A stretch of DNA of 59,012 nucleotides from a virus. Taxonomy: Duplodnaviria; Caudoviricetes. Of the stretch, positions 1 to 59,012 are shown one piece after another. Both the position numbers and the translations under genes were made by a program. Where the stretch lies: IMG/VR virus record IMGVR_UViG_3300048999_000041, positions 1 to 59,012 of that record; one strand, given 5' to 3'. Positions within the stretch are counted from its first letter, which is position 1; the number at the start of each line of letters is the position of its first letter. The notes under the pieces are model-generated. The model had not been told where the DNA came from and searched no databases. It was given only the letters and a program-made list of their open reading frames with translations.

Positions 1-127
1 CAAAAAATGCCCCGGGGGATGATTTTCTGGAGACAATCCGAAACCATACTCGTTGGAAGGGGTCGTAAACCCCCTTAGATCATTTCTAAAGCGTTCAGCA
101 AGCCGTATAAACTTTTCTTTTGGGGGA
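1..127. repeat. Terminal direct repeat (circular assembly overlap), copy 1
   Basis: Bases 1-127 are identical to 58886-59012; 127 nt equals a common assembler k-mer, so the contig is circular/complete. Confidence 0.95.
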
Positions 128-130
128 ACC

Positions 131-358
131 ATGGATATTACTAAAGAAGATCTTGACCGCAGGTTTAATTATCACCAACCACAGAACCAAGAGACGCTTG
201 ATTCTCACGCGCGCGTGCGTGAAGTATGTTGCATCGCAGCCGAGGAGATTGTTGCAGTCACTGGTTCTCCTTCTCGAGAGCAGTCTAGTGCGATTACCAA
301 GCTCGAAGAGGCAATGTTCTGGGCGAACGCCGCTATCGCCCGAGGTCGTAGTGTTTAG
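131..358 (+). CDS. Acb2/Tad1-hairpin-family small protein (putative immune-signal sponge)
   Basis: ATG at 131 after GGGGGA; motif FNYHQP...SREQSSAITKLEEAMFWANAAIAR typical of this family. Confidence 0.65.
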   Translation: MDITKEDLDRRFNYHQPQNQETLDSHARVREVCCIAAEEIVAVTGSPSREQSSAITKLEEAMFWANAAIARGRSV

Positions 359-369
359 ATAGGAGAGTC

Positions 370-1251
370 ATGAGCGCAAGTCATAGTCATTGGGAATACT
401 CGACGCCTATTGATACTTGGGAGGATTGGGACGCGTCACGTGTTGACGGCCGTTCTGATGTTAACAATCACTTCCTATCAATTGTAAGAGGTGGTACTCA
501 AGTAGACGACGTGTTGCTGATCACGATGATGATGTACATGCCTTCTGGAGATACTCCGTATCTCGCTCTAGGCCGGTGGCCTACTGGGGCGCCTAGTTTC
601 ATAGACGAAACCTCTCAATGGGCTTCTCTGCCAGATTTCCGAGCGAATGACATTTATGTTCGATCGTGGTGGAAAAGAGCAGACTTAGACACGATCAACA
701 ATGGCGGCGTGAATGTAGATCTCTACAACTTCGATGCGCCAATAGGTAGCCCTAATCCGGGTAGCACCGAAGGCGGCACGTTGTTCATGAATATTTTCCG
801 ATCGGACGGAGATCCAGAGATCGCTTATCAGCAAGGGAGCGTCTCGGACATGCCGGTCACACCAGACCCAGGGACAGAAGCGATTTTACATCAGTTCTTT
901 GCTCAGCGATCTTTTGTTATTGATGAGAGCATTCATGGTGTCGTCGCCGTTACTCCGGGATATCCAACGGGATATGAGGGTACTGGTTCTACCGCTCGAC
1001 CTTGGATGACAACGGCTCTAGAAGATAATGGCGTGTGGAATGCGGCATTAGGTGGTTTTGACAACCAAGATCTTTATGCTATTGGGTTTTATTGGGGCGG
1101 AGACGCCCTTGGCGCTATAGGTAGCGATTATGGACCGGTTACTTGGGATCTGTCAACGCCGGGTCCTTTTGCGGAAGCTTTTGGGCCTGCTGGAGCTATA
1201 CAGCAAGGAATCAAGTTTCTTGATGGTGGACCAATAATTACTTTTGTATAA
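370..1251 (+). CDS. Hypothetical acidic Gly/Pro/Trp-rich protein, possibly virion-associated
   Basis: 293-aa ORF with AGGAG RBS; no recognised catalytic motif. Confidence 0.6.
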   Translation: MSASHSHWEYSTPIDTWEDWDASRVDGRSDVNNHFLSIVRGGTQVDDVLLITMMMYMPSGDTPYLALGRWPTGAPSFIDETSQWASLPDFRANDIYVRSWWKRADLDTINNGGVNVDLYNFDAPIGSPNPGSTEGGTLFMNIFRSDGDPEIAYQQGSVSDMPVTPDPGTEAILHQFFAQRSFVIDESIHGVVAVTPGYPTGYEGTGSTARPWMTTALEDNGVWNAALGGFDNQDLYAIGFYWGGDALGAIGSDYGPVTWDLSTPGPFAEAFGPAGAIQQGIKFLDGGPIITFV

Positions 1252-1268
1252 AAGAAAGGAGAGTCGCT

Positions 1269-1613
1269 ATGGCACGACAAGTCACTACCAGACGTCGTAG
1301 ACCCGCGACGTCTCCTGAAGAACGCGAGATGCAGCTTTCCGATGCTGCGTATGATTTAGCAGAAGAGCAGATCACATCGGGTACCGCATCATCGCAGGTC
1401 CTTACCCATTTTCTTAAGATGGGCTCGACTCGTGAGCGTCTTGAGCAGGAGCGTATGCGTCACGAGGTGGAGTTGATGGAGGTCAAGAAGGAGCAGCTCG
1501 AGGGCCAGAAGCGGGTCGAGGAGCTTTACATCAATGCTCTAGAAGCTATGCGTGGATATTCTGGCCTGGGACAGGGCTCAGGTATGGTTGACGGTGAGTT
1601 CATTGAGGAGTAG
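1269..1613 (+). CDS. Putative terminase small subunit
   Basis: Strong RBS; PATSPEERE...AEEQITSGTASSQVLTHFLK motif conserved in 1706-like phages; next to cos and HNH. Confidence 0.6.
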   Translation: MARQVTTRRRRPATSPEEREMQLSDAAYDLAEEQITSGTASSQVLTHFLKMGSTRERLEQERMRHEVELMEVKKEQLEGQKRVEELYINALEAMRGYSGLGQGSGMVDGEFIEE

Positions 1614-2046
1614 AAGGTATCGTGAACTTCGTCGATTAGAAACTTTTGAAGAGCGCTTTGAATACTTAAATCTTCGTGGAGAAGTTGGTAGGACTACTTT
1701 CGGATTTGATCGATGGGTCAATCAGCAGTTCTATCGGTCTGCGCAATGGCGACGTGTTCGTGATATTGTCATCGTCCGAGACAATGGCTGCGATCTAGGT
1801 ATTGAGGGTTATGAAATTCATAATCAACTGATGGTCCATCACATGAACCCCATTACCGTAGAGGACATAGAAAACGGAGTTGATTTGATTTTGGACCCGG
1901 AGTACCTTATCACGACAACGCACCGTACACACAACGCAATTCATTATGGTGATGCCAGTCTACTTGCTAGGGTACCTATCGAAAGGCGACCTAGGGACAC
2001 TACCCCTTGGTCACCCGTTTCCACTTCAATCCAAGGAGACTCGTAA
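1603..2046 (+). CDS. HNH endonuclease (packaging-associated)
   Basis: FYRSAQWRRVR...RDNGCDLG...VHHMNP...THNAIH HNH motif; start uncertain (TTG 1603 chosen; frame open from 1552). Confidence 0.85.
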   Translation: MRSRRYRELRRLETFEERFEYLNLRGEVGRTTFGFDRWVNQQFYRSAQWRRVRDIVIVRDNGCDLGIEGYEIHNQLMVHHMNPITVEDIENGVDLILDPEYLITTTHRTHNAIHYGDASLLARVPIERRPRDTTPWSPVSTSIQGDS

Positions 2047-2047
2047 C

Positions 2048-2845
2048 ATGAGAAACCTAACTGGCCCCGATAAGGGAGACGACGTCAAACGACTGCAACA
2101 GGCGATTAATAAAAGGCTCAAAGCCCGCTCTGCTCTGCATCATCTGATCAAGGTTGACGGCGTCTTTGGTCCTAGTACCAGAGCTTCACTAGCCTACGCG
2201 TGTTATTTGTTGGGCATGAACAAGCACAAGATCGACACGCACATCAAGCATGGTAGTATCTCACCGGCAGAGCAGAATTTCGTTATTTATCCGAATCGGC
2301 GTACCCCGGAGGAGAAAGAGCTAGGACGCAAGCGTGTCGCTGCTCATCGCCTGGCCTTAAAGAAAGCGGAGCAGAAGGCGGCCGCAGCTAGTAGCGATCG
2401 TAAGAAGATTGTTGCTGTCTGGAAGCAGGCGGCGCATAATTACCGCAATAACCCGGGGGCATATCATTATCTCGCTGGTGGCATTGCTAACACCGAGATC
2501 ATGAAGCCGACGCCGAACAATTGGCGTTCGGATTGTTCGATGTTCGTCGCGTCTGGTTACAAGGACGCTGGCGTTCTGAGCCCCGCTGCGCCGTTAGAGC
2601 ATAAGTGGGCATCAACGTCGTCGATTGTCAGGTCGCCGCACGCACGTATCACTACCGACCCGAAGCCGGGTGACCTCGGTATGTACGGAGATCGTACCGG
2701 ACCTTTGGCTTCTCGTTACACCCATCACGTTGAGGGATATGTCGGAGAGCCCGGGGTCAAGTTCATTGGTCACGGTTCGCCGCCTATGGACTCGCTTACT
2801 CCGGGTGAGCCGGACTTCTACGTCACCTTTGACTTCCTTCACTAG
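2048..2845 (+). CDS. Endolysin: peptidoglycan-binding domain + NlpC/P60-like peptidase
   Basis: ATG 2048 after AAGGAG; GDDVKRLQQAIN...VDGVFGPST (PG-binding) and SDCS...PGDL...HHV catalytic motif. Confidence 0.8.
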   Translation: MRNLTGPDKGDDVKRLQQAINKRLKARSALHHLIKVDGVFGPSTRASLAYACYLLGMNKHKIDTHIKHGSISPAEQNFVIYPNRRTPEEKELGRKRVAAHRLALKKAEQKAAAASSDRKKIVAVWKQAAHNYRNNPGAYHYLAGGIANTEIMKPTPNNWRSDCSMFVASGYKDAGVLSPAAPLEHKWASTSSIVRSPHARITTDPKPGDLGMYGDRTGPLASRYTHHVEGYVGEPGVKFIGHGSPPMDSLTPGEPDFYVTFDFLH

Positions 2846-2854
2846 GAGAACTAT

Positions 2855-3025
2855 ATGACTGACGAACAGCAGACACCTCCTCCGGGATTTATTCCCCAGC
2901 AGGATCTCTCTCCGAATCAGAAGCCGGGGATCGAGGAGCGTGATAGTGATCTTATCGCTGATGCCGAAGCCGTTGTTGGCGAGGCCAATGACGCTGACGG
3001 TGTCGCCGATGATGACGACGATTAA
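2855..3025 (+). CDS. Small acidic hypothetical protein (56 aa, not in ORF track)
   Basis: AGGAG RBS, ATG 2855 to TAA 3025, fills the gap between genes. Confidence 0.6.
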   Translation: MTDEQQTPPPGFIPQQDLSPNQKPGIEERDSDLIADAEAVVGEANDADGVADDDDD

Positions 3026-3072
3026 ATAGAAATAGTTTAAAAACCAAAACAACAAAAAGGAGGCGATTCTTC

Positions 3073-3555
3073 ATGGAGGCATCGCAGACCCCACAGGGAG
3101 ACGGTTCGCCGGATCAGTCTCAGACGGCTCAGGAGACCCAGGATCAGTCTCAGACGGCTCAGGAGACCCCGGATCAGTCTCAGACGGCTCAGGAGACCCC
3201 GGATCAGTCTCAGACGGCTCAGGATGCCCCGCAGCCGGACCCGCAGGAAGAGAGCCAGGCTGCTGATGCAGCTCCGGCTCAGGCCGAGGAGCAGCAGTCG
3301 GCTCAGCCTACGCAGGATCAGTCTGCTCCGGATCCGGTGGATCAGGATGCTCGTCAGGCTCAGCGTGATACCGAGCGCGAGGAGCAGCAGCGTGAGCACA
3401 ACGAGCGTACTGGTGGTGGCCCGGTCAACGCGGGAGAGGTTCAGGCGGCTCGGGATCTCCACAATGCACGTACGGATGCTGGAGTTCCTCGGCCGACTGA
3501 GGCTGAGGTTCAGGCCGCACGTCAGGACGACGCGAACGGCCAAGATCAGGCCTAG
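3073..3555 (+). CDS. Low-complexity Gln/Asp-rich protein with DQSQTAQETP repeats
   Basis: AGGAGG RBS; 160 aa, predicted disordered. Confidence 0.75.
   Translation: MEASQTPQGDGSPDQSQTAQETQDQSQTAQETPDQSQTAQETPDQSQTAQDAPQPDPQEESQAADAAPAQAEEQQSAQPTQDQSAPDPVDQDARQAQRDTEREEQQREHNERTGGGPVNAGEVQAARDLHNARTDAGVPRPTEAEVQAARQDDANGQDQA
3109..3224 (+). repeat. 30-bp in-frame tandem repeat, ~3.8 copies
   Basis: GGATCAGTCTCAGACGGCTCAGGAGACCC(A/C) at 3111, 3141, 3171, partial 3201. Confidence 0.95.
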
Positions 3556-3573
3556 CTGAAAGGAGGTGGGAGA

Positions 3574-3984
3574 ATGGCTTTTGAATTAAGCATTCTCGAT
3601 AGCACTAAGAAGATTCTGAATGTTGATCCAACGGATGATTCGTTCGATCAGGACATCATCACGCAAGTCAACACGGCCTTCTCCCACCTTCAGCAGCTGG
3701 GGATTGGGCCAACCGTCGGCTTTGTGATTGACGACAACTCTAAGCTGTGGGAGGATTTTCTTCCTGCTCCGGATTCCGACATCATAGACGAACGATACCT
3801 GGCCATTCTCAGTGCGGTGAAGACCAATGTTTATCTTCGAGTACGTTTGTTCTTTGATCCGCCAATTGTGTCTTATGTTCTGGCTGCGTTACAACAGCAG
3901 CTTGCCGAATCAGACGCTCGTCTCAGTATGATGCGGGAGGCCAACGATTGGTCGATCCCAATCCGCCCGACATCACCGACCTAG
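3574..3984 (+). CDS. Head-to-tail adaptor-like protein
   Basis: SILDSTKKIL...FDQDII..NTAFS.LQQLGIGP and VRLFFDPP motifs conserved in this phage group. Confidence 0.65.
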   Translation: MAFELSILDSTKKILNVDPTDDSFDQDIITQVNTAFSHLQQLGIGPTVGFVIDDNSKLWEDFLPAPDSDIIDERYLAILSAVKTNVYLRVRLFFDPPIVSYVLAALQQQLAESDARLSMMREANDWSIPIRPTSPT

Positions 3985-4016
3985 TGGCCTAATCAATTCC
4001 GACCGGGAGGTTCAAA

Positions 4017-5615
4017 ATGAGTAGTAACCTCGTCATTGTGGCCATTCCGGCACGCGATGAGAAAGTTTGGAAAGTCTCAAGTGAACAGGTGCCGCATCTG
4101 ACACTGTTGTTTTTGGGAGAGAACACGGAAGATGTAGACAAGCTGGAACGTATCGTCGAGTTTGTCGATCATGCGGTTACTATGAGCGAGCATGGCCCGT
4201 TCATGATGGACGTTGATGAGCGCGGAACGCTTGGTCCCGACACCGCTGATGTGCTCTTTTTCCGCAAGGATTACAGTTCGCGATGGATTACCGGGTTTCG
4301 CAATCAACTTCTTCAGCAGAACGATATTCGCACGGCATATGACTCGGCGCTACAGTTTCCCGAGTGGCAGCCGCATCTGACTTTGGGGTATCCGGCGACC
4401 CCAGCTAATGAAGATGAGATCCCCGAGCATGGGCTTAATTGGATTACCTTTGATCGCATTGCCGTGTGGACCCAGGATTTCGATGGGCCTGAGTTCAAGC
4501 TTCATTGGCCTGATAGAGAGTTAGAGTCGTGTATGGCTATGGCTGGTACTAATAATGTTCGCAAGGCGATAGGTCTTGATACGTTAGTCAAAGAGTTAGA
4601 GATCCCCGTTGAACATCATGGTATCAAGGGTATGCGGTGGGGTGTTCGTAAAGAGAACGTAACTGGTGGAGTTAAGAAAATTGGTCGTGCGATTGGTAAG
4701 GTTGCTAGTGATGTTCAGTTTGAGAACATGGCTCGAGATGGTCGTGCCGCCGACCATATTGAAAACAAAGGTCATGCCGACTTTCGCAAAATAGATTTAC
4801 CTAAGATTAATACCAAGCCGGAGTACCAGGCGGCTAGGAAATTGCGGACACGCCTGAGAAATCCTCGAGACCCAGTGGTAAAGCAATATCGGAAAGAAAT
4901 TAAGACAACTTACATACAGCGTATGGAAAAGACGGCTAACTCGCTCACCAATAAGTCGGGTACTCGACAGTACACTATTCGTGAGCGCGGTTGGGATCTT
5001 CCGTCAGAGGGTGGAAATCTTCCTACAAGTAAGCATATTTGGGAGGTTTCTACACGCACAGTTCAACACGACGACAGTACGACTAAGCCCTTCTTTGTCG
5101 AGCTTATTCTCGACCAGGACGGCTTTGTTACTGACATTAATCAGATTAATCCGTCCGATTTTACTCAGCATACCGCAGAGTTAGGCGCTGAATTCATCGC
5201 GCATTACGGTATCAAAGGTATGCATTGGGGCATTCATACTAGGCAGTCTACTCGATCTACCCCGTCTCCGGTAGCTCCAAAGGCGACGTCTCACGTGCCG
5301 AGTGGAGCTAAGCGCAAGACTAAACTCCAGGTTGAGGGCGGTCAAAATCACCCGGCGCACGAAGACGCAATTAAGGTGGCTTTGGCTAAGGTTAAGCTTA
5401 AGAAAAGCGGTGTGGCCGCGCTGTCTAATCAGGAATTGCGGGATGTGGCCAATCGTGTGCAGCTGGAGAATCAGGTCTCATTGCTTACGTCGCACAAGGG
5501 TAAGCGGTTTGTGACCCAGCAGTTGCAGAACGAGGGCCAGAACCTCGCCCGCACTGGTGTGAAAGTTGGTGTCAAGCGCGGCATTAAGAAAGCGGGAATT
5601 GCCGCGTTAGCATAG
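4017..5615 (+). CDS. 2H phosphoesterase (2'-5' RNA ligase/Acb1-like) fused to two HxGIKGMxWG-tagged basic segments
   Basis: Two HLTL motifs (PHLTLLFLG, PHLTLGYP); VEHHGIKGMRWG at 4608 and IAHYGIKGMHWG at 5196. Confidence 0.8.
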   Translation: MSSNLVIVAIPARDEKVWKVSSEQVPHLTLLFLGENTEDVDKLERIVEFVDHAVTMSEHGPFMMDVDERGTLGPDTADVLFFRKDYSSRWITGFRNQLLQQNDIRTAYDSALQFPEWQPHLTLGYPATPANEDEIPEHGLNWITFDRIAVWTQDFDGPEFKLHWPDRELESCMAMAGTNNVRKAIGLDTLVKELEIPVEHHGIKGMRWGVRKENVTGGVKKIGRAIGKVASDVQFENMARDGRAADHIENKGHADFRKIDLPKINTKPEYQAARKLRTRLRNPRDPVVKQYRKEIKTTYIQRMEKTANSLTNKSGTRQYTIRERGWDLPSEGGNLPTSKHIWEVSTRTVQHDDSTTKPFFVELILDQDGFVTDINQINPSDFTQHTAELGAEFIAHYGIKGMHWGIHTRQSTRSTPSPVAPKATSHVPSGAKRKTKLQVEGGQNHPAHEDAIKVALAKVKLKKSGVAALSNQELRDVANRVQLENQVSLLTSHKGKRFVTQQLQNEGQNLARTGVKVGVKRGIKKAGIAALA

Positions 5616-5628
5616 GAAAGGAGGCATC

Positions 5629-7380
5629 ATGGGACTGTCCAACACCGCAGTGCCTAAGTACTATGGCCAGTTCCGCGATGCTGTTGTTCGTGGTGAGATT
5701 CCGGTAAACCGGGAAATCTCTATGGAGATGAATCGCGTTGATGCGCTTATCGCTAACCCGAACATCTATTACGACGAAGAGGCGGTTGAGGGGTTCGTTC
5801 GGTTCTGTGAAGGGGAGATGACTCTCACCGACGGAGCGGACCTCCATCTCTTGTTTACCTTCAAGCTGTGGGGCGAGCAGATTTTTGGTTGGTATTACTT
5901 TGTGGATCGATCGGTCTATGTTCCATCTGCTGGCGATCATGGCGGTCACTATGAGAAACGCACAGTCAAAATCCGTCTGACCAAGAAGTTCTTTCTTATT
6001 GTCGCTCGAGGTGCCGCCAAGTCGATGTTTGCTTCATTGGTTCAGGCATATTTTCTGACAGTCGACACATCGACTACCCATCAGATCACTACGGCGCCGA
6101 CGATGAAACAGGCGGAAGAGGTCATGTCGCCGTTTCGTACGGCTATCACGCGCGCGCGAGGCCCATTATTTAGATTTCTTACTGAAGGTTCTCTGCAGAA
6201 TACCACCGGTAGTCGAATGCTTCGTCAGAAGTTGGCGGCGACCAAGAAGGGTATTGAGAACTTTCTTACTGGGTCCATACTAGAGATCCGGCCGATGACC
6301 ATCAACAAGCTTCAGGGATTGCGTACGAAGATATCTACGGTTGACGAGTGGCTTTCTGGTGATCTCCGCGAGGATGTTATTGGTGCTATTGAGCAGGGTG
6401 CGTCTAAGCTTGATGATTATCTGATTATTGCCATCTCTTCTGAAGGTACCGTTCGTAATGGTTCCGGAGATACCATCAAGATGGAGTTGATGGATATTCT
6501 CAAGGGTATTTATCATGCACCGCATGTGGGAATTTGGCATTATAAGCTTGATGAGCTTGAAGAGGTGGGCGATCCAGCTACATGGCTTAAAGCCCAACCT
6601 AACTTGGGTCAGACAGTTACCTACGAAACTTATCAGTTAGACGTTGAGCGAGCTGAGAAAGCTCCGGCGGCGCGAAACGATATTCTCGCTAAGCGTTTCG
6701 GTATCCCGATGGAGGGTTACACGTACTTCTTTACCTACGAAGAAACCCTTCCCCACTTTGTCCGCCCGTTTGCCTATAACGGTTTACGAGCGGCGCTGGG
6801 TATGGATGCTTCGCAGGGCGACGACTTCTGGGCCTTTACTTTTCTCTTTCCACTAGGCGGAGATCGTTACGGTGTCGTGACTCGGTCTTATATTACTGAG
6901 CGTACTCTTATGCGTCTACAAGCAGCTATGCGCCAGAAGTACGAGGAGTTCATTGTTGAAGGCTCGTTGCATGTCATGAACGGCACGATTCTTGATTGGG
7001 AAGAGATCTTTGATGATGTCGATGCGTTCATTATTGCCAGCGAATTTGATGTGGCATGCTTTGGTTATGATCCATACAACGCCAAAGAGTTTGTCAAACG
7101 CTGGGAGCAGGAGAACGGACCCTTTGGAATTGAGAAAGTTATTCAGGGCGCTAAGACAGAATCGGTTCCTCTGGGTGAGTTAAAGAAACTTTCCGAAGAT
7201 CGTAATTTGTTATTTGATCAGTCTTTGATGTCGTTTGCTATGGGTAACGCGATAACGCTGGAAGATACTAACGGTAACCGTAAGCTGCTTAAGAAACGAC
7301 AGGACGAGAAGATTGATAACGTGGCTGCGCTTATGGACGCCTATATTGCGATGAAAGCCAATAAGGAGGCGTTTGAATGA
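5629..7380 (+). CDS. terL: Terminase large subunit
   Basis: Walker A VARGAAKS, Walker B STVDE, nuclease motifs GMDASQGDD and KIDNVAALMDA. Confidence 0.95.
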   Translation: MGLSNTAVPKYYGQFRDAVVRGEIPVNREISMEMNRVDALIANPNIYYDEEAVEGFVRFCEGEMTLTDGADLHLLFTFKLWGEQIFGWYYFVDRSVYVPSAGDHGGHYEKRTVKIRLTKKFFLIVARGAAKSMFASLVQAYFLTVDTSTTHQITTAPTMKQAEEVMSPFRTAITRARGPLFRFLTEGSLQNTTGSRMLRQKLAATKKGIENFLTGSILEIRPMTINKLQGLRTKISTVDEWLSGDLREDVIGAIEQGASKLDDYLIIAISSEGTVRNGSGDTIKMELMDILKGIYHAPHVGIWHYKLDELEEVGDPATWLKAQPNLGQTVTYETYQLDVERAEKAPAARNDILAKRFGIPMEGYTYFFTYEETLPHFVRPFAYNGLRAALGMDASQGDDFWAFTFLFPLGGDRYGVVTRSYITERTLMRLQAAMRQKYEEFIVEGSLHVMNGTILDWEEIFDDVDAFIIASEFDVACFGYDPYNAKEFVKRWEQENGPFGIEKVIQGAKTESVPLGELKKLSEDRNLLFDQSLMSFAMGNAITLEDTNGNRKLLKKRQDEKIDNVAALMDAYIAMKANKEAFE

Positions 7381-7784
7381 TGCGTAAGATGCGCATTAGA
7401 GGAGATCTTCAGGTCGATGGAGATATCGTTGACAAGCAGGGTGATCCAATTAGTGGCGGAGGATTTGTTATTGGCGATTGGTTCTTTCGTCCGGATGTCT
7501 CAACAATTGCCGCCTTAGGTAACGATGCATATTTTGAGATTGTTCCGCATATCGTTGATAAGCCGTTTGAGGTTCAAGTTACATTTTCTCCTGGAGCTAC
7601 CGCTTCTCGGTTCTTTGTTGGTTCATACGACGGTGATTCCTCTGTAGAAGCGTTTGTAGTTCCAGAACTTGCCGGAAACGCAATATCGGCGAACCTTATG
7701 CTCAAACCTAATGAGACATACTATATTCAGTGGGATGCAGCAGATGCTACTCCTATCGTGATTCGAGAGCGCTCTCTCGCTTAA
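7377..7784 (+). CDS. QVDGDIV-family paralog 1 (putative virion accessory protein)
   Basis: N-terminus RIRGDLQVDGDIVDKQG shared with 7835 and 22316. Confidence 0.7.
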   Translation: MMRKMRIRGDLQVDGDIVDKQGDPISGGGFVIGDWFFRPDVSTIAALGNDAYFEIVPHIVDKPFEVQVTFSPGATASRFFVGSYDGDSSVEAFVVPELAGNAISANLMLKPNETYYIQWDAADATPIVIRERSLA

Positions 7785-7834
7785 GTGCTTACCGATTAAA
7801 ACGGAGCAATGACGGCTAACAAGGAGGTGTTTAA

Positions 7835-8254
7835 ATGAATCACAGAGCGCATTTTAAGGGTGATATTCAGGTTGATGGGGATATTGTCAAATCGGATAAT
7901 CAGCCGGTTATCTGTGGTTATTTGCCAGATTACGCCAATCAGAGCTTCCCGGATTATCAGGGACTCGACGATGGCGCGGCGGACAACGCGGAGATTGATG
8001 CTACGTTCACTCCAGTTGCTATAGACAAGTGGGTTGAAGTAAAGGTCACCGCCAGGCTCGAGGCAGGACAGAATTCCTGGGCCGCAATTAATCCAGAGAC
8101 AGTGGGTATTGGCTCACGCATTAATGGTCTTGGCGCCACCCAGCCCCGTCAGGAGGCACAGTTTGCTTTACTAATTCCGCCAGGAGAGAACTATGTCATC
8201 ACGGTGTTTGACCAGGCATGGGTTACGCAAATTGTTGAGACGCCTTCGCTTTGA
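7835..8254 (+). CDS. QVDGDIV-family paralog 2
   Basis: N-terminus MNHRAHFKGDIQVDGDIV; AAGGAGG RBS. Confidence 0.7.
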   Translation: MNHRAHFKGDIQVDGDIVKSDNQPVICGYLPDYANQSFPDYQGLDDGAADNAEIDATFTPVAIDKWVEVKVTARLEAGQNSWAAINPETVGIGSRINGLGATQPRQEAQFALLIPPGENYVITVFDQAWVTQIVETPSL

Positions 8255-8311
8255 TGCATTTAATGCGATTTTACTAGACACGACATACGAGCTTTAGAAA
8301 GGGGGTGGCAT

Positions 8312-9424
8312 ATGAGCTTTCTCAGTAAGATTTATCATCCGGATCTAAACGAGGCGAACCATACAATTCAAGCAGTCATTGATCCTAGCGCAGAGTTTAA
8401 AGAGGGTGGTCATCCGTGGAGAATAGCATTCTTTAATGCTGATGGTTCGGCGATTGGCGTTGGCGGTGGAGAAATTGGACCAATGGGTCCACAAGGACCT
8501 GCTGGCCCAGACGGCCCCCAAGGTATTCGCGGGGTTAAGGGCGATACCGGCGATCAAGGTATTCAAGGTAATGCCGGAGCTATTGGCCCAAAGGGTGATC
8601 CGGGAGATCAAGGCATCCAAGGAGTTAAGGGCGATCAAGGTATTCAAGGGGTTAAGGGCGATACCGGCGATCAAGGTATTCAAGGGGTTCAAGGTAATGT
8701 TGGACCTCAAGGGATTCAAGGTAATGTCGGAGCAGTTGGACCAAAAGGCGACCAAGGAAACGCAGGACCTGCTGGAGCGCAAGGAGTTAAAGGCGATACC
8801 GGTGCTGTGGGTGCAACGTTTATTGGCGCATGGTCAAACGCGATTGCTTATACCGCGCGAGATGTTGTTAATTACAACGGCAGCTCATATGTCGCTTTAG
8901 CAAATCGTCCTGCGGGTAGCGCAAATCCTAAGACAGATGCAGCGAATTGGTTAGAGCTGGCTCATGGTGGTGGGGAAATTGCTCGTGCAGAATATGTTGC
9001 TGGAGCGGCTTTGGGTCCTGCGGCAGGAAATACGCAGTTCAATGTTCCAGGTATGAATATTGTAGTTCCAGCTGGTAGTGGTCCATTTCTGTTAGAAGCC
9101 GTAATCTCTTGCCAAGTAGTGTTTTCTGCAGCGGCAGTAGCTGCGGATAGTGCGGTTTTTCGAGCAATAATTATGGACGAGGCTAATATTATGGTTACGC
9201 AAGGCGTATTTAAATCTGTCGCTTCGCCATCGATTTCGATTATACAAACACTTAATCCCAAGCGCGTGATTCCAGGCCCACTTGCCGCCGATAAAACCTA
9301 TAGATTAGTTCTTTTGATTGATGCATTTACACACATTACCCAAACCGCTTTCTTTGGCGATCCTGGAGTAGGTGCCACATCTGCGTCAGTTGGTCCTGCT
9401 ACACTTCAAGCAACGGCTCGATAA
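8312..9424 (+). CDS. Collagen-like (Gly-X-Y) fibre protein with chitin-binding-like module
   Basis: Long GXY run (GDQGIQGVK repeats) then GAWSNAIAYTARDVVNYNGSSYVA (CBM5/12-like). Confidence 0.85.
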   Translation: MSFLSKIYHPDLNEANHTIQAVIDPSAEFKEGGHPWRIAFFNADGSAIGVGGGEIGPMGPQGPAGPDGPQGIRGVKGDTGDQGIQGNAGAIGPKGDPGDQGIQGVKGDQGIQGVKGDTGDQGIQGVQGNVGPQGIQGNVGAVGPKGDQGNAGPAGAQGVKGDTGAVGATFIGAWSNAIAYTARDVVNYNGSSYVALANRPAGSANPKTDAANWLELAHGGGEIARAEYVAGAALGPAAGNTQFNVPGMNIVVPAGSGPFLLEAVISCQVVFSAAAVAADSAVFRAIIMDEANIMVTQGVFKSVASPSISIIQTLNPKRVIPGPLAADKTYRLVLLIDAFTHITQTAFFGDPGVGATSASVGPATLQATAR

Positions 9425-10161
9425 TGGCTTTTGTGAGTTTATATAGTATAAGCGATTATTTAGTTGGCGAATCATTTTTGCTAATGCGTCCAAAAACTAC
9501 CCCAAAAGGAATAATTATTGCGTTGCATGGGCATGGTGCTTCGTCATTACAATTTATTCCGTATGTTGATTCACAAATTTCTGGTCCAGGCTATCATGTG
9601 TGGAAACTTGTAGAAGCTGGCTATCTTGTTTGCGCAATTGATGCTGGCGGGCCACTTACTTGGGGCAATGCGTCGTCTGTCGCTGCGGTTTCTTCGGCAA
9701 TAACTTGGTTAAATACTAAGGGATACGACGTGTCGAAGGTAGGAATAATGGGTTGGTCAATGGGGACGGCCGTTGGTTTGAATTGGATTAAGCGTAATCC
9801 AACTAAGGTATTTTCTGCATTACTTTGGGCAGTAATGCCAAATCTAGATTGGGCAAGAAATAATAGTTCAGCTTGGGCTACTGAGCAAGACGCGGCCTAT
9901 GGTAATAACTATGCTCTTAATTCTCCGGGTTATAAAATTGCTGATGAACCAGCTTCTTTTAGAAATATTTGCCCAATTAAGATTTATCATGGTGACGCTG
10001 ACGCAACTATTCCAATTTTACAGGCACAAGAATTTGTTGCCGATGTGAATGATCCTTTGGTTTCGTTAACGACTGTAGCAGGGAAAGATCATTCAACGGT
10101 TTTCGGCGGAGTAACAGCTCAATCTGTTATACAATTCTTTAAGCAGAACTGGTTCGTTTAG
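9424..10161 (+). CDS. Alpha/beta hydrolase (esterase-like)
   Basis: LHGHG oxyanion motif, GWSMG nucleophile elbow, HGDADAT acid, GKDH His. Confidence 0.85.
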   Translation: MAFVSLYSISDYLVGESFLLMRPKTTPKGIIIALHGHGASSLQFIPYVDSQISGPGYHVWKLVEAGYLVCAIDAGGPLTWGNASSVAAVSSAITWLNTKGYDVSKVGIMGWSMGTAVGLNWIKRNPTKVFSALLWAVMPNLDWARNNSSAWATEQDAAYGNNYALNSPGYKIADEPASFRNICPIKIYHGDADATIPILQAQEFVADVNDPLVSLTTVAGKDHSTVFGGVTAQSVIQFFKQNWFV

Positions 10162-10175
10162 AAAGGAGGTGACAT

Positions 10176-11510
10176 ATGGGGATCACTGATCGGCTTAAAC
10201 ACGCTTGGAATGCTTTTACCGATAGTGACAGTGCACAAAATAAGCCGTTCGGTGGCGGGGGAAGTGGTGGCAGGATGTTTAGCCGCCCCGATCGCAGTTT
10301 TCCAAGGTTTGCCAACGAGCGATCTATCATCTCCTCGATCTATACTCGAATTGGTATCGATGTAGCCGCCGTTCCAATGGTGCACATTCGCACCGATGAT
10401 CAGAATCGATATTTAGAGACTCTCGACAGCGGTTTGAATCGCTGTCTGAGTGTGGGGGCTAATGTCGATCAGGCGGCACGTGCTTTTCGGCAGGATGTTG
10501 TCATGACAATTCTTGATGAAGGTGTTGCGGCAATTGTTCCGGTGGATACTACTATTTCTCCGGAAGACTCTGGCGGTTACGATATTAAGACTATGCGTGT
10601 TGGGCGAATCGTAGATTGGTTTCCTCAGGACGTTCGAGTTAGTCTTTACAACGAAAATAGTGGAGTTAGAGAAGAACTTACACTGTCTAAAAAAGTTGTC
10701 TCTATTATAGAGAATCCTCTATATTCGGTAATGAATGAGCCAAACTCTACGCTTAAAAGACTGATTCGCAAGTTGTCGCTTCTTGATGACGTAGATGATC
10801 AATCTGCGTCTGGTAAGTTGGACATTATCATTCAACTTCCCTACGTGATCAAATCGGAATCCAAACGACAGCAAGCAGAACAGCGACGATCCGATATCGA
10901 GTTTCAGCTCAAAGGCAGCAAATACGGTATTGCTTATTCGGACGCGACTGAGAAGATTACGCAGCTGAACCGACCAGTCGAGAACAATCTTATGCATCAA
11001 GTCGAGTATTTAACAAATTTGTTATATTCGCAACTTGGTCTTACACCCGAAATTATGAACGGTACGGCGGATGAGAAAGTTATGCTTAATTATAACGCTC
11101 GCACGGTCGAACCGCTTCTTGATGCTATGGTTGAAGAGATTCGGCGTAAGTTTCTTACACAGACGGCGAGAACTCAGGGTCAGTCTATTATGTATTTCCG
11201 AGATCCGTTTAAGTTTGTCCCGATTGGCGGCATCGGTGGGATTGCTGACATCGCTGATAAATTCTCTCGTAACGAGATTACTTCGTCGAACGAGATTCGC
11301 CAAGCAATTGGTATGAAGCCACGTCCGGAGCCTAAGGCCGATGCGTTGATCAACGCTAATATGCCGCAAGCTAAGACCGGAGTGGATCTTGGCACACAGA
11401 CCGATCCGTCTGGTGTCGCTAATCAGGCAGCTGATCCTGGTGCTGCTACATTGATCAATGATTTGGGTAACACCAATGCGGAAGTTGATGCAGCTTTGGC
11501 AGGTGGATAA
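10176..11510 (+). CDS. Portal protein
   Basis: 444 aa between TerL and capsid; SSIYTRIGIDVAA, GKLDIIIQLPY, NEIRQAIG (HK97-type portal). Confidence 0.9.
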   Translation: MGITDRLKHAWNAFTDSDSAQNKPFGGGGSGGRMFSRPDRSFPRFANERSIISSIYTRIGIDVAAVPMVHIRTDDQNRYLETLDSGLNRCLSVGANVDQAARAFRQDVVMTILDEGVAAIVPVDTTISPEDSGGYDIKTMRVGRIVDWFPQDVRVSLYNENSGVREELTLSKKVVSIIENPLYSVMNEPNSTLKRLIRKLSLLDDVDDQSASGKLDIIIQLPYVIKSESKRQQAEQRRSDIEFQLKGSKYGIAYSDATEKITQLNRPVENNLMHQVEYLTNLLYSQLGLTPEIMNGTADEKVMLNYNARTVEPLLDAMVEEIRRKFLTQTARTQGQSIMYFRDPFKFVPIGGIGGIADIADKFSRNEITSSNEIRQAIGMKPRPEPKADALINANMPQAKTGVDLGTQTDPSGVANQAADPGAATLINDLGNTNAEVDAALAGG

Positions 11511-12082
11511 TGAAGCCTCTTACCGATCTCGAACGCGAAGAATTGATTCATCAGTATGATCCGGCAAAGGCACATGAGTATTACCTTAGAACGCGGCAGT
11601 TAAAAGGTCGAAAGCCCGCCGTGCTAGAAGCGGTGCCAACACCGAAGCATAAACAAGCTAAAGCTACCGTTAATCATCGAGCTCATCAACGTAAAGCGTT
11701 GTCTGCTTTGATTAATACTCTGCAAGTTAAATTGCAGAAATTGGATGCTTTGATTAAACAGCGGGAACAAGAAGAAGCGTCCACAAATCGTAAGCATAAG
11801 GCTAGAAAAGAGCGGGCAGCCAAAGAGCATCTCAAGCCGAAAACTGCCGCGGAAAAAGCTAAGATCAAACGCGATAACAAACAATATCGTGATAAGCACA
11901 AGCAAGCGCTGAAGACTAAAGCTAGACAAAATCATACTAAATCTGGTAAGTCTGCTTCCGGTAGTGCTTCTGGTAGTGCTTCCGCGGCAACGCATAAGCA
12001 TTCTCTTTCTGAACTTAAAAATTTGGCAATAAGGGTTCGCGGTCAGATTCAAGTGGCCAAGCAAAAATTAGCTGCGCTCTGA
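11510..12082 (+). CDS. Highly basic protein, putative internal head/DNA-binding protein
   Basis: Lys/Arg/His-rich; N-terminal ELIH-QYDPAKAHEYYLRTRQLKGR. Confidence 0.7.
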   Translation: MKPLTDLEREELIHQYDPAKAHEYYLRTRQLKGRKPAVLEAVPTPKHKQAKATVNHRAHQRKALSALINTLQVKLQKLDALIKQREQEEASTNRKHKARKERAAKEHLKPKTAAEKAKIKRDNKQYRDKHKQALKTKARQNHTKSGKSASGSASGSASAATHKHSLSELKNLAIRVRGQIQVAKQKLAAL

Positions 12083-12122
12083 GAGCGCCGAAGCGCCATA
12101 ACATACGAAAGGAACATTCAAA

Positions 12123-14207
12123 ATGGGAGATACATCCCGACTGGACTTCGGTGACTCTTCGCCGGAGAATAGTCTGATGCACTCCGACAGTACTCAGGAG
12201 CCGGATTTCAGCGGCTGGGCCACCAAATTCGGCCTTAGGTGTACTGACGGACGCACGATTCTGCCGGGCTCTTTCGAGCATCAGGATGCTCAGCGAGTCC
12301 CGCTTGTCTGGCAGCACGGACATGGGTCTCCGGAAAACGTCCTTGGGCATGCGATTTTACATAATCGATCTGACGGCGTGTATGCTGATGGGTTTTTCAA
12401 TGAGACCAAGCAGGCAACTAACGCGAAGGTTCTGGTTCAGCACGGAGATATTTCCGCGCTGTCTATCTTTGCCAACTCGCTCGTCGAGCGCGCAAAGCAG
12501 GTTTCGCACGGAGTTATTCGCGAGGTTTCGCTGGTTCTGGCTGGTGCCAATCCTGGAGCCTTGATTGACAATATCTCCATCGTTCACGCCGATGGTGAGG
12601 AAGAGATTCATGTGGATGAAGCCATTATCTACACGGGTCTTGAAATAGAGCATGGTAATAGTTCGTCGTCCACTTCGGAGACGGCTCCCCCCGCAGAAGA
12701 GTCTGCATCTGCGGACGCTACGTCGGATGAGTCTACGTTCAACGATGTCTATAACTCGTTTTCCGACGAGCAGAAGGAAGTTGTTCACTACATGGTTGGG
12801 GCTGCGCTTGAGAGCGTTACCACTTCCGATACCGATACCAAAACCGAGACCGATACCTCCGATTCGGAGGCGTCTGTCACTCACGAGGAAAAGGACGATA
12901 AGAACATGGGACGTAACGTCTTCGAGAAGGAGGGCGGCTCGACGACGGAGCCTAAGCACGTGCTCTCCCACGACGCAATGCAGGAGATCGCGGCAGACGC
13001 TGTTCAGCGAGGCTCCTTAAAACAGGCCGTTGAGCACTATGCGTTTGCGCACGGTATCGACAATATCGATGTCCTGTTCCCGGATGCCCGTAACATCACG
13101 GATACGCCGGACTTCGACAAACGGCGCACCGAGTGGGTCTCTGAGGTTCTGAACAGCGTTCGCAAGAGCCCGTTCTCTCGGATCAAGTCGCTCGTGGCCG
13201 ATCTAACGCACGAAGAGGCTCGCGCGCGTGGCTACATCAAGGGCACGTTAAAGAAGGAGGAGTTCTTCGGGCTCACCCGCCGCGTCACCACCCCGTCGAC
13301 GGTCTACAAGAAGCAGCAGCTCGATCGCGACGATATCCTCGACATCACCGATTTCGATGTCGTCCTGTGGCTGAAGGGCGAGATGCGTCTCATGCTCGAG
13401 GAAGAGCTCGCGCGTGCGGTTCTCATCGGCGATGGGCGAGCGGCAGATGACGCGGACAAGGTCAAGGATCCGGCCGGGTCGAACGAGGGCGCAGGCCTTC
13501 GCTCGATTCTCCATGACGACGACCTCTACGCGGCAACGGTGTTCATCGATGTCGATGGCGATCTCAAGGACACTGGAGTTGTCGACGAGGTCCTGGCGTC
13601 CATGCAGTTCTACAAGGGCTCGGGCGTTCCGACGTTCTTCACGACTCTGCCGACTATGACGCAGATGCTGCTGGCCCGTGACGCGATGGGCCGTCGCTTC
13701 TACCGCACCGCCTCTGAGCTGGCTTCCGAGCTGGGTGTCAGCAAGATTGTCGTGGTCGAGCCCATGGAGGATGAGGTCGATTTGGTTGGCATCATTGTCA
13801 ATCTGCAGGATTACACGCTGGGTGCCGATCGCGGTGGCGAGGTCTCGATGTTCGATGACTTCGACATCGATTACAACCAGTACAAGTACCTGCTGGAGAC
13901 GCGCTCCTCTGGAGCGCTGACCAAGATCCGGTCGGCGATTGTCATTCGCCAGGCCGCTGCCGGGGCTACGTTAGTGACCCCGACAGCTCCGGCGTTCGAT
14001 CCTGACACGTCGCATGTCACGATTACGGATACCGCCGGTGTCACGTATCGCCGTTCGTCGGATAACTCCGCTGTCACTGCGGCGGGTTCCCCGTACACCA
14101 TCGCTCCGGGCGTCGACGAGACGATCTACGCTGTGTCGAACGCCGGGTATTACTTCCGCAACAACGTCGAGGACGAGTGGACGTTCCGCGGCGTCGTTCC
14201 GGCGTAA
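12123..14207 (+). CDS. Capsid maturation protease - major capsid protein fusion
   Basis: N-terminal HK97-type protease (DFSGWAT, VPLVWQH, LSIFAN, EVSLVLAGANPGA), acidic linker, capsid domain from GIDNIDVLFP, C-terminal Ig-like extension. Confidence 0.9.
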   Translation: MGDTSRLDFGDSSPENSLMHSDSTQEPDFSGWATKFGLRCTDGRTILPGSFEHQDAQRVPLVWQHGHGSPENVLGHAILHNRSDGVYADGFFNETKQATNAKVLVQHGDISALSIFANSLVERAKQVSHGVIREVSLVLAGANPGALIDNISIVHADGEEEIHVDEAIIYTGLEIEHGNSSSSTSETAPPAEESASADATSDESTFNDVYNSFSDEQKEVVHYMVGAALESVTTSDTDTKTETDTSDSEASVTHEEKDDKNMGRNVFEKEGGSTTEPKHVLSHDAMQEIAADAVQRGSLKQAVEHYAFAHGIDNIDVLFPDARNITDTPDFDKRRTEWVSEVLNSVRKSPFSRIKSLVADLTHEEARARGYIKGTLKKEEFFGLTRRVTTPSTVYKKQQLDRDDILDITDFDVVLWLKGEMRLMLEEELARAVLIGDGRAADDADKVKDPAGSNEGAGLRSILHDDDLYAATVFIDVDGDLKDTGVVDEVLASMQFYKGSGVPTFFTTLPTMTQMLLARDAMGRRFYRTASELASELGVSKIVVVEPMEDEVDLVGIIVNLQDYTLGADRGGEVSMFDDFDIDYNQYKYLLETRSSGALTKIRSAIVIRQAAAGATLVTPTAPAFDPDTSHVTITDTAGVTYRRSSDNSAVTAAGSPYTIAPGVDETIYAVSNAGYYFRNNVEDEWTFRGVVPA

Positions 14208-14223
14208 GCTAGACGATAATCTG

Positions 14224-14547
14224 ATGGCGAAGTTTCACGGTAAGATCGGATACGCTCAGACCACGGAAACAGCACCTGGTGTGCATGAGGAAACCATCGT
14301 CGAGCGAGTCTATTATGGCGACATTGTCCAAAATAGAAGACTGCTCAACGCTGGTGATCAGGTAAATCCGGATCTCTCCCTCGGTAATTCGATCAGTATT
14401 GTGGCTGATGCATATGCTCATGTGCATTTCTTCGCCATTCGTTATATTGAGTGGGCGGGGGTACGTTGGACTGTGTCAGATGTGGAAGTCCAGCGCCCCC
14501 GTCTCCTCTTACGTTTGGGGGAGGTGTATAATGGGTTCACGCCTTGA
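14224..14547 (+). CDS. Head-to-tail stopper
   Basis: MAKFHGKIGY...NSISIVADAYA...PRLLLRLGEVY; directly after capsid. Confidence 0.7.
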   Translation: MAKFHGKIGYAQTTETAPGVHEETIVERVYYGDIVQNRRLLNAGDQVNPDLSLGNSISIVADAYAHVHFFAIRYIEWAGVRWTVSDVEVQRPRLLLRLGEVYNGFTP

Positions 14548-14839
14548 GCTACAAACGCTTTTCGAAAGCTTAATGGGTCCTGACCCAAATGTATATTATC
14601 AGGCACCGACAAATTCTCAGATGCAATATCCTTGTATTCTGTATAATAGAGATAATTCTCATTCTGAATTTGCTGATAATCTTCCCTATTCGCGCACTAA
14701 AAGATATTTAGTAACGGTTATCGACCGTGATCCCGATAGCGAACTTCCTGACAAAGTGGAGGATCTGCCATGTTGTTCGTTTAATCGATTCTATTCGGCA
14801 GAGAATCTTAATCACTTTGTTTTCACTCTCTTCTTCTGA
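14531..14839 (+). CDS. Tail terminator
   Basis: GGAGG RBS, ATG 14531; NVYYQAP...YPCILY...YLVTVIDRDPDS; directly before major tail. Confidence 0.7.
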   Translation: MGSRLELQTLFESLMGPDPNVYYQAPTNSQMQYPCILYNRDNSHSEFADNLPYSRTKRYLVTVIDRDPDSELPDKVEDLPCCSFNRFYSAENLNHFVFTLFF

Positions 14840-14857
14840 GAAAGGCGATAAAAACGA

Positions 14858-15742
14858 ATGACAGTCCTTACCTGGGACGACGTCGGTGAGCGTCTGTATG
14901 AGACAGGCGTTGATCGCGGTGTCCTTTATCTTCCGGACAATACCGGAGAATACAACGAGGGACATGCGTGGAATGGTCTGACGACCGTCACCGAGTCTCC
15001 CGCTGGTGCAGATTCCAACCCGCAGTATGCAGACAACATCAAGTACCTTAACCTTCTGTCCGCTGAGACGTTCGGCGGCACGGTTGAGGCCTTTACCTAT
15101 CCGGACGAGTTCGGGCAGTGCGACGGGACGATCGAGCCGTCACCCGGCGTCTTTCTCGGTCAGCAGGGTCGTCGAGCCTTCGGCCTGTCTTACCGGTCGC
15201 GTGTTGGTAACGATCTGGATGGTACGGAGCATGGTTACAAGCTCCATCTCGTGTATGGCGCGCTGGCTTCTCCGTCCGAGAAGGCTTATGGCACGATCAA
15301 CGATTCCCCTGCGGCTATTGCGTTTTCGTGGGCGATCTCCACGACTCCGGTTTCGGTCGCTGACCACAAGCCTACGGCGCTTCTGGTCATTGATTCCACC
15401 AAGGTGCCTGCGGACAAGCTGTCTGCACTACAGGATATCCTGTGGGGGACGGATGCGGATGATCCGCGTCTACCTCTGCCGGACGAGATTATCACGCTGT
15501 TTACTACTGGTGAGGTCGACGTTGATCTGAGGCCTCTGGCCAATCAGCCGACGTTTGTGGAGGGCACGGGCGTTATTACCCTGCCTGTTGTCGCTGGCGT
15601 GCAGTGGAAGGTCAATGGTGCCAATCGGGCAGCTGGAGCACAGCCCGCAATTGCGGCGGGTGCGACTGCCGAGGTCGAGGCCGTTGCGCAGGATGGATTC
15701 AACCTCGTTGGCGACGATACGTGGACGTTCGAGCGTCCGTAG
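14858..15742 (+). CDS. Major tail protein
   Basis: LTWDDVGERLYETGVDRGVLY, AWNGLTTVTESP, YADNIKY motifs; Ig-like C-terminus. Confidence 0.9.
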   Translation: MTVLTWDDVGERLYETGVDRGVLYLPDNTGEYNEGHAWNGLTTVTESPAGADSNPQYADNIKYLNLLSAETFGGTVEAFTYPDEFGQCDGTIEPSPGVFLGQQGRRAFGLSYRSRVGNDLDGTEHGYKLHLVYGALASPSEKAYGTINDSPAAIAFSWAISTTPVSVADHKPTALLVIDSTKVPADKLSALQDILWGTDADDPRLPLPDEIITLFTTGEVDVDLRPLANQPTFVEGTGVITLPVVAGVQWKVNGANRAAGAQPAIAAGATAEVEAVAQDGFNLVGDDTWTFERP

Positions 15743-15747
15743 GGAAT

Positions 15748-15866
15748 TGAGTGAAATGCGGTCGAGACTTCCGGGTAAGAGTCCGGGGAAGAATTGCGCT
15801 CATAGGCCCTTACTCTCCGGGGCTGTTTGCCAATTTTTGGAAGGCATCGTAACCGGACCACCGCAT
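15748..15866 (+). ncRNA. Putative structured (pseudoknotted) intergenic RNA element
   Basis: ATGCGGT 15756/ACCGCAT 15860, TCCGG/CCGGA, GGTAAG/CTTACT, and TGAGTG 15748 pairing with loop CGCTCA 15797. Confidence 0.4.
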
Positions 15867-15891
15867 AAGATGGATGAAAGGAGACCAGGGA

Positions 15892-16440
15892 ATGCTTACT
15901 TTAGTGCTTGGCGCTACCGAAGCCTATAATGAAGAAACACAAGCGTTTACAAAACAAGGCGGATTTACACTTCAGCTCGAGCATTCCTTGGTTTCTCTTT
16001 CAAAATGGGAGGCAATTCACGAAACACCTTTTCTTGGCGAAGGTGAAAAGACTGCGGAAGAAATTACTTCCTATGTCGAATGTATGCTTTTGACCAAAAA
16101 TCCCCCGGAGGATTTTCTAGATAGTCTATCGTCTGAAAATTATGCCGAGATAGAAAACTATATCTCTAAAAAGATGACAGCAACTTGGTTCTCTGAGTAC
16201 CCTGGAGCTCCTAGGCCACGCAATTCAGAGATTGTTACATCTGAGTTGATTTATTACTGGATGACGGCGTTTAAGATTCCTATTGAATGCGAAACATGGC
16301 ATTTAAATCGTTTGTTTACTCTAATTCGAATTTGCAATCTTAAGCAAGAAACGCCACAGAAGATGAGTCGTGCCGAGATAGCTCGTCGAAATAAGGAGTT
16401 AAACGAACGGCGCAAAGCCCAACTTGGAACTAAGGGGTAG
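15892..16440 (+). CDS. Tail assembly chaperone
   Basis: AAAGGAG RBS; LEHSLVSLSKWE, TSELIYYWM, WHLNRL motifs; between major tail and tape measure. Confidence 0.75.
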   Translation: MLTLVLGATEAYNEETQAFTKQGGFTLQLEHSLVSLSKWEAIHETPFLGEGEKTAEEITSYVECMLLTKNPPEDFLDSLSSENYAEIENYISKKMTATWFSEYPGAPRPRNSEIVTSELIYYWMTAFKIPIECETWHLNRLFTLIRICNLKQETPQKMSRAEIARRNKELNERRKAQLGTKG

Positions 16441-16452
16441 AAAGGAGGATGC

Positions 16453-17082
16453 ATGACGAGAGTTGTCTGGGACAATATAGAAGAACGAGTGTACTTTGCT
16501 GGTGTCGATCGCGGCGTCATCTATCTTCCTCCCGATAATGCGTTTGCCGCGGTTTGGAATGGCCTGATTTCGGTTACCGACTCGGAACAATTAGAACTAA
16601 AGAAATACTATTACGAAGGACGCACGGCGCTTACTCGAATTGTCCATTCGGAATACAGTGGAAAAATTGAAGCAATTACTTATCCACCGTTCATTGAGGC
16701 GCTTGCTGGTGCGGTTTCATGGGCTCCAGGAATAAATGTGCATAATCTTTTGTCCGCCGATTTTCATATGACGTATCGAACAAAAATTGGTGATTCGAAT
16801 GACGGAACAGATCATGGGTATGTAATACATTTACTTTATTATCTTAAAGCTAGTTTTGATGACGTTGAGCACAAGACATTAGGCGAAACTATAGAACCAA
16901 CGACTTTTTCTTGGACTATCAACGCTACAGAGCGTTATGTCAAGAACAACTATCCTATTACGCACGTATCTATAGATTCGCGAGAGGTCGATCCTGGGTT
17001 CTTAGCCACCCTTGAGGATCAGCTATATGGTACAGATGCTACTGCACCATTTATTCCAGATCCAACTGGATTAATTCCATGA
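16453..17082 (+). CDS. Major-tail-protein paralog
   Basis: WDNIEERVYFAGVDRGVIY...VWNGLISVT, HGYVIHLLY align by eye with 14858..15742. Confidence 0.8.
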   Translation: MTRVVWDNIEERVYFAGVDRGVIYLPPDNAFAAVWNGLISVTDSEQLELKKYYYEGRTALTRIVHSEYSGKIEAITYPPFIEALAGAVSWAPGINVHNLLSADFHMTYRTKIGDSNDGTDHGYVIHLLYYLKASFDDVEHKTLGETIEPTTFSWTINATERYVKNNYPITHVSIDSREVDPGFLATLEDQLYGTDATAPFIPDPTGLIP

Positions 17083-17459
17083 TCAAAGTTCAAGTCAAAG
17101 GATCGTTTAACAAAACGCAAACGTTTTTGCACAGAATGCAAAGACGAGAACAATTCCGAGGACTTGAACGTTATGGTGCGAAAGGAGTAGCTGCTTTGAA
17201 AACGGCCACTCCGGAAGATTCGACACAAACCGCTAATTCGTGGTCTTACGAGATAGTTAATAAACCCGGATATTTTGCCATTCATTGGTTTAACTCAAAT
17301 CTCGACGTTCCAAGAAAAACACCGATTGCCGTATTACTTCAATACGGACATGGTACTCGCAATGGTGGGTACGTTGAGGGACGAGATTACATAAACCCAG
17401 CCTTACAGCCTATATTTGACCAGATAGCAACGGAAATGTGGAAGGAGGTGACCAAGTAA
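17079..17459 (+). CDS. Tail completion / HK97 gp10-like protein
   Basis: GVAALKTATPEDS.QTANSW, LQYGHGTRNGGYVEGRDYINPAL. Confidence 0.7.
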   Translation: MIKVQVKGSFNKTQTFLHRMQRREQFRGLERYGAKGVAALKTATPEDSTQTANSWSYEIVNKPGYFAIHWFNSNLDVPRKTPIAVLLQYGHGTRNGGYVEGRDYINPALQPIFDQIATEMWKEVTK

Positions 17460-20400
17460 TGCCGAGCATTGACGAACGAATTGTTTCTATTGCCTTTGAG
17501 AATCGCAAGTTTGAATCAGCAGTTAATGAAACTATGCGAACTCTTGATAAGTTAGAGTCAGCGTTGCAGAAAGTTGGAGCTAAGAATTCGCTCGCAGACA
17601 TAGAGAAATCGGCAAACAAGGTCACTTTAACCCAGCCGATGTCTGCTCTGGACAAACTGAAGACTCGCTTATTTGGCGCAGGCAGTGGTGCATCCAAAGG
17701 GATGAGCGATATTGAGAAAGCTGGTGGCAAAGTCACTTTGTCGCAGCCTCTTTCTGCATTGGGTAGGATTCGATCAGAAAGCGCGCAGGTTGGTAGTGAT
17801 GCGGCAAGAGGTTTTGGAGAGATAGAACGATCTTCGGGTAGAATAACTTTATCTAATCTTACCGGCGCACTGGATTCTGTAACCGCGAAGTTCTCAATTC
17901 TTCGTGGTGCCGCCGCGGTTGCGTTAGGTAATATTGCTACACGAGCTATCGCTACAGGAACACAAGTTCTCAAGTCTTTGACGTTAGCTCCGGTTATGGA
18001 GGGTTTCCATAACTACGAAACCCAGATTAACGCGGTTCAGACGATCATGGCCAACACCGGATTGACCGGTAAGAAGGGGTTAGGCCAGGTTCAGAAGGCT
18101 CTGAACAATCTGAATACGTACGCTAACAAGACCGTTTATAACTTCTCCGAGATGGCTAGAAACATCGGTACGTTCACCGCGGCTGGTGTTGATCTTAAGA
18201 CTGCTGTTGGATCCATTAAGGGTATAGCCAACTTGGCCGCCCTTTCTGGGTCAACTTCGCAGCAAGCATCTTCGGCAATGTATCAGCTATCACAGGCTAT
18301 TGCCGCAGGTCGAGTCAATCTTCAGGACTGGAACTCGGTGGTCAACGCTGGTATTGGCGGTAAAGTATTCCAGAAGGCATTGGCTAATACCGCTGTCGCC
18401 ATGGGTACGCTGAAGGACGGTTCGGTCAAGATGGTTGGGCCGATGAAGAAGCTCAATGTCCAAGGCTTAACGTTTAGGCAGTCGATCCAGTCAAAGCCTG
18501 GTAAGAATTCATGGCTTACTTCTGAAGTGTTAACCAACACACTTAAGCAGTTTACTGGCGATATGTCAAAAGCACAGCTTAAAGCGCAAGGCTTTACCGA
18601 CGCCCAGATTGGCGATATCCAGAAGCAGGGCAAGGTAGCGACCGACGCGGCGACGAAGATCAAGACGATCACGCAGCTCATGCAAGCACTCAAAGAAGAG
18701 GTTGCTAGCGCATGGGCCACAATCTTCAAGACGATCTTTGGTAACATTTTCGAGGCACGAAAACTGTTTTCGAAATTGCATAATGTTGTACAGAACGCTC
18801 TTACTAAGCCGATTTATGCCATGAACCGGGTGCTTCAAGGTTGGGTGAAGTTGGGCGGTCGGATTCAGCTGCTCGACGCACTTAAACAAGGTGCTAAAGA
18901 CATCGGAGCGATCATCAAACCGATTAAGGCCGCTTTCCGAGACATCTTTCCTCCGACTACGGCAAGGCAGCTTTTCTCTATTACCAAGAGATTCCATGAT
19001 CTTATGGAGAGGCTCAAAATAGGACCTAAAACTGCGGATAATTTGCGAAGAACTTTTCGAGGTTTCTTTGCTCTTCTTGATGTTGGACGTAAAATCATCT
19101 CGGGAATCGTCGGGGCTTTTCTTCATATGTTCGGAACTCTTGGACATGGCGCCGGAGGATTTTTATCGTTTACCGCTACTGTCGGAGATGCTCTGGTAGT
19201 GTTTCGAGATTGGCTTACACAAGGTGATAGGCTTAAGAAATTCTTTGCCACTCTTGCTACGGTGCTTGCTGCGCCAGCGAAGCTCATATCTGGACTACTT
19301 CATGCGTTGGGCAAATTCTTTAATTCCGATATCGGAAGTAATACCGCCGATTCTCTGAACAAGTTAAACACGGCACTAGATCCCACAGCAAGACTGGCTC
19401 AGGTGGCGCAAAAAGCGTGGTCTGGATTGACCGCGATCTTAAAGACCGTTGCCAAGTTCCTCCATCCGGTTATCCAAGCCGTGGGCGATGGGCTGTCCAA
19501 AGTAGGCCATCTTATTGCCAATGCCTTTAATTCTGGTAATGTTGATAAGTTGCTGGCTGGCGTGCAAGTAGGCCTTATTGGTGGTATATTCCTGGCCATT
19601 AAGAAAGCTATTGGCGGAGGAGTTGGATTTAACTTTAAAGCCGAAGTGGGTGGACTTTCTAAGGCTTTGGGTATCATGACGACTTCGCTTACGTCTATGC
19701 AGCGAGCCGTTCAGGCAGCTACTTTGTTGGAGATTGCCGCAGCCGTTGGGCTTCTGGCTATCTCTGTGGCGATCTTAGCCAAAATAGACGATAAGAAAAT
19801 TGCTTCATCAATGACCGCCATGTCTATAGGTTTAGGCCAGCTTGTCGGAGCTATGTACATTCTGGGTCGGACTTCTGGTAAGGGTGTTGGGTTTGCTAAA
19901 TTGCCCGTTATTGCCGCGGCAATGATTTTATTGGCTACGGCCCTTGGTATATTGACGACGACAATGTTGATTATGGCACAGATGGATTGGCAACAGATTG
20001 GCAAAGGATTAGCTGGGGTTACCGGCCTTCTCTTTGGGCTTTCTATAGCGGTTCAACCGTTGTCGAAAGCTAGTCCCACTCTTGTTCTCACCAGCACAGG
20101 GTTGATTGCTGTGGGCGCTGCGCTAGTAATTATTGCTGGGGCAATGAAGATATTTGCTACGATGCAATGGGTTGATATAGCCAAAGGTCTCGCTGGAGTC
20201 GCTGGTGGTTTGATAGCTATTGGTGTCGGAATGAAACTTCTAGGCCCACAAACGTTGTTGATTGGGCCGGGTCTTATTGCCGTGTCAATTGCTCTAAATA
20301 TTCTGGCGGCATCGATGAAGATATTTGCCACGATGAAGTGGGAGGATCTTGCTAAGGGCGTCGCGGCTATTGCTGGATCTTTGGTAGCTATTGGGTTGGC

Positions 20401-22231
20401 TATGAGTTTAATGCCGATTACGCTGCCGATTACAGCGGCGGGTCTTATTATCTTGGGCGTTGCTTTAACGTCTCTCTCCGGTGTGATTGCTATCTTAGGC
20501 CACATGAAGATCGGTACTCTGGCTAAGGGTATTATTGCTATAGGAGCGGCCTTAGGCGTTCTTGCTCTTGGGCTTACGCTGATGAGTGGCTCACTTCCTG
20601 GTGCTGCCGCGTTATTGGTGGCCGCTGGGGCGTTAGCTATATTTGCGCCGACGTTGGCCGTTCTGGGCAATCTTAAGTGGGGAACGATTGGTAAGGGCTT
20701 ATTGGTAATTGCGGCCTCTATGGTGGTAATTGGCGTTACCGGTCTTGTCGCAGCTCCAGCGCTTATTGCTCTGGGTGTGGCATTAGCTATTCTTGGCGTA
20801 GGCGTTCTTGCTGTCGGAGCTGGAGTCAAGCTCATGGCCAGCGGATTTGCTTTGCTAAGTGATTCTGGAAAAGGCTTAGCCATTTTCTTGGCTTCCTTTA
20901 CAGCGTTTATCGCACTTATTCCTAAGATCATCATCGAATTTGTCAAGGGGCTTGTTGATATAGCAGATAGTATAGTTAAACTTGCTCCGCCGTTGATCAA
21001 AGCACTTGGCGAGATTATTACCATGCTTATTGCTTTGGTGATCAAAGAAGTACCGAAGTTTGCCCACGCGATCGCTATCTTTATCGGCGCGTTTACCAAC
21101 TTGATCATCAAGGAAACCCCGCGTATCGTTGCCGCGGGTTTCGGTCTTATTCTTGGGTTGTTACGCGGTCTCGATAAGAACATAGACGAGGTTACTACTC
21201 GTGCGCTAAGCATATTGACGAAATTCTTAAAGGCCTTTGCTGATGGAGCGCCTCAGCTTGTTGATGCTGGGGCTAATCTAATAGTTAAGTTCTTAGAGGG
21301 TTTTGCTAAGCATATTTCCGAGATAGCAACCAAGGGTCTGGATATTGTTTCGCAGCTTATCATCGGTATTGGCAACGGGACAGCCGATTTGATTAGAGCT
21401 GGCGGCATGATGCTCGCTCTTATAAGTCAGGGTATTGGCGAAGCGGCTTTCCATGTTATTAAGGCAGCATTTGATACCGCGACTACATTTATTAATAATG
21501 TAGTCGCCGAAATTCCTAGGCAAGTCGATAAGGTGGCCACTGGAGTAATCCGGATGATCAATCGACTGGCTAAGGTGGTTAGGAAACGAGAGCCTGAATT
21601 TATAGGTGCTGTGTTTAATGTTGGTATAGCAATTGCTGAAGGAATTATTTCCGGTCTGGCTAGATTACCGAAAATGCTGCTTGATAAGGTAAAGCACGCA
21701 TTGAGTTTCTTGCCTGGACCGATTAAGGATTTCTTTCATCTAAATCTAGATTCTCCAGATAAGGCTGATAATAGACTTCTTAACCTTCCTTCGAAGCCGA
21801 TAAGCCCATTTAAGCCACCATCTGGTTTAGGCAAATTGCCGCCACCAAAGAAGAGCACTAGAGCAGTTAAATCGTCAATTGAGGCAGTTAAATCGGCATT
21901 CCCCGACCTTAGAAATCTACAACCAACGATCACTCCAGTTCTGGATCTAAGTTCGGTTCACAAAGAAGCTAAGAAAATGCCGCGCATGGTGGCTCCGACT
22001 GGACTATCTGCTGACGCTACACTTCGTCATGCCCGGGCTATATTGGCCCAGACAGAACTTGCGGCTAAAGTGCGTGCCGAAGCACCTAAGAAGGCGGCGA
22101 CCCCCTCGGTCAGTTTCGTACAGAACAACCACTCTCCGGAGGCGTTGTCTGAACGCGAGATCTATCGACGGACACAGAATCAGCTCTCTAAGATAAAGAA
22201 AGAGATGCGAAAGCATCACGCAAAGAATTGA
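17459..22231 (+). CDS. Tape measure protein
   Basis: ~1590 aa (ATG 17459 overlapping upstream TAA), tape-measure motif LNTYANKTVYNFSEM, long Ala/Gly/hydrophobic repeats. Confidence 0.95.
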   Translation: MPSIDERIVSIAFENRKFESAVNETMRTLDKLESALQKVGAKNSLADIEKSANKVTLTQPMSALDKLKTRLFGAGSGASKGMSDIEKAGGKVTLSQPLSALGRIRSESAQVGSDAARGFGEIERSSGRITLSNLTGALDSVTAKFSILRGAAAVALGNIATRAIATGTQVLKSLTLAPVMEGFHNYETQINAVQTIMANTGLTGKKGLGQVQKALNNLNTYANKTVYNFSEMARNIGTFTAAGVDLKTAVGSIKGIANLAALSGSTSQQASSAMYQLSQAIAAGRVNLQDWNSVVNAGIGGKVFQKALANTAVAMGTLKDGSVKMVGPMKKLNVQGLTFRQSIQSKPGKNSWLTSEVLTNTLKQFTGDMSKAQLKAQGFTDAQIGDIQKQGKVATDAATKIKTITQLMQALKEEVASAWATIFKTIFGNIFEARKLFSKLHNVVQNALTKPIYAMNRVLQGWVKLGGRIQLLDALKQGAKDIGAIIKPIKAAFRDIFPPTTARQLFSITKRFHDLMERLKIGPKTADNLRRTFRGFFALLDVGRKIISGIVGAFLHMFGTLGHGAGGFLSFTATVGDALVVFRDWLTQGDRLKKFFATLATVLAAPAKLISGLLHALGKFFNSDIGSNTADSLNKLNTALDPTARLAQVAQKAWSGLTAILKTVAKFLHPVIQAVGDGLSKVGHLIANAFNSGNVDKLLAGVQVGLIGGIFLAIKKAIGGGVGFNFKAEVGGLSKALGIMTTSLTSMQRAVQAATLLEIAAAVGLLAISVAILAKIDDKKIASSMTAMSIGLGQLVGAMYILGRTSGKGVGFAKLPVIAAAMILLATALGILTTTMLIMAQMDWQQIGKGLAGVTGLLFGLSIAVQPLSKASPTLVLTSTGLIAVGAALVIIAGAMKIFATMQWVDIAKGLAGVAGGLIAIGVGMKLLGPQTLLIGPGLIAVSIALNILAASMKIFATMKWEDLAKGVAAIAGSLVAIGLAMSLMPITLPITAAGLIILGVALTSLSGVIAILGHMKIGTLAKGIIAIGAALGVLALGLTLMSGSLPGAAALLVAAGALAIFAPTLAVLGNLKWGTIGKGLLVIAASMVVIGVTGLVAAPALIALGVALAILGVGVLAVGAGVKLMASGFALLSDSGKGLAIFLASFTAFIALIPKIIIEFVKGLVDIADSIVKLAPPLIKALGEIITMLIALVIKEVPKFAHAIAIFIGAFTNLIIKETPRIVAAGFGLILGLLRGLDKNIDEVTTRALSILTKFLKAFADGAPQLVDAGANLIVKFLEGFAKHISEIATKGLDIVSQLIIGIGNGTADLIRAGGMMLALISQGIGEAAFHVIKAAFDTATTFINNVVAEIPRQVDKVATGVIRMINRLAKVVRKREPEFIGAVFNVGIAIAEGIISGLARLPKMLLDKVKHALSFLPGPIKDFFHLNLDSPDKADNRLLNLPSKPISPFKPPSGLGKLPPPKKSTRAVKSSIEAVKSAFPDLRNLQPTITPVLDLSSVHKEAKKMPRMVAPTGLSADATLRHARAILAQTELAAKVRAEAPKKAATPSVSFVQNNHSPEALSEREIYRRTQNQLSKIKKEMRKHHAKN

Positions 22232-22315
22232 AAAAGCTCAAAAACCCCGGGGGATGTTTTCTAACAAACATTCTTCGGGGGGCTGAGCGGGTCTAAGCCG
22301 AGAGGAGGTGTTTAC

Positions 22316-22708
22316 GTGAATCATAAAGCACATTTCAAAGGCGGCATTCAGGTTGACGGGGATATTGTTGATAAGCAGGGTGCATCTTTAGTTTCTTCTG
22401 GTGGTGGAGCGTTAACGGTTGGCGATCCTAGCTATCCGGATCCAGCAGCGACAGGACAAGTAAATGGCACGGATCGTTTTGATGTGGGCGATAAGCCAGT
22501 GATGGTCTATATTTACTGCGGAGGGTTGGCGATGACCTTGGCGATGTCAGAGTCATCGGATGTTGGATACGGAAACATTTTTGCAGTCGGTAACGGAGGC
22601 CCAACACGTGATATCGTGAGTTTTTTCGTTCCCGCTGGTGGTCGGTACTGGGTGGGCGTTGAGGGAGGTTTTGCAAACTATACCGCAATTGAGATTCCGA
22701 TTGGGTAG
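22316..22708 (+). CDS. QVDGDIV-family paralog 3
   Basis: GTG start after AGGAGG; MNHKAHFKGGIQVDGDIVDKQG. Confidence 0.7.
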   Translation: MNHKAHFKGGIQVDGDIVDKQGASLVSSGGGALTVGDPSYPDPAATGQVNGTDRFDVGDKPVMVYIYCGGLAMTLAMSESSDVGYGNIFAVGNGGPTRDIVSFFVPAGGRYWVGVEGGFANYTAIEIPIG

Positions 22709-22765
22709 TTGTGAAAGGCTACGAGTTCGATTTACACTCAATCGTAAAAGAAAGGAGGCAATATT

Positions 22766-23674
22766 GTGTTAACTCAAGTAGTCAATTTCGGCCCGCCTGA
22801 TTTGGGCCTAGCCGGTTACGTAATGCCTGTGTTGTCTCCTGGTGAGAACGGTATGTTTATCGATCATATCGATGGGCTAGGTCCGGTAGACGACAATATT
22901 ATCACCAAGGCGTTTGGTAATGGTTCGGGTGAGTATTTTGTCGGAAGACAGCGTGGTAAGAGAAATATTGTCTTGCATTTTGGTTTCGAATCTCGTGGGC
23001 ATGATGTTGCCGCCGCTCGTAACGAGCTGATTAGAACTTTTTATACTGTTGGTAGTACCACATCCTTACTTCGATTTATATTTGATGATGGGGCTTCGGT
23101 AGACATTGAAGGATATTTAGAGACCGAAGAAAGCGATATGTTCGCTTCAGATTCGGAATGCACCCTTTCGATAATCTGTCCCAAACCGAATTTCCGTTCA
23201 ACGACAATGTCGTTAGCTACTGGTGTTACCGATCACGACCCGGATCTGACTGATTTAACAAACTTAGGTAATCGTGAAACAGGTATTGCCGTTAGACTTA
23301 TTCCTCTTGTTGGTCATGAGGATTTGTTTGCTAATGATGTAATTTACGAAACAAAAATTGCTACGGCAACTCCTGGGGTATTTCATACCATAAACCGATT
23401 GCATATAAACGCGCAAACTTCAGATTTGCCAGACCCTATGCAACCTGGCGAAGAGTTCTGGATTGATACTCGTTTAGGTAAGAAGAGCGTTTATATTTAC
23501 ACTCCGTCAACGGGTGCGGTCAGAAATGCTATGCGAGGGATGACTAGCGATTCGACTTGGCCTAAGCTGTATCCTGGTACCAGTAAATTTAGCGTCGCTA
23601 TTGATTACTGGGCCCAAGGAGTCCACCCAATGGACTGGACGGCTTACTGGTATGATGAATATGGGTCAATCTGA
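22766..23674 (+). CDS. Distal tail protein (Dit)-like minor tail protein
   Basis: IDGLGPVD, RNIVLHF, IEGYLE, ICPKPNF, WPKLYPG motifs; after tape measure. Confidence 0.8.
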   Translation: MLTQVVNFGPPDLGLAGYVMPVLSPGENGMFIDHIDGLGPVDDNIITKAFGNGSGEYFVGRQRGKRNIVLHFGFESRGHDVAAARNELIRTFYTVGSTTSLLRFIFDDGASVDIEGYLETEESDMFASDSECTLSIICPKPNFRSTTMSLATGVTDHDPDLTDLTNLGNRETGIAVRLIPLVGHEDLFANDVIYETKIATATPGVFHTINRLHINAQTSDLPDPMQPGEEFWIDTRLGKKSVYIYTPSTGAVRNAMRGMTSDSTWPKLYPGTSKFSVAIDYWAQGVHPMDWTAYWYDEYGSI

Positions 23675-25275
23675 TGTTACTTTATCCTCTTGATCCAATT
23701 ACGTTTGATAGAATCGCGGTCATCGAAGAGTATGAATCGTGTGTCTGGACGGAAAGATTTATTGAAGCGGGAGACTTTACTCTGGTTCTCGCCGAAGTTA
23801 ATCCTCACGCAGCATTATTACGTGGCGGAACCGTGATCGAGAATGGGGATTCCGAGTTTCCCATGCTCATTGAGGGAATAGAACGGGCAGATGGTTCTCT
23901 TACGATTACTGGACGAACTATCGAAACGTTTTTTAATGAAATAAGTCTTAGTCCGAAAGACTATGATGGCGAAGACCCCTCAGCCGTCTATTTCTATGAG
24001 GGGTCTACCGGAGATACGCTTATACATTTTGTTCATTTACTGCAGAATGATGATGCGGCTCTTGAGTTTCCTGGGTTCTTTGTTTCGACGACAGAGCTCG
24101 ATCAAGCCGACGACGGCAGTACAGTAGATGGCAAAGTGATCGACCGAGAGTATGGTCACGACTTATTACTTCGCCTTGCTCATCGATACAATGTCGATAT
24201 TTACATCAAACGCGTTGAAGACCTTAGTAATGAAGCAAACGGGCCAGGCACGTACAAGTTTGCTTGGGGCAGCAGAACCTCGGTAAACCGAAGCACTACG
24301 GACACGTTGGGAAGCGTTGAGGTACGTTTTTCTCCGGAAGACGACAATTTGATTGACGTCCAAGAGGCCTATGACGCTACCGCAGACGTTTCGGCCATGG
24401 TCGTTAGAGTTCCCGAGCACTTCACCAAAGAGGGAAGTATTGGTGATGGCGTTTCTACGGTAATGTATGGATATAGGCCGTCTGTTGGACACAACGATTT
24501 CTTGATCTCCTTAGCTAGTTTGCAAAAACCGCCCCTTGAGATACGAATCAAGGAGGCCGATAGCGAGAAATTAACCGTTGAATATCTACGAGATCAGCTT
24601 TGGCGATATTACCCAGGAGATACCCGGGATGATTGGTCTTCTTTAACCAAGGCAGAAAAGTCAGATGTTCTGTTACAAGAGATGCAGAGACTTGCTATAG
24701 GGGAGTTCAACAAGGCTCAGCGGTTACGAGGGCATGTCATAGATGGTGAAGTTGTGTCTGATACATATACATATGGGGTACATTACAAATTGGGCGATAA
24801 AGTCTCTGTTACCAGCGGCCTTACTCCTAACATCCCGTATAGCGTGACTGAAAAGCAAGTAAACGAGTTCATTCGATCGGTAGACGACACTGGAACTAGA
24901 GCTTATCCTACTCTTGCCCCTATAACTACTGCAGCCCAGTATACCAGTAGCTCGCACGAAATAAACTATCCGAAATCTACGTATGTTGATCATACCTTTT
25001 CTATCAATGGTAAATTACCCGCGACGCTTGGTGTGTTATCGCCACATAAAATAAAAGTTAAAAAGGGTGAAACCAAACAACTCGTAGATATAAGTCAAAC
25101 TGGACCAGACGAAGGCTCGTGTAGCTTAGACTTTCTTCTCAATGGTGACTATATTGACATATCGGATTTGCCTATTACTCTTGCTGATGGCGATCTGATT
25201 ACCATTGATGCGTCGGATCATAGTTCTGATGCCAACAACGTATCCGGCCATTTCACTCTTAGGATAAAAGAATGA
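23674..25275 (+). CDS. Minor tail protein (ReqiPepy6 Gp37-like baseplate hub)
   Basis: YESCVWTERFIEAGDF, YGVHYKLGDKV, EFIRSVD...YPTL motifs. Confidence 0.8.
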   Translation: MLLYPLDPITFDRIAVIEEYESCVWTERFIEAGDFTLVLAEVNPHAALLRGGTVIENGDSEFPMLIEGIERADGSLTITGRTIETFFNEISLSPKDYDGEDPSAVYFYEGSTGDTLIHFVHLLQNDDAALEFPGFFVSTTELDQADDGSTVDGKVIDREYGHDLLLRLAHRYNVDIYIKRVEDLSNEANGPGTYKFAWGSRTSVNRSTTDTLGSVEVRFSPEDDNLIDVQEAYDATADVSAMVVRVPEHFTKEGSIGDGVSTVMYGYRPSVGHNDFLISLASLQKPPLEIRIKEADSEKLTVEYLRDQLWRYYPGDTRDDWSSLTKAEKSDVLLQEMQRLAIGEFNKAQRLRGHVIDGEVVSDTYTYGVHYKLGDKVSVTSGLTPNIPYSVTEKQVNEFIRSVDDTGTRAYPTLAPITTAAQYTSSSHEINYPKSTYVDHTFSINGKLPATLGVLSPHKIKVKKGETKQLVDISQTGPDEGSCSLDFLLNGDYIDISDLPITLADGDLITIDASDHSSDANNVSGHFTLRIKE

Positions 25276-25312
25276 ACTGGTGTATTCAACATTTCGGGGA
25301 AAGGAGGGCAAT

Positions 25313-25549
25313 GTGAACAAGCAGACTTATGATTCTTGGTCTAGATTTTTAGCATTCCTCCTTAAGCTGATTGGTCTTTTCGGCATCGTGTTCGTGGTTG
25401 CTTTCTGGGCAGCTACCGGAAGAGTAGAATTAGCTTTCTTACCGTTTTTTGGAGCGGTGGCAGGAGTTGGCCAAGGATTAGACGTATTAAAGGAGATTTC
25501 TGAAAATAAACAACCGGCGGCAAAGGAGACGGGGCGATTAACCAAATGA
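25313..25549 (+). CDS. Small membrane protein (lysis cassette)
   Basis: GTG 25313 after AAGGAGG; two hydrophobic segments. Confidence 0.65.
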   Translation: MNKQTYDSWSRFLAFLLKLIGLFGIVFVVAFWAATGRVELAFLPFFGAVAGVGQGLDVLKEISENKQPAAKETGRLTK

Positions 25550-25716
25550 CACCCAGAACACGTTTGCATTTAAGTTTAGCAATCGTTTTTATTTCGATGA
25601 TCTTTGGATTTCTCGTGCTTTGGGAAAGGGATCTTGCCGCCGACGTTGTCCTTTGGTACGTGCCAACGGTTATAACCATGATTCTTTTCATCGACTTATG
25701 GAAACGCGATACATGA
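25546..25716 (+). CDS. Small membrane protein (56 aa, not in ORF track)
   Basis: ATGA overlaps at both ends; two hydrophobic segments. Confidence 0.6.
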   Translation: MTPRTRLHLSLAIVFISMIFGFLVLWERDLAADVVLWYVPTVITMILFIDLWKRDT

Positions 25717-26129
25717 CTAAATCCGAACTCAACCGGCGCTCGGGCGACGAGCGCAGAACAGAAATTGCTAAGAAGATTATAGATACGGAAAACACGGCTA
25801 ATCGGGTTTCGCGTCTGGTTGTCTTTTGTCTAGTTTCAGTAATGATGTTAGTTGTTTATGTGTTAGTTACAGAGCATGACGGTCGTCAAAGCGTAGTGAA
25901 CGCAGCTCGGATAGGCTGTGAGCGAGACAAACAAGACCGGATCGCTGCCGTAATCCTCAACGAGGATATTGTCGGTATCTTTCATGAAGCAGAAGGCCGA
26001 GCTCCGACTATTGTCAGTCCAGCGAGGGATAGACTTCTTTCTCATATCCAAACGACCAATAATGGGCTTAAATTTCGAGCTAGAGAGAATTGCGTAAAGC
26101 GTTATCCAGCGGCAAGTTGGTTTCCGTAA
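25713..26129 (+). CDS. Single-TM membrane protein
   Basis: ATG 25713 overlapping upstream stop; TM LVVFCLVSVMMLVVYVLV. Confidence 0.6.
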   Translation: MTKSELNRRSGDERRTEIAKKIIDTENTANRVSRLVVFCLVSVMMLVVYVLVTEHDGRQSVVNAARIGCERDKQDRIAAVILNEDIVGIFHEAEGRAPTIVSPARDRLLSHIQTTNNGLKFRARENCVKRYPAASWFP

Positions 26130-26165
26130 TAAGCAACTTTGGCTAAGTTCAAAATAGGAGAGTAT

Positions 26166-26498
26166 ATGATCACAGGTAAGTTATACGACATGCTTAAGTG
26201 GGTCGCACAGGTGATTTTGCCTGCTATTGCTACCCTATATTTCACTTTGGCTGGTATTTGGAATCTCCCAAATGGCCAGCAAGTGATCGGCACTATAACC
26301 GCGGTAGATTTGTTCTTAGGGCTCATTCTCGGTATCTCTCAGACGAATTTTCAAAAAACCATTGAGGATGGCGGAGAGTTAATCGTACATCCAGACGGTA
26401 AACATGTCTTCTCTATTGACAGCAATGTTGTTGACATGGACAAGATTGGTACTAAAAAAGAAGTGAGATTTAAGGTTAAAAAAGCTCCTTCTAGTTAG
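26166..26498 (+). CDS. Holin (Dp-1 family)
   Basis: YDMLKWVAQVILPAIATLYFTLAGIW...VIGTITAVDLFLGLILGIS. Confidence 0.85.
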   Translation: MITGKLYDMLKWVAQVILPAIATLYFTLAGIWNLPNGQQVIGTITAVDLFLGLILGISQTNFQKTIEDGGELIVHPDGKHVFSIDSNVVDMDKIGTKKEVRFKVKKAPSS

Positions 26499-26500
26499 TG

Positions 26501-26530
26501 TTCGCGGGCAAAACGTCGCCTATAATGAGA
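26501..26530 (+). promoter_or_regulatory. CGCG-N14-TATAAT promoter P1
   Basis: TTCGCG-ggcaaaacgtcgcc-TATAAT-GAGA. Confidence 0.85.
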
Positions 26531-26548
26531 CCCTAACTAAGGAGCTGT

Positions 26549-26836
26549 ATGTTCGTTAAGAGCCCAAACAACGCGAAGCTGGATCGAGAGATCGCAGCTC
26601 AGTTCGACAAGCTGGAGGAGCTCAGAGATAGCCCAGAAGATTATAACAACGTCGTCGCGCGCATAGCTCAGCTGGAGAAGCTCAAGTCTGATGAAGGACT
26701 GAGGCCTCTCAGCTGGGACACTGTGCTCGTCGTCGGTGCCAACATCTTCGGCATCCTCTGGCTCGCCCGCTACGAGCGTGAGAATGTGATCAAATCGCAA
26801 ACCGCACTTCGCAACGTGATAAAGCCGAGACTTTAG
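26549..26836 (+). CDS. Cassette gene, small membrane-associated protein
   Basis: Between P1 and terminator; AAGGAG RBS; DTVLVVGANIFGILWLARYE motif. Confidence 0.8.
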   Translation: MFVKSPNNAKLDREIAAQFDKLEELRDSPEDYNNVVARIAQLEKLKSDEGLRPLSWDTVLVVGANIFGILWLARYERENVIKSQTALRNVIKPRL

Positions 26837-26860
26837 TACCGCCCGAAAAAGGATCAAAAA

Positions 26861-26896
26861 GGGAGATCGTGTTAAATACATGGTCTCTCTTTTTTT
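26861..26896 (+). terminator. Intrinsic terminator
   Basis: GGGAGATCGTGT/ACATGGTCTCTC stem + T7. Confidence 0.85.
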
Positions 26897-26955
26897 GCTT
26901 TAAAAAAATCCCGGGGGACATTTTCCACAAACTAAAAGATACTGATACGCGAAAC

Positions 26956-26984
26956 TCGCGCATATTTCATCTCCTATAATGAGA
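26956..26984 (+). promoter_or_regulatory. CGCG-N14-TATAAT promoter P2
   Basis: TCGCG-catatttcatctcc-TATAAT-GAGA; preceded by AGATACTGATACGCG box at 26937. Confidence 0.85.
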
Positions 26985-27005
26985 CCCACTATATAAGGAG
27001 ATGTT

Positions 27006-27233
27006 ATGACGAAGTGGTATGCTTTGGAAGTGGCGAAGACCGACCTCCCGCTGCTCAGATTCCTGAATGACGGATCCTTCCCTAAGACCCCGACCGGTAA
27101 ATACTATTTGGTATTTGGCGTGTCACGGGACGGGAAAGAGATCACCACTCAGATTCTGACCAAGAGCGAGATGTTCAAGCGCTACGACATGGCCAACACA
27201 AGCCCATTCCTCATCGCTTTAAAAGAGATCTAA
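27006..27233 (+). CDS. Cassette gene, hypothetical
   Basis: AAGGAG RBS, flanked by P2 and terminator. Confidence 0.8.
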   Translation: MTKWYALEVAKTDLPLLRFLNDGSFPKTPTGKYYLVFGVSRDGKEITTQILTKSEMFKRYDMANTSPFLIALKEI

Positions 27234-27264
27234 AAGCCATTGCCCCTTCGGGGGCTTTGGTTTT
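27233..27264 (+). terminator. Intrinsic terminator
   Basis: GCCCC-TTCG-GGGGC hairpin + T-rich tail. Confidence 0.8.
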
Positions 27265-27267
27265 GTC

Positions 27268-27297
27268 TTCGCGCATATTTTATCTCCTATAATAGAA
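27268..27297 (+). promoter_or_regulatory. CGCG-N14-TATAAT promoter P3
   Basis: TTCGCG-catattttatctcc-TATAAT-AGAA. Confidence 0.85.
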
Positions 27298-27323
27298 TCC
27301 AACCACATCCAAAAGGAGACCCC

Positions 27324-27551
27324 ATGACCAAGAAGATCAAGCAGATCGCTTCAGCCCCGAAGAGGATCGCTTCCCACGTCTACGTTCGTCGAGGCCGTTA
27401 CGGCGTCGCAGCTGGCATCATCGCCGGTAGCGTCATCGCACGCAACCTCGACAACGAGACGTACAAGGAGGCGATCGCCTTCATCAAGCTGAAGGGACTC
27501 GACGAAGAGTTCTTCAACCCAATGGAGTACGACTGGCAGGACATGGTCTAG
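27324..27551 (+). CDS. Cassette gene, small membrane-associated protein
   Basis: ATG 27324 after AAGGAG; hydrophobic YGVAAGIIAGSVIA. Confidence 0.8.
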   Translation: MTKKIKQIASAPKRIASHVYVRRGRYGVAAGIIAGSVIARNLDNETYKEAIAFIKLKGLDEEFFNPMEYDWQDMV

Positions 27552-27556
27552 TTCAA

Positions 27557-27588
27557 AGTGCGAATCCAAAACCTGGGTTCGCATTTTT
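27557..27588 (+). terminator. Intrinsic terminator
   Basis: AGTGCGAATCCA/TGGGTTCGCATT + T run. Confidence 0.85.
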
Positions 27589-27596
27589 CCCTGCAA

Positions 27597-27626
27597 TTCG
27601 CGTAAAAAACATGTCCTATAATAGAG
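27597..27626 (+). promoter_or_regulatory. CGCG-N14-TATAAT promoter P4
   Basis: TTCGCG-taaaaaacatgtcc-TATAAT-AGAG. Confidence 0.85.
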
Positions 27627-27705
27627 GAGAAACCGAAAGGTTTTGAACCGCCTATACTATAGTCTTCCCTTCGAGATTATATTTACAACTGGCGATTTCT
27701 TTTTT
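27623..27705 (+). ncRNA. Putative small RNA 1 (promoter-driven, ORF-less)
   Basis: AAACC-GAAA-GGTTT, CGCC/GGCG, TATAGTCT/AGATTATA helices; ends in T tract; no RBS/ORF. Confidence 0.55.
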
Positions 27706-27742
27706 CTGTCATCATATTTTAAGATAAGAAAGGTAAGTCCAA

Positions 27743-27946
27743 ATGGACGTTTATATTCTGACAAACCAAAAACCGGATTGGTCGGCACCCACGGGTGCTC
27801 CTATTTCAGTCCATTTAACACTTGACGGAGCTAAGAACGCTTTCTCAGGCGGTAAGTATTTTGACAAATGGCGTACCAAAGACAACGTACGGTGGAGTGG
27901 ACCGGACGGTTTTGGCTCCATTATCAAAATGGAACTACAAGACTAG
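27743..27946 (+). CDS. Hypothetical protein
   Basis: AAAGG RBS, 67 aa. Confidence 0.65.
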   Translation: MDVYILTNQKPDWSAPTGAPISVHLTLDGAKNAFSGGKYFDKWRTKDNVRWSGPDGFGSIIKMELQD

Positions 27947-27953
27947 ATCTTTT

Positions 27954-28027
27954 GGGCCTGTAGCTCAATTGGTCAGAGCAGCAGACTCATAATCTGTCAG
28001 ATCTGGGTTCGAGTCCCAGCAGGCCTA
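27954..28027 (+). tRNA. tRNA with CAT anticodon (probably Ile2, possibly Met)
   Basis: GGGCCTG/CAGGCCT acceptor, GCAGA-CTCATAA-TCTGT anticodon arm, TTCGAGT T-loop; no encoded CCA. Confidence 0.9.
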
Positions 28028-28052
28028 TATTTATACTCAAGATAGGAGACCC

Positions 28053-28382
28053 ATGCCCATTTCCGAAGAGCAGACCATCTGGTATCCCGGTATTTACCGC
28101 GGGTTAGAGGGGGACTACGCCACTACCCTCATAGAGGTGAAGGACGATGATCTCGTTCGTCTAGTTCAGGAACGAGCTGCGATAGATGGTGAGTGGACTA
28201 TCGAGAACTGGATTGTTGGAGATAACAATGAATACTTAATGCGCAAGATGATGGCTTGGGTCAGCGATCCAAAAAACATCCATCAGTGCGCAGAAGCAAA
28301 TTTAGTCATGAACCCCACGATCGACTGGATTTGCCGAGAGCTGGCCAATGCGTCTAAGTGGCTTTTTGACCCGGATTCGTAA
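28053..28382 (+). CDS. Hypothetical protein
   Basis: AGGAG RBS, 109 aa. Confidence 0.7.
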   Translation: MPISEEQTIWYPGIYRGLEGDYATTLIEVKDDDLVRLVQERAAIDGEWTIENWIVGDNNEYLMRKMMAWVSDPKNIHQCAEANLVMNPTIDWICRELANASKWLFDPDS

Positions 28383-28404
28383 ACAAACCAGTTCAGATAT
28401 TAGC

Positions 28405-28434
28405 TCGCGGAAAATTCCTCCCATTATACGAAGA
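28405..28434 (+). promoter_or_regulatory. Degenerate CGCG-type promoter P5
   Basis: TCGCG-N15-TATACG-AAGA; preceded by CAGATATTAG box. Confidence 0.5.
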
Positions 28435-28494
28435 GGCCGGATCGACCCTGTAGAGATCCCAACACCCTTAGCGGTGCACCTCTTTTTCTTTTTT
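28430..28494 (+). ncRNA. Putative small RNA 2
   Basis: GAAGAGG/CCTCTTT closing stem, GGATC/GATCC and CACC/GGTG hairpins, long T tail. Confidence 0.5.
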
Positions 28495-28498
28495 GGAG

Positions 28499-28528
28499 TT
28501 CGCGAAAAAAACATGCCCTATAGTGAGA
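28499..28528 (+). promoter_or_regulatory. CGCG-N14-TATAGT promoter P6
   Basis: TTCGCG-aaaaaaacatgccc-TATAGT-GAGA. Confidence 0.8.
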
Positions 28529-28591
28529 CCCATAACTGAAGCTATCCCAGCTTCGACTATAATCGCGAGATTGTAGTTGGGTTTCTTCTTT
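28525..28591 (+). ncRNA. Putative small RNA 3 (three-way junction)
   Basis: GAGACCCA/TGGGTTTC closing stem, GAAGCT/AGCTTC hairpin, GACTATAATC-GCGA-GATTGTAGTT GNRA hairpin, T tail. Confidence 0.6.
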
Positions 28592-28615
28592 GTCATCTAT
28601 TGAAAGGTTTGGTCA

Positions 28616-28777
28616 GTGCAAGCTAAGACGTCTAAGCGGCTCCATAATGTTGTCATCGAGTTCGCGAACGGCGTTACTCGGACTGTGAAGGTTAAAGCCA
28701 TTTCTCGTGAGCACGCTGAGAATCGCGCGCTTAAATTTCATCCGAATGCGATTGGAATCAAGCGTAATGCGTCGTAG
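28616..28777 (+). CDS. Small basic hypothetical protein (53 aa, not in ORF track)
   Basis: GTG after GAAAGG, open to TAG 28777. Confidence 0.5.
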   Translation: MQAKTSKRLHNVVIEFANGVTRTVKVKAISREHAENRALKFHPNAIGIKRNAS

Positions 28778-28910
28778 TCATACGACATATTGCGAAGTTT
28801 GCCCTAAGCCTTACGGCTTCTGGGCATTTATATTTGACTTGTTCATGGTTGCCATCACCGGTGGGTTTTGGCTCATCTGGATATTCGTGAGGGAGATGCG
28901 TCACCGATGA
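28767..28910 (+). CDS. Small membrane protein
   Basis: YGFWAFIFDLFMVAITGGFWLIWIFVREMR. Confidence 0.65.
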   Translation: MRRSHTTYCEVCPKPYGFWAFIFDLFMVAITGGFWLIWIFVREMRHR

Positions 28911-29057
28911 AAGAGTTTATCGGAGTAGTGCTTGCCGTTCTTGACGAGCGCAGAATGGATATTACGATCATCGTCACAACGTGTATTTGCATCGCTGCGG
29001 TATGGGCAATACTTCTCGCCTGGACTCAGTAGAGTCCACTATATTTTGAAAGGAAAT

Positions 29058-29843
29058 ATGCACATCATCAATGACGCACAGAAGCGAGTTCAGGATTTCG
29101 TTTCTGAGAACTCGTCAACGCTCCTCACTGCCGGTGGGGTTGTCGGCACAGTTACCACCGCGGTTCTGGCTGGTCGTGCCGGATACAAAGCAGCAGAGAT
29201 TGTCGCTGATCACCCGATGTTGCAAGACGTTGGGAAAGACGAAAAAGAGCTTCGTGATCGAACGAGAACCGAAAAGATTCAACTCGTCTGGTCAATCTAT
29301 ATTCCCCCCGTGATCACCGGCGGAGCAACAATCGCCAGCATTATCATGGCAAACAAGATGTCGGCTCAGCGTGCTGCCGCTCTGGCGGCTGCGTACGGTC
29401 TGTCACAGAAGCAATTCGAGGAATACAAGGCCAAGGTGGCTGAGAAGATCACTGGTCCGAAGAAGCAGCAGATCGCCGATGAGCTCGCACAGGAGAGAGT
29501 AGATCGTGCTCCGGGCGCATCGCAGATCGTCATCATCAACGGCGACGATGTTCTCTGCTTTGACGAGCCTACTGGTCGATACTTCAAGAGCTCCATGGAG
29601 AAGATCAATCGAGCGGCCAACTCAACCAACCAAGAGATCATCTCACACGGTCATGCCCGAGCTTCGCATTTCTACGAAGAGCTCGAGCTGCCGCCGACTA
29701 CCTGGTCCAACGACGTTGGTTGGAACCTGGACAACATGCTGGAGCTCGATATCACCACCACACAGGCGGATGATGGCAGGCCATGCTTGTCCATCAACTT
29801 TGCTCGCTTCCCGAACGAGGACTACCACCGCCAGGTGTATTAG
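29058..29843 (+). CDS. DUF6353-like conserved phage protein, paralog 1
   Basis: ENSSTLLTAGGVVGTVTTAVLA, ALAAAY, CFDEPTGRYFKSS; resembles 34440. Confidence 0.75.
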   Translation: MHIINDAQKRVQDFVSENSSTLLTAGGVVGTVTTAVLAGRAGYKAAEIVADHPMLQDVGKDEKELRDRTRTEKIQLVWSIYIPPVITGGATIASIIMANKMSAQRAAALAAAYGLSQKQFEEYKAKVAEKITGPKKQQIADELAQERVDRAPGASQIVIINGDDVLCFDEPTGRYFKSSMEKINRAANSTNQEIISHGHARASHFYEELELPPTTWSNDVGWNLDNMLELDITTTQADDGRPCLSINFARFPNEDYHRQVY

Positions 29844-29855
29844 GAGAGAAACCAA

Positions 29856-29963
29856 ATTTGGGCGTATGAGGATCGACAAAAAGGTATGAGGGCACTTCAT
29901 ATTTTACAAATCGATCGCCCCAGTCCCGGGGAAAGCGGAGCACGTGCGTTTCGCCGCCCAATT
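29856..29963 (+). ncRNA. Putative intergenic four-way-junction RNA
   Basis: TTGGGCG 29858/CGCCCAA 29955 closing stem enclosing GATCGA/TCGATC (with inner TATGAG/TTCATA), CCCC/GGGG and GCGGAGC/GTTTCGC hairpins; followed by TATATTT. Confidence 0.5.
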
Positions 29964-29991
29964 ATATTTTGTACCAAAAAAGGAGAGTTGT

Positions 29992-30144
29992 ATGTTTAAG
30001 AAGGACAAGCCGGTCTATAAGCGCCTTACTGACATCCGGCCCAAGTCTAAGAAGACCCCGAATAAGAAGCTCGTCGGAGCAAGTGTTGGTGTTGTTACCG
30101 TGCTGCTCGGATTGAGCGCCTTTAAGAACCGGGGACAGAAGTGA
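29992..30144 (+). CDS. Small basic membrane protein
   Basis: AAGGAG RBS; C-terminal TM. Confidence 0.6.
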   Translation: MFKKDKPVYKRLTDIRPKSKKTPNKKLVGASVGVVTVLLGLSAFKNRGQK

Positions 30145-30329
30145 TCCGTGGAGCGGTAATTCTAGCCGTGGGGTTCTCCCTCGGCTACGCCAAGGCCATG
30201 CACGATTCAGAAGATATTCGTGCTTTGCTTGCTCAGGCGGTTGATCTACTGCAGGAGCAGCAGCGAAAGTCGGAGGAAGCAGTTGATGGGACGGCAACCG
30301 AGACCCCCGAAGGAGAGACACATGAGTGA
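30141..30329 (+). CDS. Small membrane-anchored protein
   Basis: GTGA overlap; N-terminal hydrophobic segment. Confidence 0.6.
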   Translation: MIRGAVILAVGFSLGYAKAMHDSEDIRALLAQAVDLLQEQQRKSEEAVDGTATETPEGETHE

Positions 30330-30657
30330 CCGAAATGGAGAGGCCGCCGAGCTCGCTGAGCGTGCGGCTAGACAGGGAAAGCAGGCCGGTAAGAACGCCG
30401 CTCGAGCGGCTAAGGCGGTTGCAGAAGACGTGGCTGACACCGTCGTCGACGAGACCCGAGACACCTTGGACAAGCTCGAACAGACTGGAGAGGATGTCAT
30501 GGGCGCAGCTCGTCGTGTGAACCCGAGGACGCTCAGTCGTATCTCTGGTGATACTGGTATGGGCTTCCTTGCCCTGTCCGTGTCTCTATACACCGGAGCC
30601 GTCGCAATTAGCAAGTTCCGCGCAGTCTACGCCGGACGCAGTTCGGTCATCGACTAG
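30322..30657 (+). CDS. Hypothetical protein with C-terminal TM
   Basis: ATG 30322 after AAGGAG. Confidence 0.65.
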   Translation: MSDRNGEAAELAERAARQGKQAGKNAARAAKAVAEDVADTVVDETRDTLDKLEQTGEDVMGAARRVNPRTLSRISGDTGMGFLALSVSLYTGAVAISKFRAVYAGRSSVID

Positions 30658-30987
30658 ATGGATCGTGACCAATTTGAGAACATCCTGGATGCGCAAATCA
30701 AGCGTGTCCGGGATGTTCTGGTCTTAAAAGCGACCGAATACGCTAACGAAGATCGTCTCGCCAATTTCAAAAAGGCGGCGGTCCTTGCTGGTCGAGGAAT
30801 TCCGCAAATTATTGGTGGGATGATGATAAAACATACTGTGTCCATCTACGACATGATCGAAAGCGGCAAGCCATATTCTATTGATGTATGGAATGAGAAG
30901 ATCACCGACCACATCAACTACCTTATTCTTCTACGCGCCTCTTTGATCGAGAACGCTAATTCAGACCAAGGAACTTTATCTTGTTAA
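30658..30987 (+). CDS. All-alpha nucleotide-modification-associated / MazG-like protein
   Basis: KATEYA.EDRLANFK...KH...EKITDHINYLILL pattern. Confidence 0.55.
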   Translation: MDRDQFENILDAQIKRVRDVLVLKATEYANEDRLANFKKAAVLAGRGIPQIIGGMMIKHTVSIYDMIESGKPYSIDVWNEKITDHINYLILLRASLIENANSDQGTLSC

Positions 30988-31589
30988 AGAAAGTCATTAC
31001 CTATACCAACCCGTTCACCGACGAAGAGGTGAGCGAGGAGCATTACTTCCATATTTCCAAGGCCGATCTGGTCGAGATGGAGATGGAGGAGCATAATGCT
31101 ACATACGAGAAAGACGGCGAACAGCTCACCGGCATGCAGGCCAAGCTTCAACGAGTTATCGATTCCGAAGACGGCAAGGCCATTCTTTCAGAGTTTAAGG
31201 ACATCATTCGCCGGTCTTATGGCAAGAAAGACGGAGATCGCTTTATCAAGTCTTCTGAGATTTGGGCGGAGTTCTCTTCGTCCGAAGCGTATTCTCAGCT
31301 CATATTTGATCTGTGCACGGATGCTGAAATTGCTGGCGAGTTTGTCACCGGTATCATTCCCAAGAACTTGGATAAGATCGCTGAAGAGATTAAGTCGCGG
31401 GCAGATGTGGATCAAAGCGAGCCGGAGATCGACACAGCTCCTGATGTCGTTAATAATGCTAATATTTCTACAGCTTGGCCTTCCGACGAGGACTCAATCG
31501 CTCAAATTCTGTCACCCGACGAAGTGGCGGCAATGGACTCTGATGAACTGAAGTCCGGTCTTGCCGAAGGGCGCTACAAGCTCTCCTAG
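30981..31589 (+). CDS. Conserved phage protein with C-terminal MDSxE module
   Basis: MLKKVITY...YFHISKADL...SYGKK.GDRFIKS...F.SSEAYS motif conserved in this group; TTG start. Confidence 0.75.
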   Translation: MLKKVITYTNPFTDEEVSEEHYFHISKADLVEMEMEEHNATYEKDGEQLTGMQAKLQRVIDSEDGKAILSEFKDIIRRSYGKKDGDRFIKSSEIWAEFSSSEAYSQLIFDLCTDAEIAGEFVTGIIPKNLDKIAEEIKSRADVDQSEPEIDTAPDVVNNANISTAWPSDEDSIAQILSPDEVAAMDSDELKSGLAEGRYKLS

Positions 31590-31601
31590 AGAGGGGTCTC
31601 A

Positions 31602-31734
31602 CATAAAAGGGGTATAGGGCGGCTAAAGCGTCTTATATTAAACGACAGCAACGCTCGGTGCAGATGCGGTACTATTCCGTGGAGGGATATGCTCCGTCTG
31701 GTAAGGTAAACCGACGACATGCGCCCCTTTTATG
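31602..31734 (+). ncRNA. Structured RNA module upstream of the large RNA
   Basis: Perfect 11-bp closing stem CATAAAAGGGG/CCCCTTTTATG; TATAGGGCG/CGTCTTATA, TCGGT/ACCGA, CAGATG/CGTCTG helices. Confidence 0.6.
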
Positions 31735-31750
31735 CTCTATATTTCAAAAC

Positions 31751-32155
31751 GTGATGGGACACGCCCATCGCCGTAAGTCCTGACGCTTATTGTACGAAGG
31801 TTTATGTACTAAGCTAAGGTAATCGGCAAACCTTCTGAGTTAGTCGCAGAAGTTGTTGCAAACCCTGGGGTAGTGACCCAGGTACCTGAGGGATCGACTC
31901 CTCGGGTAAGTCTTATCTAGGTGCTAATCGACCTAGAATACTTCGTCGGGAACCCTACCGTTCAAGTACAAGTACCGACGTCGAAAGTATGGTTGGGTCT
32001 GCTAACAAATACCATACTAAAAATAGAACGCGCAAAAAGGGCCCAAGAGCGCGTTCGACAACACAGCAGTTCATGGCAGTAAAACAAATAACTATAGCGT
32101 TCCCGTAACATTGTTCGCTGGTACGGGCTGATTTACATCCATCAGAGCTATAGTT
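31751..32155 (+). ncRNA. Large ornate ncRNA, ROOL-like (copy A)
   Basis: ORF-free; at least 10 consecutive helices, loop-loop complementarities, and covariation with paralog at 43501; ROOL resemblance is from recall only. Confidence 0.7.
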
Positions 32156-32167
32156 CATAGATCCCAT

Positions 32168-32499
32168 CTCACGGCCGCGACCTCCAGGTAAGAGGCGAGG
32201 GGTGCAAGCGAAAGCCGGACTGGCGCCAGTTTAGGCGGCCGGATAAGCTCTGCGGAGGGATACACAACCTGCCCGCCGTGGGTAGTAAGTAGGCCTGCTC
32301 TACTAATTCAGGAAGTCCGATCCCCCAGACAATTGTGCCCTTCGTCGGTGTACGGTTGATCTGGGGGTAGGCACTTAATCTTAGATAGGTCGAGTATCCG
32401 GTAAAGGCAGGAAGGCGTACATCCAATCGCTTCCACCGTGAGGATAAAATGTCAGTAATAGGCGCGGTAGGGACTTATCAGCCGCCTGCTACCTATCTA
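32168..32499 (+). ncRNA. Further structured RNA modules (3' part of the ncRNA cluster)
   Basis: CTCACGGC/GCCGTGGG (32168/32275), CCCCCAGA/TCTGGGGG (32322/32360), TAGATAGGT/ACCTATCTA (32382/32491) closing stems with internal hairpins. Confidence 0.55.
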
Positions 32500-32501
32500 T
32501 A

Positions 32502-32531
32502 TTCGCGTAAAAAACTACTCCTATAATAGAA
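32502..32531 (+). promoter_or_regulatory. CGCG-N14-TATAAT promoter P7
   Basis: TTCGCG-taaaaaactactcc-TATAAT-AGAA. Confidence 0.85.
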
Positions 32532-32555
32532 GACCCTACCTACAAGGAGTATCTA

Positions 32556-32822
32556 ATGGAAAGCCCTGATTTTACCCCGCGCAATGTCGCGAAGTTCGTA
32601 GTCAAGGCCATTGTTGCCGGAAGAGCTGCTCAGCTCGCCGAAGACGCCATCACCGATTACACGCGGTTCGAGGAAGACGATATGATCGTCGACATCTCGA
32701 CCAGCGTGATCGGCTGGTACGTCTCGGACAAGCTGAAGCCCTACACCGACAAGATGGTCGACAAGACTGCCGACTTCATCGCCGCAAAGCGCGGTAAGAA
32801 GGACACCACAGAGACCCAGTAG
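32556..32822 (+). CDS. Cassette gene, hypothetical
   Basis: AAGGAG RBS, between P7 and terminator. Confidence 0.8.
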   Translation: MESPDFTPRNVAKFVVKAIVAGRAAQLAEDAITDYTRFEEDDMIVDISTSVIGWYVSDKLKPYTDKMVDKTADFIAAKRGKKDTTETQ

Positions 32823-32828
32823 CTGGTC

Positions 32829-32864
32829 AAATGAGGATCTGCCTAATACGCAGGTTCTCATTTT
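32829..32864 (+). terminator. Intrinsic terminator
   Basis: AAATGAGGATCTGC/GCAGGTTCTCATTT + T. Confidence 0.85.
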
Positions 32865-32867
32865 GTT

Positions 32868-32897
32868 TTCGCGTTATATTCATCTCCTATAATGAGA
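32868..32897 (+). promoter_or_regulatory. CGCG-N14-TATAAT promoter P8
   Basis: TTCGCG-ttatattcatctcc-TATAAT-GAGA. Confidence 0.85.
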
Positions 32898-32922
32898 CCT
32901 ATATCTATCTAAGGAGACCCTT

Positions 32923-33090
32923 ATGGACACCGATCGATTCCTCACCAACCTTCAGCATCAGGCTGAAGACAATCCGGTGCTGGCTCTCGGAGTTGCAGCT
33001 GCGCTGTTTACTTCGCTGAGCAAGCTCCTGAATGCCGCTGCCTGGAAGAAGGAAGTGAGTCGACGGACCCTGAAGGACCGAAAGAAGTAG
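32923..33090 (+). CDS. Cassette gene, 55-aa membrane-associated protein (not in ORF track)
   Basis: AAGGAG RBS; MDTDRFLTNLQHQAEDNPVLALGVAAALFTSLSKLLNAAAWKKEV... Confidence 0.8.
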   Translation: MDTDRFLTNLQHQAEDNPVLALGVAAALFTSLSKLLNAAAWKKEVSRRTLKDRKK

Positions 33091-33099
33091 TCACCTTAT

Positions 33100-33130
33100 A
33101 ATGAGAATCCAAAACATGGGTTCTCATTTT
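33100..33130 (+). terminator. Intrinsic terminator
   Basis: AATGAGAATCCA/TGGGTTCTCATT + TT; homologous to 27557. Confidence 0.85.
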
Positions 33131-33133
33131 GCC

Positions 33134-33163
33134 TTCGCGTAAAAAACACTCCCTATAATGAGA
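33134..33163 (+). promoter_or_regulatory. CGCG-N14-TATAAT promoter P9
   Basis: TTCGCG-taaaaaacactccc-TATAAT-GAGA. Confidence 0.85.
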
Positions 33164-33253
33164 GAGACAACTGTCGCCGATCCCCGCAAGGGGCAATCCG
33201 TCTGCTGGTTGCGACATAAAAGACTATTACCAGTGTCTTTCTTTTTCTTTTTT
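33160..33253 (+). ncRNA. Putative small RNA 4 (pseudoknot)
   Basis: GAGAGAGACA/TGTCTTTCTT closing stem, TGTCGC/GCGACA, CCCC-GCAA-GGGG, loop CTGGT pairing with ACCAG; long T tail. Confidence 0.6.
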
Positions 33254-33273
33254 GCCAAATCTAAAGGATTTTA

Positions 33274-33915
33274 ATGGAAGACTTCCCAGCCAATAGCCAG
33301 AGGGCTAGAGCGGAACAACCGCGAGAGAAGGTCGAGCGGGTTACCTCAGCTGAAGCTGTTAGGCGGAAGCGAGGGCTCGGCCATAAATTCAAGGAGACCT
33401 TTCTCCCTGGAGATACACGCAGCATGACAGAGCATGTGGTTCAGGGTGTGGTTCTTCCCGGAATCAGAGACCTGTTGTTTGATACTATTTCTGACGCAAT
33501 TCATCGTATGTTCTTCGGGGATAGTAATCGTCCGAGATACGGTGGCGGTGCGTCAATGCCATCGAGCTATGGCCGTGTGGATTATCCTCATACACCATAT
33601 AATCGTATGAACACTACCGCAGCTACGCAGCAGCCACAGCAGAGAATGCTGTCAAGAGGGGCTCGAGCTCGTCATAATTTTGACGATCTGATTATTCCTT
33701 CACGCCAAGAAGCAGAAGAAGTTCTCGACCGTATGTATGACCTGTTGTCAAAATATGGCCGTGTTGAAGTATCGGTTCTGTATGAGCTTACCGGCATCCA
33801 AAGTTCTCATACGGATATGAAGTGGGGCTGGACCAACCTCAAGGGGGCTAAGGCGGTAAAGCTTAGAAACGGAGGATTTCTTCTTGACCTGCCTGAACCA
33901 GAGGCCTTTGTATGA
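33274..33915 (+). CDS. Conserved hypothetical phage protein
   Basis: FPANS...SRQEAEEVLDRM...LYELTG...TDMKWGWTNL...LLDLPEP conserved in this group. Confidence 0.8.
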   Translation: MEDFPANSQRARAEQPREKVERVTSAEAVRRKRGLGHKFKETFLPGDTRSMTEHVVQGVVLPGIRDLLFDTISDAIHRMFFGDSNRPRYGGGASMPSSYGRVDYPHTPYNRMNTTAATQQPQQRMLSRGARARHNFDDLIIPSRQEAEEVLDRMYDLLSKYGRVEVSVLYELTGIQSSHTDMKWGWTNLKGAKAVKLRNGGFLLDLPEPEAFV

Positions 33916-34088
33916 GTAAAAAGAAGAGACAACCCAGACGACGTCCCGATATTCAGATGGTTCGTCATTATTTAAAACGAGAAGAATATCAGCCGTGTAA
34001 AACACCTGGTTGTAAGAACGTCGTGTCCAGCAAAAGCGGCCTCATATTTTGTAGCCGCTGTAAAAAATAACAGAAAGGGGGTCGGACT

Positions 34089-34268
34089 ATGTCCGCCAAC
34101 GATATCGAGAATAAGCGTCAGTTCGTGATTGGTCTATATTCCGGCCCAAGCTGGAAGCGACGGGTGCAGAAGATGTCTGACGTTCAGGTGATTGCTATCT
34201 ACTTGCGCGAGCATAACAAGCCGAAGAAGCCGCCAAAGGAGAGCGACAGTGATCCAGCACCCTTTTGA
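34089..34268 (+). CDS. Small conserved protein (59 aa, not in ORF track)
   Basis: AAAGGGGG RBS; YSGPSWKRRVQKMSDVQVIAIY. Confidence 0.65.
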   Translation: MSANDIENKRQFVIGLYSGPSWKRRVQKMSDVQVIAIYLREHNKPKKPPKESDSDPAPF

Positions 34269-34443
34269 GTCAGGAGAGAAGCCGGAAGAGGAAGGGGACA
34301 CGCGTCCCATGCCTTGTCCTACGTGCGAAAGCACTAGAGGATATTCTCGAGTGGGAAATTATCGAGTTCAGTGTCTGAATTGTAATTCCTTGCTAAAGAA
34401 CGAAGAAGTCGACATGCAATTTTCCGATCAGGAGCAAAAATGA
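34249..34443 (+). CDS. Small zinc-ribbon protein
   Basis: CPTC...CLNC; GTG after AAGGAG. Confidence 0.6.
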   Translation: MIQHPFESGEKPEEEGDTRPMPCPTCESTRGYSRVGNYRVQCLNCNSLLKNEEVDMQFSDQEQK

Positions 34444-35366
34444 ATCTAATTCCAACCGCGATCAGTCGCAAGATCTCAGAACAAGGTCTCCTTGCGTCTG
34501 AGCACGCCCCAAAGGTTCTCTTTGTGGGTGGCGTCGTGGGCATGGTCGGCTCGACCGTTCTGGCCTGTCGTGCGACGCTAAAAGTTGAGGGTATCCTCGA
34601 TCGAGTTGATGCTGGCAAGGAACAAGCCGAAGAGGTCTTTGCTGTGGTCAACGACCCAGAGTATATCGGAGAATCTACATATTCTCTGAAGGAGTACAAG
34701 AAGGACCTTCACATCATCAGGGCGCGTGGGCTTGGACAGGTTGTTAAACTCTATGCGCCCTCTGTGATCTTGGGCGCAGCTTCAGTTGCCGCGTTGACTA
34801 AGTCGCACAACATCCTGCAAGATCGAAATCTTGCCCTGGCTGCTGCCTACACGGCGGTTGACAGTGCCTTCGCTCGGTATCGTGAGCGAGTTATCGACAT
34901 GTTCGGTGAAGAGATGGACGACGATATTCGTTACGAGTCAGAGCAGGTTGACGTTGTCGACGAAGAGACGGGTGAGGTCAAGACGATTACTCGCATTGTC
35001 GACGCACCAGGGTCAGCATATTCTCGATTCTATGACGAAGAGTCGTCGAGGAATTGGTCTACTAACCCGGACATCAACATGGCGTTTCTACGCACTGTTC
35101 AGAACTATGCGAATGATCGGTTGAAGATTCGCGGTCACGTGTTTCTCAATGAGGTCTACGACGAGCTGGGACTGTCACATACTAAAGCCGGATCGGTTGT
35201 CGGATGGCGTTGGAATAAGGAGTCCGGAGACGATTACATCGATTTCGGCATCTGGGACGACACAAGTGAGGCGGTAAACGACTTTTTCAATGGTCGTGAA
35301 GGAGCCATCCTCCTTGACTTCAATGTCGATGGCGTAATCTACGATAAGCTTGAGGAGCGGTATTGA
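34440..35366 (+). CDS. DUF6353-like conserved phage protein, paralog 2
   Basis: HAPKVLFVGGVVG..GSTVLACRAT, RNLALAAAY, GHVFLNEVYDELG, LLDFNVDG. Confidence 0.8.
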   Translation: MNLIPTAISRKISEQGLLASEHAPKVLFVGGVVGMVGSTVLACRATLKVEGILDRVDAGKEQAEEVFAVVNDPEYIGESTYSLKEYKKDLHIIRARGLGQVVKLYAPSVILGAASVAALTKSHNILQDRNLALAAAYTAVDSAFARYRERVIDMFGEEMDDDIRYESEQVDVVDEETGEVKTITRIVDAPGSAYSRFYDEESSRNWSTNPDINMAFLRTVQNYANDRLKIRGHVFLNEVYDELGLSHTKAGSVVGWRWNKESGDDYIDFGIWDDTSEAVNDFFNGREGAILLDFNVDGVIYDKLEERY

Positions 35367-36226
35367 CTACCAAGGACACAGCGAAGGAAATCGCTGAGAT
35401 TGCCGCAGACGGTGTGGCAGACGGCCTGCACATCGTAGGCGAAGAAACTCTGGCTATCGAAGAAGCAACGAGAGCCATTGACCGGGTGGGCCTTGGGTAT
35501 TTTGCCCTTGGCCTTGCCGCTGGTGTCGCTGCTGGAGCATTTTCTGGTTTTGTCGTGGCCTATCGTAAAGCTGAGACAAAGTACAGCGAAATTGCCGCGG
35601 AGGAAATTGCCGAGATGCGACAGCATTATTCCGCCAAGGCTACGGCTCTTGATTCAGAGGCCGGTAAGAAAGATCTCGAGGATATTGTTCGGGAGAGAGG
35701 ATATTCTCCTGAGATCTCAGCCGAGCCGCCGATGGCTGTGTCACCGCCGATCGCTGTGACAGAAGCAGCCGAGGAATCAGACGAAGTTGTCGATCCTGAG
35801 CCTCCTGTGCCTCAAGAGGTTCGCAACGTTTTCGAAGAAAATCAAGTCAAAGACGAGTGGGACTATCACCAGGAGCGAGCTGGACGTTCTCCGATGAAGC
35901 CATACGTTATTCATCTCGACGAACGTGATGATAACGATGCGTACGATGAGGTTACCTGGACATATTACGAAGATGACGACGTTCTTTGTAATGAGCTTGA
36001 CGAGGTCATCTCCGAAGCAGATCGGGAAAGGATCGTTGGCGAGACCAATTTGGAGAAATTCGGCCATGGTTCTGGTGACGCACAGATTGTCTATGTGCGA
36101 AACGACAATCTAGAGATGGATATCGAAGTCATCAAATCGCCAAACTCGTATGCTGAAGAAGTCCATGGTCTAAGCCACTCGAGTAGTCCACGTCGTCGGG
36201 AGAGGATGAGATTCGACGATGAATAA
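35363..36226 (+). CDS. Acidic membrane-anchored conserved protein
   Basis: TTG start overlapping upstream stop; N-terminal TM; PYVIH, TYYEDDDVL, VYVRND motifs. Confidence 0.75.
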   Translation: MTTKDTAKEIAEIAADGVADGLHIVGEETLAIEEATRAIDRVGLGYFALGLAAGVAAGAFSGFVVAYRKAETKYSEIAAEEIAEMRQHYSAKATALDSEAGKKDLEDIVRERGYSPEISAEPPMAVSPPIAVTEAAEESDEVVDPEPPVPQEVRNVFEENQVKDEWDYHQERAGRSPMKPYVIHLDERDDNDAYDEVTWTYYEDDDVLCNELDEVISEADRERIVGETNLEKFGHGSGDAQIVYVRNDNLEMDIEVIKSPNSYAEEVHGLSHSSSPRRRERMRFDDE

Positions 36227-36758
36227 TCATCCTCTGGCTGAGGACTATCTTAACTGGTTGGCCCCTCAGATCAGAGATGAGCATGACGGTAATCCGGATA
36301 AAACATACAGTAATCTAATTGTACTCATGTTCGAGAAGGAGTTTGTCTGGCTCGTCCCCAACGATGATAATCGTTTGGGTGACGGGCTGGGCTTACGTGT
36401 CGAGTTTTGTTATGAGCATCACATTCGTCAAGGATCTTTAGCGCATCTGGGTCCTTGCTCGTTTTTAGAAGTTCTGATTGGGCTGTCTAAGCGATTGGCG
36501 TTTGATATTGGGGGTAATGCTTCCGGTTGGGCGTGGACACTCATCTCTAATCTGGAATTGCATAGAATGTCGGATCCTCTTTCTCAGTATAAAATTGAGA
36601 AAACAAACGATATTCTTGACAGATGTATATGGAGAAATTATGGCCCAGATGGTTCCGGTGGCTTTTTCCCATTAGCGTGGCCAGAAGAAGATCAGAGAAA
36701 GGTGGAGCTATGGTATCAGATGGCCGCGTGGATCAATGAACTCCATCCCGAGCATTGA
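36219..36758 (+). CDS. Conserved hypothetical phage protein
   Basis: FVWLVPNDDNR..DG..LR, CSFLEVLIGLS.R, GGFFPL, DQRKVELWYQM. Confidence 0.8.
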   Translation: MNNHPLAEDYLNWLAPQIRDEHDGNPDKTYSNLIVLMFEKEFVWLVPNDDNRLGDGLGLRVEFCYEHHIRQGSLAHLGPCSFLEVLIGLSKRLAFDIGGNASGWAWTLISNLELHRMSDPLSQYKIEKTNDILDRCIWRNYGPDGSGGFFPLAWPEEDQRKVELWYQMAAWINELHPEH

Positions 36759-36759
36759 T

Positions 36760-36960
36760 ATGAGTCAAAAACCAAAAGGACACGACGAATCTCCGGCAAT
36801 TATCTCTGATCATGCGTTTGAACCAAGAGGCGAATGGTGGGATTTATGTCGGCATTGTGGTTTAGCCATGGCCAGCCATGAAGAAACAACAATTGACCCC
36901 AAAGATCACATCGCCCCACATGTTAGTATTGAATACTACGGTGACGACGAAGATGATTAA
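36760..36960 (+). CDS. Small Cys/His protein
   Basis: DHAF...CRHCG...H. Confidence 0.55.
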   Translation: MSQKPKGHDESPAIISDHAFEPRGEWWDLCRHCGLAMASHEETTIDPKDHIAPHVSIEYYGDDEDD

Positions 36961-36971
36961 TAAGGAGAAGG

Positions 36972-37199
36972 ATGGCTAAAAGAAATACAGCGGAATTTCT
37001 TCGCCTAATGAATGAAGCCAATAATGCTATCGCAGCACGAGCGGCTCAACCTGTGAAAAATCTAAGAGGCGATCCGGTACGCATCCAACGAGACGCCGAA
37101 CGGCGAGAAAAGGCCGGAGGCCCGCTTAGAGCTCGTGAGCACACAAGAAGTCGGCCGGTAACGGCTCGACACGCCTTTGGACGACCGCAGATGTACTAA
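36972..37199 (+). CDS. Small basic hypothetical protein
   Basis: AAGGAG RBS, 75 aa. Confidence 0.65.
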   Translation: MAKRNTAEFLRLMNEANNAIAARAAQPVKNLRGDPVRIQRDAERREKAGGPLRAREHTRSRPVTARHAFGRPQMY

Positions 37200-37214
37200 A
37201 CAGAAAGGAGGATA

Positions 37215-40200
37215 ATGGACTTCTATCAGATCCGAGTGCACGAGACAAAAGAAGGGCCGCTGGAGCTATATCCCGACTTTATCGTCGGGCGTTCTGAGGA
37301 TCTGATGGTCCAAGGTCGTACTTTCTATGCTATTTGGGACGAAGAGAAGAAATTATGGTCGCAAGATGAGTATGATGTACAGCGACTGGTTGATGAAGAT
37401 CTGCGCCAGGAGGCGAATCGACTACATAAGGAGACTGGACAGAAGTACACTATACGTTCTATGCGCTCATTCGGTTCAAACTCCTGGACGCAGTTTCGTA
37501 AGTTCGTTGCTCATATTTCCGATAATAGTCATCCGCTAGATTCCAAGCTGGTCTTTGCTAACGCCGAGATAAAAAAGGAAGACTATGCCTCAAAACAACT
37601 CCCCTACGCACTGTCTGAGGGGGCCACGCCAGCTTGGGATGAGCTCCTCGCAACTCTCTATGCTCCGGAAGAGCGCGCAAAGATTGAGTGGGCTATTGGC
37701 TCGATTGTTTCGGGGGATAGTAAACGCATTCAGAAATTTCTCGTCTTCTATGGCCCGGCTGGTACTGGTAAGTCGACGATTCTCGGAATTATCGAGAAAC
37801 TCTTCGAAGGATATACCACGACATTCGATGGCAAGGCGTTGGGTAACTCCAATTCGTCATTTGCCACCGAAGCGTTTAAACATCACCCCCTTGTCGCGAT
37901 CCAGCACGATGGGGATCTTTCGCGGATCGAGGATAATACACGCCTGAACTCCATCATCTCACACGAGACGATGACTATGAACGAGAAGTACAAGCCATCA
38001 TATTCAGCAAGAGTTGACGCCATGCTGTTCATGGGCTCCAATCAGCCGGTAAAGATCTCTGATGCAAAATCGGGAATCATCCGACGTCTGATGGACGTGC
38101 ATCCGACAGGTATCAAGATTCCAGCCAAGCACTATCAGACTCTCATGACGCAAATCGGCTTTGAACTCGGTGCCATAGCGCACCGTTGTCTCTCTGTATA
38201 TTTGTCTATGGGTAAGAATTACTACGACGCATATCGTCCGTTGGAGATGATGTTGCAGACCGACGTCTTCTTTAACTTCATCGAAGCACATTTTGATGTG
38301 TTCAAGTCACAAGATCATACCACGCTAAAGCAAGCGTATATCTTGTATAAGGAATATTGCTCGGACAGCGGAATCGAGAGACCTATGCCGCAATACAAAA
38401 TGCGAGAGGAGTTGCGAAACTACTTTGATGAGTTTCACGATCGAGGTGAACTCGACGGCCAACCAGTACGAAGCCTTTACTCCGGGTTTAACGCCAATAA
38501 GTTCAAAGCGCCCAAAGACGATCCGGCGACATTTTCGTTAGTGCTTGAAGAAAAGACCTCTCTTCTTGATGAGTTTTTAGCTGACTACAAAGCACAGTTG
38601 GCTTTGACCAAAGATACCGAGTACCAAAAGGCCGGAGATCCGGAGAGAAAATGGGCTAATGTAAAAACCAAGCTATCAGATATTGATACGCGAAAAATTC
38701 ACTGGGTTAAAGTTCCTGAAAATCACGTGGTGATCGATTTCGATCTGAAGGACAGTAATGGAACCAAAGCTCTCGAGCGAAATCTCGAAGCGGCCAGTCA
38801 GTGGCCACCCACTTACGCTGAGTTGTCAAAATCAGGTTCTGGCGTACATCTTCATTTTAGCTACACCGGAGACCCCGATGAGCTTGCGTCTCAATACGCT
38901 GAAGGCATTGAAGTTAAAGTGTATCGAGGGGAAGCTGCCTTGCGCCGTCGTGTGTCCAGATGTAACGCGGTGCCTATTGCGGAGATATCTACCGGACTCC
39001 CAGTAAAGCCTAGAAAGGACAAGATGCTCAAGGAGAAAACTATCAAGAGCGAACACGGGTTGCGGGAACTGATAAAGAAGAATCTGCGTAAGGAGATTCA
39101 TCCAGGCACCAAATCTTCGGTGGACTTTATCAAGCATATTCTTGATGAAGCGCACGAGTCGGGAATGAAATACGACGTCAGCGATATGCGTAACACGATT
39201 GTCGCGTTCGCCAACAACTCTACTAACCAGGCCACTCAGGCCCTGAAAACGGTTATGAACATGAAGTGGGCGTCTGATGAGCCGGATTCAGAAGGTTCTG
39301 GAGTCAGTGAGCCCGTAGTGGAAGTGGCTGACGATCGACTTGTCTTCTTCGATGTCGAGGTATATTCTAATCTGTTTGTTATTTGTTGGAAGTTTCTTGG
39401 CTCCGAAGAAGTAGTCAAGATGATTAACCCAAAACCTCACGAAGTGGCCGAGCTATTTAAATTGAAGTTAGTGGGCTTCTATAATCGACGATATGACAAT
39501 CATATTCTATATGCGGCGGCTATGGGGGCAACCAACGAAGAGCTCTTTCGTTTAAGCAGTAAGATCATTGAAGGCAATCGCTCGGCTACCTTCGGAGCGG
39601 CGTATAACTTGTCTTACGCCGATATTTGGGATTTCTCTTCGGTTAAGCAGAGTCTGAAGAAGTTCGAGCTTGACCTGGGAATACTTCATATGGAGTTAGA
39701 TATTCCCTGGGATCAGGCGGTGGACGAAAGCGATTGGCAGCGAGTGGTTGATTATTGTGTCAATGACGTTAAGGCAACTGAGAAAGTCTTCGAAGATAGA
39801 AAAGCAGATTTCGTAGCTCGACAGATCTTAGCCGAGTTATCCGGTCTTACGGTAAATGATACCACACAGAATCACACCGCGCGAATCATATTTGGCAACG
39901 ACAAACAAGCCTCTAAGAAGTTTATCTACACCGATCTTAGCGAAGAATTCCCCGGGTATGAATTTAAGCTTGGCAAGAGTTATTACCGCGGAGAAGAGCC
40001 TGGCGAAGGGGGCTATGTCTACGCTGAACCGGGAATGTATGAAAACGTCGCAGTATTAGACGTTGCCTCCATGCATCCCAACAGTATTATCGCCTTAAAT
40101 GCGTTCGGCCCGTATACTCAGAAGTTTGAAGACCTTATTAAAGCTCGTATTGCAATTAAGCGTAAAGATTTTGATGCTGCCGCCAACATGTTGGACGGTA

Positions 40201-41057
40201 AGCTCACTTCGTTTATTACTCTCCCCCACGAAGGCTGGGATGTCGAGGGAGCGGAGAAGCTTGCCTACGCGCTTAAGATCGTGATCAATATTGTCTATGG
40301 TCTCACTTCAGCTAAATTTAATAATCCTTTCCGAGATATTCGCAACATCGATAATATTGTCGCCAAGCGTGGCGCTCTGTTCATGATCGATCTCAAGCAC
40401 GCTCTGCAGGACAAGGGCGTCCAGGTCGTGCATATCAAGACCGACTCGGTGAAGATTCCCAACGCAACACCGGAGATCATCGAGTTTGTCACGGAATTCG
40501 GTAAGAAGTACAGTTACGACTTCGAACACGAGGCAACATATAACAAATTCTGTCTGGTCAACGATGCGGTTTACGTGGCCGGTATGGAGACCGTGCCTTG
40601 GGACGATCCTTCGGTTCCCTTCCCGGGATATTCTTGGACAGCGGTTGGTGCTCAGTTTCAGCATCCCTATGTGTTCAAGGCTCTGTTCTCTCACGAGGAA
40701 ACGGAGTTCAAGGATTTCTGTGAAGGTCGGTCGGTGGTCAAGGGCGCCATGTATCTAGACTTTAGCGAAGAAGTCAATGGTATGGAGCCCGATATTTCCA
40801 AGATGCGTCACGTGGGTAAGACCGGACTTTTCGTTCCAGTGTTAGAGGGTGGAGCAAAGCTCTATCGGTATAATGAAGAGAAATACTATGCTGTGTCAGG
40901 TACTAAGGGACATCTCTGGATGGAGGCAGCGGTTGCCGAGAACAAGGATGATCTGCAGATTGACATGACATATTTCGAGAAGTTAAAGAAAGCAGCAATC
41001 GAGGCAATCCAAAAGTTTGGTGCGTTTGACGATCTTATAAAACCCAAGGAAAGGTAA
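37215..41057 (+). CDS. Fused SF3 helicase - primase - family B-like DNA polymerase
   Basis: Walker A GPAGTGKST; primase VIDFD...SKSGSGVHLH; ExoI FFDVEVY, ExoII YNRRYD, ExoIII YCVNDV; Pol motifs DVASMHP, KIVINIVYG, KTDS. Confidence 0.9.
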   Translation: MDFYQIRVHETKEGPLELYPDFIVGRSEDLMVQGRTFYAIWDEEKKLWSQDEYDVQRLVDEDLRQEANRLHKETGQKYTIRSMRSFGSNSWTQFRKFVAHISDNSHPLDSKLVFANAEIKKEDYASKQLPYALSEGATPAWDELLATLYAPEERAKIEWAIGSIVSGDSKRIQKFLVFYGPAGTGKSTILGIIEKLFEGYTTTFDGKALGNSNSSFATEAFKHHPLVAIQHDGDLSRIEDNTRLNSIISHETMTMNEKYKPSYSARVDAMLFMGSNQPVKISDAKSGIIRRLMDVHPTGIKIPAKHYQTLMTQIGFELGAIAHRCLSVYLSMGKNYYDAYRPLEMMLQTDVFFNFIEAHFDVFKSQDHTTLKQAYILYKEYCSDSGIERPMPQYKMREELRNYFDEFHDRGELDGQPVRSLYSGFNANKFKAPKDDPATFSLVLEEKTSLLDEFLADYKAQLALTKDTEYQKAGDPERKWANVKTKLSDIDTRKIHWVKVPENHVVIDFDLKDSNGTKALERNLEAASQWPPTYAELSKSGSGVHLHFSYTGDPDELASQYAEGIEVKVYRGEAALRRRVSRCNAVPIAEISTGLPVKPRKDKMLKEKTIKSEHGLRELIKKNLRKEIHPGTKSSVDFIKHILDEAHESGMKYDVSDMRNTIVAFANNSTNQATQALKTVMNMKWASDEPDSEGSGVSEPVVEVADDRLVFFDVEVYSNLFVICWKFLGSEEVVKMINPKPHEVAELFKLKLVGFYNRRYDNHILYAAAMGATNEELFRLSSKIIEGNRSATFGAAYNLSYADIWDFSSVKQSLKKFELDLGILHMELDIPWDQAVDESDWQRVVDYCVNDVKATEKVFEDRKADFVARQILAELSGLTVNDTTQNHTARIIFGNDKQASKKFIYTDLSEEFPGYEFKLGKSYYRGEEPGEGGYVYAEPGMYENVAVLDVASMHPNSIIALNAFGPYTQKFEDLIKARIAIKRKDFDAAANMLDGKLTSFITLPHEGWDVEGAEKLAYALKIVINIVYGLTSAKFNNPFRDIRNIDNIVAKRGALFMIDLKHALQDKGVQVVHIKTDSVKIPNATPEIIEFVTEFGKKYSYDFEHEATYNKFCLVNDAVYVAGMETVPWDDPSVPFPGYSWTAVGAQFQHPYVFKALFSHEETEFKDFCEGRSVVKGAMYLDFSEEVNGMEPDISKMRHVGKTGLFVPVLEGGAKLYRYNEEKYYAVSGTKGHLWMEAAVAENKDDLQIDMTYFEKLKKAAIEAIQKFGAFDDLIKPKER

Positions 41058-41179
41058 AGACGTGGGAATCGTTAATATCGATATTCTCATGAATGACGAT
41101 GCTGGAGAAGCGGCGCTTAGAGCGCAAGCGGCGCGAGAGGCTAAGCTTATTCTAGCACACCGTCAAGGACAGCATCCTT

Positions 41180-41485
41180 ATGGGTCTATGCGTCGAGACT
41201 GCCCATTATGTCAGGAGCGAGATGGCCGGTAGTTACAACCACATCATTACCAAAGAAGGTAATCTCGTAAGTAACGAGCGCTTCGTTAATTTTATCGAGA
41301 ATCTCGGAGACGCATACGAGATGGCCGAACAGATGTATGGAATGATCTGGTTTCTGGCCCATATGGGCCCTGAGCCACCGACTACAAGTCCCGAAAATTT
41401 GGTTGAGACAGCTCGCCTACACTACGAAGATGGATTAGTGCTTGCTAAAGCAAATAAAAACAAAGCAAAACATCACGAACGTTAG
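41180..41485 (+). CDS. Hypothetical protein (start uncertain)
   Basis: ORF track; plausible coding 3' half. Confidence 0.45.
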   Translation: MGLCVETAHYVRSEMAGSYNHIITKEGNLVSNERFVNFIENLGDAYEMAEQMYGMIWFLAHMGPEPPTTSPENLVETARLHYEDGLVLAKANKNKAKHHER

Positions 41486-41494
41486 TTCTGCTAA

Positions 41495-41734
41495 ATGAAA
41501 AAGAATAAAAACACTGACTACAAAATTTCGTTCCGGCAGAGCAGAATAATAGGCACGTGGTCTTATATCATCAAGACCCCAGACGGTCGAAGGCTTTATC
41601 CCGTTATTATGGGTACCTTCGCTATGAAGGAATCAGCGGAGAGAGACGCCCTGCGAAGAATAAATCTCGATCGAGCGACATACGAGATGACGGGGACCGA
41701 GCTTGCAACCAAGTACAACAAACAGGAGAGCTAA
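41495..41734 (+). CDS. Hypothetical protein
   Basis: 79 aa; stop overlaps SSB start. Confidence 0.55.
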   Translation: MKKNKNTDYKISFRQSRIIGTWSYIIKTPDGRRLYPVIMGTFAMKESAERDALRRINLDRATYEMTGTELATKYNKQES

Positions 41735-42210
41735 TGGCGTCACCAGACCCAAAGCAGTCCGTCCTCATGGAGGGCGTCCGTATCATCTTCCGCAACTTTG
41801 CGGGTAAGGAGGGTAAGTACAACCGAGAAGGCGATCGCAACTTCGGCGTGATTCTGCCACCGGATATTGCTGAGGCTATGTTGGCGGATGGCTGGGCAGT
41901 GAAGTATCTGCAGCCCAGAGAGGACGACGAAGAGCCTCAGGAGACGCCATGGCTGCCGGTTTCGGCAGCCTTTGACAAGGGGCGTCCGCCACAGGTTGTG
42001 TTGATCACTTCTCGTGGTCGGACTAACCTGGATGCCGATACGGTCGAGACGCTTGACTGGGCCGATATCACCAATGTCGACCTGATGGTGCGTCCATATT
42101 TCTGGGACGTTAACGGTAAGACCGGAATCAAGGCCTACCTGCAGTCCATGTACGTCACTATCGAAGAGGATGCGTTGGCGCAGAAGTATGCGGAGATGGA
42201 CTCGCAGTGA
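41734..42210 (+). CDS. Single-stranded DNA-binding protein
   Basis: ATG 41734 after AGGAG; RIIFRNFAG..GKYNREGDRNF...GIKAYLQSMYVTIEED; downstream of polymerase. Confidence 0.8.
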   Translation: MASPDPKQSVLMEGVRIIFRNFAGKEGKYNREGDRNFGVILPPDIAEAMLADGWAVKYLQPREDDEEPQETPWLPVSAAFDKGRPPQVVLITSRGRTNLDADTVETLDWADITNVDLMVRPYFWDVNGKTGIKAYLQSMYVTIEEDALAQKYAEMDSQ

Positions 42211-42452
42211 CCCATACCTATGCGAGTGTCAATCAGACGACACGCGACATGGTCAAAAAAGACCTAGTTAGGGTATTGAGACAGCCGTCGGAAACAGATG
42301 CTTATTTTCTCCCGGAGGGTCATTATACAGTAATGACTTCAAACGGAGAAAGTAAATGTGAGGGTCCGGTGTGGATTCTTTGGGATACCTCTGGTTTTCC
42401 TTACCCTATTACGCCGGAGGAGTTCAAGAAGCTCTACATAATGAAGGACTAG
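42207..42452 (+). CDS. Hypothetical protein
   Basis: GTGA overlap; WIL...G.PYPITPEEFKKLY motif of a common small phage family. Confidence 0.6.
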   Translation: MTHTYASVNQTTRDMVKKDLVRVLRQPSETDAYFLPEGHYTVMTSNGESKCEGPVWILWDTSGFPYPITPEEFKKLYIMKD

Positions 42453-42502
42453 ACAACCCGTGACACCAATGTGGAACTACCAAACAGAAAGAACCAATAA
42501 TC

Positions 42503-43078
42503 GTGCTTATTGAGACAGAGAAGTATATTCGCAAGCCGCTTTATGTCAACGCTATTCGAGTCACCGAGGAGAACTTCGACTCTGTGTCGACTTGGTGTGA
42601 GGGCACGGTGGAGAAGGAGTCCGGAGGACCGAGGGAGGGAAAGCAGTTCATCAAGGTCAACGTTCACGGAGTGCCCAAGAGCCAGCGTCAGACGAAGGCG
42701 TTTGTTGGTGACTGGCTGCTCCATACCGAGCGGGGTTTCAAGGTCTACACCGATAATGCATTTCGTGCCTCGTTTGATTCCGTTCTCGATTCCGTTCCGG
42801 ATACGGTCGTTTCATCGCTTAATGACATTACCACCAAAGAGACCGATGGGCCGATCAACAACGGAACCGTCGGACATAAGCCGTTTACGCCCCCTGAGGG
42901 GGTCGAGGCAACGATCGAGCGTGCTCCAGTGGTGTCGGACAGTGCCAGCGCTCCGCCTCCGAGCACAGAAGACGGACGTCGCATTCTCACAGAGGTCGAG
43001 CAGCGAGAGATGGATTCGGCGGAGGTCGCCGAATTACTACGTTCGGGGCAGGCGATTCTCGCTCAGGATCTGGTGTAA
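42503..43078 (+). CDS. Conserved protein with C-terminal MDSxE module
   Basis: YIRKP..V.AIRVT..N...WC.G, AFVGDWLL...GFKVYT..AF..SF domain, linker, C-terminal motif shared with 30981. Confidence 0.75.
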   Translation: MLIETEKYIRKPLYVNAIRVTEENFDSVSTWCEGTVEKESGGPREGKQFIKVNVHGVPKSQRQTKAFVGDWLLHTERGFKVYTDNAFRASFDSVLDSVPDTVVSSLNDITTKETDGPINNGTVGHKPFTPPEGVEATIERAPVVSDSASAPPPSTEDGRRILTEVEQREMDSAEVAELLRSGQAILAQDLV

Positions 43079-43420
43079 ATGAGTGGCGTCCTGGAAACGA
43101 AAGTAGAAAATCACGTTCCAGATCGTTCACTTGCGCAGCGTATGGATGCGTTAGAACGAGCAAATGATATTCGTATCTACCGAGCACAATTAAAGCGAGA
43201 TATCAAGGCGGGGCGTAAGCAGATTGTTCATCTTTTAGAGAACCCTCCTGAAAAGATCGAATCGATGAAAGTATTTGATCTTCTTCTCACCGTTCCAAAA
43301 TTGGGACGTATAAAGGTTGACAAAATGATTAAGGTTTGTCGAATGTCTCCGTCGAAAACCGTCGGCGGGCTGAGTGATAGGCAACGAAACGAGCTTGTCG
43401 ACTTTCTTCGTCGACGTTAG
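43079..43420 (+). CDS. mihF: Actinobacterial integration host factor (mIHF/sIHF, H2TH fold)
   Basis: QRMDALERAN..R..RAQLKRDIKAG, MKVFDLLLTVPKLGRIK, TVGGLSDRQRNEL. Confidence 0.85.
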   Translation: MSGVLETKVENHVPDRSLAQRMDALERANDIRIYRAQLKRDIKAGRKQIVHLLENPPEKIESMKVFDLLLTVPKLGRIKVDKMIKVCRMSPSKTVGGLSDRQRNELVDFLRRR

Positions 43421-43426
43421 TCATAT

Positions 43427-43494
43427 TTAGGTTACGGAGGCAATACTAGGACCACACCGTTATAAAAGGGGTATTGGCCAATTCCCTTAACCTA
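43427..43494 (+). ncRNA. Structured RNA module upstream of copy B
   Basis: TAGGTTA/TAACCTA closing stem, CAATACT/GGTATTG inner stem; flanked by CATATTT and TATATTT. Confidence 0.45.
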
Positions 43495-43500
43495 TATTTC

Positions 43501-43845
43501 TTGGCGGATCACGCCCGTCGCCGTAAGTCCCAGCAACGAAACCGCTTGCGGTTAGTAACTGGGTAAGTCGGCAACCGGTCTGAGTTAGTCGCAGGCTGAA
43601 GGGTGGACCATTAGGCGCGTTGCGTCGTCCATTCATAAACCCCGGTTCGTGACCGGGTACCTACGGAGATCGACTCCCGTAGGTCAATTGGCTTATATGC
43701 AAGGGGTTGACTTGTGCCTCTTAAAGGAATCCTGTACATAGCTGAGAACAGAGTAAAGACAAGCAGCGTTAGCATACGCAGAAGTACGGTGGTGGGGTCT
43801 CCACGGGGGTCTGGGCTTAATCGCCTGGGCCCCCGTGCCTTACTT
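43501..43845 (+). ncRNA. Shorter paralog of the large ncRNA (copy B)
   Basis: Shares CACGCCC.TCGCCGTAAGTCC, TCGGCAA, TCTGAGTTAGTCGCAG, GTGACC, GGTACCT, GATCGACTCC with 31751 and compensatory stem changes; ends in a 15-bp GC hairpin (43802/43823). Confidence 0.7.
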
Positions 43846-43875
43846 CTAATAACAATATCGAAAGGCTTGCATAGC

Positions 43876-44259
43876 ATGTCCGAGTTAACTTTACCAGTTG
43901 ATATCAAATCCCCCTCAGGAAACGTGGTTGCCCGTTTGGAGATGGGCGCAGCAGAGGGCTCAGAATACGTCACTTTACGAATCTTTGATGGTGATATCAT
44001 CAATGTTCGAAATGTGCAGGGAGGTACGACTGATAACCCCAATCTCGATCTAGGCGCTGGTGACTCAGGGGCTCATCGCGGATCGGTTGTTGTCAATTGG
44101 GATGTCGGTAATGAGTTTGCTGTGTTCAACGGTCGTAAAGTCCGAGCTTTTGATGTCAATCGAGATAACAAAGGCATTATCAACTCCCGACAGCCACATC
44201 GATTTTATCACGGCGCTCTTATACCCGACGGTAAGGGTGGTTGGAAGCGTTTAACCTAA
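43876..44259 (+). CDS. Hypothetical beta-rich protein
   Basis: ATG 43876 after GAAAGG; the upstream in-frame extension to 43714 overlaps the ncRNA. Confidence 0.65.
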   Translation: MSELTLPVDIKSPSGNVVARLEMGAAEGSEYVTLRIFDGDIINVRNVQGGTTDNPNLDLGAGDSGAHRGSVVVNWDVGNEFAVFNGRKVRAFDVNRDNKGIINSRQPHRFYHGALIPDGKGGWKRLT

Positions 44260-44580
44260 GAGACCAAGGAAAAATAATGACTGCGAAAGAACTGATCCAA
44301 TATTTACAAGGTGAGACCGAAGCGGAAGTACTTATCCACGATGACATAATCGACAAGGATGTACCGATCGGTCGGGTCGAGATGAAATATGGCCAGCCGA
44401 TTGTGCTGCATTTCGAAAACAATTAGAGTTAATGTCTAAACCACAGACCCTAGAAGATCTCAAGCGACGTGAATCGGCGTTGCTAAAAAAGCTGTCTGAT
44501 AGTTCATTAAAGCGGCAGGGTAAGCGCTATAACAAACGTGCTTTGGCACGAATTCGTAAACAAATTAAGGAGATGAGCCC

Positions 44581-45060
44581 GTGAAGAAGATATTACTGAT
44601 TATTATCGTATTGTCATTTATCTATACCTCTACAGCTTCAGCCGACTGGCGCTGGTCCTCTCCTCAGTTAAAGAAACAAACCGCGGTCTATCATTGCAGT
44701 ACGTTTAAGTGTATTCGTAAGACATATCTCTCGCAACGAAAGCGACTTAAGCATCGTATCTATAAGTACAATACTCGCCGATTGGTTGAGTGGAAGAAAT
44801 GGATTTCCGCTCCCATTGCGGACTGTACTTGGGCCGGGGAGTCATCACCCCCGGGGGATTATACTGGACAGTTTGCTTCATATCGGTACACTGTACTCAA
44901 TTCTCAAGGCTCAGACGCTCGAGGTAAGTATCAGATGATGCCGGATACATATAGTTCTTACGCCAAATACGGCGATTGGTCTCCGCTTGATCAAGAGATT
45001 GCTGGACATAAACTTTACGCAGACCAAGGAATATATCCTTGGAAATCTTGTACCGGATAA
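44581..45060 (+). CDS. Secreted Rpf-like / lytic transglycosylase
   Basis: Signal peptide ending ASA; AGES (candidate catalytic Glu), ARGKYQMMPDTY, SPLDQEIAG.KLY..QG..PW. Confidence 0.7.
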   Translation: MKKILLIIIVLSFIYTSTASADWRWSSPQLKKQTAVYHCSTFKCIRKTYLSQRKRLKHRIYKYNTRRLVEWKKWISAPIADCTWAGESSPPGDYTGQFASYRYTVLNSQGSDARGKYQMMPDTYSSYAKYGDWSPLDQEIAGHKLYADQGIYPWKSCTG

Positions 45061-45223
45061 GGAAATAGAATGACCTATTTGTATATTCTAGCAGGCATCT
45101 GGACGTTCCTTGCTATGAGCTGGTCGGTTGCCTTTCTGCAATCAGATGGCGAAGCAGGTAAACCGTCTAAGCTCGAGCGATTTATTCGTTCTAAGGAGGA
45201 GCTGGCCGCAGCGTATAAGAATC

Positions 45224-45643
45224 ATGAAAGCTGATTTCATCATCACCGTTCATGAGGCACGGAAGCCTTTGGCGGTGCGGGTCAAGGTCTATGACAATCC
45301 CGTAAATCTTCGACGCGCGATAGTACGTTATACCAACAAATTCAATACCCGAAAGAAACACAAAAGTAAACTCTCAGATTTCTCAGACGTTTTGGGCATT
45401 TGTCATCGATTTCATATGGAGAGCGATCCTGTCTGCGCCATTGTCAGAGTGTCGGAGCCTAATCTAGGTATAGGGCTCATATCGCACGAACTGACGCACG
45501 CCGCGGTGGAGATGTGGAACATTCACCATAAATTTGAGGACGTACCTTTAAACGACACGAACGACGAATGGTTTTGCTGGGTACTGGGTGAGTTGGTCCG
45601 CCAGACGACAGTTAAGTTCATTGAGAAGGGAATCTATACATGA
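45224..45643 (+). CDS. HExxH-motif protein (metallopeptidase-like)
   Basis: AAGGAGGAG upstream; ISHELTHAA...NDEWFCW. Confidence 0.6.
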   Translation: MKADFIITVHEARKPLAVRVKVYDNPVNLRRAIVRYTNKFNTRKKHKSKLSDFSDVLGICHRFHMESDPVCAIVRVSEPNLGIGLISHELTHAAVEMWNIHHKFEDVPLNDTNDEWFCWVLGELVRQTTVKFIEKGIYT

Positions 45644-46005
45644 AGGTCGTTCTCTTTATTCAAGTAATTACGTTTGTTGTTCTTGGCGTGTATTATTTGA
45701 CAGTAAATCAATGGCGGCTTGGGGTAGCTCAGTTGTTGTTAGCCGCGGTTCAAGCTGTTATCTATAGTGAGGGATTTTCTTAAGGAGAAATAATGCCGTG
45801 GTATCTCGTTAAGTTTTATGGAACATTTAAAGACGATAATCGAACAATCCTCGTAACCCACGAAGTTTGGGACAAAACCCAATCCACGCCGTTATGAAAC
45901 TAGACCAAAAATTACTTCTTCCCGATCCAGAAACCTCAAAACAGCTTTCAGAATTATCTTTGTCTGTTAAAGAATTTTAATTGGTGCCAGCCATAAAATA
46001 ACTTA

Positions 46006-46088
46006 GCCCGAGTGGCGGAATGGTAGACGTAGAGGACTTAAAATCCTTTGGTGGCAACACCGTGTGGGTTCGACTCCCACCTCGGGTA
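46006..46088 (+). tRNA. tRNA-Leu (TAA)
   Basis: GCCCGAG/CTCGGGT acceptor, GAGGA-CTTAAAA-TCCTT, long variable arm GGTG-GCAA-CACC, TTCGACT T-loop. Confidence 0.95.
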
Positions 46089-46269
46089 TTATAACGAAAT
46101 GGGAAATCAAACATGCATAGACATAGCTGGGTTGAGCAGACGGCTTGGCGGGGTACGTTTCGGAGCCGATTTATTTGCTCTCATTGTGGTAAAGTGAAAT
46201 GGAAACGATTTGGGTGGGGAATAATATGGCGAATAAGATAAGCTTCCTCAACAACAAGGAGATCTAAGA

Positions 46270-46554
46270 GTGAGTCTGTCCGAACAATCGCGCAAAGATG
46301 CCCGGAAGTGGATTGAACGGCAACTTGTTAACGGCACGCGCGTTCACGAGCTGCACGAATTGATTGACAATACTATGCAGTCTGTTTTTAACCGCGTCAA
46401 TTCGGAAGAGAGGATCGAGCGAAATAGAGCCAACCAACTCGAGTTTGAGAGAGACTTGATCGCTGCGGAGTTACACGAGCTTCGTTCGGGCGTCGCTCGA
46501 TTACAGGAGGTCGGTTTGCTTCCTCAGCCTAACTCGGGTATAACGCAACACTAG
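46270..46554 (+). CDS. Hypothetical coiled-coil protein
   Basis: AAGGAG RBS, GTG start. Confidence 0.65.
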   Translation: MSLSEQSRKDARKWIERQLVNGTRVHELHELIDNTMQSVFNRVNSEERIERNRANQLEFERDLIAAELHELRSGVARLQEVGLLPQPNSGITQH

Positions 46555-46742
46555 GGAACTTATGGATTCTTTAGAAGCAACGACACTAGCTCAAGGTCAC
46601 GCCTCGCGTGCTGAAAAACATCTAATAGAGGTTCAACTTAGTGGAAGTAATCGAGAAGCAAATCTCGGAAAGATCCATGCTCTTCTTGCTATTTATTACC
46701 AACAAGTAGCTATCAAATCAAATCCACCTAGGAGAATTTAAA

Positions 46743-47096
46743 ATGGAAGATTTGCTGGGGCGCGTCGTAGTTCTCCCAAGTGGCGAACGTGCTGCAGTTA
46801 TTAGTGTTGAGCACGAGTATGATGATGGGACGACTCTACGCTATCTTGACGGTCCATATAAGGATAGTACGACGATGCGTGATACTTTCCTTATTCGTTC
46901 CTATCTAAAAGGAGTTCTCTGTCAGAAATGCAAAAAGCGAATTGCCTCGGTGCGCTGGGGCGACGTCCGTCATAGTCGAATATCACGTTGTCAACGCTGC
47001 GCCACAGGAGAACAATTACGACACGCAGCCAATCGCTTTGGCGCTATACCAAAATTAACAGTTAGCTATCTATGGGCTGTTGTACGCAACGTCTAA
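46743..47096 (+). CDS. Hypothetical Cys-containing protein
   Basis: AGGAG RBS; CQKC...CQRC. Confidence 0.65.
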   Translation: MEDLLGRVVVLPSGERAAVISVEHEYDDGTTLRYLDGPYKDSTTMRDTFLIRSYLKGVLCQKCKKRIASVRWGDVRHSRISRCQRCATGEQLRHAANRFGAIPKLTVSYLWAVVRNV

Positions 47097-47203
47097 AAGG
47101 AGAATTTAAAATGATATCAAAACTGCTTAACTGGCTACTTGATCGAGTGTTAGGCGCTCCGATCAAACCAGAGGACGTATATTTTGATGGCTGACAAAAT
47201 TAT

Positions 47204-47276
47204 GGGGGCGGAGCTCGGTTGGATGAGCAGCGGACTTTTAATCCGTAGGCCCAGGGTTCGAGTCCCTGCGCCCCCA
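47204..47276 (+). tRNA. tRNA-Lys (TTT), atypical G8/G14
   Basis: GGGGGCG/CGCCCCC acceptor, GCGGA-CTTTTAA-TCCGT, CAGGG-TTCGAGT-CCCTG. Confidence 0.9.
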
Positions 47277-47306
47277 TTCGCGTAGTAAACATCTCCTATA
47301 ATGAGA
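47277..47306 (+). promoter_or_regulatory. CGCG-N14-TATAAT promoter P10
   Basis: TTCGCG-tagtaaacatctcc-TATAAT-GAGA, abutting the tRNA-Lys 3' end. Confidence 0.85.
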
Positions 47307-47330
47307 CCCAAACTACTATAGGAGTATTGA

Positions 47331-47513
47331 ATGCCCTCAATTGTACACATGCAATCTGAGAGAAAGTATGATACACCTGGGACCCCAATCCATCGCCTCT
47401 GGACCAAGTGGCATGGTGACCCCCATTTTCATACTACTCTCAATAAATCGCAAGTGACGTGCAAGACGTGCCTTCGTATGCTTAGTAGTCCGAAAATCGA
47501 AGAGAAGTCCTAA
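47331..47513 (+). CDS. Cassette gene, small Cys/His protein
   Basis: AGGAG RBS; VTCKTC. Confidence 0.7.
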   Translation: MPSIVHMQSERKYDTPGTPIHRLWTKWHGDPHFHTTLNKSQVTCKTCLRMLSSPKIEEKS

Positions 47514-47529
47514 CCCGGCTTCTCTTTTT
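47501..47529 (+). terminator. Intrinsic terminator
   Basis: AGAGAAGTC/GGCTTCTCT + T run. Confidence 0.7.
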
Positions 47530-47557
47530 CGCGCATATTTCATCTTGTATAATAGAA
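47528..47557 (+). promoter_or_regulatory. CGCG-N14-TATAAT promoter P11
   Basis: TTCGCG-catatttcatcttg-TATAAT-AGAA. Confidence 0.85.
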
Positions 47558-47578
47558 CCTACTATACAAGGAGTATAC

Positions 47579-47758
47579 ATGTTTACCAAGCTGTTTAATC
47601 GCAACGACCCGGTAGAGATCGAAACGACCGAGCCCGACCCTCTGTTCAAATCGTGGATAAACCACCTCCGGAACCCCAATTCCGAGGATGCCTACGAAGC
47701 GTACATGGAAGAGGCTCATCGTGAAGACCTCCACCAGTCCATGCGTCAAGCCGTATGA
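47579..47758 (+). CDS. Cassette gene, 59 aa (not in ORF track)
   Basis: AAGGAG RBS; MFTKLFNRNDPVEIETTEPDPLFKSW... Confidence 0.75.
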   Translation: MFTKLFNRNDPVEIETTEPDPLFKSWINHLRNPNSEDAYEAYMEEAHREDLHQSMRQAV

Positions 47759-47785
47759 CCAAGTAACCCCAAAAGTAGTAGCCCA

Positions 47786-47819
47786 AAGAGAGAATTCACT
47801 AATCCTGGATTCTCTTTTT
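47786..47819 (+). terminator. Intrinsic terminator
   Basis: AAGAGAGAATTCA/TGGATTCTCTTTT; same family as 27557 and 33100. Confidence 0.8.
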
Positions 47820-47843
47820 ATCTCATATTTTAGGAGCACAATT

Positions 47844-48038
47844 ATGACTCGCCACGCCTTATTTCATTTCTTAGCCTATACTATTCTCATCGGAGCGTTG
47901 TTTTTATGGTTGATCGATGCTTTGGGTGAGCTTAACATAGTGTGGGCGCTGCGTATCAAATGGAGTCTGCTGTGGTATGCTCTACGATATTTGTTTGGCA
48001 TGTGCTCAATCGTCCTCGCTCTTGACGTCATATTTTAG
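47844..48038 (+). CDS. Small membrane protein
   Basis: ATG 47844 after AGGAG; two TM segments. Confidence 0.6.
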   Translation: MTRHALFHFLAYTILIGALFLWLIDALGELNIVWALRIKWSLLWYALRYLFGMCSIVLALDVIF

Positions 48039-48046
48039 GAGACCAT

Positions 48047-48289
48047 ATGAGCAGCAGAGAAGTTGAGTTGGCTTGGCTAGTAAGTAAAGTTCAACGAGAT
48101 GCTGAGTTTATCGAGAGACTACGGGAGTATTATAATAGCAATAGCCCTAGGTGGTCTGCGGGTATGGAGGCCGCGTTTAGGGATTACATCGAGCGAAAAA
48201 CCGACCAGTATCTCTATGAATACTCGCGGATGGAGAAATTGGGGTTTCTTATTGCCAGCGGACGAGAACACATCAAGTTAGACATCTAA
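48047..48289 (+). CDS. Hypothetical protein
   Basis: AGGAG RBS, 80 aa. Confidence 0.65.
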   Translation: MSSREVELAWLVSKVQRDAEFIERLREYYNSNSPRWSAGMEAAFRDYIERKTDQYLYEYSRMEKLGFLIASGREHIKLDI

Positions 48290-48552
48290 GTCTTTTTTTG
48301 CTTTCAGATATTAGAAAGGGAACATGATAAAACCAAACCCAAGACATCTACACCCACGGTGTCCACATTGTGGGAGCATTGCCCCCTACGGCGATCCGAG
48401 GCTTACGTGGCTTTCTATGCATATTGATAGTCGGATGCATCGCTGGTGGTGGAGGATTAGAAAACTATTTGGTAAAGGATGGACGGCATGACAGAGTTAT
48501 CTAAAATACTTTTAAGCAAACTAAAATGGTTAAAAATTAAAGGAGAACGATA

Positions 48553-48780
48553 ATGGATCAACCGGCGGGCCCCATCGTTTCAGACGCCATGATCAAATCG
48601 CGTCTTGAGGGCTATCAGAATCACGCAGCCAAGCGCGTTCATTCAATTCTCGATGGCGTTGGCGAAGAGCTTAACATGTCGGTTACTCGGCTTATTACCG
48701 ACGCCTATCTTAAAGGACTGGCTGACGGATTTTCTCAGCGGGTCTACGCCGATGGATTAGAAGATGGCGAGACCTCGTGA
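48553..48780 (+). CDS. Hypothetical protein
   Basis: AAGGAG RBS, 75 aa. Confidence 0.65.
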   Translation: MDQPAGPIVSDAMIKSRLEGYQNHAAKRVHSILDGVGEELNMSVTRLITDAYLKGLADGFSQRVYADGLEDGETS

Positions 48781-48961
48781 ACTGCTCTAAGTGCGATAAC
48801 GACGCCAAGCATTCTATCTTAGTGAGGTTGGGTGAGCTGCCCGATCCGCTTGACCCGAAGTTAAAAGACAAAGATAAGTCCGAAGTGCACGTCGTGCGGT
48901 TCTGTGAGACCCATTGGGGCGATGTCAAGACCCTTATTCCACAGATTGGATAGGAGGTAAC

Positions 48962-49237
48962 ATGAGCACGACCAACAAGGTGGCCAAGAACCCGCAGGCC
49001 TTCCGAATCGCCATAAATTCCCACGACCGTGAGAATCCCGACCACCCACCCGCATATGGTATCGAGATCAGCACGTTCGACGCTGAGCGCCTGGGGTTTG
49101 AGGATGGCGAAACCCTGTGGGAGGGGTGTACACTTCATACCAATTCTGAGCGTCCTAACAACACTTTCGGTGCTCTATGCGATTACGAGGAGCTTCGTGC
49201 AATGCGTGCCGTCTCTGAGCATCCGCTGGAGGTCTAA
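48962..49237 (+). CDS. Hypothetical protein
   Basis: ATG 48962 after AGGAGG. Confidence 0.65.
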   Translation: MSTTNKVAKNPQAFRIAINSHDRENPDHPPAYGIEISTFDAERLGFEDGETLWEGCTLHTNSERPNNTFGALCDYEELRAMRAVSEHPLEV

Positions 49238-49481
49238 TATGCGTAGTATGTATAAAGATGCTATAGCTGCTATGATGCTTAAAGCAACTCTTCGAGAGCT
49301 TAAAATGTTAAAGATCTATGGTGCTTGCTGTAAATGCGAAGGCATGGGGGTTTGAGAATGCATGGAACAATCACCGAATCACACGAAGTGCATCTCCGCG
49401 GTTGGAAGTGGTTTGTTGCCCTTTTTCGTAGGCAGCCACGAAGATATTTAGTCATTGACAAGATTGATTGGGGGTGATCTG

Positions 49482-49658
49482 ATGTACCAATACAAAACAG
49501 TAAATGCTTCTTATCATCCTTCGGTAGAAGACGCATGTAACTTTTGGGGGCGAGAAGGTTGGCGTGTAGTTGCCGTTATACCTCCGCCCGGTCCTGGATA
49601 TGCCCATACTTTGGTTATTGAGCGAGATCGAGGAATAATCACGAACACTGAGGAGTGA
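49482..49658 (+). CDS. DUF4177-like small protein
   Basis: YQYKTV...NFWGREGWRVVAV. Confidence 0.6.
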   Translation: MYQYKTVNASYHPSVEDACNFWGREGWRVVAVIPPPGPGYAHTLVIERDRGIITNTEE

Positions 49659-49882
49659 TGAGGATCAAATATTACAATTGCAAATACGGATGCTGGCATC
49701 TCCGTGGTATCAAGTGTGAATGCGGGTCTAAGCCAGTGAGCTTTTCGTCGAGGAAGTGTCATTGATGGATGACAAAACCACGCACCTGATTATCCATGTA
49801 TCAGCGGTAAGGCTTTGTCTGATCTTGACCTTTTTTGCTGGTATTATATGGGGTATTGCTATCGCCGTATTGGTGGTAGTCA

Positions 49883-50143
49883 GTGTCTAATGTTCGGTAT
49901 TATCCTATGAAAGGAATTGTTGTGGATACGGACGAGCATACCGTTTTCACCAAAGAAGTGCTCAAGGCACAAGACGGTAAAGAAGTCCCACTTACTTTAG
50001 AAACCGGTGGCCCGGTAATTGGTAAAGCCACCCTGCATTATCACGAAGAGTCTGGTGAGCTACGAGCAGACTTTGAAATCACCGATCCGAAAGTAAAAGA
50101 GTTTTTGGAAAACGACTTAAATCCACGCGGGTTTGAAGGATAG
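49883..50143 (+). CDS. Hypothetical protein
   Basis: 86-aa ORF, GTG start. Confidence 0.55.
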   Translation: MSNVRYYPMKGIVVDTDEHTVFTKEVLKAQDGKEVPLTLETGGPVIGKATLHYHEESGELRADFEITDPKVKEFLENDLNPRGFEG

Positions 50144-50155
50144 AAAAGAGAATGT

Positions 50156-50368
50156 ATGCACAATACCATTTGTATTGGCTGCCAACACGGTGAGCATCAT
50201 AGTACCGACGTTATCCAAAACCCGCCCAAGGGGGCTCTAGGGGGTTCACGCTGCCGCTGTGAAGGCGAATGTGTGGACGGTCGTTATATCCCTCCGCAAT
50301 TTAAGAAGGTTATTAAAGCGTTTAAAGACGCATTAGAGAAGGAGGTTAGACATGGAAGATCATTATAG
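50156..50368 (+). CDS. Small Cys-rich protein
   Basis: CIGC..GEH...CRCEGEC. Confidence 0.55.
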   Translation: MHNTICIGCQHGEHHSTDVIQNPPKGALGGSRCRCEGECVDGRYIPPQFKKVIKAFKDALEKEVRHGRSL

Positions 50369-50675
50369 AAAAGCTATAGAAGAACATCGTCTCAATTGGC
50401 AAGAAACCAATGGTGACAGAAACGATACGGCCCGCCCAGCAGATCTCAAACTCTGGAATTCTCTATCAACAAAAAGGGACGATATGGGAGAAGTAGAACA
50501 GTATCGTATGAAAACGCCGGGTACTGGCCAGATAGACACATTAACTTTCGAACCTAATGCCGACGTAGAACAAGCTCTTATTCGATCTTTGGAAAGTGCT
50601 TTGGGCAATTTGCTCTCCTATTTAAAACGCAAACAAGATTACGAAAACAAGATAGAGGAAAGTAAGAAACTATGA
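50352..50675 (+). CDS. Hypothetical protein
   Basis: AAGGAGG RBS, 107 aa. Confidence 0.65.
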   Translation: MEDHYRKAIEEHRLNWQETNGDRNDTARPADLKLWNSLSTKRDDMGEVEQYRMKTPGTGQIDTLTFEPNADVEQALIRSLESALGNLLSYLKRKQDYENKIEESKKL

Positions 50676-51280
50676 TAGACCAAGACTATTGCGGCTCAAT
50701 AAGTTATGAGCCTGGTTACATAGCATGTCTTTTGCCTTTAGGTCACGATGGGCCATGTGTACACGAGTGGGCTAATGAGTCCTGGATTCACAACCGGAGA
50801 ATTTGGTGGGTCTTGTTCGGAGCATTCCTGTCGCCTATGACTCGAGTTCGGGCTTTCTGGCATTACATCATAAAGAGACATGAGTATGAGATCTGCATGG
50901 CCTGTGGCCGCCCGGTGGGCCGCTTTTACGCCAATTGCTCGTATTGGAGCACTGATGACGACCTGTGGCTGCGTGTCACAGGAGACCCTACCAGTATCCG
51001 TTGCCCTGCCTGCTTCAGCATTGAGGCTGGCGCTAAGGGGCTTCATATTCGGTGGGAAGCTATAGAAGGGATTAGGTCGGTGACAAAAGAAGACCCGCAC
51101 GATACTATTAAAATTGATCACGAGAGTCTAAGGGCGGCTAAGCAGAAGTACAGAATGGTAGTGATACAGTTAGAAGAAAGACGGCACCCAGACGATGTTC
51201 TTCACCCAGCATACAAGCTAGGACAATTTCTCACCGAGGCACTAGGATCAGCTTGGGCCGACGCAGACGAAAAGAGGTGA
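50672..51280 (+). CDS. Hypothetical Cys-rich mosaic protein
   Basis: ATGA overlap; CLLPLGHDGPC, CMACG, CPAC. Confidence 0.6.
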   Translation: MIDQDYCGSISYEPGYIACLLPLGHDGPCVHEWANESWIHNRRIWWVLFGAFLSPMTRVRAFWHYIIKRHEYEICMACGRPVGRFYANCSYWSTDDDLWLRVTGDPTSIRCPACFSIEAGAKGLHIRWEAIEGIRSVTKEDPHDTIKIDHESLRAAKQKYRMVVIQLEERRHPDDVLHPAYKLGQFLTEALGSAWADADEKR

Positions 51281-51283
51281 CTA

Positions 51284-51634
51284 ATGAGAATTGAAGATCC
51301 CGGGCACATATACTTTGTGCAGAACGTGGATGGTTCGGGAGAACAGAGAATTCGGTTTGTTCGCCGACGCGACTCAAACGCTGAGCTTCTAAAGACAGAT
51401 AGTCGTGAAGAAGGTATTTTAGCTCAAGAGTTAGTTCGTGTTCTAATTGACAGGACGTTGTATCTCAATGCTGAAGCTCCGTGTGTGGAAAATGTGTCTA
51501 TTGTCAACGATCTTCGTAATGTTCTAGTAAATTTCGAAGCTCGAGCTGCGCGTCGCACTATAGAAAAGAAGTCTATGCCAGAGCGGGCCACTGTGTGCCG
51601 AACATGTCAGCATATATTATGTGATCATAAGTAA
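51284..51634 (+). CDS. Tad1-like protein (putative anti-Thoeris/CBASS sponge)
   Basis: DPGHIY...QRIRFVRR...EGILAQELVRVLIDRT.YLN...PCVEN...LR..L..FEAR pattern parallels Tad1 (GH.Y, I.F, G...E.L...DR, C.EN). Confidence 0.6.
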   Translation: MRIEDPGHIYFVQNVDGSGEQRIRFVRRRDSNAELLKTDSREEGILAQELVRVLIDRTLYLNAEAPCVENVSIVNDLRNVLVNFEARAARRTIEKKSMPERATVCRTCQHILCDHK

Positions 51635-51652
51635 GTAGAAAGGAGGTGACGT

Positions 51653-51883
51653 ATGCCATCTAAATTAGAAGAAACTTGGCAGCATAATACTGCCGATAAT
51701 ATGATTGTTTATGTTTGCCCTGGCCCATCAGACGAATCAGAGGAGTGTACGTTTTGGATGACGGGGCCGGGCTATTGTATGTATCATCCACATATTGATC
51801 TAGTGCCCAAACCTATTCGGCATACTACAGTACCTCCGGATCTAAATCTACCAAAACCGAGCGAAAGATACGACGACTTTTAG
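51653..51883 (+). CDS. Small Cys/His protein
   Basis: AAAGGAGGTG RBS; YVCP...C...PGYCMYH. Confidence 0.6.
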   Translation: MPSKLEETWQHNTADNMIVYVCPGPSDESEECTFWMTGPGYCMYHPHIDLVPKPIRHTTVPPDLNLPKPSERYDDF

Positions 51884-51894
51884 AAAGGAGGAAA

Positions 51895-53115
51895 ATGCAT
51901 ATTCATCCTGATCTGGCTCCGCATCAGCTAACCGCCGTAGGCAAGCTGTCTGATGGCAAGATCCTCGTTGGCGGCGTTGGATCAGGGAAGTCGCGGGTGG
52001 GTCTGGCCTATTACGCATTAACTAAGGGTCATGAGGATATCTACGTCATCACCACCGCTAAGAAGCGAGACAACCTCGACTGGGAGAAAGAGGCGGTCAA
52101 GTTCGGTATCGGTAAAGAGCGTGACGCTACGCTATACGGCGTGCTGCACGTAGACAGCTGGAACAACATCGCCAAGTACGTTGACATATCCAACGCCTTC
52201 TTCATATTCGATGAGCAGCGAGTAGTAGGCTCGGGTAAATGGGCTAAGTCATTTTTAAAGATCGCTCGTAACAATAGGTGGATCATGCTATCAGCGACCC
52301 CCGGAGACACTTGGTTAGACTACATCCCGGTGTTCATCGCCAACGGGTTTTACCGTAATCGCACCGAGTTCAAGCGCGAACACGTCATCTATAACTCGTT
52401 TACCAAGTTTCCCAAGGTTGAGCGTTACGTGGGCGTGGGCAAGCTGTTAAAGCATAGAAACGACATATTAGTCTCTATGCCCTACGCCAAGCAGACCACC
52501 CGGCATGAGAAGATCATATGGTGTGATTATGATGAAGAGGCGATGAGAAGAGTTGCTCACGGCCGCTGGAACATATACAAAGACGAACCGATCCGAGACA
52601 TAGCTGAACTGTTTGGCGTGATGCGAAGAGTGGCTAACTCTGATCCCAGTCGTGCTCGAGCCATAGGAAAGCTGATCAAGCTAAACCCCAGATTGATCTT
52701 ATTTTATAACTTCAACTACGAGTTAGACATCATCAGAGAGCTGTGTGGACCCCTTTGGAAGTCTTCGAAAGTGGCGTTTGCCGAGTGGAACGGGCATAAG
52801 CACGAGGAGATTCCCGAGAGTCCTAAGTGGGTCTACGCCGTGCAGTATGTCGCCGGTTCTGAAGGGTGGAACTGCGTGTCTACCAATGCAACGTGCTTTT
52901 ATAGCTTGCCCTATTCGTATAAGATGTTCGAGCAGGCCCACGGTAGAACCGACAGACTGAACACACCATATTTAGATCTGTATTACTATGTTATGAGGTC
53001 AAAAGCAGACATTGATCACGCTATCTGGCGCTCGCTTAAGGCGAAAAAGGCCTTCCAGGTCGATCATTTCGACATGACCAACGCAGAATTTGCCGACTTT
53101 TCGATCGAGAAATGA
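51895..53115 (+). CDS. SF2 (DEAD/SNF2-like) DNA helicase
   Basis: GGVGSGKS, IFDEQ, LSATPGD, GSEGWN, QAHGRTDRLN. Confidence 0.9.
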   Translation: MHIHPDLAPHQLTAVGKLSDGKILVGGVGSGKSRVGLAYYALTKGHEDIYVITTAKKRDNLDWEKEAVKFGIGKERDATLYGVLHVDSWNNIAKYVDISNAFFIFDEQRVVGSGKWAKSFLKIARNNRWIMLSATPGDTWLDYIPVFIANGFYRNRTEFKREHVIYNSFTKFPKVERYVGVGKLLKHRNDILVSMPYAKQTTRHEKIIWCDYDEEAMRRVAHGRWNIYKDEPIRDIAELFGVMRRVANSDPSRARAIGKLIKLNPRLILFYNFNYELDIIRELCGPLWKSSKVAFAEWNGHKHEEIPESPKWVYAVQYVAGSEGWNCVSTNATCFYSLPYSYKMFEQAHGRTDRLNTPYLDLYYYVMRSKADIDHAIWRSLKAKKAFQVDHFDMTNAEFADFSIEK

Positions 53116-53545
53116 GGAGAGATTTGCCAAGAATGTTTAAGGGGGTCTATGAAAAAAGTGCTCCCAGTATCTAAAACGTCAGATATTGGCGATTGTTAAA
53201 CTTGAATTTGAGGGGGTCAAAAATGGTCGTTTCAGAGAGCTCAAAAAGGCCGAAATCAGATACTGAGACGGGTAATTTTGGTTGAGCGTGAGAACAACGT
53301 TGGCAAATCTTGGCAAAATAATGATCAATTTGTCCGGAAAATGCGGGGTTTTACGGGTCAGTATCTGCCAAGAAAACAGAGGTTAAAAACTTTTATATAA
53401 TCGCTTCCCAATATCTGTATATGTCATATATGCCTATATCTCTATACTCTATCTACGCGCGAGATAATATAAAAGCAGATACTGATACGTGTTTTATAAA
53501 AACTTTTTCATAAACGTTTTTGGCAAGATACTGGGAATCGGGTCT
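53116..53545. other. Putative replication origin (iteron-like repeats, AT-rich)
   Basis: ORF-free; 7 AGATAYTG boxes in both orientations, 5 TGCCAA/TTGGCA boxes, duplicated AAAAACTTTT, TA-rich core. Confidence 0.55.
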
Positions 53546-53562
53546 ATCACAAGGAATGAGGC

Positions 53563-53802
53563 ATGTCGGTACAAATAACACACCCAATCAAATCTGTTGA
53601 TGCTCAACTAGCAGAACACCTCCTGAGAGCCGAGGAGAGCCTCATAGCGGCCCTTGAACTGTTTTCTAAGGGTAAGCGTCCAGAACGGCCTTCTGAGTAC
53701 TTAAAACGCCTTACAAGAGCTCAGGAGCTAGTTACGTCGATATATCGCGAAGAATTAGTGAGAAAGCGTGGTCCAATTAGGCTTAGGCCGAAGAAAGGAT
53801 AG
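53563..53802 (+). CDS. Hypothetical protein
   Basis: 79 aa, GAGG RBS. Confidence 0.6.
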   Translation: MSVQITHPIKSVDAQLAEHLLRAEESLIAALELFSKGKRPERPSEYLKRLTRAQELVTSIYREELVRKRGPIRLRPKKG

Positions 53803-53805
53803 ATA

Positions 53806-54042
53806 ATGGATGATTTTGATGTTCATGATCCGAATGTAGTTATTGATGCGTTTAACAACACGACCGACGAGCTTTACTTTCATCTCGTTCGCGCCGAGTA
53901 TCATGCTAGAAAAGCGCACGATTTGTTGTATAAGGAAAACGCCCCACGACGTAGCATATGGTATCGAATGTCTGTTAGTCGTGCACAAAGCCTTCTTATG
54001 ACTTTATGGATTCGGGAGATGAATCGAAGGAATAAATCATGA
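53806..54042 (+). CDS. Hypothetical protein
   Basis: 78 aa, AAGGA RBS. Confidence 0.6.
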   Translation: MDDFDVHDPNVVIDAFNNTTDELYFHLVRAEYHARKAHDLLYKENAPRRSIWYRMSVSRAQSLLMTLWIREMNRRNKS

Positions 54043-54536
54043 CCGTAGAAGAGTGGGTTGCGGTAGAAGGGTTTCCTGGATATAGCGTAAACCCCTTTGG
54101 TCAAGTTAAGAAAGACTCTACCGGTCGTGTGCTGCATACTAGAGTAAATCAGTATGGCGTTCCTTATGTTGGGCTTATGCGAGGTTGGAAACAGTGTATT
54201 CGTTCGTTACCTCGTCTGGTCGCTTCGGCATTTATTCCACAACCGAACGAAATTTTTGATACACCAATCAATCTTGATGGAGATCGTAGTAATTGTTGTG
54301 TCGATAATCTTCAGTGGCGGCCTCGATGGTATGCGGTTCATTATAACAACCAATTTAAAGATAGATATTCTACTCCCATAGACGGTAAGATAAGAGATAG
54401 TGCTTCCGGTGCAGTGTTTCCTAATTCCTTTGTTGCTGCTTGTAGTTTTGGGCTTTTGGAGCGAGAAGTCGTATTATCGATTTTAAATAGGACCTTAGCT
54501 TGGCCCACATATCAACAATTTGAGCTTGCAGAGTAA
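54039..54536 (+). CDS. NUMOD4 / HNH-like DNA-binding protein
   Basis: EEWVAVEGFPGYSVNPFGQV (NUMOD4), RLVASAFIP...INLDGDRSN...NLQW (degenerate HNH). Confidence 0.75.
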   Translation: MTVEEWVAVEGFPGYSVNPFGQVKKDSTGRVLHTRVNQYGVPYVGLMRGWKQCIRSLPRLVASAFIPQPNEIFDTPINLDGDRSNCCVDNLQWRPRWYAVHYNNQFKDRYSTPIDGKIRDSASGAVFPNSFVAACSFGLLEREVVLSILNRTLAWPTYQQFELAE

Positions 54537-54547
54537 TCAGATACTGA

Positions 54548-54577
54548 TACGCGTGCTTTTCGCGTCGTGTAATAGAA
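54548..54577 (+). promoter_or_regulatory. CGCG-N14-TGTAAT promoter P12 (heads the nuclease-RNAP operon)
   Basis: CGCG 54550, 14-nt spacer, TGTAAT-AGAA; overlapped by AGATACTGATACGCG box at 54539. Confidence 0.7.
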
Positions 54578-54644
54578 GGGAGTAGTGTATCCCGTTTTTA
54601 TTGTCGTATTTTTTTGCTTTATAAAGACTGGAAAGGAGGATTTC

Positions 54645-54962
54645 GTGACTGAGAACAAATATCAGGCCAAGCTTATCAAGAAGCTTTATGATATGTTTCC
54701 TGGTTGCGAGATTCTTAAAAACGATGCCGGGTATAAACAAGGTATTCTTGATCTAACCATTTTTTTTGAGAATCGTTGGGCGATGTTGGAGCCTAAAGCT
54801 TCGGCTAAAGCATCAATAAGGCCTAATCAAGAGTATTTTGTTAAAAAGCTCAACAAGATGTCCTTCGCTTCGTTCATCTTTCCTGAGAACGAGAAGGAGG
54901 TGTTATCTGCGCTTCAGAAAGCACTCTCACCTCGAAGGGCAACACGCGTTTCTAAGTCCTAG
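54645..54962 (+). CDS. VRR-NUC-like nuclease / Holliday junction resolvase
   Basis: GTG after AAAGGAGG; ENKYQ..LIKKL, QGILDL, WAMLEPK, RPNQEYFV. Confidence 0.8.
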   Translation: MTENKYQAKLIKKLYDMFPGCEILKNDAGYKQGILDLTIFFENRWAMLEPKASAKASIRPNQEYFVKKLNKMSFASFIFPENEKEVLSALQKALSPRRATRVSKS

Positions 54963-55464
54963 TTCCTATCATTGGATTAATTACGACGAAGAAAAGTTAG
55001 CGTTTCGATATAAAACGCTTCGTGCTGCTTTAGAAGGCGTAGAACAACATCGATACGCCGCGATTTGTATCGAAGAAGGGATAGTCCAAGATGATGAAAC
55101 AACTACTATCGGTATGTACATCAATCAGTGTATACAGTATAAGATGTCTCCCGAAATTGTGTTGTTTTATTCACCAAACGCCTTCGGGACGGTCGACGCG
55201 ATCGCCTATCGGTATCGACGCCTTAGAATCAGCGACCTCAAGACCGGAGTTTCGCGAACCTCTGAACATCAGTTAGAAGTATATGCTGCGTTGTTCTGTC
55301 TTGAGTATGAGCTCGATCCGTTTTCTATGGATATTGAACTCCGTATTTATCAGGATGGCGGTGTACGACAATACATCGGCGATCCGTATTTTATTAAGGG
55401 GATCATGGACAAAATTATGAAGTTTGATCAAATTCTTAATACACTTCGAGAGGAGGTGTCGTAA
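54907..55464 (+). CDS. PD-(D/E)xK exonuclease (Cas4/RecB-like, DUF2800-like)
   Basis: HAFLSPSSYHW, FGTVDAI, ISDLKTG, QLEVYAALF; probable CTG start at 54907 after AAGGAGG. Confidence 0.75.
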   Translation: MRFRKHSHLEGQHAFLSPSSYHWINYDEEKLAFRYKTLRAALEGVEQHRYAAICIEEGIVQDDETTTIGMYINQCIQYKMSPEIVLFYSPNAFGTVDAIAYRYRRLRISDLKTGVSRTSEHQLEVYAALFCLEYELDPFSMDIELRIYQDGGVRQYIGDPYFIKGIMDKIMKFDQILNTLREEVS

Positions 55465-58352
55465 TGCAAATTGAGGAAGAAGCTTATCTCGCTCATTACG
55501 GCATCCTTCGTAAGTCTGGCCGTTATCCTTGGGGGTCTGGAGCAAACCCTAGTCAGCGTAGTAAGTCGTTTCTTGATATTGTTGACGGACACAGAAAATC
55601 TGGTCTGTCGGATGCAGCAATTGCAGATTTGTATCAGCCGAGAGATGCGAATGGTAAAAAGATTCCTCCTTTCTTTACCACTAGTGATCTTCGAGCTCTT
55701 AAGTCTCGTTCGGTTAATATGCAGAAGCAGGAACAGATTCGTCGAGCCCAGACTCTGAAGGATAAGGGATATGGCGAGTCTGAGATCGCCAGGCAGATGT
55801 CATCACCCGAGAAGCAAATTAATGAATCCACGGTTCGTTCGCTTCTTGCTCCTGGTCGTAAGGAACGTCTTGATATTCTGAACGAAACCGCAGACATGCT
55901 TAAGCGTCAGGTAGAGGAAAAAAATATGATTGACGTTGGTTCTCATGTGGAGTTAGGTCTTCCGTTGGGAATGAACGAAGTACCAGTTGCAATTTCTAAA
56001 GATAAGTTCAATACTGCTTTGTCTATGCTTAAGGAAGAAGGATATTCGGTTGTAACGTTTAAGGCAAAACCGCAGGTGGGAACAGGAGAGCAGACCACCC
56101 GTAGAGTTTTACTTAAGCCCGGTCTAACACAAAAAGACGCGTTTCTCAATCAAGAGAAAATTCAGTTGATTTCAGAGAAGACTACCGACGGCGGTCGTTC
56201 ATACCAAGATGCACTATTTAAGAAGCCGTTGTCTATTGACCCTAAGCGCGTTGCGGTTAGATACGCTGAGGAAGGTGGGCGTGACGCAGACGGTGTAATT
56301 TATGTCCGTCCTGGTGTTCATGATGTTTCTTTAGGTAAATCGCAATATGCTCAGGTTCGTATTGCTGTTGGTGATACGCATTTTCTTAAGGGCATGGCTG
56401 TCTACAAAGACGATCTTCCTCATGGTGTGGATCTTATGTTCAACACCAATAAGTCTAATACGGGTAATAAGCTTGACGCTTTGAAGCCGCTTAAGACGGA
56501 TCAACACGGAAACGTTGATTGGAAGAATCCTTTCGGCGCATTTCCTAAATTAATTGGTGGTCAGCTCCTAGACGAACACGGAAACGTTAAATCGTCTATG
56601 AACATCTTAAACGGACAAGGCGACTGGGACAAGTGGGCTAATACACTTTCTAGTCAGATGCTTTCAAAACAGCAGCCTAAATTAGCGGAATCTCAACTCA
56701 ATTATACCTACGATCGTCGTAGGCAAGAATTTGAGAAAATTAAGGAACTTACTAATCCGTTAATTAAGAAAACACTACTTGAGACATTTGCGGACGAAAC
56801 CGATTCTTCGGCCGTGCATTTAAAAGCGGCAAATATGCCACGTCAGGCAACAAAGGTGATTCTTCCAGTTTCGACCTTGAAGCCCGACGAGGTCTTTGCG
56901 CCAACGTTTAAAGATGGCGAGAAAGTCGCTCTTATTCGATTTCCACATGCTGGAACTTTCGAGATTCCTGAACTTACGGTTAACAATCGTAATAGAGAAG
57001 GAAGAAGGCTTTTCAGTAATGATGGAAAGAAGATTGAAGCTCCTGATGCTATAGGTATTCACCCTAAAGTAGCGGAGCATCTTTCTGGTGCTGATTTTGA
57101 TGGCGATCATGTTGTGGTTATTCCTAACAATCGTGGGCTTATCAAAAATAGCCCACCTTTGGAAGGACTTAAGGGCTTTGATCCGCAAGCTAAATATCCG
57201 CCATATGATGGTATGAAGACCATTACTAGTGGTATATACAATGCTAAAACGGGAGAGGTTGATCACGGAACCTTTCCGGATGGGCGTAAACGTCCGCCCA
57301 AATCTAATAATAAGGGTACTGAAATGGGTAAGATCACTAATCTCATTTCGGACATGACTGTTAAAGGGGCCACAGACAGCGATCTTGCTGCAGCTGTTCG
57401 CCATTCTATGGTGGTCATCGATGCAGAGAAACACCATCTCGATTACAAGGCATCAGAACGCGAAAATGGAATTCTTGCTCTTAAGAAGCGTTATCAGGGT
57501 GTAAATGAGCAAACCGGTCAAGTTCGTGGTGCTTCGACATTGACAACGAGGGCTACTTCAGAATTACGTGTACCTAAACGTAAAGATGCGTTAATTCGTC
57601 CAGGCCTTGCTCGCTTATCTAATGCAACAGTAGACATTAAGACAGGCGCCAAAGTCTATGATTTAACTAATGAGAAGGATAAGCAAGGCAACATCAAGAA
57701 GTTTAGGTCTAGGAAATTGGCCGAAACTAATGATGCGTTCACGCTTGTCTCTGATCATGGTGGCCGTCCTATTGAGCGAATCTATGCTGAGCATTCGAAC
57801 AAGCTCAAGCTATTGGCTAATGAAGTACGTAAGGAAGCCATCTCTGTTCCTAAGTTCAAGCGTTCTCCATCTGCGGCTAAGATCTATGAGCCAGAAGTAC
57901 AGCAGTTAAAGGCTAAGCTTCGGGTGGCGTTGAAGAACGCGCCATTAGAGAGACAAGCACAGTCTCTTGCTAATGAGATCATAGGTCAGCGACGTAGAGC
58001 TAATCCCGACATGGAGAAGTCTGAGCTTAAGAAGATAAGAGGCCAGGTGTTGGAAGAGGCTCGTACACGTACTGGCGCTAAGAAGCATCGTGTGGATATA
58101 ACCGATCGCGAATGGGAAGCCATTCAGGCTAGAGCTGTCTCGGCCGAAACATTAGGGAAGATTCTACGAAATACCGATGTAGACAAGCTTAGAGAGCGAG
58201 CTACCCCTAAGGCTAAGCCGGTTATGGATTCATCTCGTATGAGTCTAGCTCGGGCGCTGCTTAACTCTGGTGCTACTCAAGCAGAAGTGGCAGATCGTTT
58301 GGGCGTCTCTATCTCAACACTGAAGTCTAGTCTTGCGGATGGAGGTGGATAG
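55464..58352 (+). CDS. Single-chain two-barrel RNA polymerase (YonO/QDE-1-like) with HTH domains
   Basis: DADGVI, AQVRI...KGMA, IRFPH, LSGADFDGD (57093-57107), MGKITNL, HSMVVIDAEK in the order seen in YonO/cellular RdRP; N- and C-terminal HTHs; N-terminal LAHYG tag. Confidence 0.8.
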   Translation: MQIEEEAYLAHYGILRKSGRYPWGSGANPSQRSKSFLDIVDGHRKSGLSDAAIADLYQPRDANGKKIPPFFTTSDLRALKSRSVNMQKQEQIRRAQTLKDKGYGESEIARQMSSPEKQINESTVRSLLAPGRKERLDILNETADMLKRQVEEKNMIDVGSHVELGLPLGMNEVPVAISKDKFNTALSMLKEEGYSVVTFKAKPQVGTGEQTTRRVLLKPGLTQKDAFLNQEKIQLISEKTTDGGRSYQDALFKKPLSIDPKRVAVRYAEEGGRDADGVIYVRPGVHDVSLGKSQYAQVRIAVGDTHFLKGMAVYKDDLPHGVDLMFNTNKSNTGNKLDALKPLKTDQHGNVDWKNPFGAFPKLIGGQLLDEHGNVKSSMNILNGQGDWDKWANTLSSQMLSKQQPKLAESQLNYTYDRRRQEFEKIKELTNPLIKKTLLETFADETDSSAVHLKAANMPRQATKVILPVSTLKPDEVFAPTFKDGEKVALIRFPHAGTFEIPELTVNNRNREGRRLFSNDGKKIEAPDAIGIHPKVAEHLSGADFDGDHVVVIPNNRGLIKNSPPLEGLKGFDPQAKYPPYDGMKTITSGIYNAKTGEVDHGTFPDGRKRPPKSNNKGTEMGKITNLISDMTVKGATDSDLAAAVRHSMVVIDAEKHHLDYKASERENGILALKKRYQGVNEQTGQVRGASTLTTRATSELRVPKRKDALIRPGLARLSNATVDIKTGAKVYDLTNEKDKQGNIKKFRSRKLAETNDAFTLVSDHGGRPIERIYAEHSNKLKLLANEVRKEAISVPKFKRSPSAAKIYEPEVQQLKAKLRVALKNAPLERQAQSLANEIIGQRRRANPDMEKSELKKIRGQVLEEARTRTGAKKHRVDITDREWEAIQARAVSAETLGKILRNTDVDKLRERATPKAKPVMDSSRMSLARALLNSGATQAEVADRLGVSISTLKSSLADGGG

Positions 58353-58661
58353 ATGCCAGAGACTGAGCAAAGCAACGCACCTTCAGAGTACATGCTGACC
58401 ACGATTGATAACCCATACGACCCCTTTGAACAGTGGGACGAATGGTATATGTGGGATCTTACTGCTGGATACCATACGCCGGGACTGTTGGCAAGGATCT
58501 CTAAGTCTTCACCTGATCTGTCTGACGTTGATGAATACAACGCTGTGCAAGACGCTATCGAAGAGATAGTTAGAGAGAATGTATCAGGTGTTCATAGGAA
58601 GATACAGCGTGGAGATTTAGCAAAACTCATCGCCACTCATAACGAAGAGGCGAAGGCATAG
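58353..58661 (+). CDS. Conserved hypothetical phage protein
   Basis: YMLTTIDNPYDPFEQWDEWY..D...GY.T..LLARI motif; last gene in this phage group. Confidence 0.8.
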   Translation: MPETEQSNAPSEYMLTTIDNPYDPFEQWDEWYMWDLTAGYHTPGLLARISKSSPDLSDVDEYNAVQDAIEEIVRENVSGVHRKIQRGDLAKLIATHNEEAKA

Positions 58662-58757
58662 ATGTACATGTATAGATGCTAGTAGTGAGAGAGAAGATAG
58701 TACTAGGCGCCTCCCTCTGCCTACCCTATGCCGGGTAGAGGTGAGGTAGTCTAAATA

Positions 58758-58800
58758 ATTCTAAAGTGAATCGCGTTTGATTCGTTTAGAATAAATTTTT
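58758..58800 (+). terminator. Putative terminator at genome right end
   Basis: ATTCTAAA.TGAATC/GATTCGTTTAGAAT hairpin followed by T-rich tract. Confidence 0.55.
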
Positions 58801-58874
58801 ATTTCATTCCATTTACTTTTTGTTTTAAAAGGACCAGGGGGGAGGGGTCAAAAAAATATACCCCCACCCTGAAT

Positions 58875-58883
58875 CGCTCGGCT
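58875..58883. other. Putative cos site (9-nt 3' overhang CGCTCGGCT)
   Basis: Lies in the intergenic gap between the last gene and the terS/HNH module, after a G-run/C-run inverted repeat (58836-58870) and before AAAAAATGCCCCGGGGG; resembles the 9-nt CGCCGnCCT-type overhangs recalled for related phages. Confidence 0.55.
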
Positions 58884-58885
58884 GC

Positions 58886-59012
58886 CAAAAAATGCCCCGG
58901 GGGATGATTTTCTGGAGACAATCCGAAACCATACTCGTTGGAAGGGGTCGTAAACCCCCTTAGATCATTTCTAAAGCGTTCAGCAAGCCGTATAAACTTT
59001 TCTTTTGGGGGA
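58886..59012. repeat. Terminal direct repeat (circular assembly overlap), copy 2
   Basis: Identical to 1-127. Confidence 0.95.

Follow-up and report, generated by a model that had tools for sequence, protein, structure and literature searches.

Ten copies of a contiguous element of ~33 nt in the genome of a Caudoviricetes phage (IMGVR_UViG_3300048999_000041; 59,012 nt, all of which is here called the window, with site coordinates on the + strand) are likely, on balance, to form a dedicated promoter class of a phage lineage, which would be read by the phage's own 962-aa two-barrel polymerase and not by the host sigma-A holoenzyme. That the ten sites are promoters is very probable, as judged from their strand, the terminators upstream and the SD spacing. 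Seven of them would drive short genes and three would drive structured ORF-less leaders. If this reading of the sequence is true, a polymerase-specific signal is placed before early and replication genes.

Structure and number of the candidate promoter elements

The element comprises TTCGCG, an A/T-rich stretch, CA, CC, TATAAT and then GAGACC or AGAA (Table 1). Its core, CGCG-N14-TATAAT, occurs in nine exact copies in the window, all on the + strand and at the positions originally predicted (26503, 26957, 27270, 27599, 32504, 32870, 33136, 47279 and 47530), where 0.16 are expected; none of 100 shuffles reached nine. The upstream box extends to TTCGCG in eight of these copies, the reverse strand and the backwards control yield none, and the same copies are recovered by a repeat search blind to the motif (families D2, D3 and D5). 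The hexamer is TATAAT at nine of the ten sites and TATAGT at one. As had been noticed before, it is directly followed 3' by GAGA (six sites) or AGA (four sites).

In an alignment of 54 sites from six phages, the information content is elevated between -19 and +12, numbered from the hexamer start, and T-19, C-18, G-17, C-16, A-8, C-7, C-2, C-1 and GAGACCC at +6 to +12 are conserved; at -17 to -15, in the hexamer and at +6/+7, the selection pattern had fixed part of this. The upstream box generalises to TCGC[G/A], and the conserved CA lies 7-8 nt 5' of the hexamer. A contiguous conserved block of at least ~20 nt runs through the candidate start, as is expected of T7-like promoters.

A scoring matrix of 33 positions, built on 45 sites from five relatives with the window excluded from training, recovers the nine exact sites together with the TATAGT site at 28501, a predicted variant which is genuine and has the top score of the window. 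The next best score on the + strand is 0.2, and the top score on the minus strand of the whole window is -2.0. The best scores in 50 random sequences have a mean of 2.3 and a maximum of 14.2; the training penalises sites of the AGA form, such as promoter 3. The virion-gene arm, where no promoter had been noticed, is indeed empty (positions 1-26,500, both strands, top matrix score -0.9).

The count is ten and not the twelve of the original prediction, because the sites at 28406 and 54550 score as background in the relatives-only matrix. The former, described as degenerate (TTATAC, 28404..28429, + strand), was rejected at a score of -8.8. The latter, "P12" (TGTAAT, 54539..54573, + strand), was rejected at -10.2, and the proposal that it drives the polymerase's own operon falls with it. 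Its CGCG is the end of one copy of a second repeat, AGATACTGATACGCG (repeat family D8), which has five copies in place of the 0.36 expected; another copy lies at 26937-26951, just 5' of promoter 2. When two mismatches to the simple pattern are allowed, 55 matches are found against 54.1 expected, so that loose variants carry no weight. A further TATAAT at 33097..33131 is probably not a promoter.

Table 1. Candidate promoters, associated hairpins and polymerase genes in the window
Feature	Position	Strand	Description	Score or evidence
Promoter 1	26501..26533	+	TTCGCG box 26501-26506; TATAAT 26521-26526; GAGACCC; ATG 26549	matrix 30.6
Terminator-like	26856..26894	+	hairpin and T-run closing unit 1	terminator scan
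Promoter 2	26955..26987	+	CTCGCG box; TATAAT 26975-26980; GAGACCC; ATG 27006	matrix 38.3
Promoter 3	27268..27300	+	TATAAT 27288-27293; AGAATCC; ATG 27324	matrix 8.3
Terminator	27555..27590	+	hairpin and T-run closing unit 3, directly 5' of promoter 4	z = -5.6
Promoter 4	27597..27629	+	TATAAT 27617-27622; AGAGGAG; 120-nt leader; ATG 27743	matrix 8.2
Promoter 5	28499..28531	+	TATAGT 28519-28524; GAGACCC; then 60-nt RNA with strong fold and T-run	matrix 40.0; fold z = -5.3
Promoter 6	32502..32534	+	TATAAT 32522-32527; AGAAGAC; ATG 32556	matrix 9.5
Terminator	32829..32867	+	hairpin and T-run closing unit 6; runs into TTCGCG box of promoter 7	terminator scan
Promoter 7	32868..32900	+	TATAAT 32888-32893; GAGACCT; ATG 32923	matrix 31.6
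TATAAT, probably no promoter	33097..33131	+	no upstream box; terminator hairpin 33103-33125 directly after it closes unit 7	score 12.4; hairpin z = -4.5
Promoter 8	33134..33166	+	TATAAT 33154-33159; GAGAGAG; 114-nt leader ending in T-run; ATG 33274	matrix 29.6
Promoter 9	47277..47309	+	directly 3' of tRNA-Lys; TATAAT 47297-47302; GAGACCC; ATG 47331	matrix 38.2
Promoter 10	47528..47560	+	TATAAT 47548-47553; AGAACCT; ATG 47579	matrix 10.8
Predicted RNA polymerase	55464..58352	+	962 aa; single-subunit, two-barrel (YonO/QDE-1 kind); HTH regions at both termini	phrog_4291, motif, fold
102-aa protein	58353..58661	+	adjoins polymerase	phrog_4303

Promoter context and candidate start site

An SD-led start codon lies 22-30 nt 3' of the site at seven of the ten sites, and three sites, including that at 33134, precede structured ORF-less leaders. 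Five of the seven short genes served by the sites end in a predicted hairpin/T-run terminator. Terminator-like sites are enriched between 25.5 and 34.5 kb (18 against 8.4 expected), and the promoter sites follow terminators. The ORF at 33274, behind promoter 8, is the first of a same-strand gene run which includes the DNA polymerase gene.

Four ORF-less units had been described in which the closing stem opens right after the hexamer; predicted folding bears out three of these (28525, 33160 and 28430), and an offset control shows no sharp dependence on the exact register. The start of sigma-70 transcripts usually lies 6-9 nt after the -10 hexamer, and a start ~7 nt downstream would exclude from the RNA those stem bases that follow the hexamer. 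In Rhodococcus phage ReqiPepy6 a tRNA starts 8 nt 3' of the hexamer. A +1 at the hexamer end is favoured by the stems and allowed by the ReqiPepy6 tRNA, and RNA synthesis would begin with the purine after the hexamer or no more than a few bases from it, nearer than is usual for sigma-70.

The relatives-only matrix finds no site 5' of either the virion genes or the operon of the polymerase in the window, and both therefore need another route of transcription. A different promoter type might serve them, or they might be reached by read-through if the DNA is circular or concatemeric. Likewise, a polymerase gene without such a promoter implies that the enzyme arrives with the virion or that the host enzyme makes it first.

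Recurrence in related phages

The geometry recurs in phages of hosts from different phyla. The motif context surrounds 10 of the 11 + strand TATAAT hexamers in Arthrobacter phage Teacup, all six in Streptomyces phage DrGrey and all 11 in Gordonia phage Avazak; under the stricter pattern TATA[AG]T[AG]A the counts are 14 of 14 in ReqiPepy6 and 7 of 11 in the oral phage D_HF4_2. Lactococcus phage 1706 has seven exact C[AG]CA-N14-TATAGT sites (0.32 expected), and Lactococcus phage P092 has ten copies of TTTTACAyACCC-TATAAT-GArA. In every locus fetched, matches to TCGCR-N14-TATAAT are confined to one strand. The motif was not found in the gut phage MT835495.1, which has a polymerase homologue.

The polymerases of the motif-bearing named phages are 39-56% identical to that of the window. 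Co-occurrence of motif and polymerase, suggested earlier as a check, is indeed observed: the enzyme is encoded in 63 of 88 distinct motif-holding IMG/VR records, and in 31 of 33 when only records with a completeness of at least 90% are counted. This is not independent evidence, however, because the motif-bearing phages are one lineage and common descent suffices. In one record, estimated to be 94% complete, the motif occurs 13 times and the polymerase gene is absent; since this record is linear, its polymerase end may be missing.

It has also to be considered that the repeats might not be transcription signals but chiefly "boundary sequences", at which recombination shuffles cassettes of small genes. 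AU Arthrobacter phages carry a 32-bp intergenic repeat in six copies between small genes at 28.5-30 kb, which flanks genes rearranged between these phages, and the Giantsbane preprint takes it as a recombination boundary, with "promoter" and "RNA polymerase" each appearing zero times in its text (10.1101/2020.01.10.891226). Judging from size and place, the AU repeat is very probably the element of the window, and its placement matches the Teacup sites; the window copies, too, flank small, variable genes. A recombination substrate, however, needs neither the strict single orientation, nor the constant spacing from the SD and the start codon, nor the position after terminators, nor the conservation of single positions in phages that lack other intergenic similarity and lie 26 points of G+C apart. 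We therefore regard this explanation as very improbable; promoters can become recombination points as a by-product.

The predicted phage RNA polymerase

A cis-element conserved throughout a phage group needs a trans-factor conserved as widely. [quoted passage not shown] A scan of 39 window proteins recognised no transcription protein other than the polymerase.

By motif and modelled fold, the 962-aa protein is a predicted polymerase, probably of the two-barrel kind to which YonO and QDE-1 belong. It matches phrog_4291 (E = 0) and possesses the catalytic DxDGD loop of two-barrel polymerases within GADFDGD (residues 542-548: G542 A543 D544 F545 D546 G547 D548), which is invariant in 33 homologues and in eight further homologues from named phages. 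QDE-1 chains fill the first eight places among the Foldseek matches of its model (E 1.2e-4 to 5.5e-4, probability 1.00), weak by TM-score (0.27-0.30) and with a query model of pLDDT 72; the next are the largest subunits of multi-subunit polymerases. Its sequence profile found no solved relative. The link of the sites to a phage polymerase is plausible, as originally predicted, whereas the T7-like logic then invoked does not extend to the enzyme: the 962-aa protein has a predicted two-barrel fold and lacks a Pfam RNA_pol (PF00940) match. A PF00940 search in six frames of the window gave no match either, with a search control that was silent too.

Two helix-turn-helix modules are N-terminal and one, resembling sigma region 4, is C-terminal; relatives have precomputed matches to HTH_23 and Sigma70_r4/_r4_2. 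It is these modules that may read the upstream box(es), while the A/T hexamer would be the melting region. The adjoining 102-aa protein is, from its position, presumably the "conserved hypothetical protein" with which the conserved block is described in the accessible text of the same preprint (10.1101/842583), and is a possible partner of the polymerase.

Sigma-type geometry and the host polymerase

TATAAT is the housekeeping sigma -10 consensus in Actinobacteria and Firmicutes, and -10-only promoters are common in Actinobacteria. The sites otherwise depart from sigma-70/sigma-A promoters: 14 nt separate the upstream box from the hexamer, there is no -35 element at 16-18 nt, and the bases just 5' of the hexamer are CC and not the TG of an extended -10. 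Scans for canonical TTGACA-16/18-TATAAT gave 8 matches (9.2 expected) and 18 matches (21.1 expected), with none of the promoter sites among the matches listed, which bears out the non-sigma70 geometry claimed at the outset. Sigma-70 region 2 is absent from every frame, in a search whose control was positive in 10 of 14 genomes. Among 185,579 species' genomes of bacteria only 11 stretches match the two-box consensus, none of them in Arthrobacter, Streptomyces, Gordonia, Rhodococcus or Lactococcus records; ten are single-copy, and a 1.5-kb contig alone has several copies.

In the main rival reading, the host sigma-A holoenzyme might read TATAAT as a -10, while the TCGC box, ~30 nt 5' of the start, is bound by a phage activator or sigma-remodelling factor, or the flanks merely strengthen a -10-only promoter; the phage's two-barrel enzyme would in that case transcribe different genes, e.g., the virion arm. 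The perfect housekeeping -10 at nine of the ten sites speaks for this, as does their position at the head of small genes that immediately follow those for tail and lysis, which is typical of an early region, and the location of the polymerase gene at the far map end without such a promoter. It agrees also with the characterised relative YonO, which transcribes late genes according to the accessible part of its description (PMC5467207).

The near absence of the two-box consensus from bacterial genomes and the lack of a -35 at sigma spacing and of a TG extension weigh against the host enzyme. Weak activity is expected of Lactococcus promoters with neither feature, but the compressed geometry is retained in both lactococcal lineages. 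Conservation also continues through +6 to +12, and the terminator stems of the ORF-less units take in the bases that immediately follow the hexamer. As to an activator, the 39 window proteins scanned include no further protein recognisable as DNA-binding or sigma-like, and in a general scan of 20 mid-genome ORFs neither a Pfam match to a DNA-binding family nor a MotA/AsiA-like activator was recognised. We consider transcription by the host holoenzyme unlikely, if by no means negligible.

T4 middle promoters, in which a MotA box accompanies a sigma-70 -10 and MotA/AsiA retarget the host sigma, are the closest parallel to such a use of the host enzyme: they share a host-type -10, a short spacer resembling the 14 nt found here, and a phage-specific box at about -30 that replaces the -35. 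In contrast to them, conservation at the window's sites extends 3' of the hexamer, and general scans recognised no activator.

Comparison with phage-encoded polymerases

T7-type promoters have a long contiguous consensus on one strand, with an A/T "TATA" stretch followed by a purine-rich start region, and are lineage-specific. The phage element is likewise long, contiguous, one-stranded before genes and lineage-specific, with TATA followed by purines; the version in phage 1706 reads CACTATAG. Unlike in the T7 system, the hexamer is the bacterial -10 consensus, and the window's two-barrel enzyme is unrelated to the T7 polymerase.

YonO of the Bacillus prophage SPbeta is similarly a siphovirus-encoded single chain of ~100 kDa with a DxDGD catalytic loop, and the kinship of the window enzyme to its superfamily is suggested by the QDE-1 fold match and by the analysis in the accessible part of a preprint (10.1101/842583). 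YonO serves a single late operon, and the available part of the report settles neither the sequence of its promoter nor whether it needs factors (PMC5467207). The candidate promoters of the window, by contrast, head early and replication genes, and its enzyme differs from YonO in the helix-turn-helix modules at both ends.

The virion RNA polymerases of N4-like and crAss-like phages are injected and read early promoters, and the crAss-like enzyme is of the two-barrel type. These proteins are much larger than the enzyme of the window, and the hairpins of the window are terminators upstream of the box, unlike the hairpin promoters of N4. Its depositors annotated the Lactococcus phage 1706 homologue as "structural protein", which the ReqiPepy6 record repeats, an annotation lead that the window-type polymerase may likewise be packaged in the virion.

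Copy number and anatomy of the repeated element

The CGCG-N14-TATAAT repeat is real and strongly non-random. Nine exact copies are present, all on the + strand, against 0.16 expected, and none of 100 shuffled sequences reaches nine. Eight of the nine bear TTCGCG, and an unprompted repeat search recovers the same copies (families D2, D3 and D5). With two mismatches allowed, the pattern is at chance level (55 matches against 54.1 expected), so loose matches were dropped and variants needed a stricter test. A 33-position matrix, trained on 45 sites from five relatives with the window left out of training, gives six sites of the window scores of 29.6-40.0, with the TATAGT variant at 28501 at the top (40.0). 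The four sites in which AGA follows the hexamer score 8.2-10.8, because the training pattern demanded [GA]A at that place. The next score on the + strand of the window is 0.2, and the minus strand reaches -2.0 at best; on 50 random sequences the best scores have a mean of 2.3 and a maximum of 14.2.

Ten of the twelve sites of the original prediction are therefore borne out. The remaining two score as background: a "degenerate" site at 28406 (-8.8) and a site at 54550 (-10.2), of which the CGCG is the tail of another repeat, AGATACTGATACGCG. The latter had been assigned to the operon of the polymerase, before which none of the ten sites stands. None had been noticed in the virion arm, and the matrix scan likewise found no site there.

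The element begins with the TTCGCG box and reaches about 7 nt beyond the hexamer. Many copies begin directly after a hairpin and T-run, and terminator-like sites number 18 between 25.5 and 34.5 kb, against 8.4 expected. At seven of the ten sites a start codon led by a Shine-Dalgarno sequence follows 22-30 nt past the hexamer, while at the other three (27599, 28501 and 33136) a leader of 91-120 nt intervenes. The geometry is indeed not that of sigma70 promoters: canonical scans gave 8 matches against 9.2 expected and 18 against 21.1, and the ten sites are absent from these matches. We regard the element as very probably a class of promoter. Hairpin promoters of the N4 type were considered and rejected, since the hairpins upstream of the box bear T-runs and close the preceding gene.

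[quoted passage not shown] This repeat is very probably the present element and its sole mention found, and a search of the main texts of open journals gave no literature that links the element to transcription. Nothing on the motif was found in the literature on Rhodococcus, Microbacterium and Faecalibacterium phages and on Arthrobacter phage diversity, and a search for the string TATAATGAGAC returned unrelated matches only. A purely recombinational role of the repeat appears highly improbable to us.

Coordinates of genes, element copies, second-repeat copies and promoter-tRNA arrangements
Feature	Record	Position	Strand	Remark
Large terminase	window	5629-7380	+	left arm
Tape-measure protein	window	17438-22231	+	left arm
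Primase/DNA-polymerase fusion	window	37215-41057	+	right arm
962-aa protein	window	55464-58352	+	right arm
CGCG-N14-TATAAT, exact	window	26503, 26957, 27270, 27599, 32504, 32870, 33136, 47279, 47530	+	
TATAGT variant	window	28501	+	
AGATACTGATACGCG	window	26937-26951	+	
AGATACTGATACGCG	window	38678-38692	+	
AGATACTGATACGCG	window	53258-53272	+	
AGATACTGATACGCG	window	53477-53491	+	
AGATACTGATACGCG	window	54539-54553	+	
Promoter-tRNA(-like) arrangement	ReqiPepy6	13174-13281		
Promoter-tRNA(-like) arrangement	P092	about 5592 and 5980		
Promoter-tRNA(-like) arrangement	1,569-bp contig (L111)	946-1036		

The polymerase of the window

A T7-like promoter logic had been ascribed to the phage RNA polymerase. 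This enzyme, the 962-aa protein, is not T7-like: it has no Pfam RNA_pol match. Pfam gives only sub-threshold HTH_7 and Sigma70_r4_2 matches at its C-terminus. Over its full length it matches phrog_4291 ("RNA-dependent RNA polymerase", E = 0). The enzyme family is very large: 7,998 among 8,000 scored protein clusters match at E <= 1e-5, many of them with precomputed HTH_23 and Sigma70_r4 matches, and tblastn finds homologues in 250 isolated phage genomes (Arthrobacter 95, Gordonia 55, Streptomyces 54, Lactococcus 13, others), with a best identity of at most 53%. Their host genera are Arthrobacter, Gordonia, Streptomyces, Rhodococcus, Microbacterium, Curtobacterium, Lactococcus and Faecalibacterium.

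The motif GADFDGD at residues 542-548 is invariant in an alignment of 33 and represents the loop with which the largest subunit of cellular polymerases binds metal. The eight best solved matches of the AlphaFold model (pLDDT 72.3) are chains of QDE-1 (E 1.2e-4 to 5.5e-4, probability 1.00, at low TM-scores of 0.27-0.30), and largest subunits of multi-subunit polymerases (Pol IV, ASFV, Pol II) rank next; sequence searches against solved structures, with the polymerase as a single sequence or as a profile, returned nothing useful. A preprint (10.1101/842583) arrived at the same identification as a putative two-barrel polymerase for the homologues of Streptomyces BI phages, of Lactococcus phage 1706 and of a phage of Faecalibacterium; it describes YonO/crAss-like motifs, DxDGD and an HTH domain at either end of these candidate enzymes. 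A search for sigma region 2 found none in the window (the control was positive in 10 of 14 genomes), and twenty further window ORFs gave no regulator-like Pfam match.

Conservation of the element among phages

The element was compared in eight records drawn from the 250 phage records that bear the polymerase. In Arthrobacter phage Teacup, Streptomyces phage DrGrey and Gordonia phage Avazak, respectively 10 of 11, 6 of 6 and 11 of 11 of the + strand TATAAT hexamers stand in the context [CT]TCGC[AG]-N14-TATAAT-GA. The corresponding count for Rhodococcus phage ReqiPepy6 is 14 of 14, and for the oral phage D_HF4_2 it is 7 among 11 matches of a looser pattern. Matches of TCGCR-N14-TATAAT lie on one strand only in each fetched locus, and the sites of each relative start directly after the tail and lysis genes, ahead of rows of small ORFs. 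Across 54 sites from six phages, numbered from the start of the hexamer, the positions with high information content are -19 to -15 (TCGCA), -8/-7 (AC), -2/-1 (CC), the hexamer and +6 to +12 (GAGACCC), some of these positions being fixed by the selection pattern.

The most telling comparison is that with two Lactococcus lineages, phages 1706 and P092, which have 33-34% G+C and polymerases 39-41% identical to that of the window. Phage 1706 carries seven + strand copies of C[AG]CA-N14-TATAGT-AGAAAG, where 0.32 would be expected; this motif was spotted by eye in intergenic spacers and then searched as a pattern, word counts being swamped by T-runs. P092 has ten copies of TTTTACAyACCC-TATAAT-GArA. 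In both, CA, hexamer and purine start keep the actinophage register (A-8, C-7 and A-6 in 1706). The far upstream box differs, being CACA in 1706 and TTTA in P092. Conservation of the element thus extends from actinophages to lactococcal phages. Neither the promoter core nor a repeated promoter-like word was found in the human faecal phage MT835495.1, which has a polymerase homologue of 40% identity; only AAAATCAAAATGGA, with a start codon within it, recurs there 6-8 times.

In IMG/VR, 92 stretches contain the strict form of the motif, which in many of them is repeated on a single strand. The polymerase is encoded in 63 of the 88 distinct motif-bearing records and in 31 of the 33 with a completeness of 90% or more. 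The two exceptions are a linear record with 13 motif copies, which is 94% complete and may lack the polymerase end, and a provirus with one copy, which is probably due to chance. This co-occurrence fits the predicted link between motif and polymerase, but is no independent proof of it, because all motif-bearing phages are kin.

Position of the transcription start

In units without an ORF, the first base past the hexamer is the foot of a predicted closing stem that ends at a T-run. The predicted fold at 33160 pairs GAGAGAGACA with UGUCUUUCUU, that at 28525 pairs GAGACCC with GGGUUUC (z = -5.3), and the unit at 28430 has a similar predicted closing stem; stem placement after the hexamer is the same in P092 and 1706. 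The claim that the 5' arm of the stem begins exactly at the end of the hexamer goes further than the offset control allows, which supports a position near it: offset 0 has 6 stems with 8 or more pairs and other offsets have 0-5, whereas at lower thresholds offsets of -2 to +4 give similar counts and those beyond +10 only 0-3. A run of purines can form stems with a run of pyrimidines in several registers, which explains the lack of a sharp one. In ReqiPepy6, tRNA-Ala begins 8 nt past a hexamer, and the start can therefore lie no further than that. We favour a start close to the hexamer, at a position that stems and tRNA spacing do not fix.

Among the relatives, the promoter recurs directly before tRNAs or tRNA-like sequences, from which it is separated by a 5-9 nt leader (Table). 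In P092 the sequence reads TATAAT-GAGAAGAAAGACTTTAGCTCAG. At these arrangements ARAGORN calls a tRNA only in ReqiPepy6, besides an odd one in the 1,569-bp contig.

Which polymerase reads the element

Among 185,579 bacterial and archaeal species (one genome each) the two-box consensus occurs in 11 stretches only. Ten of them, from taxa that are not related, hold one copy each. The eleventh is the 1,569-bp contig, binned as a Treponema MAG, which has three promoter copies and a tRNA-like gene and is most likely a phage fragment. No polymerase gene was found at the eleven loci. The near-absence of the consensus from these genomes implies that the element is not a host promoter type. Host sigma-A, with or without a phage factor, would find a perfect -10 consensus in the hexamer; the sites lie at an early-gene position, and the polymerase gene itself is without such a promoter. 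We consider sigma-A a less likely reader of these sites, and judge that the two-barrel, HTH-bearing phage polymerase, not a T7-like one, probably reads the element. Our preference is based on the compressed geometry without a -35 box, its persistence over two host phyla, the conservation of bases that a sigma factor would not read, the lack of any other conserved regulator, and the DNA-binding modules of the enzyme itself.

The homologue in phage 1706 (ORF75) is labelled "structural protein" by its depositors, and the same label is found in the ReqiPepy6 record. This lead bears on the lack of such a promoter before the polymerase gene. Were the enzyme injected, the ten sites would be immediate-early promoters. 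We tentatively propose, as a possibility that is open to considerable doubt, that virions carry the two-barrel polymerase and inject it together with the DNA. Its built-in sigma-like HTH modules would then read a compressed two-box promoter (TCGC box, CA, TATAAT) without a separate sigma factor, RNA would start directly after the hexamer, and the ten sites would serve a very large, cross-phylum group of phages as its immediate-early promoters.

Phage polymerases with phage-specific promoters form a known kind of system, but the promoter of single-chain two-barrel polymerases is still open, and that of YonO is explicitly left so in the available text of the YonO paper (PMC5467207). If the injected polymerase does read the element, no promoter consensus would have been described earlier for a YonO-like single-subunit polymerase. 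With a 33-nt candidate common to harmless model phages in culture, the question can be tested directly in vitro. Confirmation would explain the gene expression of low-G+C phages in hosts of quite different G+C, provide a new orthogonal pair of polymerase and promoter for Gram-positive hosts, and correct the common gene labels "HTH DNA-binding protein" and "RNA-dependent RNA polymerase".

Genome map and further repeats

The record is complete at 59,012 bp and all its long ORFs lie on the + strand. Other virion genes accompany those for terminase and tape measure in the left arm (Table), and the right arm also encodes a helicase, an HNH endonuclease and an exonuclease. An exact overlap of 127 nt between the window ends (1-127 and 58886-59012, repeat family D6), recorded as "direct terminal repeat", can be interpreted as the assembly overlap of a circular or permuted map; the ReqiPepy6 record is annotated with a 3' cos overhang.

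The second repeat, AGATACTGATACGCG, has five + strand copies against 0.36 expected. Two lie within the ORF-free, A/T-rich gap 53116-53562, one precedes the polymerase operon and another is directly upstream of promoter 2 of the series. The loci fetched from relatives gave only 1-mismatch matches, at chance level. AGATACTGATACGCG may be the site of a regulator or an origin. In phage 1706, a 460-nt gap (51634-52096) before the polymerase gene has at least three copies of ctatcacgaaaaaacttcgggaaaacttcggga.

The ORF-less leaders 28430-28495 and 33160-33254 end in terminator tails that are rich in T and almost identical (repeat D10, 74% identity). Leader 33160-33254 lies between promoter 8 of the series and the first ORF of a same-strand run of genes, that for DNA polymerase among them, and expression of this run may therefore be gated by read-through or antitermination. 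A Phage_TAC_17 match (Pfam "phage tail assembly chaperone", E 5.9e-40) at 30981-31589 is located in the non-structural arm, distant from the tail genes.

In the virion arm, one 66-nt stretch comprising the RBS and first codons (70-83% identity) opens three genes (7364-7429, 7822-7887 and 22303-22368), which gives their proteins related N-termini. A 30-nt tandem repeat occupies 3079-3372 within the ORF 3073-3555. The 532-aa protein encoded directly before the terminase (4017-5615) has a 2'-5' RNA ligase/LigT-like N-terminal domain and DUF7211 repeats, and a 370-aa protein at 8312-9424 combines collagen-like Gly-X-Y repeats (8512-8758) with a CBM_5_12 domain.

What the first reader, a model, noticed from the sequence alone, without database searches (positions are those of the whole stretch)
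27597..28591. Three ORF-less small RNAs with their own promoters around the tRNA
Seen: P4, P5 and P6 are followed not by RBS+ORF but by 65-85-nt units with a closing stem, two internal hairpins (GNRA loops GAAA and GCGA in two of them) and a U tract: 27623-27705, 28430-28494, 28525-28591. Their sequences are unrelated to each other. Inference: the phage uses the cassette format for RNA payloads, i.e. early abundant sRNAs that may be decoys for defence proteins (RNA anti-CRISPR, antitoxin mimics) or antisense regulators.
Basis: partly seen in the sequence, partly recalled or inferred. Interest (0 to 1): 0.8.

Follow-up and report, generated by a model that had tools for sequence, protein, structure and literature searches.

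The report
Promoter-proximal structured RNA modules in actinophage
A soil phage places short folded RNAs, each closed by a stop-like helix, directly behind its repeated promoter; related phages use the same frame for free-standing RNA genes, but here most of them sit in front of operons and probably act as leaders that gate transcription.

Summary
The window is a complete 59-kb siphovirus of the Gordonia-DJ / Rhodococcus-Pepy6 / Streptomyces / Lactococcus-1706 supergroup. It carries 10 copies of one promoter box (TTCGCG-N12-CCTATAAT). P4 and P6 are true copies; "P5" is a decayed relic.

The three units exist as described, and a fourth lies at 33160-33253. Each starts at the base after TATAAT. 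Its first 7-10 nt pair with the bases before a U tract, enclosing two hairpins.

Only unit 3 (and less so unit 4) is significant on its own. The class is real in relatives:
- Among non-coding promoter sites, 14 of 27 have this closing stem plus U tract, against 3 of 97 coding cassettes and 2% of shuffles.
- One relatives' family has compensatory base changes.
- Another is an anticodon-less tRNA mimic.

Units 1, 3 and 4 are not ORF-less. Each lies between the only cassette promoter and a multi-gene stretch, so they are best read as terminator-closed leaders. They would yield a short RNA on termination and operon mRNA on read-through. Unit 2 is conserved in one relative.

A decoy or anti-CRISPR role has no support. 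No Rfam family matches, and no paper found describes these RNAs.

The parts
27597..27622 (+). Promoter box P4 (TTCGCG-N12-CCTATAAT)
   Evidence: One of 10 copies; 38.9 bits in the weight matrix.
27623..27707 (+). Unit 1. Weak closing stem AGAGGAG/UUUCUUU. Hairpin 27630-27643 with GAAA loop. Stem 27649-27652/27691-27694 enclosing hairpin 27658-27681. U tract 27696-27707.
   Evidence: Fold: -17.7 kcal/mol, z -1.06. Closing stem plus U tract arises in 117 of 1000 shuffles. No homolog found.
27743..28382 (+). Genes that depend on P4 through unit 1: ORF 27743-27946 (67 aa), tRNA-Met 27953-28028, ORF 28053-28382 (109 aa).
   Evidence: ORFs. tRNA (72.5 bits). No promoter box between 27622 and 28499.
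28404..28429 (+). 'P5': decayed relic of a promoter box
   Evidence: 3.8 bits against 37-45 for true sites. The orthologous place in relative G001 has a canonical box.
28430..28496 (+). Unit 2. Closing stem 28430-28436/28479-28485. Hairpins 28439-28443/28455-28459 and 28463-28466/28473-28476. U tract to 28494. It also ends the P4 operon.
   Evidence: Fold (z -0.38). Same architecture and the same stem sequences in syntenic G001. The 3' end is also seen in L088.
28499..28524 (+). Promoter box P6
   Evidence: 41.3 bits.
28525..28593 (+). Unit 3. Closing stem 28525-28532/28578-28585. Hairpin 28538-28554. Hairpin 28556-28577 with GCGA loop. U-rich tail 28586-28593.
   Evidence: Fold -26.9 kcal/mol, z -5.73, 0 of 200 shuffles. 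Terminator-like hit at 28552-28581. A positional counterpart with a different interior lies in L099.
28616..28777 (+). First gene behind unit 3 (53 aa, GTG start). It opens a stretch with no further promoter box until 32502.
   Evidence: Homologs at the same place in G001, L088, L099, L095 and L097. Promoter positions.
33134..33159 (+). Promoter box of the fourth unit
   Evidence: 38.8 bits.
33160..33253 (+). Unit 4 (not in the finding). Closing stem 33160-33169/33234-33243. GCAA hairpin 33182-33193. U tract 33244-33253. Followed by ORF 33274-33915 and the replication module, with no promoter box until 47277.
   Evidence: Closing stem plus U tract arises in 8 of 1000 shuffles..
55464..58352 (+). 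YonO-like single-chain RNA polymerase with C-terminal HTH: the candidate reader of the promoter box (inference)
   Evidence: phrog_4291, E = 0. Weak HTH hits. Homologs in 250 phage records. Described as a putative RNAP in bioRxiv 10.1101/842583 (passages read).

Best explanation
Units 1, 3 and 4 are the first 65-95 nt of transcripts started by the phage's cassette promoter.

Anatomy. Transcription seems to begin at the base right after CCTATAAT. The first 7-10 nt pair with the bases just before a U tract and enclose two hairpins. This gives a promoter-proximal, terminator-like module whose two ends are sealed in one helix.

Proposed working. Each unit is the only cassette-promoter route to a multi-gene stretch:
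- unit 1 leads to ORF67, tRNA-Met and ORF109;
- unit 3 leads to the 28616-32480 operon;
- unit 4 leads to the 14-kb replication module.
So they work as leaders or attenuators. Polymerase that stops releases a short, structured RNA. Polymerase that reads through makes the operon mRNA, which keeps a protected 5' end.

Unit 2 is a conserved branched element. It ends the P4 operon and once had its own promoter.

The same frame is used in related phages for free-standing RNA genes, so a trans function for the released RNAs is possible but not shown.

Shown: sequence anatomy, gene order, conservation of the frame in relatives. Inferred: start site, termination, read-through, gating.
For: 1. All 10 promoter boxes are mapped.
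- The 7 with about 20-nt leaders each drive one small ORF closed by a GAGA..UCUC hairpin plus U tract. 0 of these 7 have a closing stem from nt 1.
- The 3 with long leaders (P4, P6, 33134) are each followed by several genes with no further box.

2. Across the window and fetched relatives there are 124 distinct promoter sites.
- 97 are coding cassettes; 3 of them have a closing stem plus U tract.
- 27 are non-coding; 14 of them have one under strict criteria.
- Shuffles give 30 of 1350.
- After those 14 units come an RBS plus ORF in 8, the next promoter in 5, and something else in 1.

3. The arrangement recurs at the same operon starts with a varying interior.
- Promoter, then stop-like RNA, then leader, then the DUF6353/phrog_2152 gene in L073/L089/L093 (a bare 33-nt hairpin), L090, L091 (Y-shaped), L074 and L075.
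- Promoter, then RNA, then the homolog of ORF 28616 in L099.
- Two tandem terminators before that operon in G001 and L088.
- Relatives' homologs of gene 33274 sit right after a terminator, without a promoter.
So read-through of such terminators is a built-in feature of the lineage.

4. The 3' arms match whatever the first bases are: GAGACC with GGKUCUC, GAGAGG with CCUCUC, GAAAGAGA with UCUCUUUC, AGGAGAGCG with CGCUCUCUU. In 7 of 9 members of the relatives' conserved RNA, nt 1-4 pair 2 nt before the U run.

5. Unit 3 folds far better than shuffles (z -5.73).
Against: - No expression data: no RNA run holds this phage. Start site, 3' ends and read-through are therefore all inferred.
- Units 1 and 2 are not significant on their own. 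Unit 1's closing stem is only A-U and G-U pairs.
- Branched helices are unusual as intrinsic terminators.
- No antiterminator gene was identified; only a subset of proteins was scanned.
- Free-standing RNA cassettes in relatives, some with covariation or tRNA likeness, show that the frame can carry true RNA genes. A purely cis reading may therefore miss a trans role.
- If the box is an ordinary sigma-70-type -10 element, the start would lie about 7 nt downstream and most closing stems could not form.
Confidence: 0.5

Rival explanations
1. Trans-acting small RNAs. The units are discrete, abundant, end-sealed RNAs. Their hairpins bind or mislead host or phage proteins, as decoys for defence nucleases or as tRNA- or CRISPR-repeat mimics. 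The genes behind them are expressed by incidental read-through.
For: - Relatives have stand-alone cassettes of promoter, RNA and U tract followed directly by the next promoter: 5 of 14 units, three in a row in L055/L033 and L054/L032.
- A 105-130-nt RNA is conserved across Gordonia DJ phages, Rhodococcus Pepy6/Poco6 and G001. It lies under no annotated feature, is 96.7% paired, and has 5 of 21 pairs with compensatory changes; slid controls give 22-40%.
- Anticodon-less tRNA-like RNAs occur in Hydrus, Fazel and Lactococcus phage P162.
- Repeated hairpins within single units suggest protein binding: 3 copies in L057, 2 in L099, 2-3 in L055.
- Unit 2 keeps its stems between the window and G001 while the loops differ.
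Against: - Units 1, 3 and 4 have no homolog anywhere searched.
- The counterpart of unit 3 in L099 has another interior, and other relatives have a bare hairpin at operon starts.
- No Rfam family matches; CRISPR-repeat models hit only at E 4-9.
- No tandem repeats of the ToxI kind.
- No Ro/TROVE partner in the phage.
- The host, and hence its CRISPR repeats, is unknown.
Confidence: 0.25
2. 5' stabilisers only. The helix that includes nt +1 protects long operon mRNAs from 5'-end-dependent decay (RNase J, RNase E). The U-rich 3' arm only reflects the need to pair with a purine-rich transcript start, and little termination occurs.
For: - The closing helix starts at nt 1-2 in every scored unit.
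- The long-leader promoters are exactly those in front of multi-gene stretches.
- Unit 1 and unit 3 have interrupted U tracts.
Against: - U runs of 5-11 follow the helix in nearly all relatives' units. They have the same form as the terminators that close the single-gene cassettes.
- Stand-alone units followed by a new promoter have no mRNA to protect.
Confidence: 0.13
3. No specific function, at least for units 1 and 2. They would be ordinary untranslated spacer and an ordinary operon terminator whose extra hairpins are chance features of a T-rich stretch.
For: - Fold z-scores are -1.06 and -0.38.
- A closing stem plus U tract is found in 12% and 9% of shuffles.
- P5 is not a real promoter.
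- No homolog of unit 1.
Against: - Unit 2's three stems are kept in G001, although neighbouring proteins are only about 60% identical.
- There is class-level enrichment: 14 of 27 non-coding sites against 3 of 97 coding cassettes and 2% of shuffles.
- Units 3 and 4 are individually unlikely by chance.
Confidence: 0.1

Closest known systems
Lambda PR'-tR' '6S' transcript with Q antitermination (recalled from general knowledge; not tested here)
   Same: A promoter is followed at once by a terminator, so a short RNA is made. The operon behind it needs read-through.
   Different: No Q-like gene or qut-like site was identified. Here the terminator helix includes nt +1 and encloses extra hairpins. 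There are several copies per genome. The polymerase may be the phage's own.
HK022 put RNAs (recalled; not tested)
   Same: Two hairpins just downstream of promoters that head long operons crossing terminators.
   Different: put has no closing helix and no U tract, and it acts by modifying host RNAP.
The 50-bp intergenic motif of cluster DJ Gordonia phages (Vardy; PMC9671010, passages read)
   Same: The same promoter box and leader (CCTATAAT GAGACCCCTAyGAAAGGA) in the same central region of small membrane-protein genes.
   Different: That note reads TATAAT as a sigma-70 -10 box and reports only copies in front of genes. RNA units behind the box are not mentioned.
SPbeta YonO promoter region (PMC5467207, passages read)
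   Same: A YonO-type single-chain RNAP. Its mapped start lies upstream of 'an unannotated non-coding RNA', followed by a long operon.
   Different: The YonO promoter sequence is not defined in that paper. No similarity between the RNAs was tested. The host and phage type differ.
Bacterial Y RNAs (YrlA) (recalled)
   Same: About 100-nt RNAs whose 5' and 3' ends form one stem with a 3' U tail. A tRNA-like module is present in some relatives' units.
   Different: No Rfam hit. No Ro/TROVE gene in the phage. The window's own units have no tRNA-like part.
Conserved RNA of the relatives (here called DJ-RNA) and the anticodon-less tRNA-like RNA
   Same: The same promoter, the same helix from nt +1, and the same U-tract frame as the window's units.
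   Different: The window has no homolog of the DJ-RNA (model R1, E up to 1). It carries a full tRNA-Met in place of the mimic.

Membership tests
Intrinsic (Rho-independent) terminator | Stable stem ending directly at a run of U | tested here: met
   Unit 3 is flagged by the consensus scan at 28552-28581 plus TTTCTTCTTT. A closing stem of 7-10 bp followed by at least 5 T in 8 is found for all four units. The stems of units 1 and 2 are weak and occur in 9-12% of shuffles.
Intrinsic (Rho-independent) terminator | Transcripts actually end there | not testable with these tools
   No RNA holder listed.
Cassette promoter of this phage supergroup | Match to the TTCGCG-N12-CCTATAAT box at the level of the other copies | tested here: met
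   P4 scores 38.9, P6 41.3 and the 33134 box 38.8 bits. P5 scores 3.8 bits, so it does not meet the criterion.
Any Rfam family (riboswitch, sRNA, Y RNA, CRISPR repeat, ribozyme) | Score at or above the family's gathering threshold | tested here: not met
   Only the three tRNAs pass in the window. The best sub-threshold hits are ylbH at E 0.12 and CRISPR-DR at E 4-9.
RNA anti-CRISPR (repeat mimic) | Likeness to the CRISPR repeat of the host | tested here: inconclusive
   Only noise-level hits to the Rfam CRISPR-DR models. The host is unknown, so its repeats could not be compared.
Type III antitoxin (ToxI-like) | Tandem direct repeats of about 30-40 nt | tested here: not met
   No tandem array in 26400-33400 other than 6-12-nt trifles. 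The only direct repeat in the region is the promoter itself.
Y RNA / YrlA | Ro (TROVE) partner and a tRNA-like domain | tested here: not met
   No TROVE match in the phage. No tRNA-model hit inside the units.
DJ-RNA family of relatives | Match to covariance model R1 | tested here: not met
   R1 finds the family in L045, L046, L057, L077, L079 and G001 (44.7 bits), but nothing in the window at E up to 1.
Lambda-type promoter-proximal terminator with antitermination | A dedicated antiterminator or a terminator-resistant polymerase | not tested
   No Q/N-like protein was looked for systematically. The phage has its own YonO-like RNAP, whose response to terminators is unknown.

The most novel reading that the evidence does not exclude
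CCTATAAT is not a host -10 box. It is the promoter of the supergroup's own YonO-like, HTH-bearing RNA polymerase, with transcription starting at the very next base.

The GAGA...UCUC-A-U(5+) helix is that polymerase's stop signal. The phages use this private start/stop frame to launch end-sealed scaffold RNAs as trans-acting tools against the host. These include an anticodon-less tRNA mimic, a conserved 110-nt RNA and lineage-specific ones such as units 1-4.

The same modules, placed before operons, would time middle and late genes.
Probability: 0.2. Interest if true: 0.85.

Novelty: new variant of a known kind. Interest (0 to 1): 0.6.

Why it matters
If the reading holds, a supergroup of about 250 sequenced phages shares one transcription frame. 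These phages infect Arthrobacter, Gordonia, Streptomyces, Rhodococcus, Lactococcus and others. The frame carries either a small membrane protein, a structured RNA, or a gate in front of an operon.

Three things would follow.
- It points to unannotated RNA genes in many cultured, tractable phages, among them a covarying 110-nt RNA and a tRNA mimic without an anticodon loop.
- It offers a concrete candidate promoter and terminator for YonO-type single-chain RNA polymerases. Their promoter was left open in the founding paper (PMC5467207, passages read). The box is kept between phages of Actinobacteria and of Lactococcus, which is hard to explain by host sigma factors.
- It gives a testable model for how these lytic phages time their replication and late genes.

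For the window itself the result is more modest: four leader-type modules of unknown effect.

Tried and rejected
Homolog searches for the window's units that found nothing.
- blastn of 27200-28800 against 50,697 phage records hit only tRNAs.
- blastn-short and nhmmer of units 1-4 against all loci held gave only 11-13-nt chance words.
- Neighbour proteins ORF67 and ORF109 have no relatives in viral contigs.
- A unit-2 pattern scan of viral contigs returned G001 plus 3 stretches that look like chance matches inside ordinary GC-rich sequence.
- MAFFT pair alignments of unit 2 with G001 and of unit 3 with L099 were too misaligned to count pairs.

Expression. No RNA holder is listed for this phage. 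Laying three DNA runs gave identical or sparse cover and no informative variants in the units.

Known families. Rfam, in both modes, gave nothing for the window or for 7 relatives' loci. ARAGORN found no tRNA in the relatives' units.

Readings considered and rejected.
- Hammerhead or another ribozyme: no Rfam hit, and by eye no CUGAUGA...GAAA core (that motif is recalled).
- A small ORF in unit 1 (TTG 27643, 60 aa): the start is poorly spaced from the AGGAG, and the ORF overlaps the better ORF 27743-27946 in another frame.
- Minus-strand ORFs over the units: every gene of 120 aa or more that carries a family hit is on the + strand.

Pfam and PHROGs on the small neighbouring proteins gave no function.

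Literature. Searches for ReqiPepy6 + promoter, cluster DJ + promoter, actinobacteriophage + noncoding RNA, Deejayvirinae, YonO + promoter, and Streptomyces phage + RNA-dependent RNA polymerase found no description of these RNAs. I saw listings only, plus passages of PMC9671010, PMC13313380, PMC5467207 and bioRxiv 10.1101/842583. Summer et al. 2011 (PMC3020559) is not held and may bear on the promoter. Supplements were not seen.

Full report
WHAT THE WINDOW IS. The window is a whole IMG/VR virus record of 59,012 bp with direct terminal repeats. It is a siphovirus:
- large terminase at 5629-7380, tape measure at 17438-22231, and a ReqiPepy6-gp37-like tail protein;
- primase-polymerase at 37215-41057 and helicase at 51895-53115.
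Every ORF of 120 aa or more that carries a family hit lies on the + strand.

Its terminase is 78-79% identical to those of Streptomyces and Gordonia cluster DJ phages. Gene 33274-33915 (phrog_4079) has relatives in 249 records of Arthrobacter, Gordonia, Streptomyces, Lactococcus, Rhodococcus and other phages. The window therefore belongs to the supercluster whose hallmark is a central block of many small membrane-protein genes (PMC13313380, passages).

THE PROMOTER. TTCGCG-N12-CCTATAAT, usually followed by GAGACCC, occurs 10 times, all on the + strand: at 26501, 26955, 27268, 27597 (P4), 28499 (P6), 32502, 32868, 33134, 47277 and 47528. A weight matrix gives these sites 37-45 bits (leave-one-out 29-42). 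The next best site in the genome scores 14.5 bits. 'P5' at 28404 scores 3.8 bits, rank 21 of 117,960 positions. So P4 and P6 are real members and P5 is at best a decayed copy.

The box plus leader is the 50-bp motif noted for the DJ phage Vardy (PMC9671010, passages). I found it in Gordonia phage Secretariat and Rhodococcus phage Poco6, in Streptomyces phage OlympicHelado (11 copies), and in 37 IMG/VR stretches. It also occurs in Lactococcus phage P162, a 33% G+C phage of a different host phylum, as GTTTTACAYRCCCTATAAT (12 intergenic copies).

THE UNITS.
- Seven boxes are followed within about 20 nt by AAGGAG and an ATG. Each small ORF is then closed by a hairpin of the form GAGAnnn...nnnUCUC plus U tract.
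- Three boxes (P4, P6, 33134) are instead followed by 65-95 nt of structure. Unit 2 lies behind the P5 relic.

Taken singly, the statistics are mixed.
- Fold z-scores are -1.06, -0.38, -5.73 and -1.64 for units 1 to 4.
- A closing stem of 6 bp or more from nt 1-3 that ends at a U tract arises in 117, 86, 30 and 8 of 1000 shuffles.
- None of the seven coding cassettes has such a stem.

CONTEXT IN THE WINDOW. The units are not ORF-less.
- After unit 1 come GAAAGG and ORF 27743-27946, tRNA-Met 27953-28028 only 6 nt later, and ORF 28053-28382.
- After unit 3 come GAAAGG and ORF 28616-28777, followed by about 3.9 kb of genes up to the next box at 32502.
- After unit 4 come AAAGGA and ORF 33274-33915, followed by 14 kb of replication genes up to the next box at 47277. 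That stretch has no strong terminator.
So the three long-leader promoters are exactly the three that head multi-gene stretches, and those genes have no other cassette promoter.

RELATIVES: THE CLASS IS REAL. I pooled the window with the loci fetched from related records. These came from IMG/VR records, metagenome contigs, Secretariat and Poco6. The pool holds 124 distinct promoter sites.
- 97 have an RBS and an ORF within 50 nt. Three of these also meet the closing-stem-plus-U-tract criterion.
- 27 do not. Of these, 14 meet the criterion, against 30 of 1350 shuffles.
- Several of the remaining 13 are misses of my strict rule. Others are ordinary coding cassettes with unusual ribosome-binding sites.
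- After the 14 units come the next promoter within 30 nt (5 cases), an RBS plus ORF (8) or something else (1).

MFE folds of these units show closing helices of 6-17 bp from nt 1, enclosing one to four hairpins. Some carry repeated hairpins: 3 copies of CCCCGUUAUACGGAG in L057, 2 copies in L099, and 2-3 in L055.

ONE FAMILY WITH COVARIATION. The Secretariat unit matches 39 phage records. Of these, 27 (Gordonia and Rhodococcus phages) match over more than half its length at 74-99% identity; the other 12 match only its first 34 bases. Apart from Secretariat's own two records, no match lies under an annotated feature (regions).
- In a 10-sequence alignment my 21-pair structure is 96.7% paired.
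- 5 pairs have changes on both sides. 1 of 500 shuffles reaches that number of pairs, and none reaches the observed covariation score.
- Slid controls give 22-40% paired.
- In 7 of 9 members, nt 1-4 pair 2 nt before the U run although the inner part of the helix differs. Pepy6 and Poco6 instead have a 5'-terminal hairpin.
- A covariance model finds the family in G001 as well (44.7 bits), but not in the window.

A SECOND FAMILY. This one is tRNA-like. Rfam's tRNA model scores 42-43 bits, with a 4-nt loop in place of the anticodon loop, in Hydrus, Fazel and Lactococcus phage P162. ARAGORN calls no tRNA there. In P162 and Hydrus the element sits inside the same box, closing helix and U-tract frame and is followed by the next promoter. 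No Rfam family other than tRNA matches any unit.

RELATIVES: WHAT IS KEPT AT THE WINDOW'S OWN POSITIONS. G001 is the closest relative found. Its DUF6353 protein is 60% identical and it is syntenic with 28400-29843.
- It has a canonical box, then an RNA with the same three helices as unit 2 but different loops. The shared helices are GGAUC/GAUCC, CACC/GGUG, and a purine-rich 5' end pairing with CCUCUUUUU.
- A second hairpin terminator follows, then a leader and the operon that contains the homolog of ORF 28616.
- L088 shows the same 3' part.

L099 has box, RNA, U7, leader and the homolog of ORF 28616. Its first 11 nt match unit 3 but the interior differs.

In front of the DUF6353 gene, five further kinds of relative have a box, then a stop-like RNA, then a leader. 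The RNA ranges from a bare 33-nt hairpin to a Y-shaped unit. Homologs of gene 33274 lie directly behind a terminator, without a promoter. What is conserved at these operon starts is therefore the frame, not the interior. Read-through of such terminators must be normal for these phages.

INTERPRETATION. For units 1, 3 and 4 I favour terminator-closed leaders. They would give a short RNA when transcription stops, and an operon mRNA with a sealed 5' end when it does not (confidence about 0.5). This resembles the lambda PR'-tR' arrangement (recalled), but no antiterminator is known here.

Unit 2 is a conserved branched element at the end of the P4 operon. Nothing, however, supports a decoy, anti-CRISPR or antitoxin role.

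A WIDER LEAD. The 3' arms track the first transcript bases whatever these are. This implies that the RNA begins at or next to the base after TATAAT, and that is not sigma-70 geometry.

The phage encodes a 962-aa protein (55464-58352) of phrog_4291, E = 0. It has weak C-terminal HTH hits and homologs in 250 phage records. A preprint describes this protein as a YonO/crAss-like putative RNA polymerase with HTH domains and a DxDGD loop. That preprint does not mention promoters or terminators (10.1101/842583, passages).

Strong matches to the family occur in 13 of the 15 box-bearing records I checked. One fragment has none and one record has only a weak match. The box is also shared by phages of Actinobacteria and of Lactococcus. 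Together this makes it plausible, but unproven, that the box is this polymerase's promoter. For SPbeta YonO the promoter is undefined, and its start precedes an unannotated non-coding RNA (PMC5467207, passages).

LIMITS.
- No expression data exist for this phage.
- The host is unknown.
- Units 1, 3 and 4 have no sequence homologs.
- My class statistics depend on a simple rule of my own.
- Supplements of papers were not available.

Noticed in passing
window 33134-33253: A fourth promoter-plus-structured-unit module that the finding did not list. It has a closing stem of 10 bp, a GCAA hairpin and a U tract. It sits directly before ORF 33274-33915 and the 14-kb replication module.
   Followed up: yes
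window 55464-58352: A 962-aa YonO-like single-chain RNA polymerase (phrog_4291, E = 0) with C-terminal HTH. Homologs occur in 250 phage records. It may be the enzyme that reads the CCTATAAT box.
   Followed up: partly
L103 (Lactococcus phage P162, KJ489013.1), intergenic gaps at 7975-16460, 25414 and 31493: The same promoter box (GTTTTACAYRCCCTATAAT) in 12 intergenic copies in a 33% G+C phage of a Firmicute. The RNA cassettes there use the same closing-helix and U-tract frame.
   Followed up: partly
L045 2497-2605 (Secretariat NC_048876.1, about 31537-31645); L046 1482-1612 (Poco6); L081 384-514 (Pepy6); L047 7380-7498 minus strand (G001): An unannotated, conserved 105-130-nt RNA gene with compensatory base changes, shared by Gordonia DJ phages, Rhodococcus Pepy6/Poco6 and an uncultured relative. 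It is not in Rfam.
   Followed up: yes
L077 571-637 (Hydrus), L079 315-381 (Fazel), L103 9274-9340 (P162): tRNA-like RNAs scoring 42-43 bits on Rfam tRNA, with a 4-nt loop in place of the anticodon loop. ARAGORN does not call them, and no feature is annotated at their positions in the fetched records. They are carried in the promoter/closing-helix cassette.
   Followed up: partly
window 26856-26894, 27559-27590, 32829-32863, 33103-33130, about 47490-47528, about 47780-47818: The terminators of the single-gene cassettes share one form: a purine-rich GAGA-type 5' arm, a UCUC-type 3' arm, then (A)UUUU. Their 3' arms are also complementary to the common transcript start GAGACCC.
   Followed up: partly
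window 27656-27683 and 28555-28578: Units 1 and 3 share a similar hairpin stem (ACUAUARUC ... GAGAUURUA). Its 5' arm resembles the promoter core CTATAAT. This may be chance: I estimate about 0.5 such matches expected.
   Followed up: no
L057 14480-14580; L099 490-585; L055 minus strand 7169-6842: Relatives' units carry repeated hairpins within one RNA: 3 copies of CCCCGUUAUACGGAG, 2 copies of CGCUCCCYUGUGGAGUA, and 2-3 copies of a GUGCAAAAGGCGAUAAAUUCCCACAC-like hairpin. This suggests multivalent protein binding.
   Followed up: no
window 4017-5615: A 532-aa protein with a 2'-5' RNA ligase / LigT-like phosphoesterase domain (Pfam E 9e-7) and DUF7211. It is a possible RNA-repair function in a phage that carries three tRNAs.
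   Followed up: no
window 54548-54580: The next-best weight-matrix match to the promoter box (14.5 bits), just upstream of ORF 54585-54962. It may be a weak extra promoter.
   Followed up: no
window 47203-47302: tRNA-Lys ends at 47277, exactly where the TTCGCG of the next promoter box begins. tRNA-Leu (46006-46088) and tRNA-Lys lie at the end of the long replication stretch.
   Followed up: no

What the first reader, a model, noticed from the sequence alone, without database searches (positions are those of the whole stretch)
31751..32155. Large ornate kissing-loop ncRNA (ROOL-like) in an actinobacterial-type phage
Seen: no + strand ORF, and helices run back to back: GATGGG/CCCATC, GCCG/CGGC, CTTCTG/CAGAAG, CCTGGG/CCCAGG, TACCTGAGG/CCTCGGGTA, TCTAGGT/ACCTAGA, CGTCGG/CCGACG, AGTATGGT/ACCATACT, GAACGCGC/GCGCGTTC, AACTATAGC/GCTATAGTT, CCCGTA/TACGGG. 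Loops are mutually complementary: AGTCG 31842 with CGACT 31895, and TTGGGTCT 31993 with GGGCCCAA 32039. Recall (unverified): the order of conserved words (CACG, CCGUAAGU, AAUCGG, UGAGU.AG.CG, GGUGCU.AUCGAC, UGCUAA, AUGGC, UCGCU) resembles ROOL RNA. ROOL is described mainly from Firmicutes/Fusobacteria and rumen phages and forms RNA-only nanocages. Inference: either a divergent ROOL in a new host phylum or a new large RNA class.
Basis: partly seen in the sequence, partly recalled or inferred. Interest (0 to 1): 0.9.

Follow-up and report, generated by a model that had tools for sequence, protein, structure and literature searches.

The report
New double kissing-loop phage RNA
A soil phage carries two copies of an uncatalogued RNA fold of about 170 nucleotides, held together by two loop-to-loop contacts and shared with related uncultured phages; it is not ROOL and its job is still unknown.

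Summary

- **No known family.** Rfam 15 gives no ROOL, GOLLD or raiA match, even at E<=10.
- **Module A (31750-31915).** The 5' 166 nt is one copy of a conserved RNA domain: five hairpins P1-P5 tied by two loop-loop pairings (P1 loop with P4 loop, P3 loop with P5 loop).
- **Family.** A second copy lies at 43500-43692. Ten further distinct members come from uncultured phage and metagenome contigs.
- **Covariation.** Over the 12 sequences, 98.6% of cells pair and 18 of 43 pairs change on both sides, in both kissing helices too. 0 of 500 shuffles reach this; slid controls pair 34-45%.
- **Position.** Relatives carry the module where window copy 2 sits, so the finding's copy is a displaced paralogue.
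- **The rest (31916-32160).** Six hairpins and a second loop complementarity have no homologue and only thermodynamic support (z -2.55).
- **Downstream.** The same 966-nt gap holds another conserved module, C, at 32281-32378. Relatives carry shuffled arrays of at least eight such modules.

No transcript data exist. My best guess is a cis-acting leader domain.

The parts
31602..31734 (+). Upstream part of the gap: 11-bp inverted repeat CATAAAAGGGG (31602-31612) / CCCCTTTTATG (31724-31734) around about 110 nt. The word ATAAAAGGGGTAT (31603-31615) followed by TTATATT recurs upstream of copy 2 (43462-43474).
   Evidence: Read. Pattern search: 2 exact copies in the window, both upstream of a module A copy, but the count is not beyond chance (13 of 100 shuffles give 3 or more matches at 2 mismatches). 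Function not shown.
31714..31743 (+). Sigma-70-like promoter-like site ACGACA-18-TATATT ending 7 nt before module A.
   Evidence: It is a weak consensus match: 3 sites found against 1.6 +/- 1.4 in shuffles.
31750..31915 (+). Module A, copy 1 (the conserved part of the finding). P1 31753-31758/31764-31769. P2 31770-31773/31824-31827 with internal loop UAAGU/UAAU. P3 31832-31837/31847-31852. P4 31864-31869/31877-31882. P5 31883-31891/31900-31908. Kissing K1: CAC 31760-31762 with GUG 31873-31875. Kissing K2: AGUCG 31842-31846 with CGACU 31895-31899.
   Evidence: Model R1 scores 132.2 bits, E 5e-33. Covariation. RNAalifold. Helix words located.
31916..32160 (+). Stretch specific to this phage: six predicted hairpins (TCTAGGT/ACCTAGA, CGTCGG/CCGACG, AGTATGGT/ACCATACT, GAACGCGC/GCGCGTTC, AACTATAGC/GCTATAGTT enclosing CCCGTA/TACGGG) and a possible loop-loop pairing 31993-32000 with 32039-32046.
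   Evidence: words; MFE -64.1 kcal/mol, z -2.55. No homologue in any locus held (nhmmer), so no covariation test is possible.
32161..32280 (+). GC-rich structured stretch, unassigned. It loosely resembles the 3' half of module B of relatives (GGAUAA ... GCGG.GGG ... CCCGC).
   Evidence: By eye in the MAFFT alignment. nhmmer finds no significant match. Not claimed as module B.
32281..32378 (+). Module C: near-invariant core GUAGGCCUGCUCUAC-N-A-W-UUCAGGAAGUCCGA, then a variable hairpin (UCCCCCAGA...UCUGGGGG here), then UAGGC.
   Evidence: nhmmer E 1e-4 to 3e-2 to 6 distinct related contigs (7 rows; L059 duplicates L012). 7 distinct sequences extracted. By my reading, the variable hairpin is the main stem of the MFE fold in 5 of 7 and disrupted in L014 and L057. 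Not in Rfam.
32501..32533 (+). Promoter-like repeat TTCGCG-N14-CCTATAAT(G/A)AGA in front of the 88-aa gene (32556-32822). It marks the 3' limit of the non-coding RNA region.
   Evidence: Repeat families D2, D3 and D5, which overlap; by my merge about 10 distinct places between 26.5-33.2 kb and 47.3-47.6 kb. Also.
43500..43692 (+). Module A, copy 2, at the position shared with relatives. P1 43503-43507/43515-43519. K1: UCACG 43509-43513 with CGUGA 43648-43652 (5 bp). K2: AGUCG 43587-43591 with CGACU 43671-43675. It has an extra hairpin between P3 and P4.
   Evidence: R1 121.7 bits, E 2.9e-30. Sequence. Synteny.

Best explanation
The first 166 nt of the finding (31750-31915) are one of two copies in this phage of a new, autonomously folding RNA domain that I call module A.

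Fold. Five hairpins follow one another (P1, P2 with a conserved UAAGU/UAAAU internal loop and a variable tip, P3, P4, P5). Two loop-loop helices lock them together: K1 joins the P1 loop to the P4 loop, and K2 joins the P3 loop to the P5 loop. This would give two side-by-side stacks, P1-K1-P4 and P3-K2-P5.

Context. The module is read on the same strand as the genes. It forms part of long untranslated stretches that these phages build from interchangeable structured modules (A, B, C and others). The rest of the finding (31916-32160) is an insert of hairpins specific to this phage, between module A and further modules.

Mechanism I commit to (inferred, not shown). Module A acts in cis on the transcript that carries it. 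The kissed fold fixes the P5 hairpin, which in some members is followed by a U-run like an intrinsic terminator. It also presents the almost invariant P1-P2 face to a phage or host factor. Together these would set how much transcription or stable RNA reaches the downstream early/middle genes.

Odds. That it is a real, new structured RNA family: about 0.9. That it works in cis as a leader or elongation-stability element: about 0.4. The confidence figure given for this explanation is for the whole statement, mechanism included.
For: **Family.**
- A 19-mer from P1/P2 found 4 viral contigs and 46 metagenome loci.
- 14 places passed the 3' word filter. They make 12 distinct sequences, the two window copies included.
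- Model R1 scores these 12 at 121.7-177.3 bits. The only other matches among 35 sources (276,558 bases) are two rows at 12.6 and 10.1 bits.

**Structure.**
- On the MAFFT alignment, 97.7% of cells pair and 18 of 43 pairs change on both sides. 0 of 500 shuffles reach this, and slid controls pair 33-46%.
- On the model-fitted alignment the figures are 98.6%, 18 of 43 pairs and 46 cells.
- RNAalifold finds P1-P5 on its own: 37 pairs, 14 with compensatory change.
- K1 covaries at 3 of 4 pairs: ACAC:GUGU in most, UUGC:GCAA in L038, UCACG:CGUGA in window copy 2.
- K2 covaries at 2 of 5 pairs with 100% pairing: AGUCG:CGACU in the window, AGCCG:CGGCU in most, CGCCG:CGGCG in L014.

**Strand and coding.**
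- By my tally of the pair types, 17 cells are G-U or U-G. These would be A-C on the other strand.
- All three + frames carry at least one stop in 12 of 12 members, and lengths differ by non-multiples of three.

**Cis reading.**
- The module is co-oriented with flanking genes in all 6 contigs examined.
- Its 3' end lies within about 25-65 nt of a start codon in L012, L014, L015 and L038 (my reading).
- By my count, the 12 nt after P5 hold 8-10 U in L012, L015 and L013.
- The scan flags P5 of copy 1 as terminator-like.
- There are two copies in one genome in front of different gene sets.
- The downstream genes are unrelated to each other, which argues for a general leader and not a pathway-specific riboswitch.
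Against: - There is no expression evidence. No RNA run holds the stretch, and the phage is uncultured.
- The 12 sequences are few and related (effective number 1.7), so shuffle controls overstate significance.
- P2 never varies (4 of 4 pairs invariant), and P1 has 3 invariant pairs.
- K1 has 3 unpaired cells of 48.
- A strong U-run after P5 is present in only 3 of 11 complete tails, and in neither window copy.
- Promoter calls are at chance level. In L048 and L055 another module (E) abuts the 5' end, so the module is not always at a transcript start.
- In L055, and in the window, module A is followed by hundreds of nt of further non-coding modules and not by a gene. That fits a stand-alone non-coding RNA equally well.
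Confidence: 0.4

Rival explanations
1. Stand-alone trans-acting non-coding RNA. The module, alone or as A-B-C composites, is a stable RNA gene that binds or sequesters a host or phage protein, for instance as an anti-defence decoy or a scaffold. It would not regulate its own transcript.
For: - Modules behave like shufflable genes. Orders differ between contigs: D-E-A-B-C5-C in L055, A-F-genes-C5-C-D-E-B in L057, A-gene-G-B-D-E-C-H in L014.
- L055 holds at least 620 nt of contiguous modules without a gene.
- The window places A, a unique insert and C in one 966-nt gap whose downstream gene has its own promoter-like repeat at 32501-32533.
- The near-invariant P1-P2 sequence suggests a protein-binding face.
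- Abundant non-coding RNAs of unknown function are reported from RNA-seq of other actinophages (passages of PMC10986025). Those phages are unrelated clusters.
Against: - No defined 3' end in most members (U-run in 3 of 11).
- No expression data.
- Four members place the module directly in front of a start codon.
Confidence: 0.25
2. RNA-only homo-oligomer. K1 and/or K2 form between molecules, as in phi29 pRNA rings or ROOL/GOLLD cages, and build a multimeric particle.
For: - Two pairs of mutually complementary, covarying hairpin loops are what intermolecular assembly needs.
- The linker from P3 to P4 is only about 5-10 nt in most members. My geometric estimate is that this is tight for spanning a 16-22-bp stack within one molecule.
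- Short phage-associated RNAs can form large assemblies: the manA motif forms a 60-mer (abstract and outline of bioRxiv 10.64898/2026.07.01.735769). ROOL and GOLLD complexes are described in the abstract of bioRxiv 10.1101/2024.12.08.627333 (listing).
Against: - Sequence cannot tell intra- from intermolecular pairing.
- The P4-P5 1-nt linker and the P1-P2 abutment suit a compact monomer.
- There is no likeness to ROOL or GOLLD models.
Confidence: 0.1
3. Ligand-sensing riboswitch whose aptamer is the kissed five-hairpin core and whose expression platform is P5.
For: - Highly conserved unpaired nucleotides lie at the internal loop and junctions (UAAGU/UAAAU, AAACCC, GGUACC).
- The module sits in a 5'-UTR position in 4 members.
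- P5 with a U-run occurs in 3 members.
- The best Rfam row is a riboswitch aptamer, c-di-GMP-I, at 16.1 bits, E 3.3.
Against: - Downstream genes are unrelated small proteins.
- The c-di-GMP-I score is far below its 35-bit gathering score. It does not recur in any of 9 related loci at E<=1.
- By my reading, only window copy 1 has GCAAA before P4.
- No conserved alternative pairing was found.
Confidence: 0.08
4. Divergent member of ROOL.
For: The region is structured, in a phage, and has kissing loops.
Against: - No ROOL match at E<=10.
- The conserved unit is about 170 nt against 574 model positions.
- Relatives share only the 5' module and not the whole stretch.
- Caveat: the ROOL model rang in none of the 14 control genomes, so that call has no positive control.
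Confidence: 0.01
5. Not an RNA at all: a DNA-level element (origin, packaging or operator site) or a chance cluster of inverted repeats.
For: Copy 2 lies in the replication module, after the ssDNA-binding and H2TH-like genes. Inverted repeats also suit DNA cruciforms.
Against: - G-U pairs make the structure strand-specific.
- Loop-loop covariation has no DNA-duplex meaning.
- The family is conserved at 121.7-177.3 bits across contigs whose neighbouring proteins are 37.5-81% identical to the window's.
Confidence: 0.03

Closest known systems
ROOL RNA (Rfam RF03087) and GOLLD RNA (RF02032)
   Same: Structured non-coding RNA carried by phages, with hairpin loops that pair with each other. The relatives' arrays of modules recall a large multi-domain RNA.
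   Different: No covariance-model match. The conserved unit is about 170 nt, not 574 or 416 positions. It is present twice in one genome. Modules are shuffled between phages. Oligomer formation is untested.
phi29-type packaging RNA (pRNA); its properties are recalled, not tested here
   Same: A phage RNA of similar size whose two loops are mutually complementary and covary between relatives.
   Different: pRNA loops pair between molecules to form a ring on the portal of protein-primed podoviruses. This phage has terminal repeats and its genes are read on one strand. No Rfam family matched, but I did not check that pRNA is in the library.
c-di-GMP-I riboswitch aptamer (RF01051)
   Same: The only Rfam row over the module: GGCAAA, hairpin, GCAAA, hairpin order in window copy 1, with two side-by-side hairpins.
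   Different: 16.1 bits against a gathering score of 35, E 3.3. No match in 9 related loci. The second GCAAA is not conserved in the family.
Processive antitermination RNAs of phages and bacteria (HK022 put, EAR); recalled, not tested here
   Same: Structured elements that act in cis on the transcript carrying them, can occur at more than one operon of one phage, and act irrespective of the downstream gene.
   Different: No sequence or model likeness was tested beyond the general Rfam scans. A promoter-proximal position is not established (at chance; module E abuts the 5' end in L048 and L055).
manA RNA motif (phage-associated pseudoknotted RNA)
   Same: A short, phage-borne, pseudoknotted RNA of unknown function. 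It was recently shown to self-assemble (abstract and outline of 10.64898/2026.07.01.735769).
   Different: No Rfam match of any kind over the module. The architecture differs: five hairpins and two kisses.
Candidate structured RNAs of viruses (Fremin et al. 2023, PMC10690425)
   Same: A catalogue of 10,006 candidates predicted from the same kind of viral contigs (abstract and outline). Module A may be among them.

Membership tests
ROOL (RF03087) | Match to the Rfam covariance model at or above 99.1 bits | tested here: not met
   No match at gathering. None at E<=10 in 31400-32700, at E<=5 in the whole window or at E<=10 in the genome. The model rang in none of the 14 control genomes, so one search lacks a positive control.
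ROOL (RF03087) | One conserved RNA of about 570 nt | tested here: not met
   Only 166 nt are conserved with relatives. 31916-32160 has no homologue.
ROOL (RF03087) | RNA-only multimeric cage | not testable with these tools
   Needs mass photometry or cryo-EM of the transcript.
GOLLD (RF02032) | Match to the Rfam covariance model at or above 150 bits | tested here: not met
   No match at E<=10. None.
raiA (RF03072) | Match to the Rfam covariance model at or above 101.3 bits | tested here: not met
   No match at E<=10.
c-di-GMP-I riboswitch (RF01051) | Match at or above 35 bits | tested here: not met
   16.1 bits, E 3.3, at 31815-31889.
c-di-GMP-I riboswitch (RF01051) | The same match recurs in homologues of the element | tested here: not met
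   0 matches at E<=1 in 9 related loci that hold module A.
Module A (family defined here, model R1) | Full-length match to model R1 (170 positions, 34 nested pairs) | tested here: met
   Copy 1 scores 132.2 bits and copy 2 scores 121.7 bits, both spanning positions 1-170. Both copies were in the seed alignment, so they match by construction. The independent evidence is the ten non-window members.
Module A (family defined here, model R1) | K1: P1 loop pairs with P4 loop | tested here: met
   3 of 4 pairs covary and 93.8% of cells pair. Copy 1 has 3 bp plus an A-A mismatch. Copy 2 has 5 bp.
Module A (family defined here, model R1) | K2: P3 loop pairs with P5 loop | tested here: met
   5 pairs, 100% of cells paired, 2 pairs covary. 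Both window copies carry AGUCG:CGACU.
Module A (family defined here, model R1) | Transcribed as RNA on the + strand | not testable with these tools
   No RNA run listed. Strand inferred from G-U pairs and gene orientation only.

The most novel reading that the evidence does not exclude
Module A, alone or joined to modules such as B and C, is a self-assembling RNA. Its two covarying loop pairs would form between molecules and build rings or cages. The shuffled arrays of at least eight unknown structured modules in these soil phages would then be a kit of RNA building blocks or RNA genes: a third lineage of ornate phage RNA particles beside ROOL/GOLLD and pRNA, in phages related to actinophages.
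Probability: 0.1. Interest if true: 0.85.

Novelty: new variant of a known kind. Interest (0 to 1): 0.6.

Why it matters
A compact RNA held by two independent, covarying kissing-loop helices is rare among natural RNAs, and it is a ready target for structure work at about 170 nt.

It has no Rfam entry. No blastn match was found in 50,697 deposited phage genomes. Its relatives show that a lineage of uncultured soil phages devotes 0.5-1 kb of its early/replication region to interchangeable structured RNA modules of unknown function.

If these act on transcription or RNA stability, they are a new layer of phage gene control. If they are stable RNAs or assemblies, they add to the short list of large functional phage RNAs. 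Either way, the finding turns an anonymous intergenic gap into defined, testable units with coordinates, a model and designed compensatory mutants.

Tried and rejected
**Known RNA families.** ROOL, GOLLD, raiA and all other Rfam families gave nothing. One search used an accession I recalled wrongly: RF01998 is group-II-D1D4-1, not GOLLD. I repeated the search with RF02032.

**Cultured phages.** blastn of the whole gap and of the L012 member (E<=1) against the phage collection found no match.

**The same gap in relatives.** In Gordonia phage Petito and Rhodococcus phage ReqiPoco6 the corresponding gap is about 165-170 nt by the annotated coordinates. Model R1 finds nothing in the roughly 28-kb parts of these two genomes that I held.

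**Protein-guided loci.**
- Searches gave 6 loci. nhmmer with the whole gap found nothing in them.
- The first DNA pattern, which required both the P2 and P3-loop words of the window, found nothing, because relatives carry AGCCG in that loop.
- The 3' pattern and a P2-spanning pattern added no new contigs.
- The genome-contig scan gave one chance hit, L016, without the rest of the motif.

**Metagenome loci.**
- Of the 46 loci, 38 lacked the 3' half of the motif.
- Twelve of those 38 are a separate repeat group (L023, L027, L032, L036, L037, L040, L041, L047, L051, L052, L053, L061).
- One search was given 35 of the 62 loci then held (L001-L062). The loci left out were ones I judged coding-like or duplicates.

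**Small ORFs.** Those inside the gap have no Pfam or PHROG match. I did not run the large protein databases on them.

**Module B.** It is not significant in the window.

**Upstream part.** The alignment with L006 was uninformative.

**Expression.**
- No RNA holder is listed.
- Laying contigs of three DNA runs showed only the likely source contig and two 151-nt fragments, with no differences.
- Nothing can be said on expression or on variants.

**Catalogue check.** The supplements of PMC10690425, which may list this motif, could not be read.
Full report
**Setting.** The window is a complete virus record of 59,012 bp with 127-bp direct terminal repeats. The long reading frames are nearly all on the + strand. 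GC is mostly 42-56% per 1-kb bin.
- Its DNA primase/polymerase (37215-41057) is 62-63% identical to those of Gordonia and Rhodococcus phages. Weaker relatives occur in Arthrobacter, Streptomyces, Pseudomonas, Enterococcus and Lactococcus phages (353 records).
- The finding lies in a 966-nt gap (31590-32555). The gap sits between a gene with a Phage_TAC_17 domain (30981-31589) and an 88-aa gene.
- In Gordonia phage Petito and Rhodococcus phage ReqiPoco6 the corresponding gap is only about 165-170 nt by the annotated coordinates. The window therefore holds roughly 800 nt of extra untranslated sequence here.

- The stretch folds better than shuffles: z is -2.69 for 31750-31916, -2.55 for 31917-32160 and -3.25 for the whole gap.
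- 'No + strand ORF' is not strictly true. There are ORFs of 53 and 39 aa, but none of the seven small ORFs in the gap that I tested matches Pfam or PHROGs at E<=0.1.

**Is it ROOL?** No.
- Rfam 15 at gathering thresholds finds only three tRNAs in the window.
- With permissive filters at E<=10 on 31400-32700, the only row over the finding is c-di-GMP-I at 16.1 bits (gathering 35, E 3.3).
- Direct searches with ROOL (RF03087), GOLLD (RF02032) and raiA (RF03072) give nothing at E<=10. The ROOL model had no positive control among the 14 control genomes.

**What it is: module A.** A self-comparison of the genome showed that 31818-31849 recurs at 43562-43594. Reading that place showed a second copy of the first ~170 nt of the finding. 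It has the same words in loops and junctions and compensatory changes in the stems.
- A 19-mer from the P1/P2 region found four viral contigs. A slightly looser 19-mer found 46 metagenome loci.
- Fourteen places also carry the 3' half. They make 12 distinct sequences, including the two window copies.
- The other 38 metagenome loci are chance matches, mostly inside coding-like sequence, or belong to an unrelated repeat group.
- The MAFFT alignment of the 12 sequences has 250 columns.

**The fold.**
- P1 is a 6-bp hairpin with loop ACACG.
- P2 (GCCG/CGGC) abuts P1. It continues through a symmetric internal loop UAAGU/UAAAU into a stem whose tip varies from 7 to about 60 nt.
- P3 is a 7-bp hairpin with loop AGUUAGCCG.
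- A 5-10-nt linker follows, ending in AAA. In three members the linker carries an extra hairpin.
- P4 is a 5-6-bp hairpin with loop GUAGUGU.
- One nucleotide separates P4 from P5, a 9-10-bp hairpin with loop (GA)UCGGCU.
- Two loop-loop helices tie these together: K1 joins the P1 loop to the P4 loop, and K2 joins the P3 loop to the P5 loop.

**Support for the fold.**
- RNAalifold, without input from me, predicts P1-P5: 37 pairs, 14 with compensatory change.
- Counting my full structure with both kisses on the MAFFT alignment gives 97.7% of cells paired and 18 of 43 pairs changed on both sides. 0 of 500 shuffles reach this, and versions with the partner slid by 1-3 columns pair 33-46%.
- On the model-fitted alignment the figures are 98.6%, 18 of 43 pairs and 46 cells.
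- K1 covaries at 3 of 4 pairs: ACAC:GUGU in most, UUGC:GCAA in L038, and UCACG:CGUGA (5 bp) in window copy 2.
- K2 covaries at 2 of 5 pairs and pairs in every cell: AGUCG:CGACU in both window copies, AGCCG:CGGCU in nine members, and CGCCG:CGGCG in L014.
- Caveats: the sequences are few and related (effective number 1.7), P2 never varies, and K1 has three unpaired cells.

**Strand and coding.** By my tally, seventeen cells are G-U or U-G, so the structure belongs to the + strand, the strand of the genes. Every member has stops in all three + frames, and lengths differ by non-multiples of three.

**How specific is the family?**
- Model R1 scores the 12 members at 121.7-177.3 bits. The only other matches in 276,558 bases of window and loci are two rows at 12.6 and 10.1 bits.
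- Four related viral records hold one copy each and a fifth holds none.
- No cultured phage matches by blastn.
- The species-genome collection gave only one chance hit.
- None of nine related loci has any Rfam match at E<=1.

**Which copy is the original?** Local blastp of flanking ORFs against the window's ORFs shows where the module sits in relatives.
- In L012, L013, L014, L048 and L057 it follows homologues of the window's ssDNA-binding protein gene (41557-42210), of 42503-43078 and, in three of them, of the H2TH-like gene (43079-43420).
- In L015 it precedes a homologue of 44581-45060.
- This is the place of window copy 2 (43500-43692). The finding's copy is thus a paralogue placed in another gap.

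**The rest of the finding and of the gap.**
- 31916-32160, with six hairpins and the possible UUGGGUCU/GGGCCCAA loop pairing, has no homologue in anything held. It rests on folding energy alone.
- 32281-32378 is a second conserved element, module C. It has a near-invariant 32-nt core, a variable hairpin and UAGGC. It was extracted from six related contigs and the window. By my reading, the variable hairpin is the main stem of the MFE fold in 5 of 7.
- 32161-32280 only loosely resembles module B of relatives and is not significant.
- 32501-32533 is one of about ten copies, by my merge of overlapping families, of a promoter-like repeat TTCGCG-N14-CCTATAAT(G/A)AGA. It probably serves the downstream gene.

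**Module arrays in relatives.** Relatives carry further conserved non-coding modules in varying order:
- L055: D-E-A-B-C5-C, at least 620 nt without a gene.
- L048: C ... D-E-A.
- L057: A-F-genes-C5-C-D-E-B.
- L014: A-gene-G ... B-D-E-C-H.

Module B, and the hairpin of module E, show compensatory changes by eye. A followed by C recurs in the window and in L055.

**How it may work.** Shown: a conserved, strand-specific fold with two kisses; two copies in this phage; co-orientation with genes; unrelated downstream genes; and modular arrays. Everything else is inferred.
- I favour a cis-acting leader or elongation-stability element at about 0.4.
  - Four members sit within about 25-65 nt of a start codon.
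  - P5 is followed by 8-10 U in 12 nt in three of eleven tails (my count), and the scan flags it as terminator-like in copy 1.
  - The element serves different genes, as general antitermination or stabilising leaders do.
- Against this reading:
  - The U-run is absent from most members and from both window copies.
  - Promoter calls are at chance level.
  - Module E abuts the 5' end in two members.
  - In the window and in L055 the module is followed by more non-coding modules.
- That last point suits a stand-alone RNA gene, at about 0.25.
- An intermolecular reading of the kisses, giving an oligomer as in pRNA or ROOL/GOLLD, cannot be excluded from sequence (about 0.1).
- A riboswitch is unlikely (about 0.08) given the unrelated downstream genes.

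**Literature.**
- Listing, abstract and outline of PMC10690425: 10,006 candidate structured RNAs were predicted in viral sequences. The motif may be listed there, but the supplements are closed.
- Passages of PMC10986025: abundant non-coding RNAs of unknown function are seen in other actinophages.
- Abstracts or listings of 10.1101/2024.12.08.627333 and 10.64898/2026.07.01.735769: ROOL, GOLLD and the short manA RNA form RNA-only assemblies.
- My four searches turned up no description of this motif. They do not prove that none exists.

**Verdict.** It is a new double-kissing-loop RNA module, present twice in this phage, joined to an insert specific to this phage and to other unknown modules. 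It is not ROOL, and its function is open.

Noticed in passing
window 26486-33165 and 47262-47573: About ten places, by my merge of overlapping repeat families, carry a promoter-like repeat TTCGCG-N14-CCTATAAT(G/A)AGA. It is often preceded by a hairpin with a T-run (for example 27559-27590 and 33102-33133). This looks like the early promoter-terminator set of the phage (D2, D3, D5, D17).
   Followed up: partly
L055, L057, L048, L014, L015, L012, L013, L034 (coordinates): Related contigs hold at least seven further conserved non-coding modules (B, C5, D, E, F, G, H) in shuffled order. None matches Rfam at E<=1. Modules B and E show compensatory changes by eye.
   Followed up: partly
window 32281-32378: Module C has a near-invariant core GTAGGCCTGCTCTAC.A.TTCAGGAAGTCCGA, a variable hairpin and TAGGC. 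The core allows several mutually exclusive pairings (GUAG/CUAC, CCUG/CAGG, GCCU/AGGC), and there is no variation to choose between them.
   Followed up: partly
window 31602-31612 with 31724-31734: A perfect 11-bp inverted repeat CATAAAAGGGG/CCCCTTTTATG encloses about 110 nt just upstream of module A copy 1. It could be a long-range stem or the ends of a small insertion.
   Followed up: no
window 43693-43875: The stretch after module A copy 2 looks non-coding. It has a 15-bp GC-rich hairpin at 43802-43837 that the scan flags as terminator-like, and a better start (ATG near 43876) than the GTG at 43714 that the ORF list uses.
   Followed up: no
L023, L027, L032, L036, L037, L040, L041, L047, L051, L052, L053, L061: Twelve metagenome loci share the 19-mer CGCCC.TCGCCGTAAGTCC inside a different conserved repeat (...GGGCAGAGCCCGACGTGAGGC-19mer-GAGTG...), in AT-rich, eukaryote-like context. 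They are not module A: R1 gives at most 12.6 bits, with 11 of the 12 searched (L052, identical to L036 over the stretch read, was not).
   Followed up: no
window 3079-3372 and 8512-8802: In-frame tandem repeats lie inside genes: a 30-nt unit repeated about 7 times in ORF 3073-3555, and collagen-like Gly-X-Y coding repeats in ORF 8312-9424 (D1, D4, D9).
   Followed up: no
window 28932-29843 and 34440-35366: There are two paralogous DUF6353 / phrog_2152 genes, one on each side of the gap.
   Followed up: no
window 27954-28027, 46006-46088, 47204-47276: Three tRNA genes. The nearest one is 2.3 kb from module A copy 2.
   Followed up: no
window 5-25, 16098-16118, 22240-22260, 58890-58910: The palindromic word AAATGCCCCGGGGGATGATTT and its variants recur at the ends of gene blocks. 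They are probably terminator hairpins (D10).
   Followed up: no
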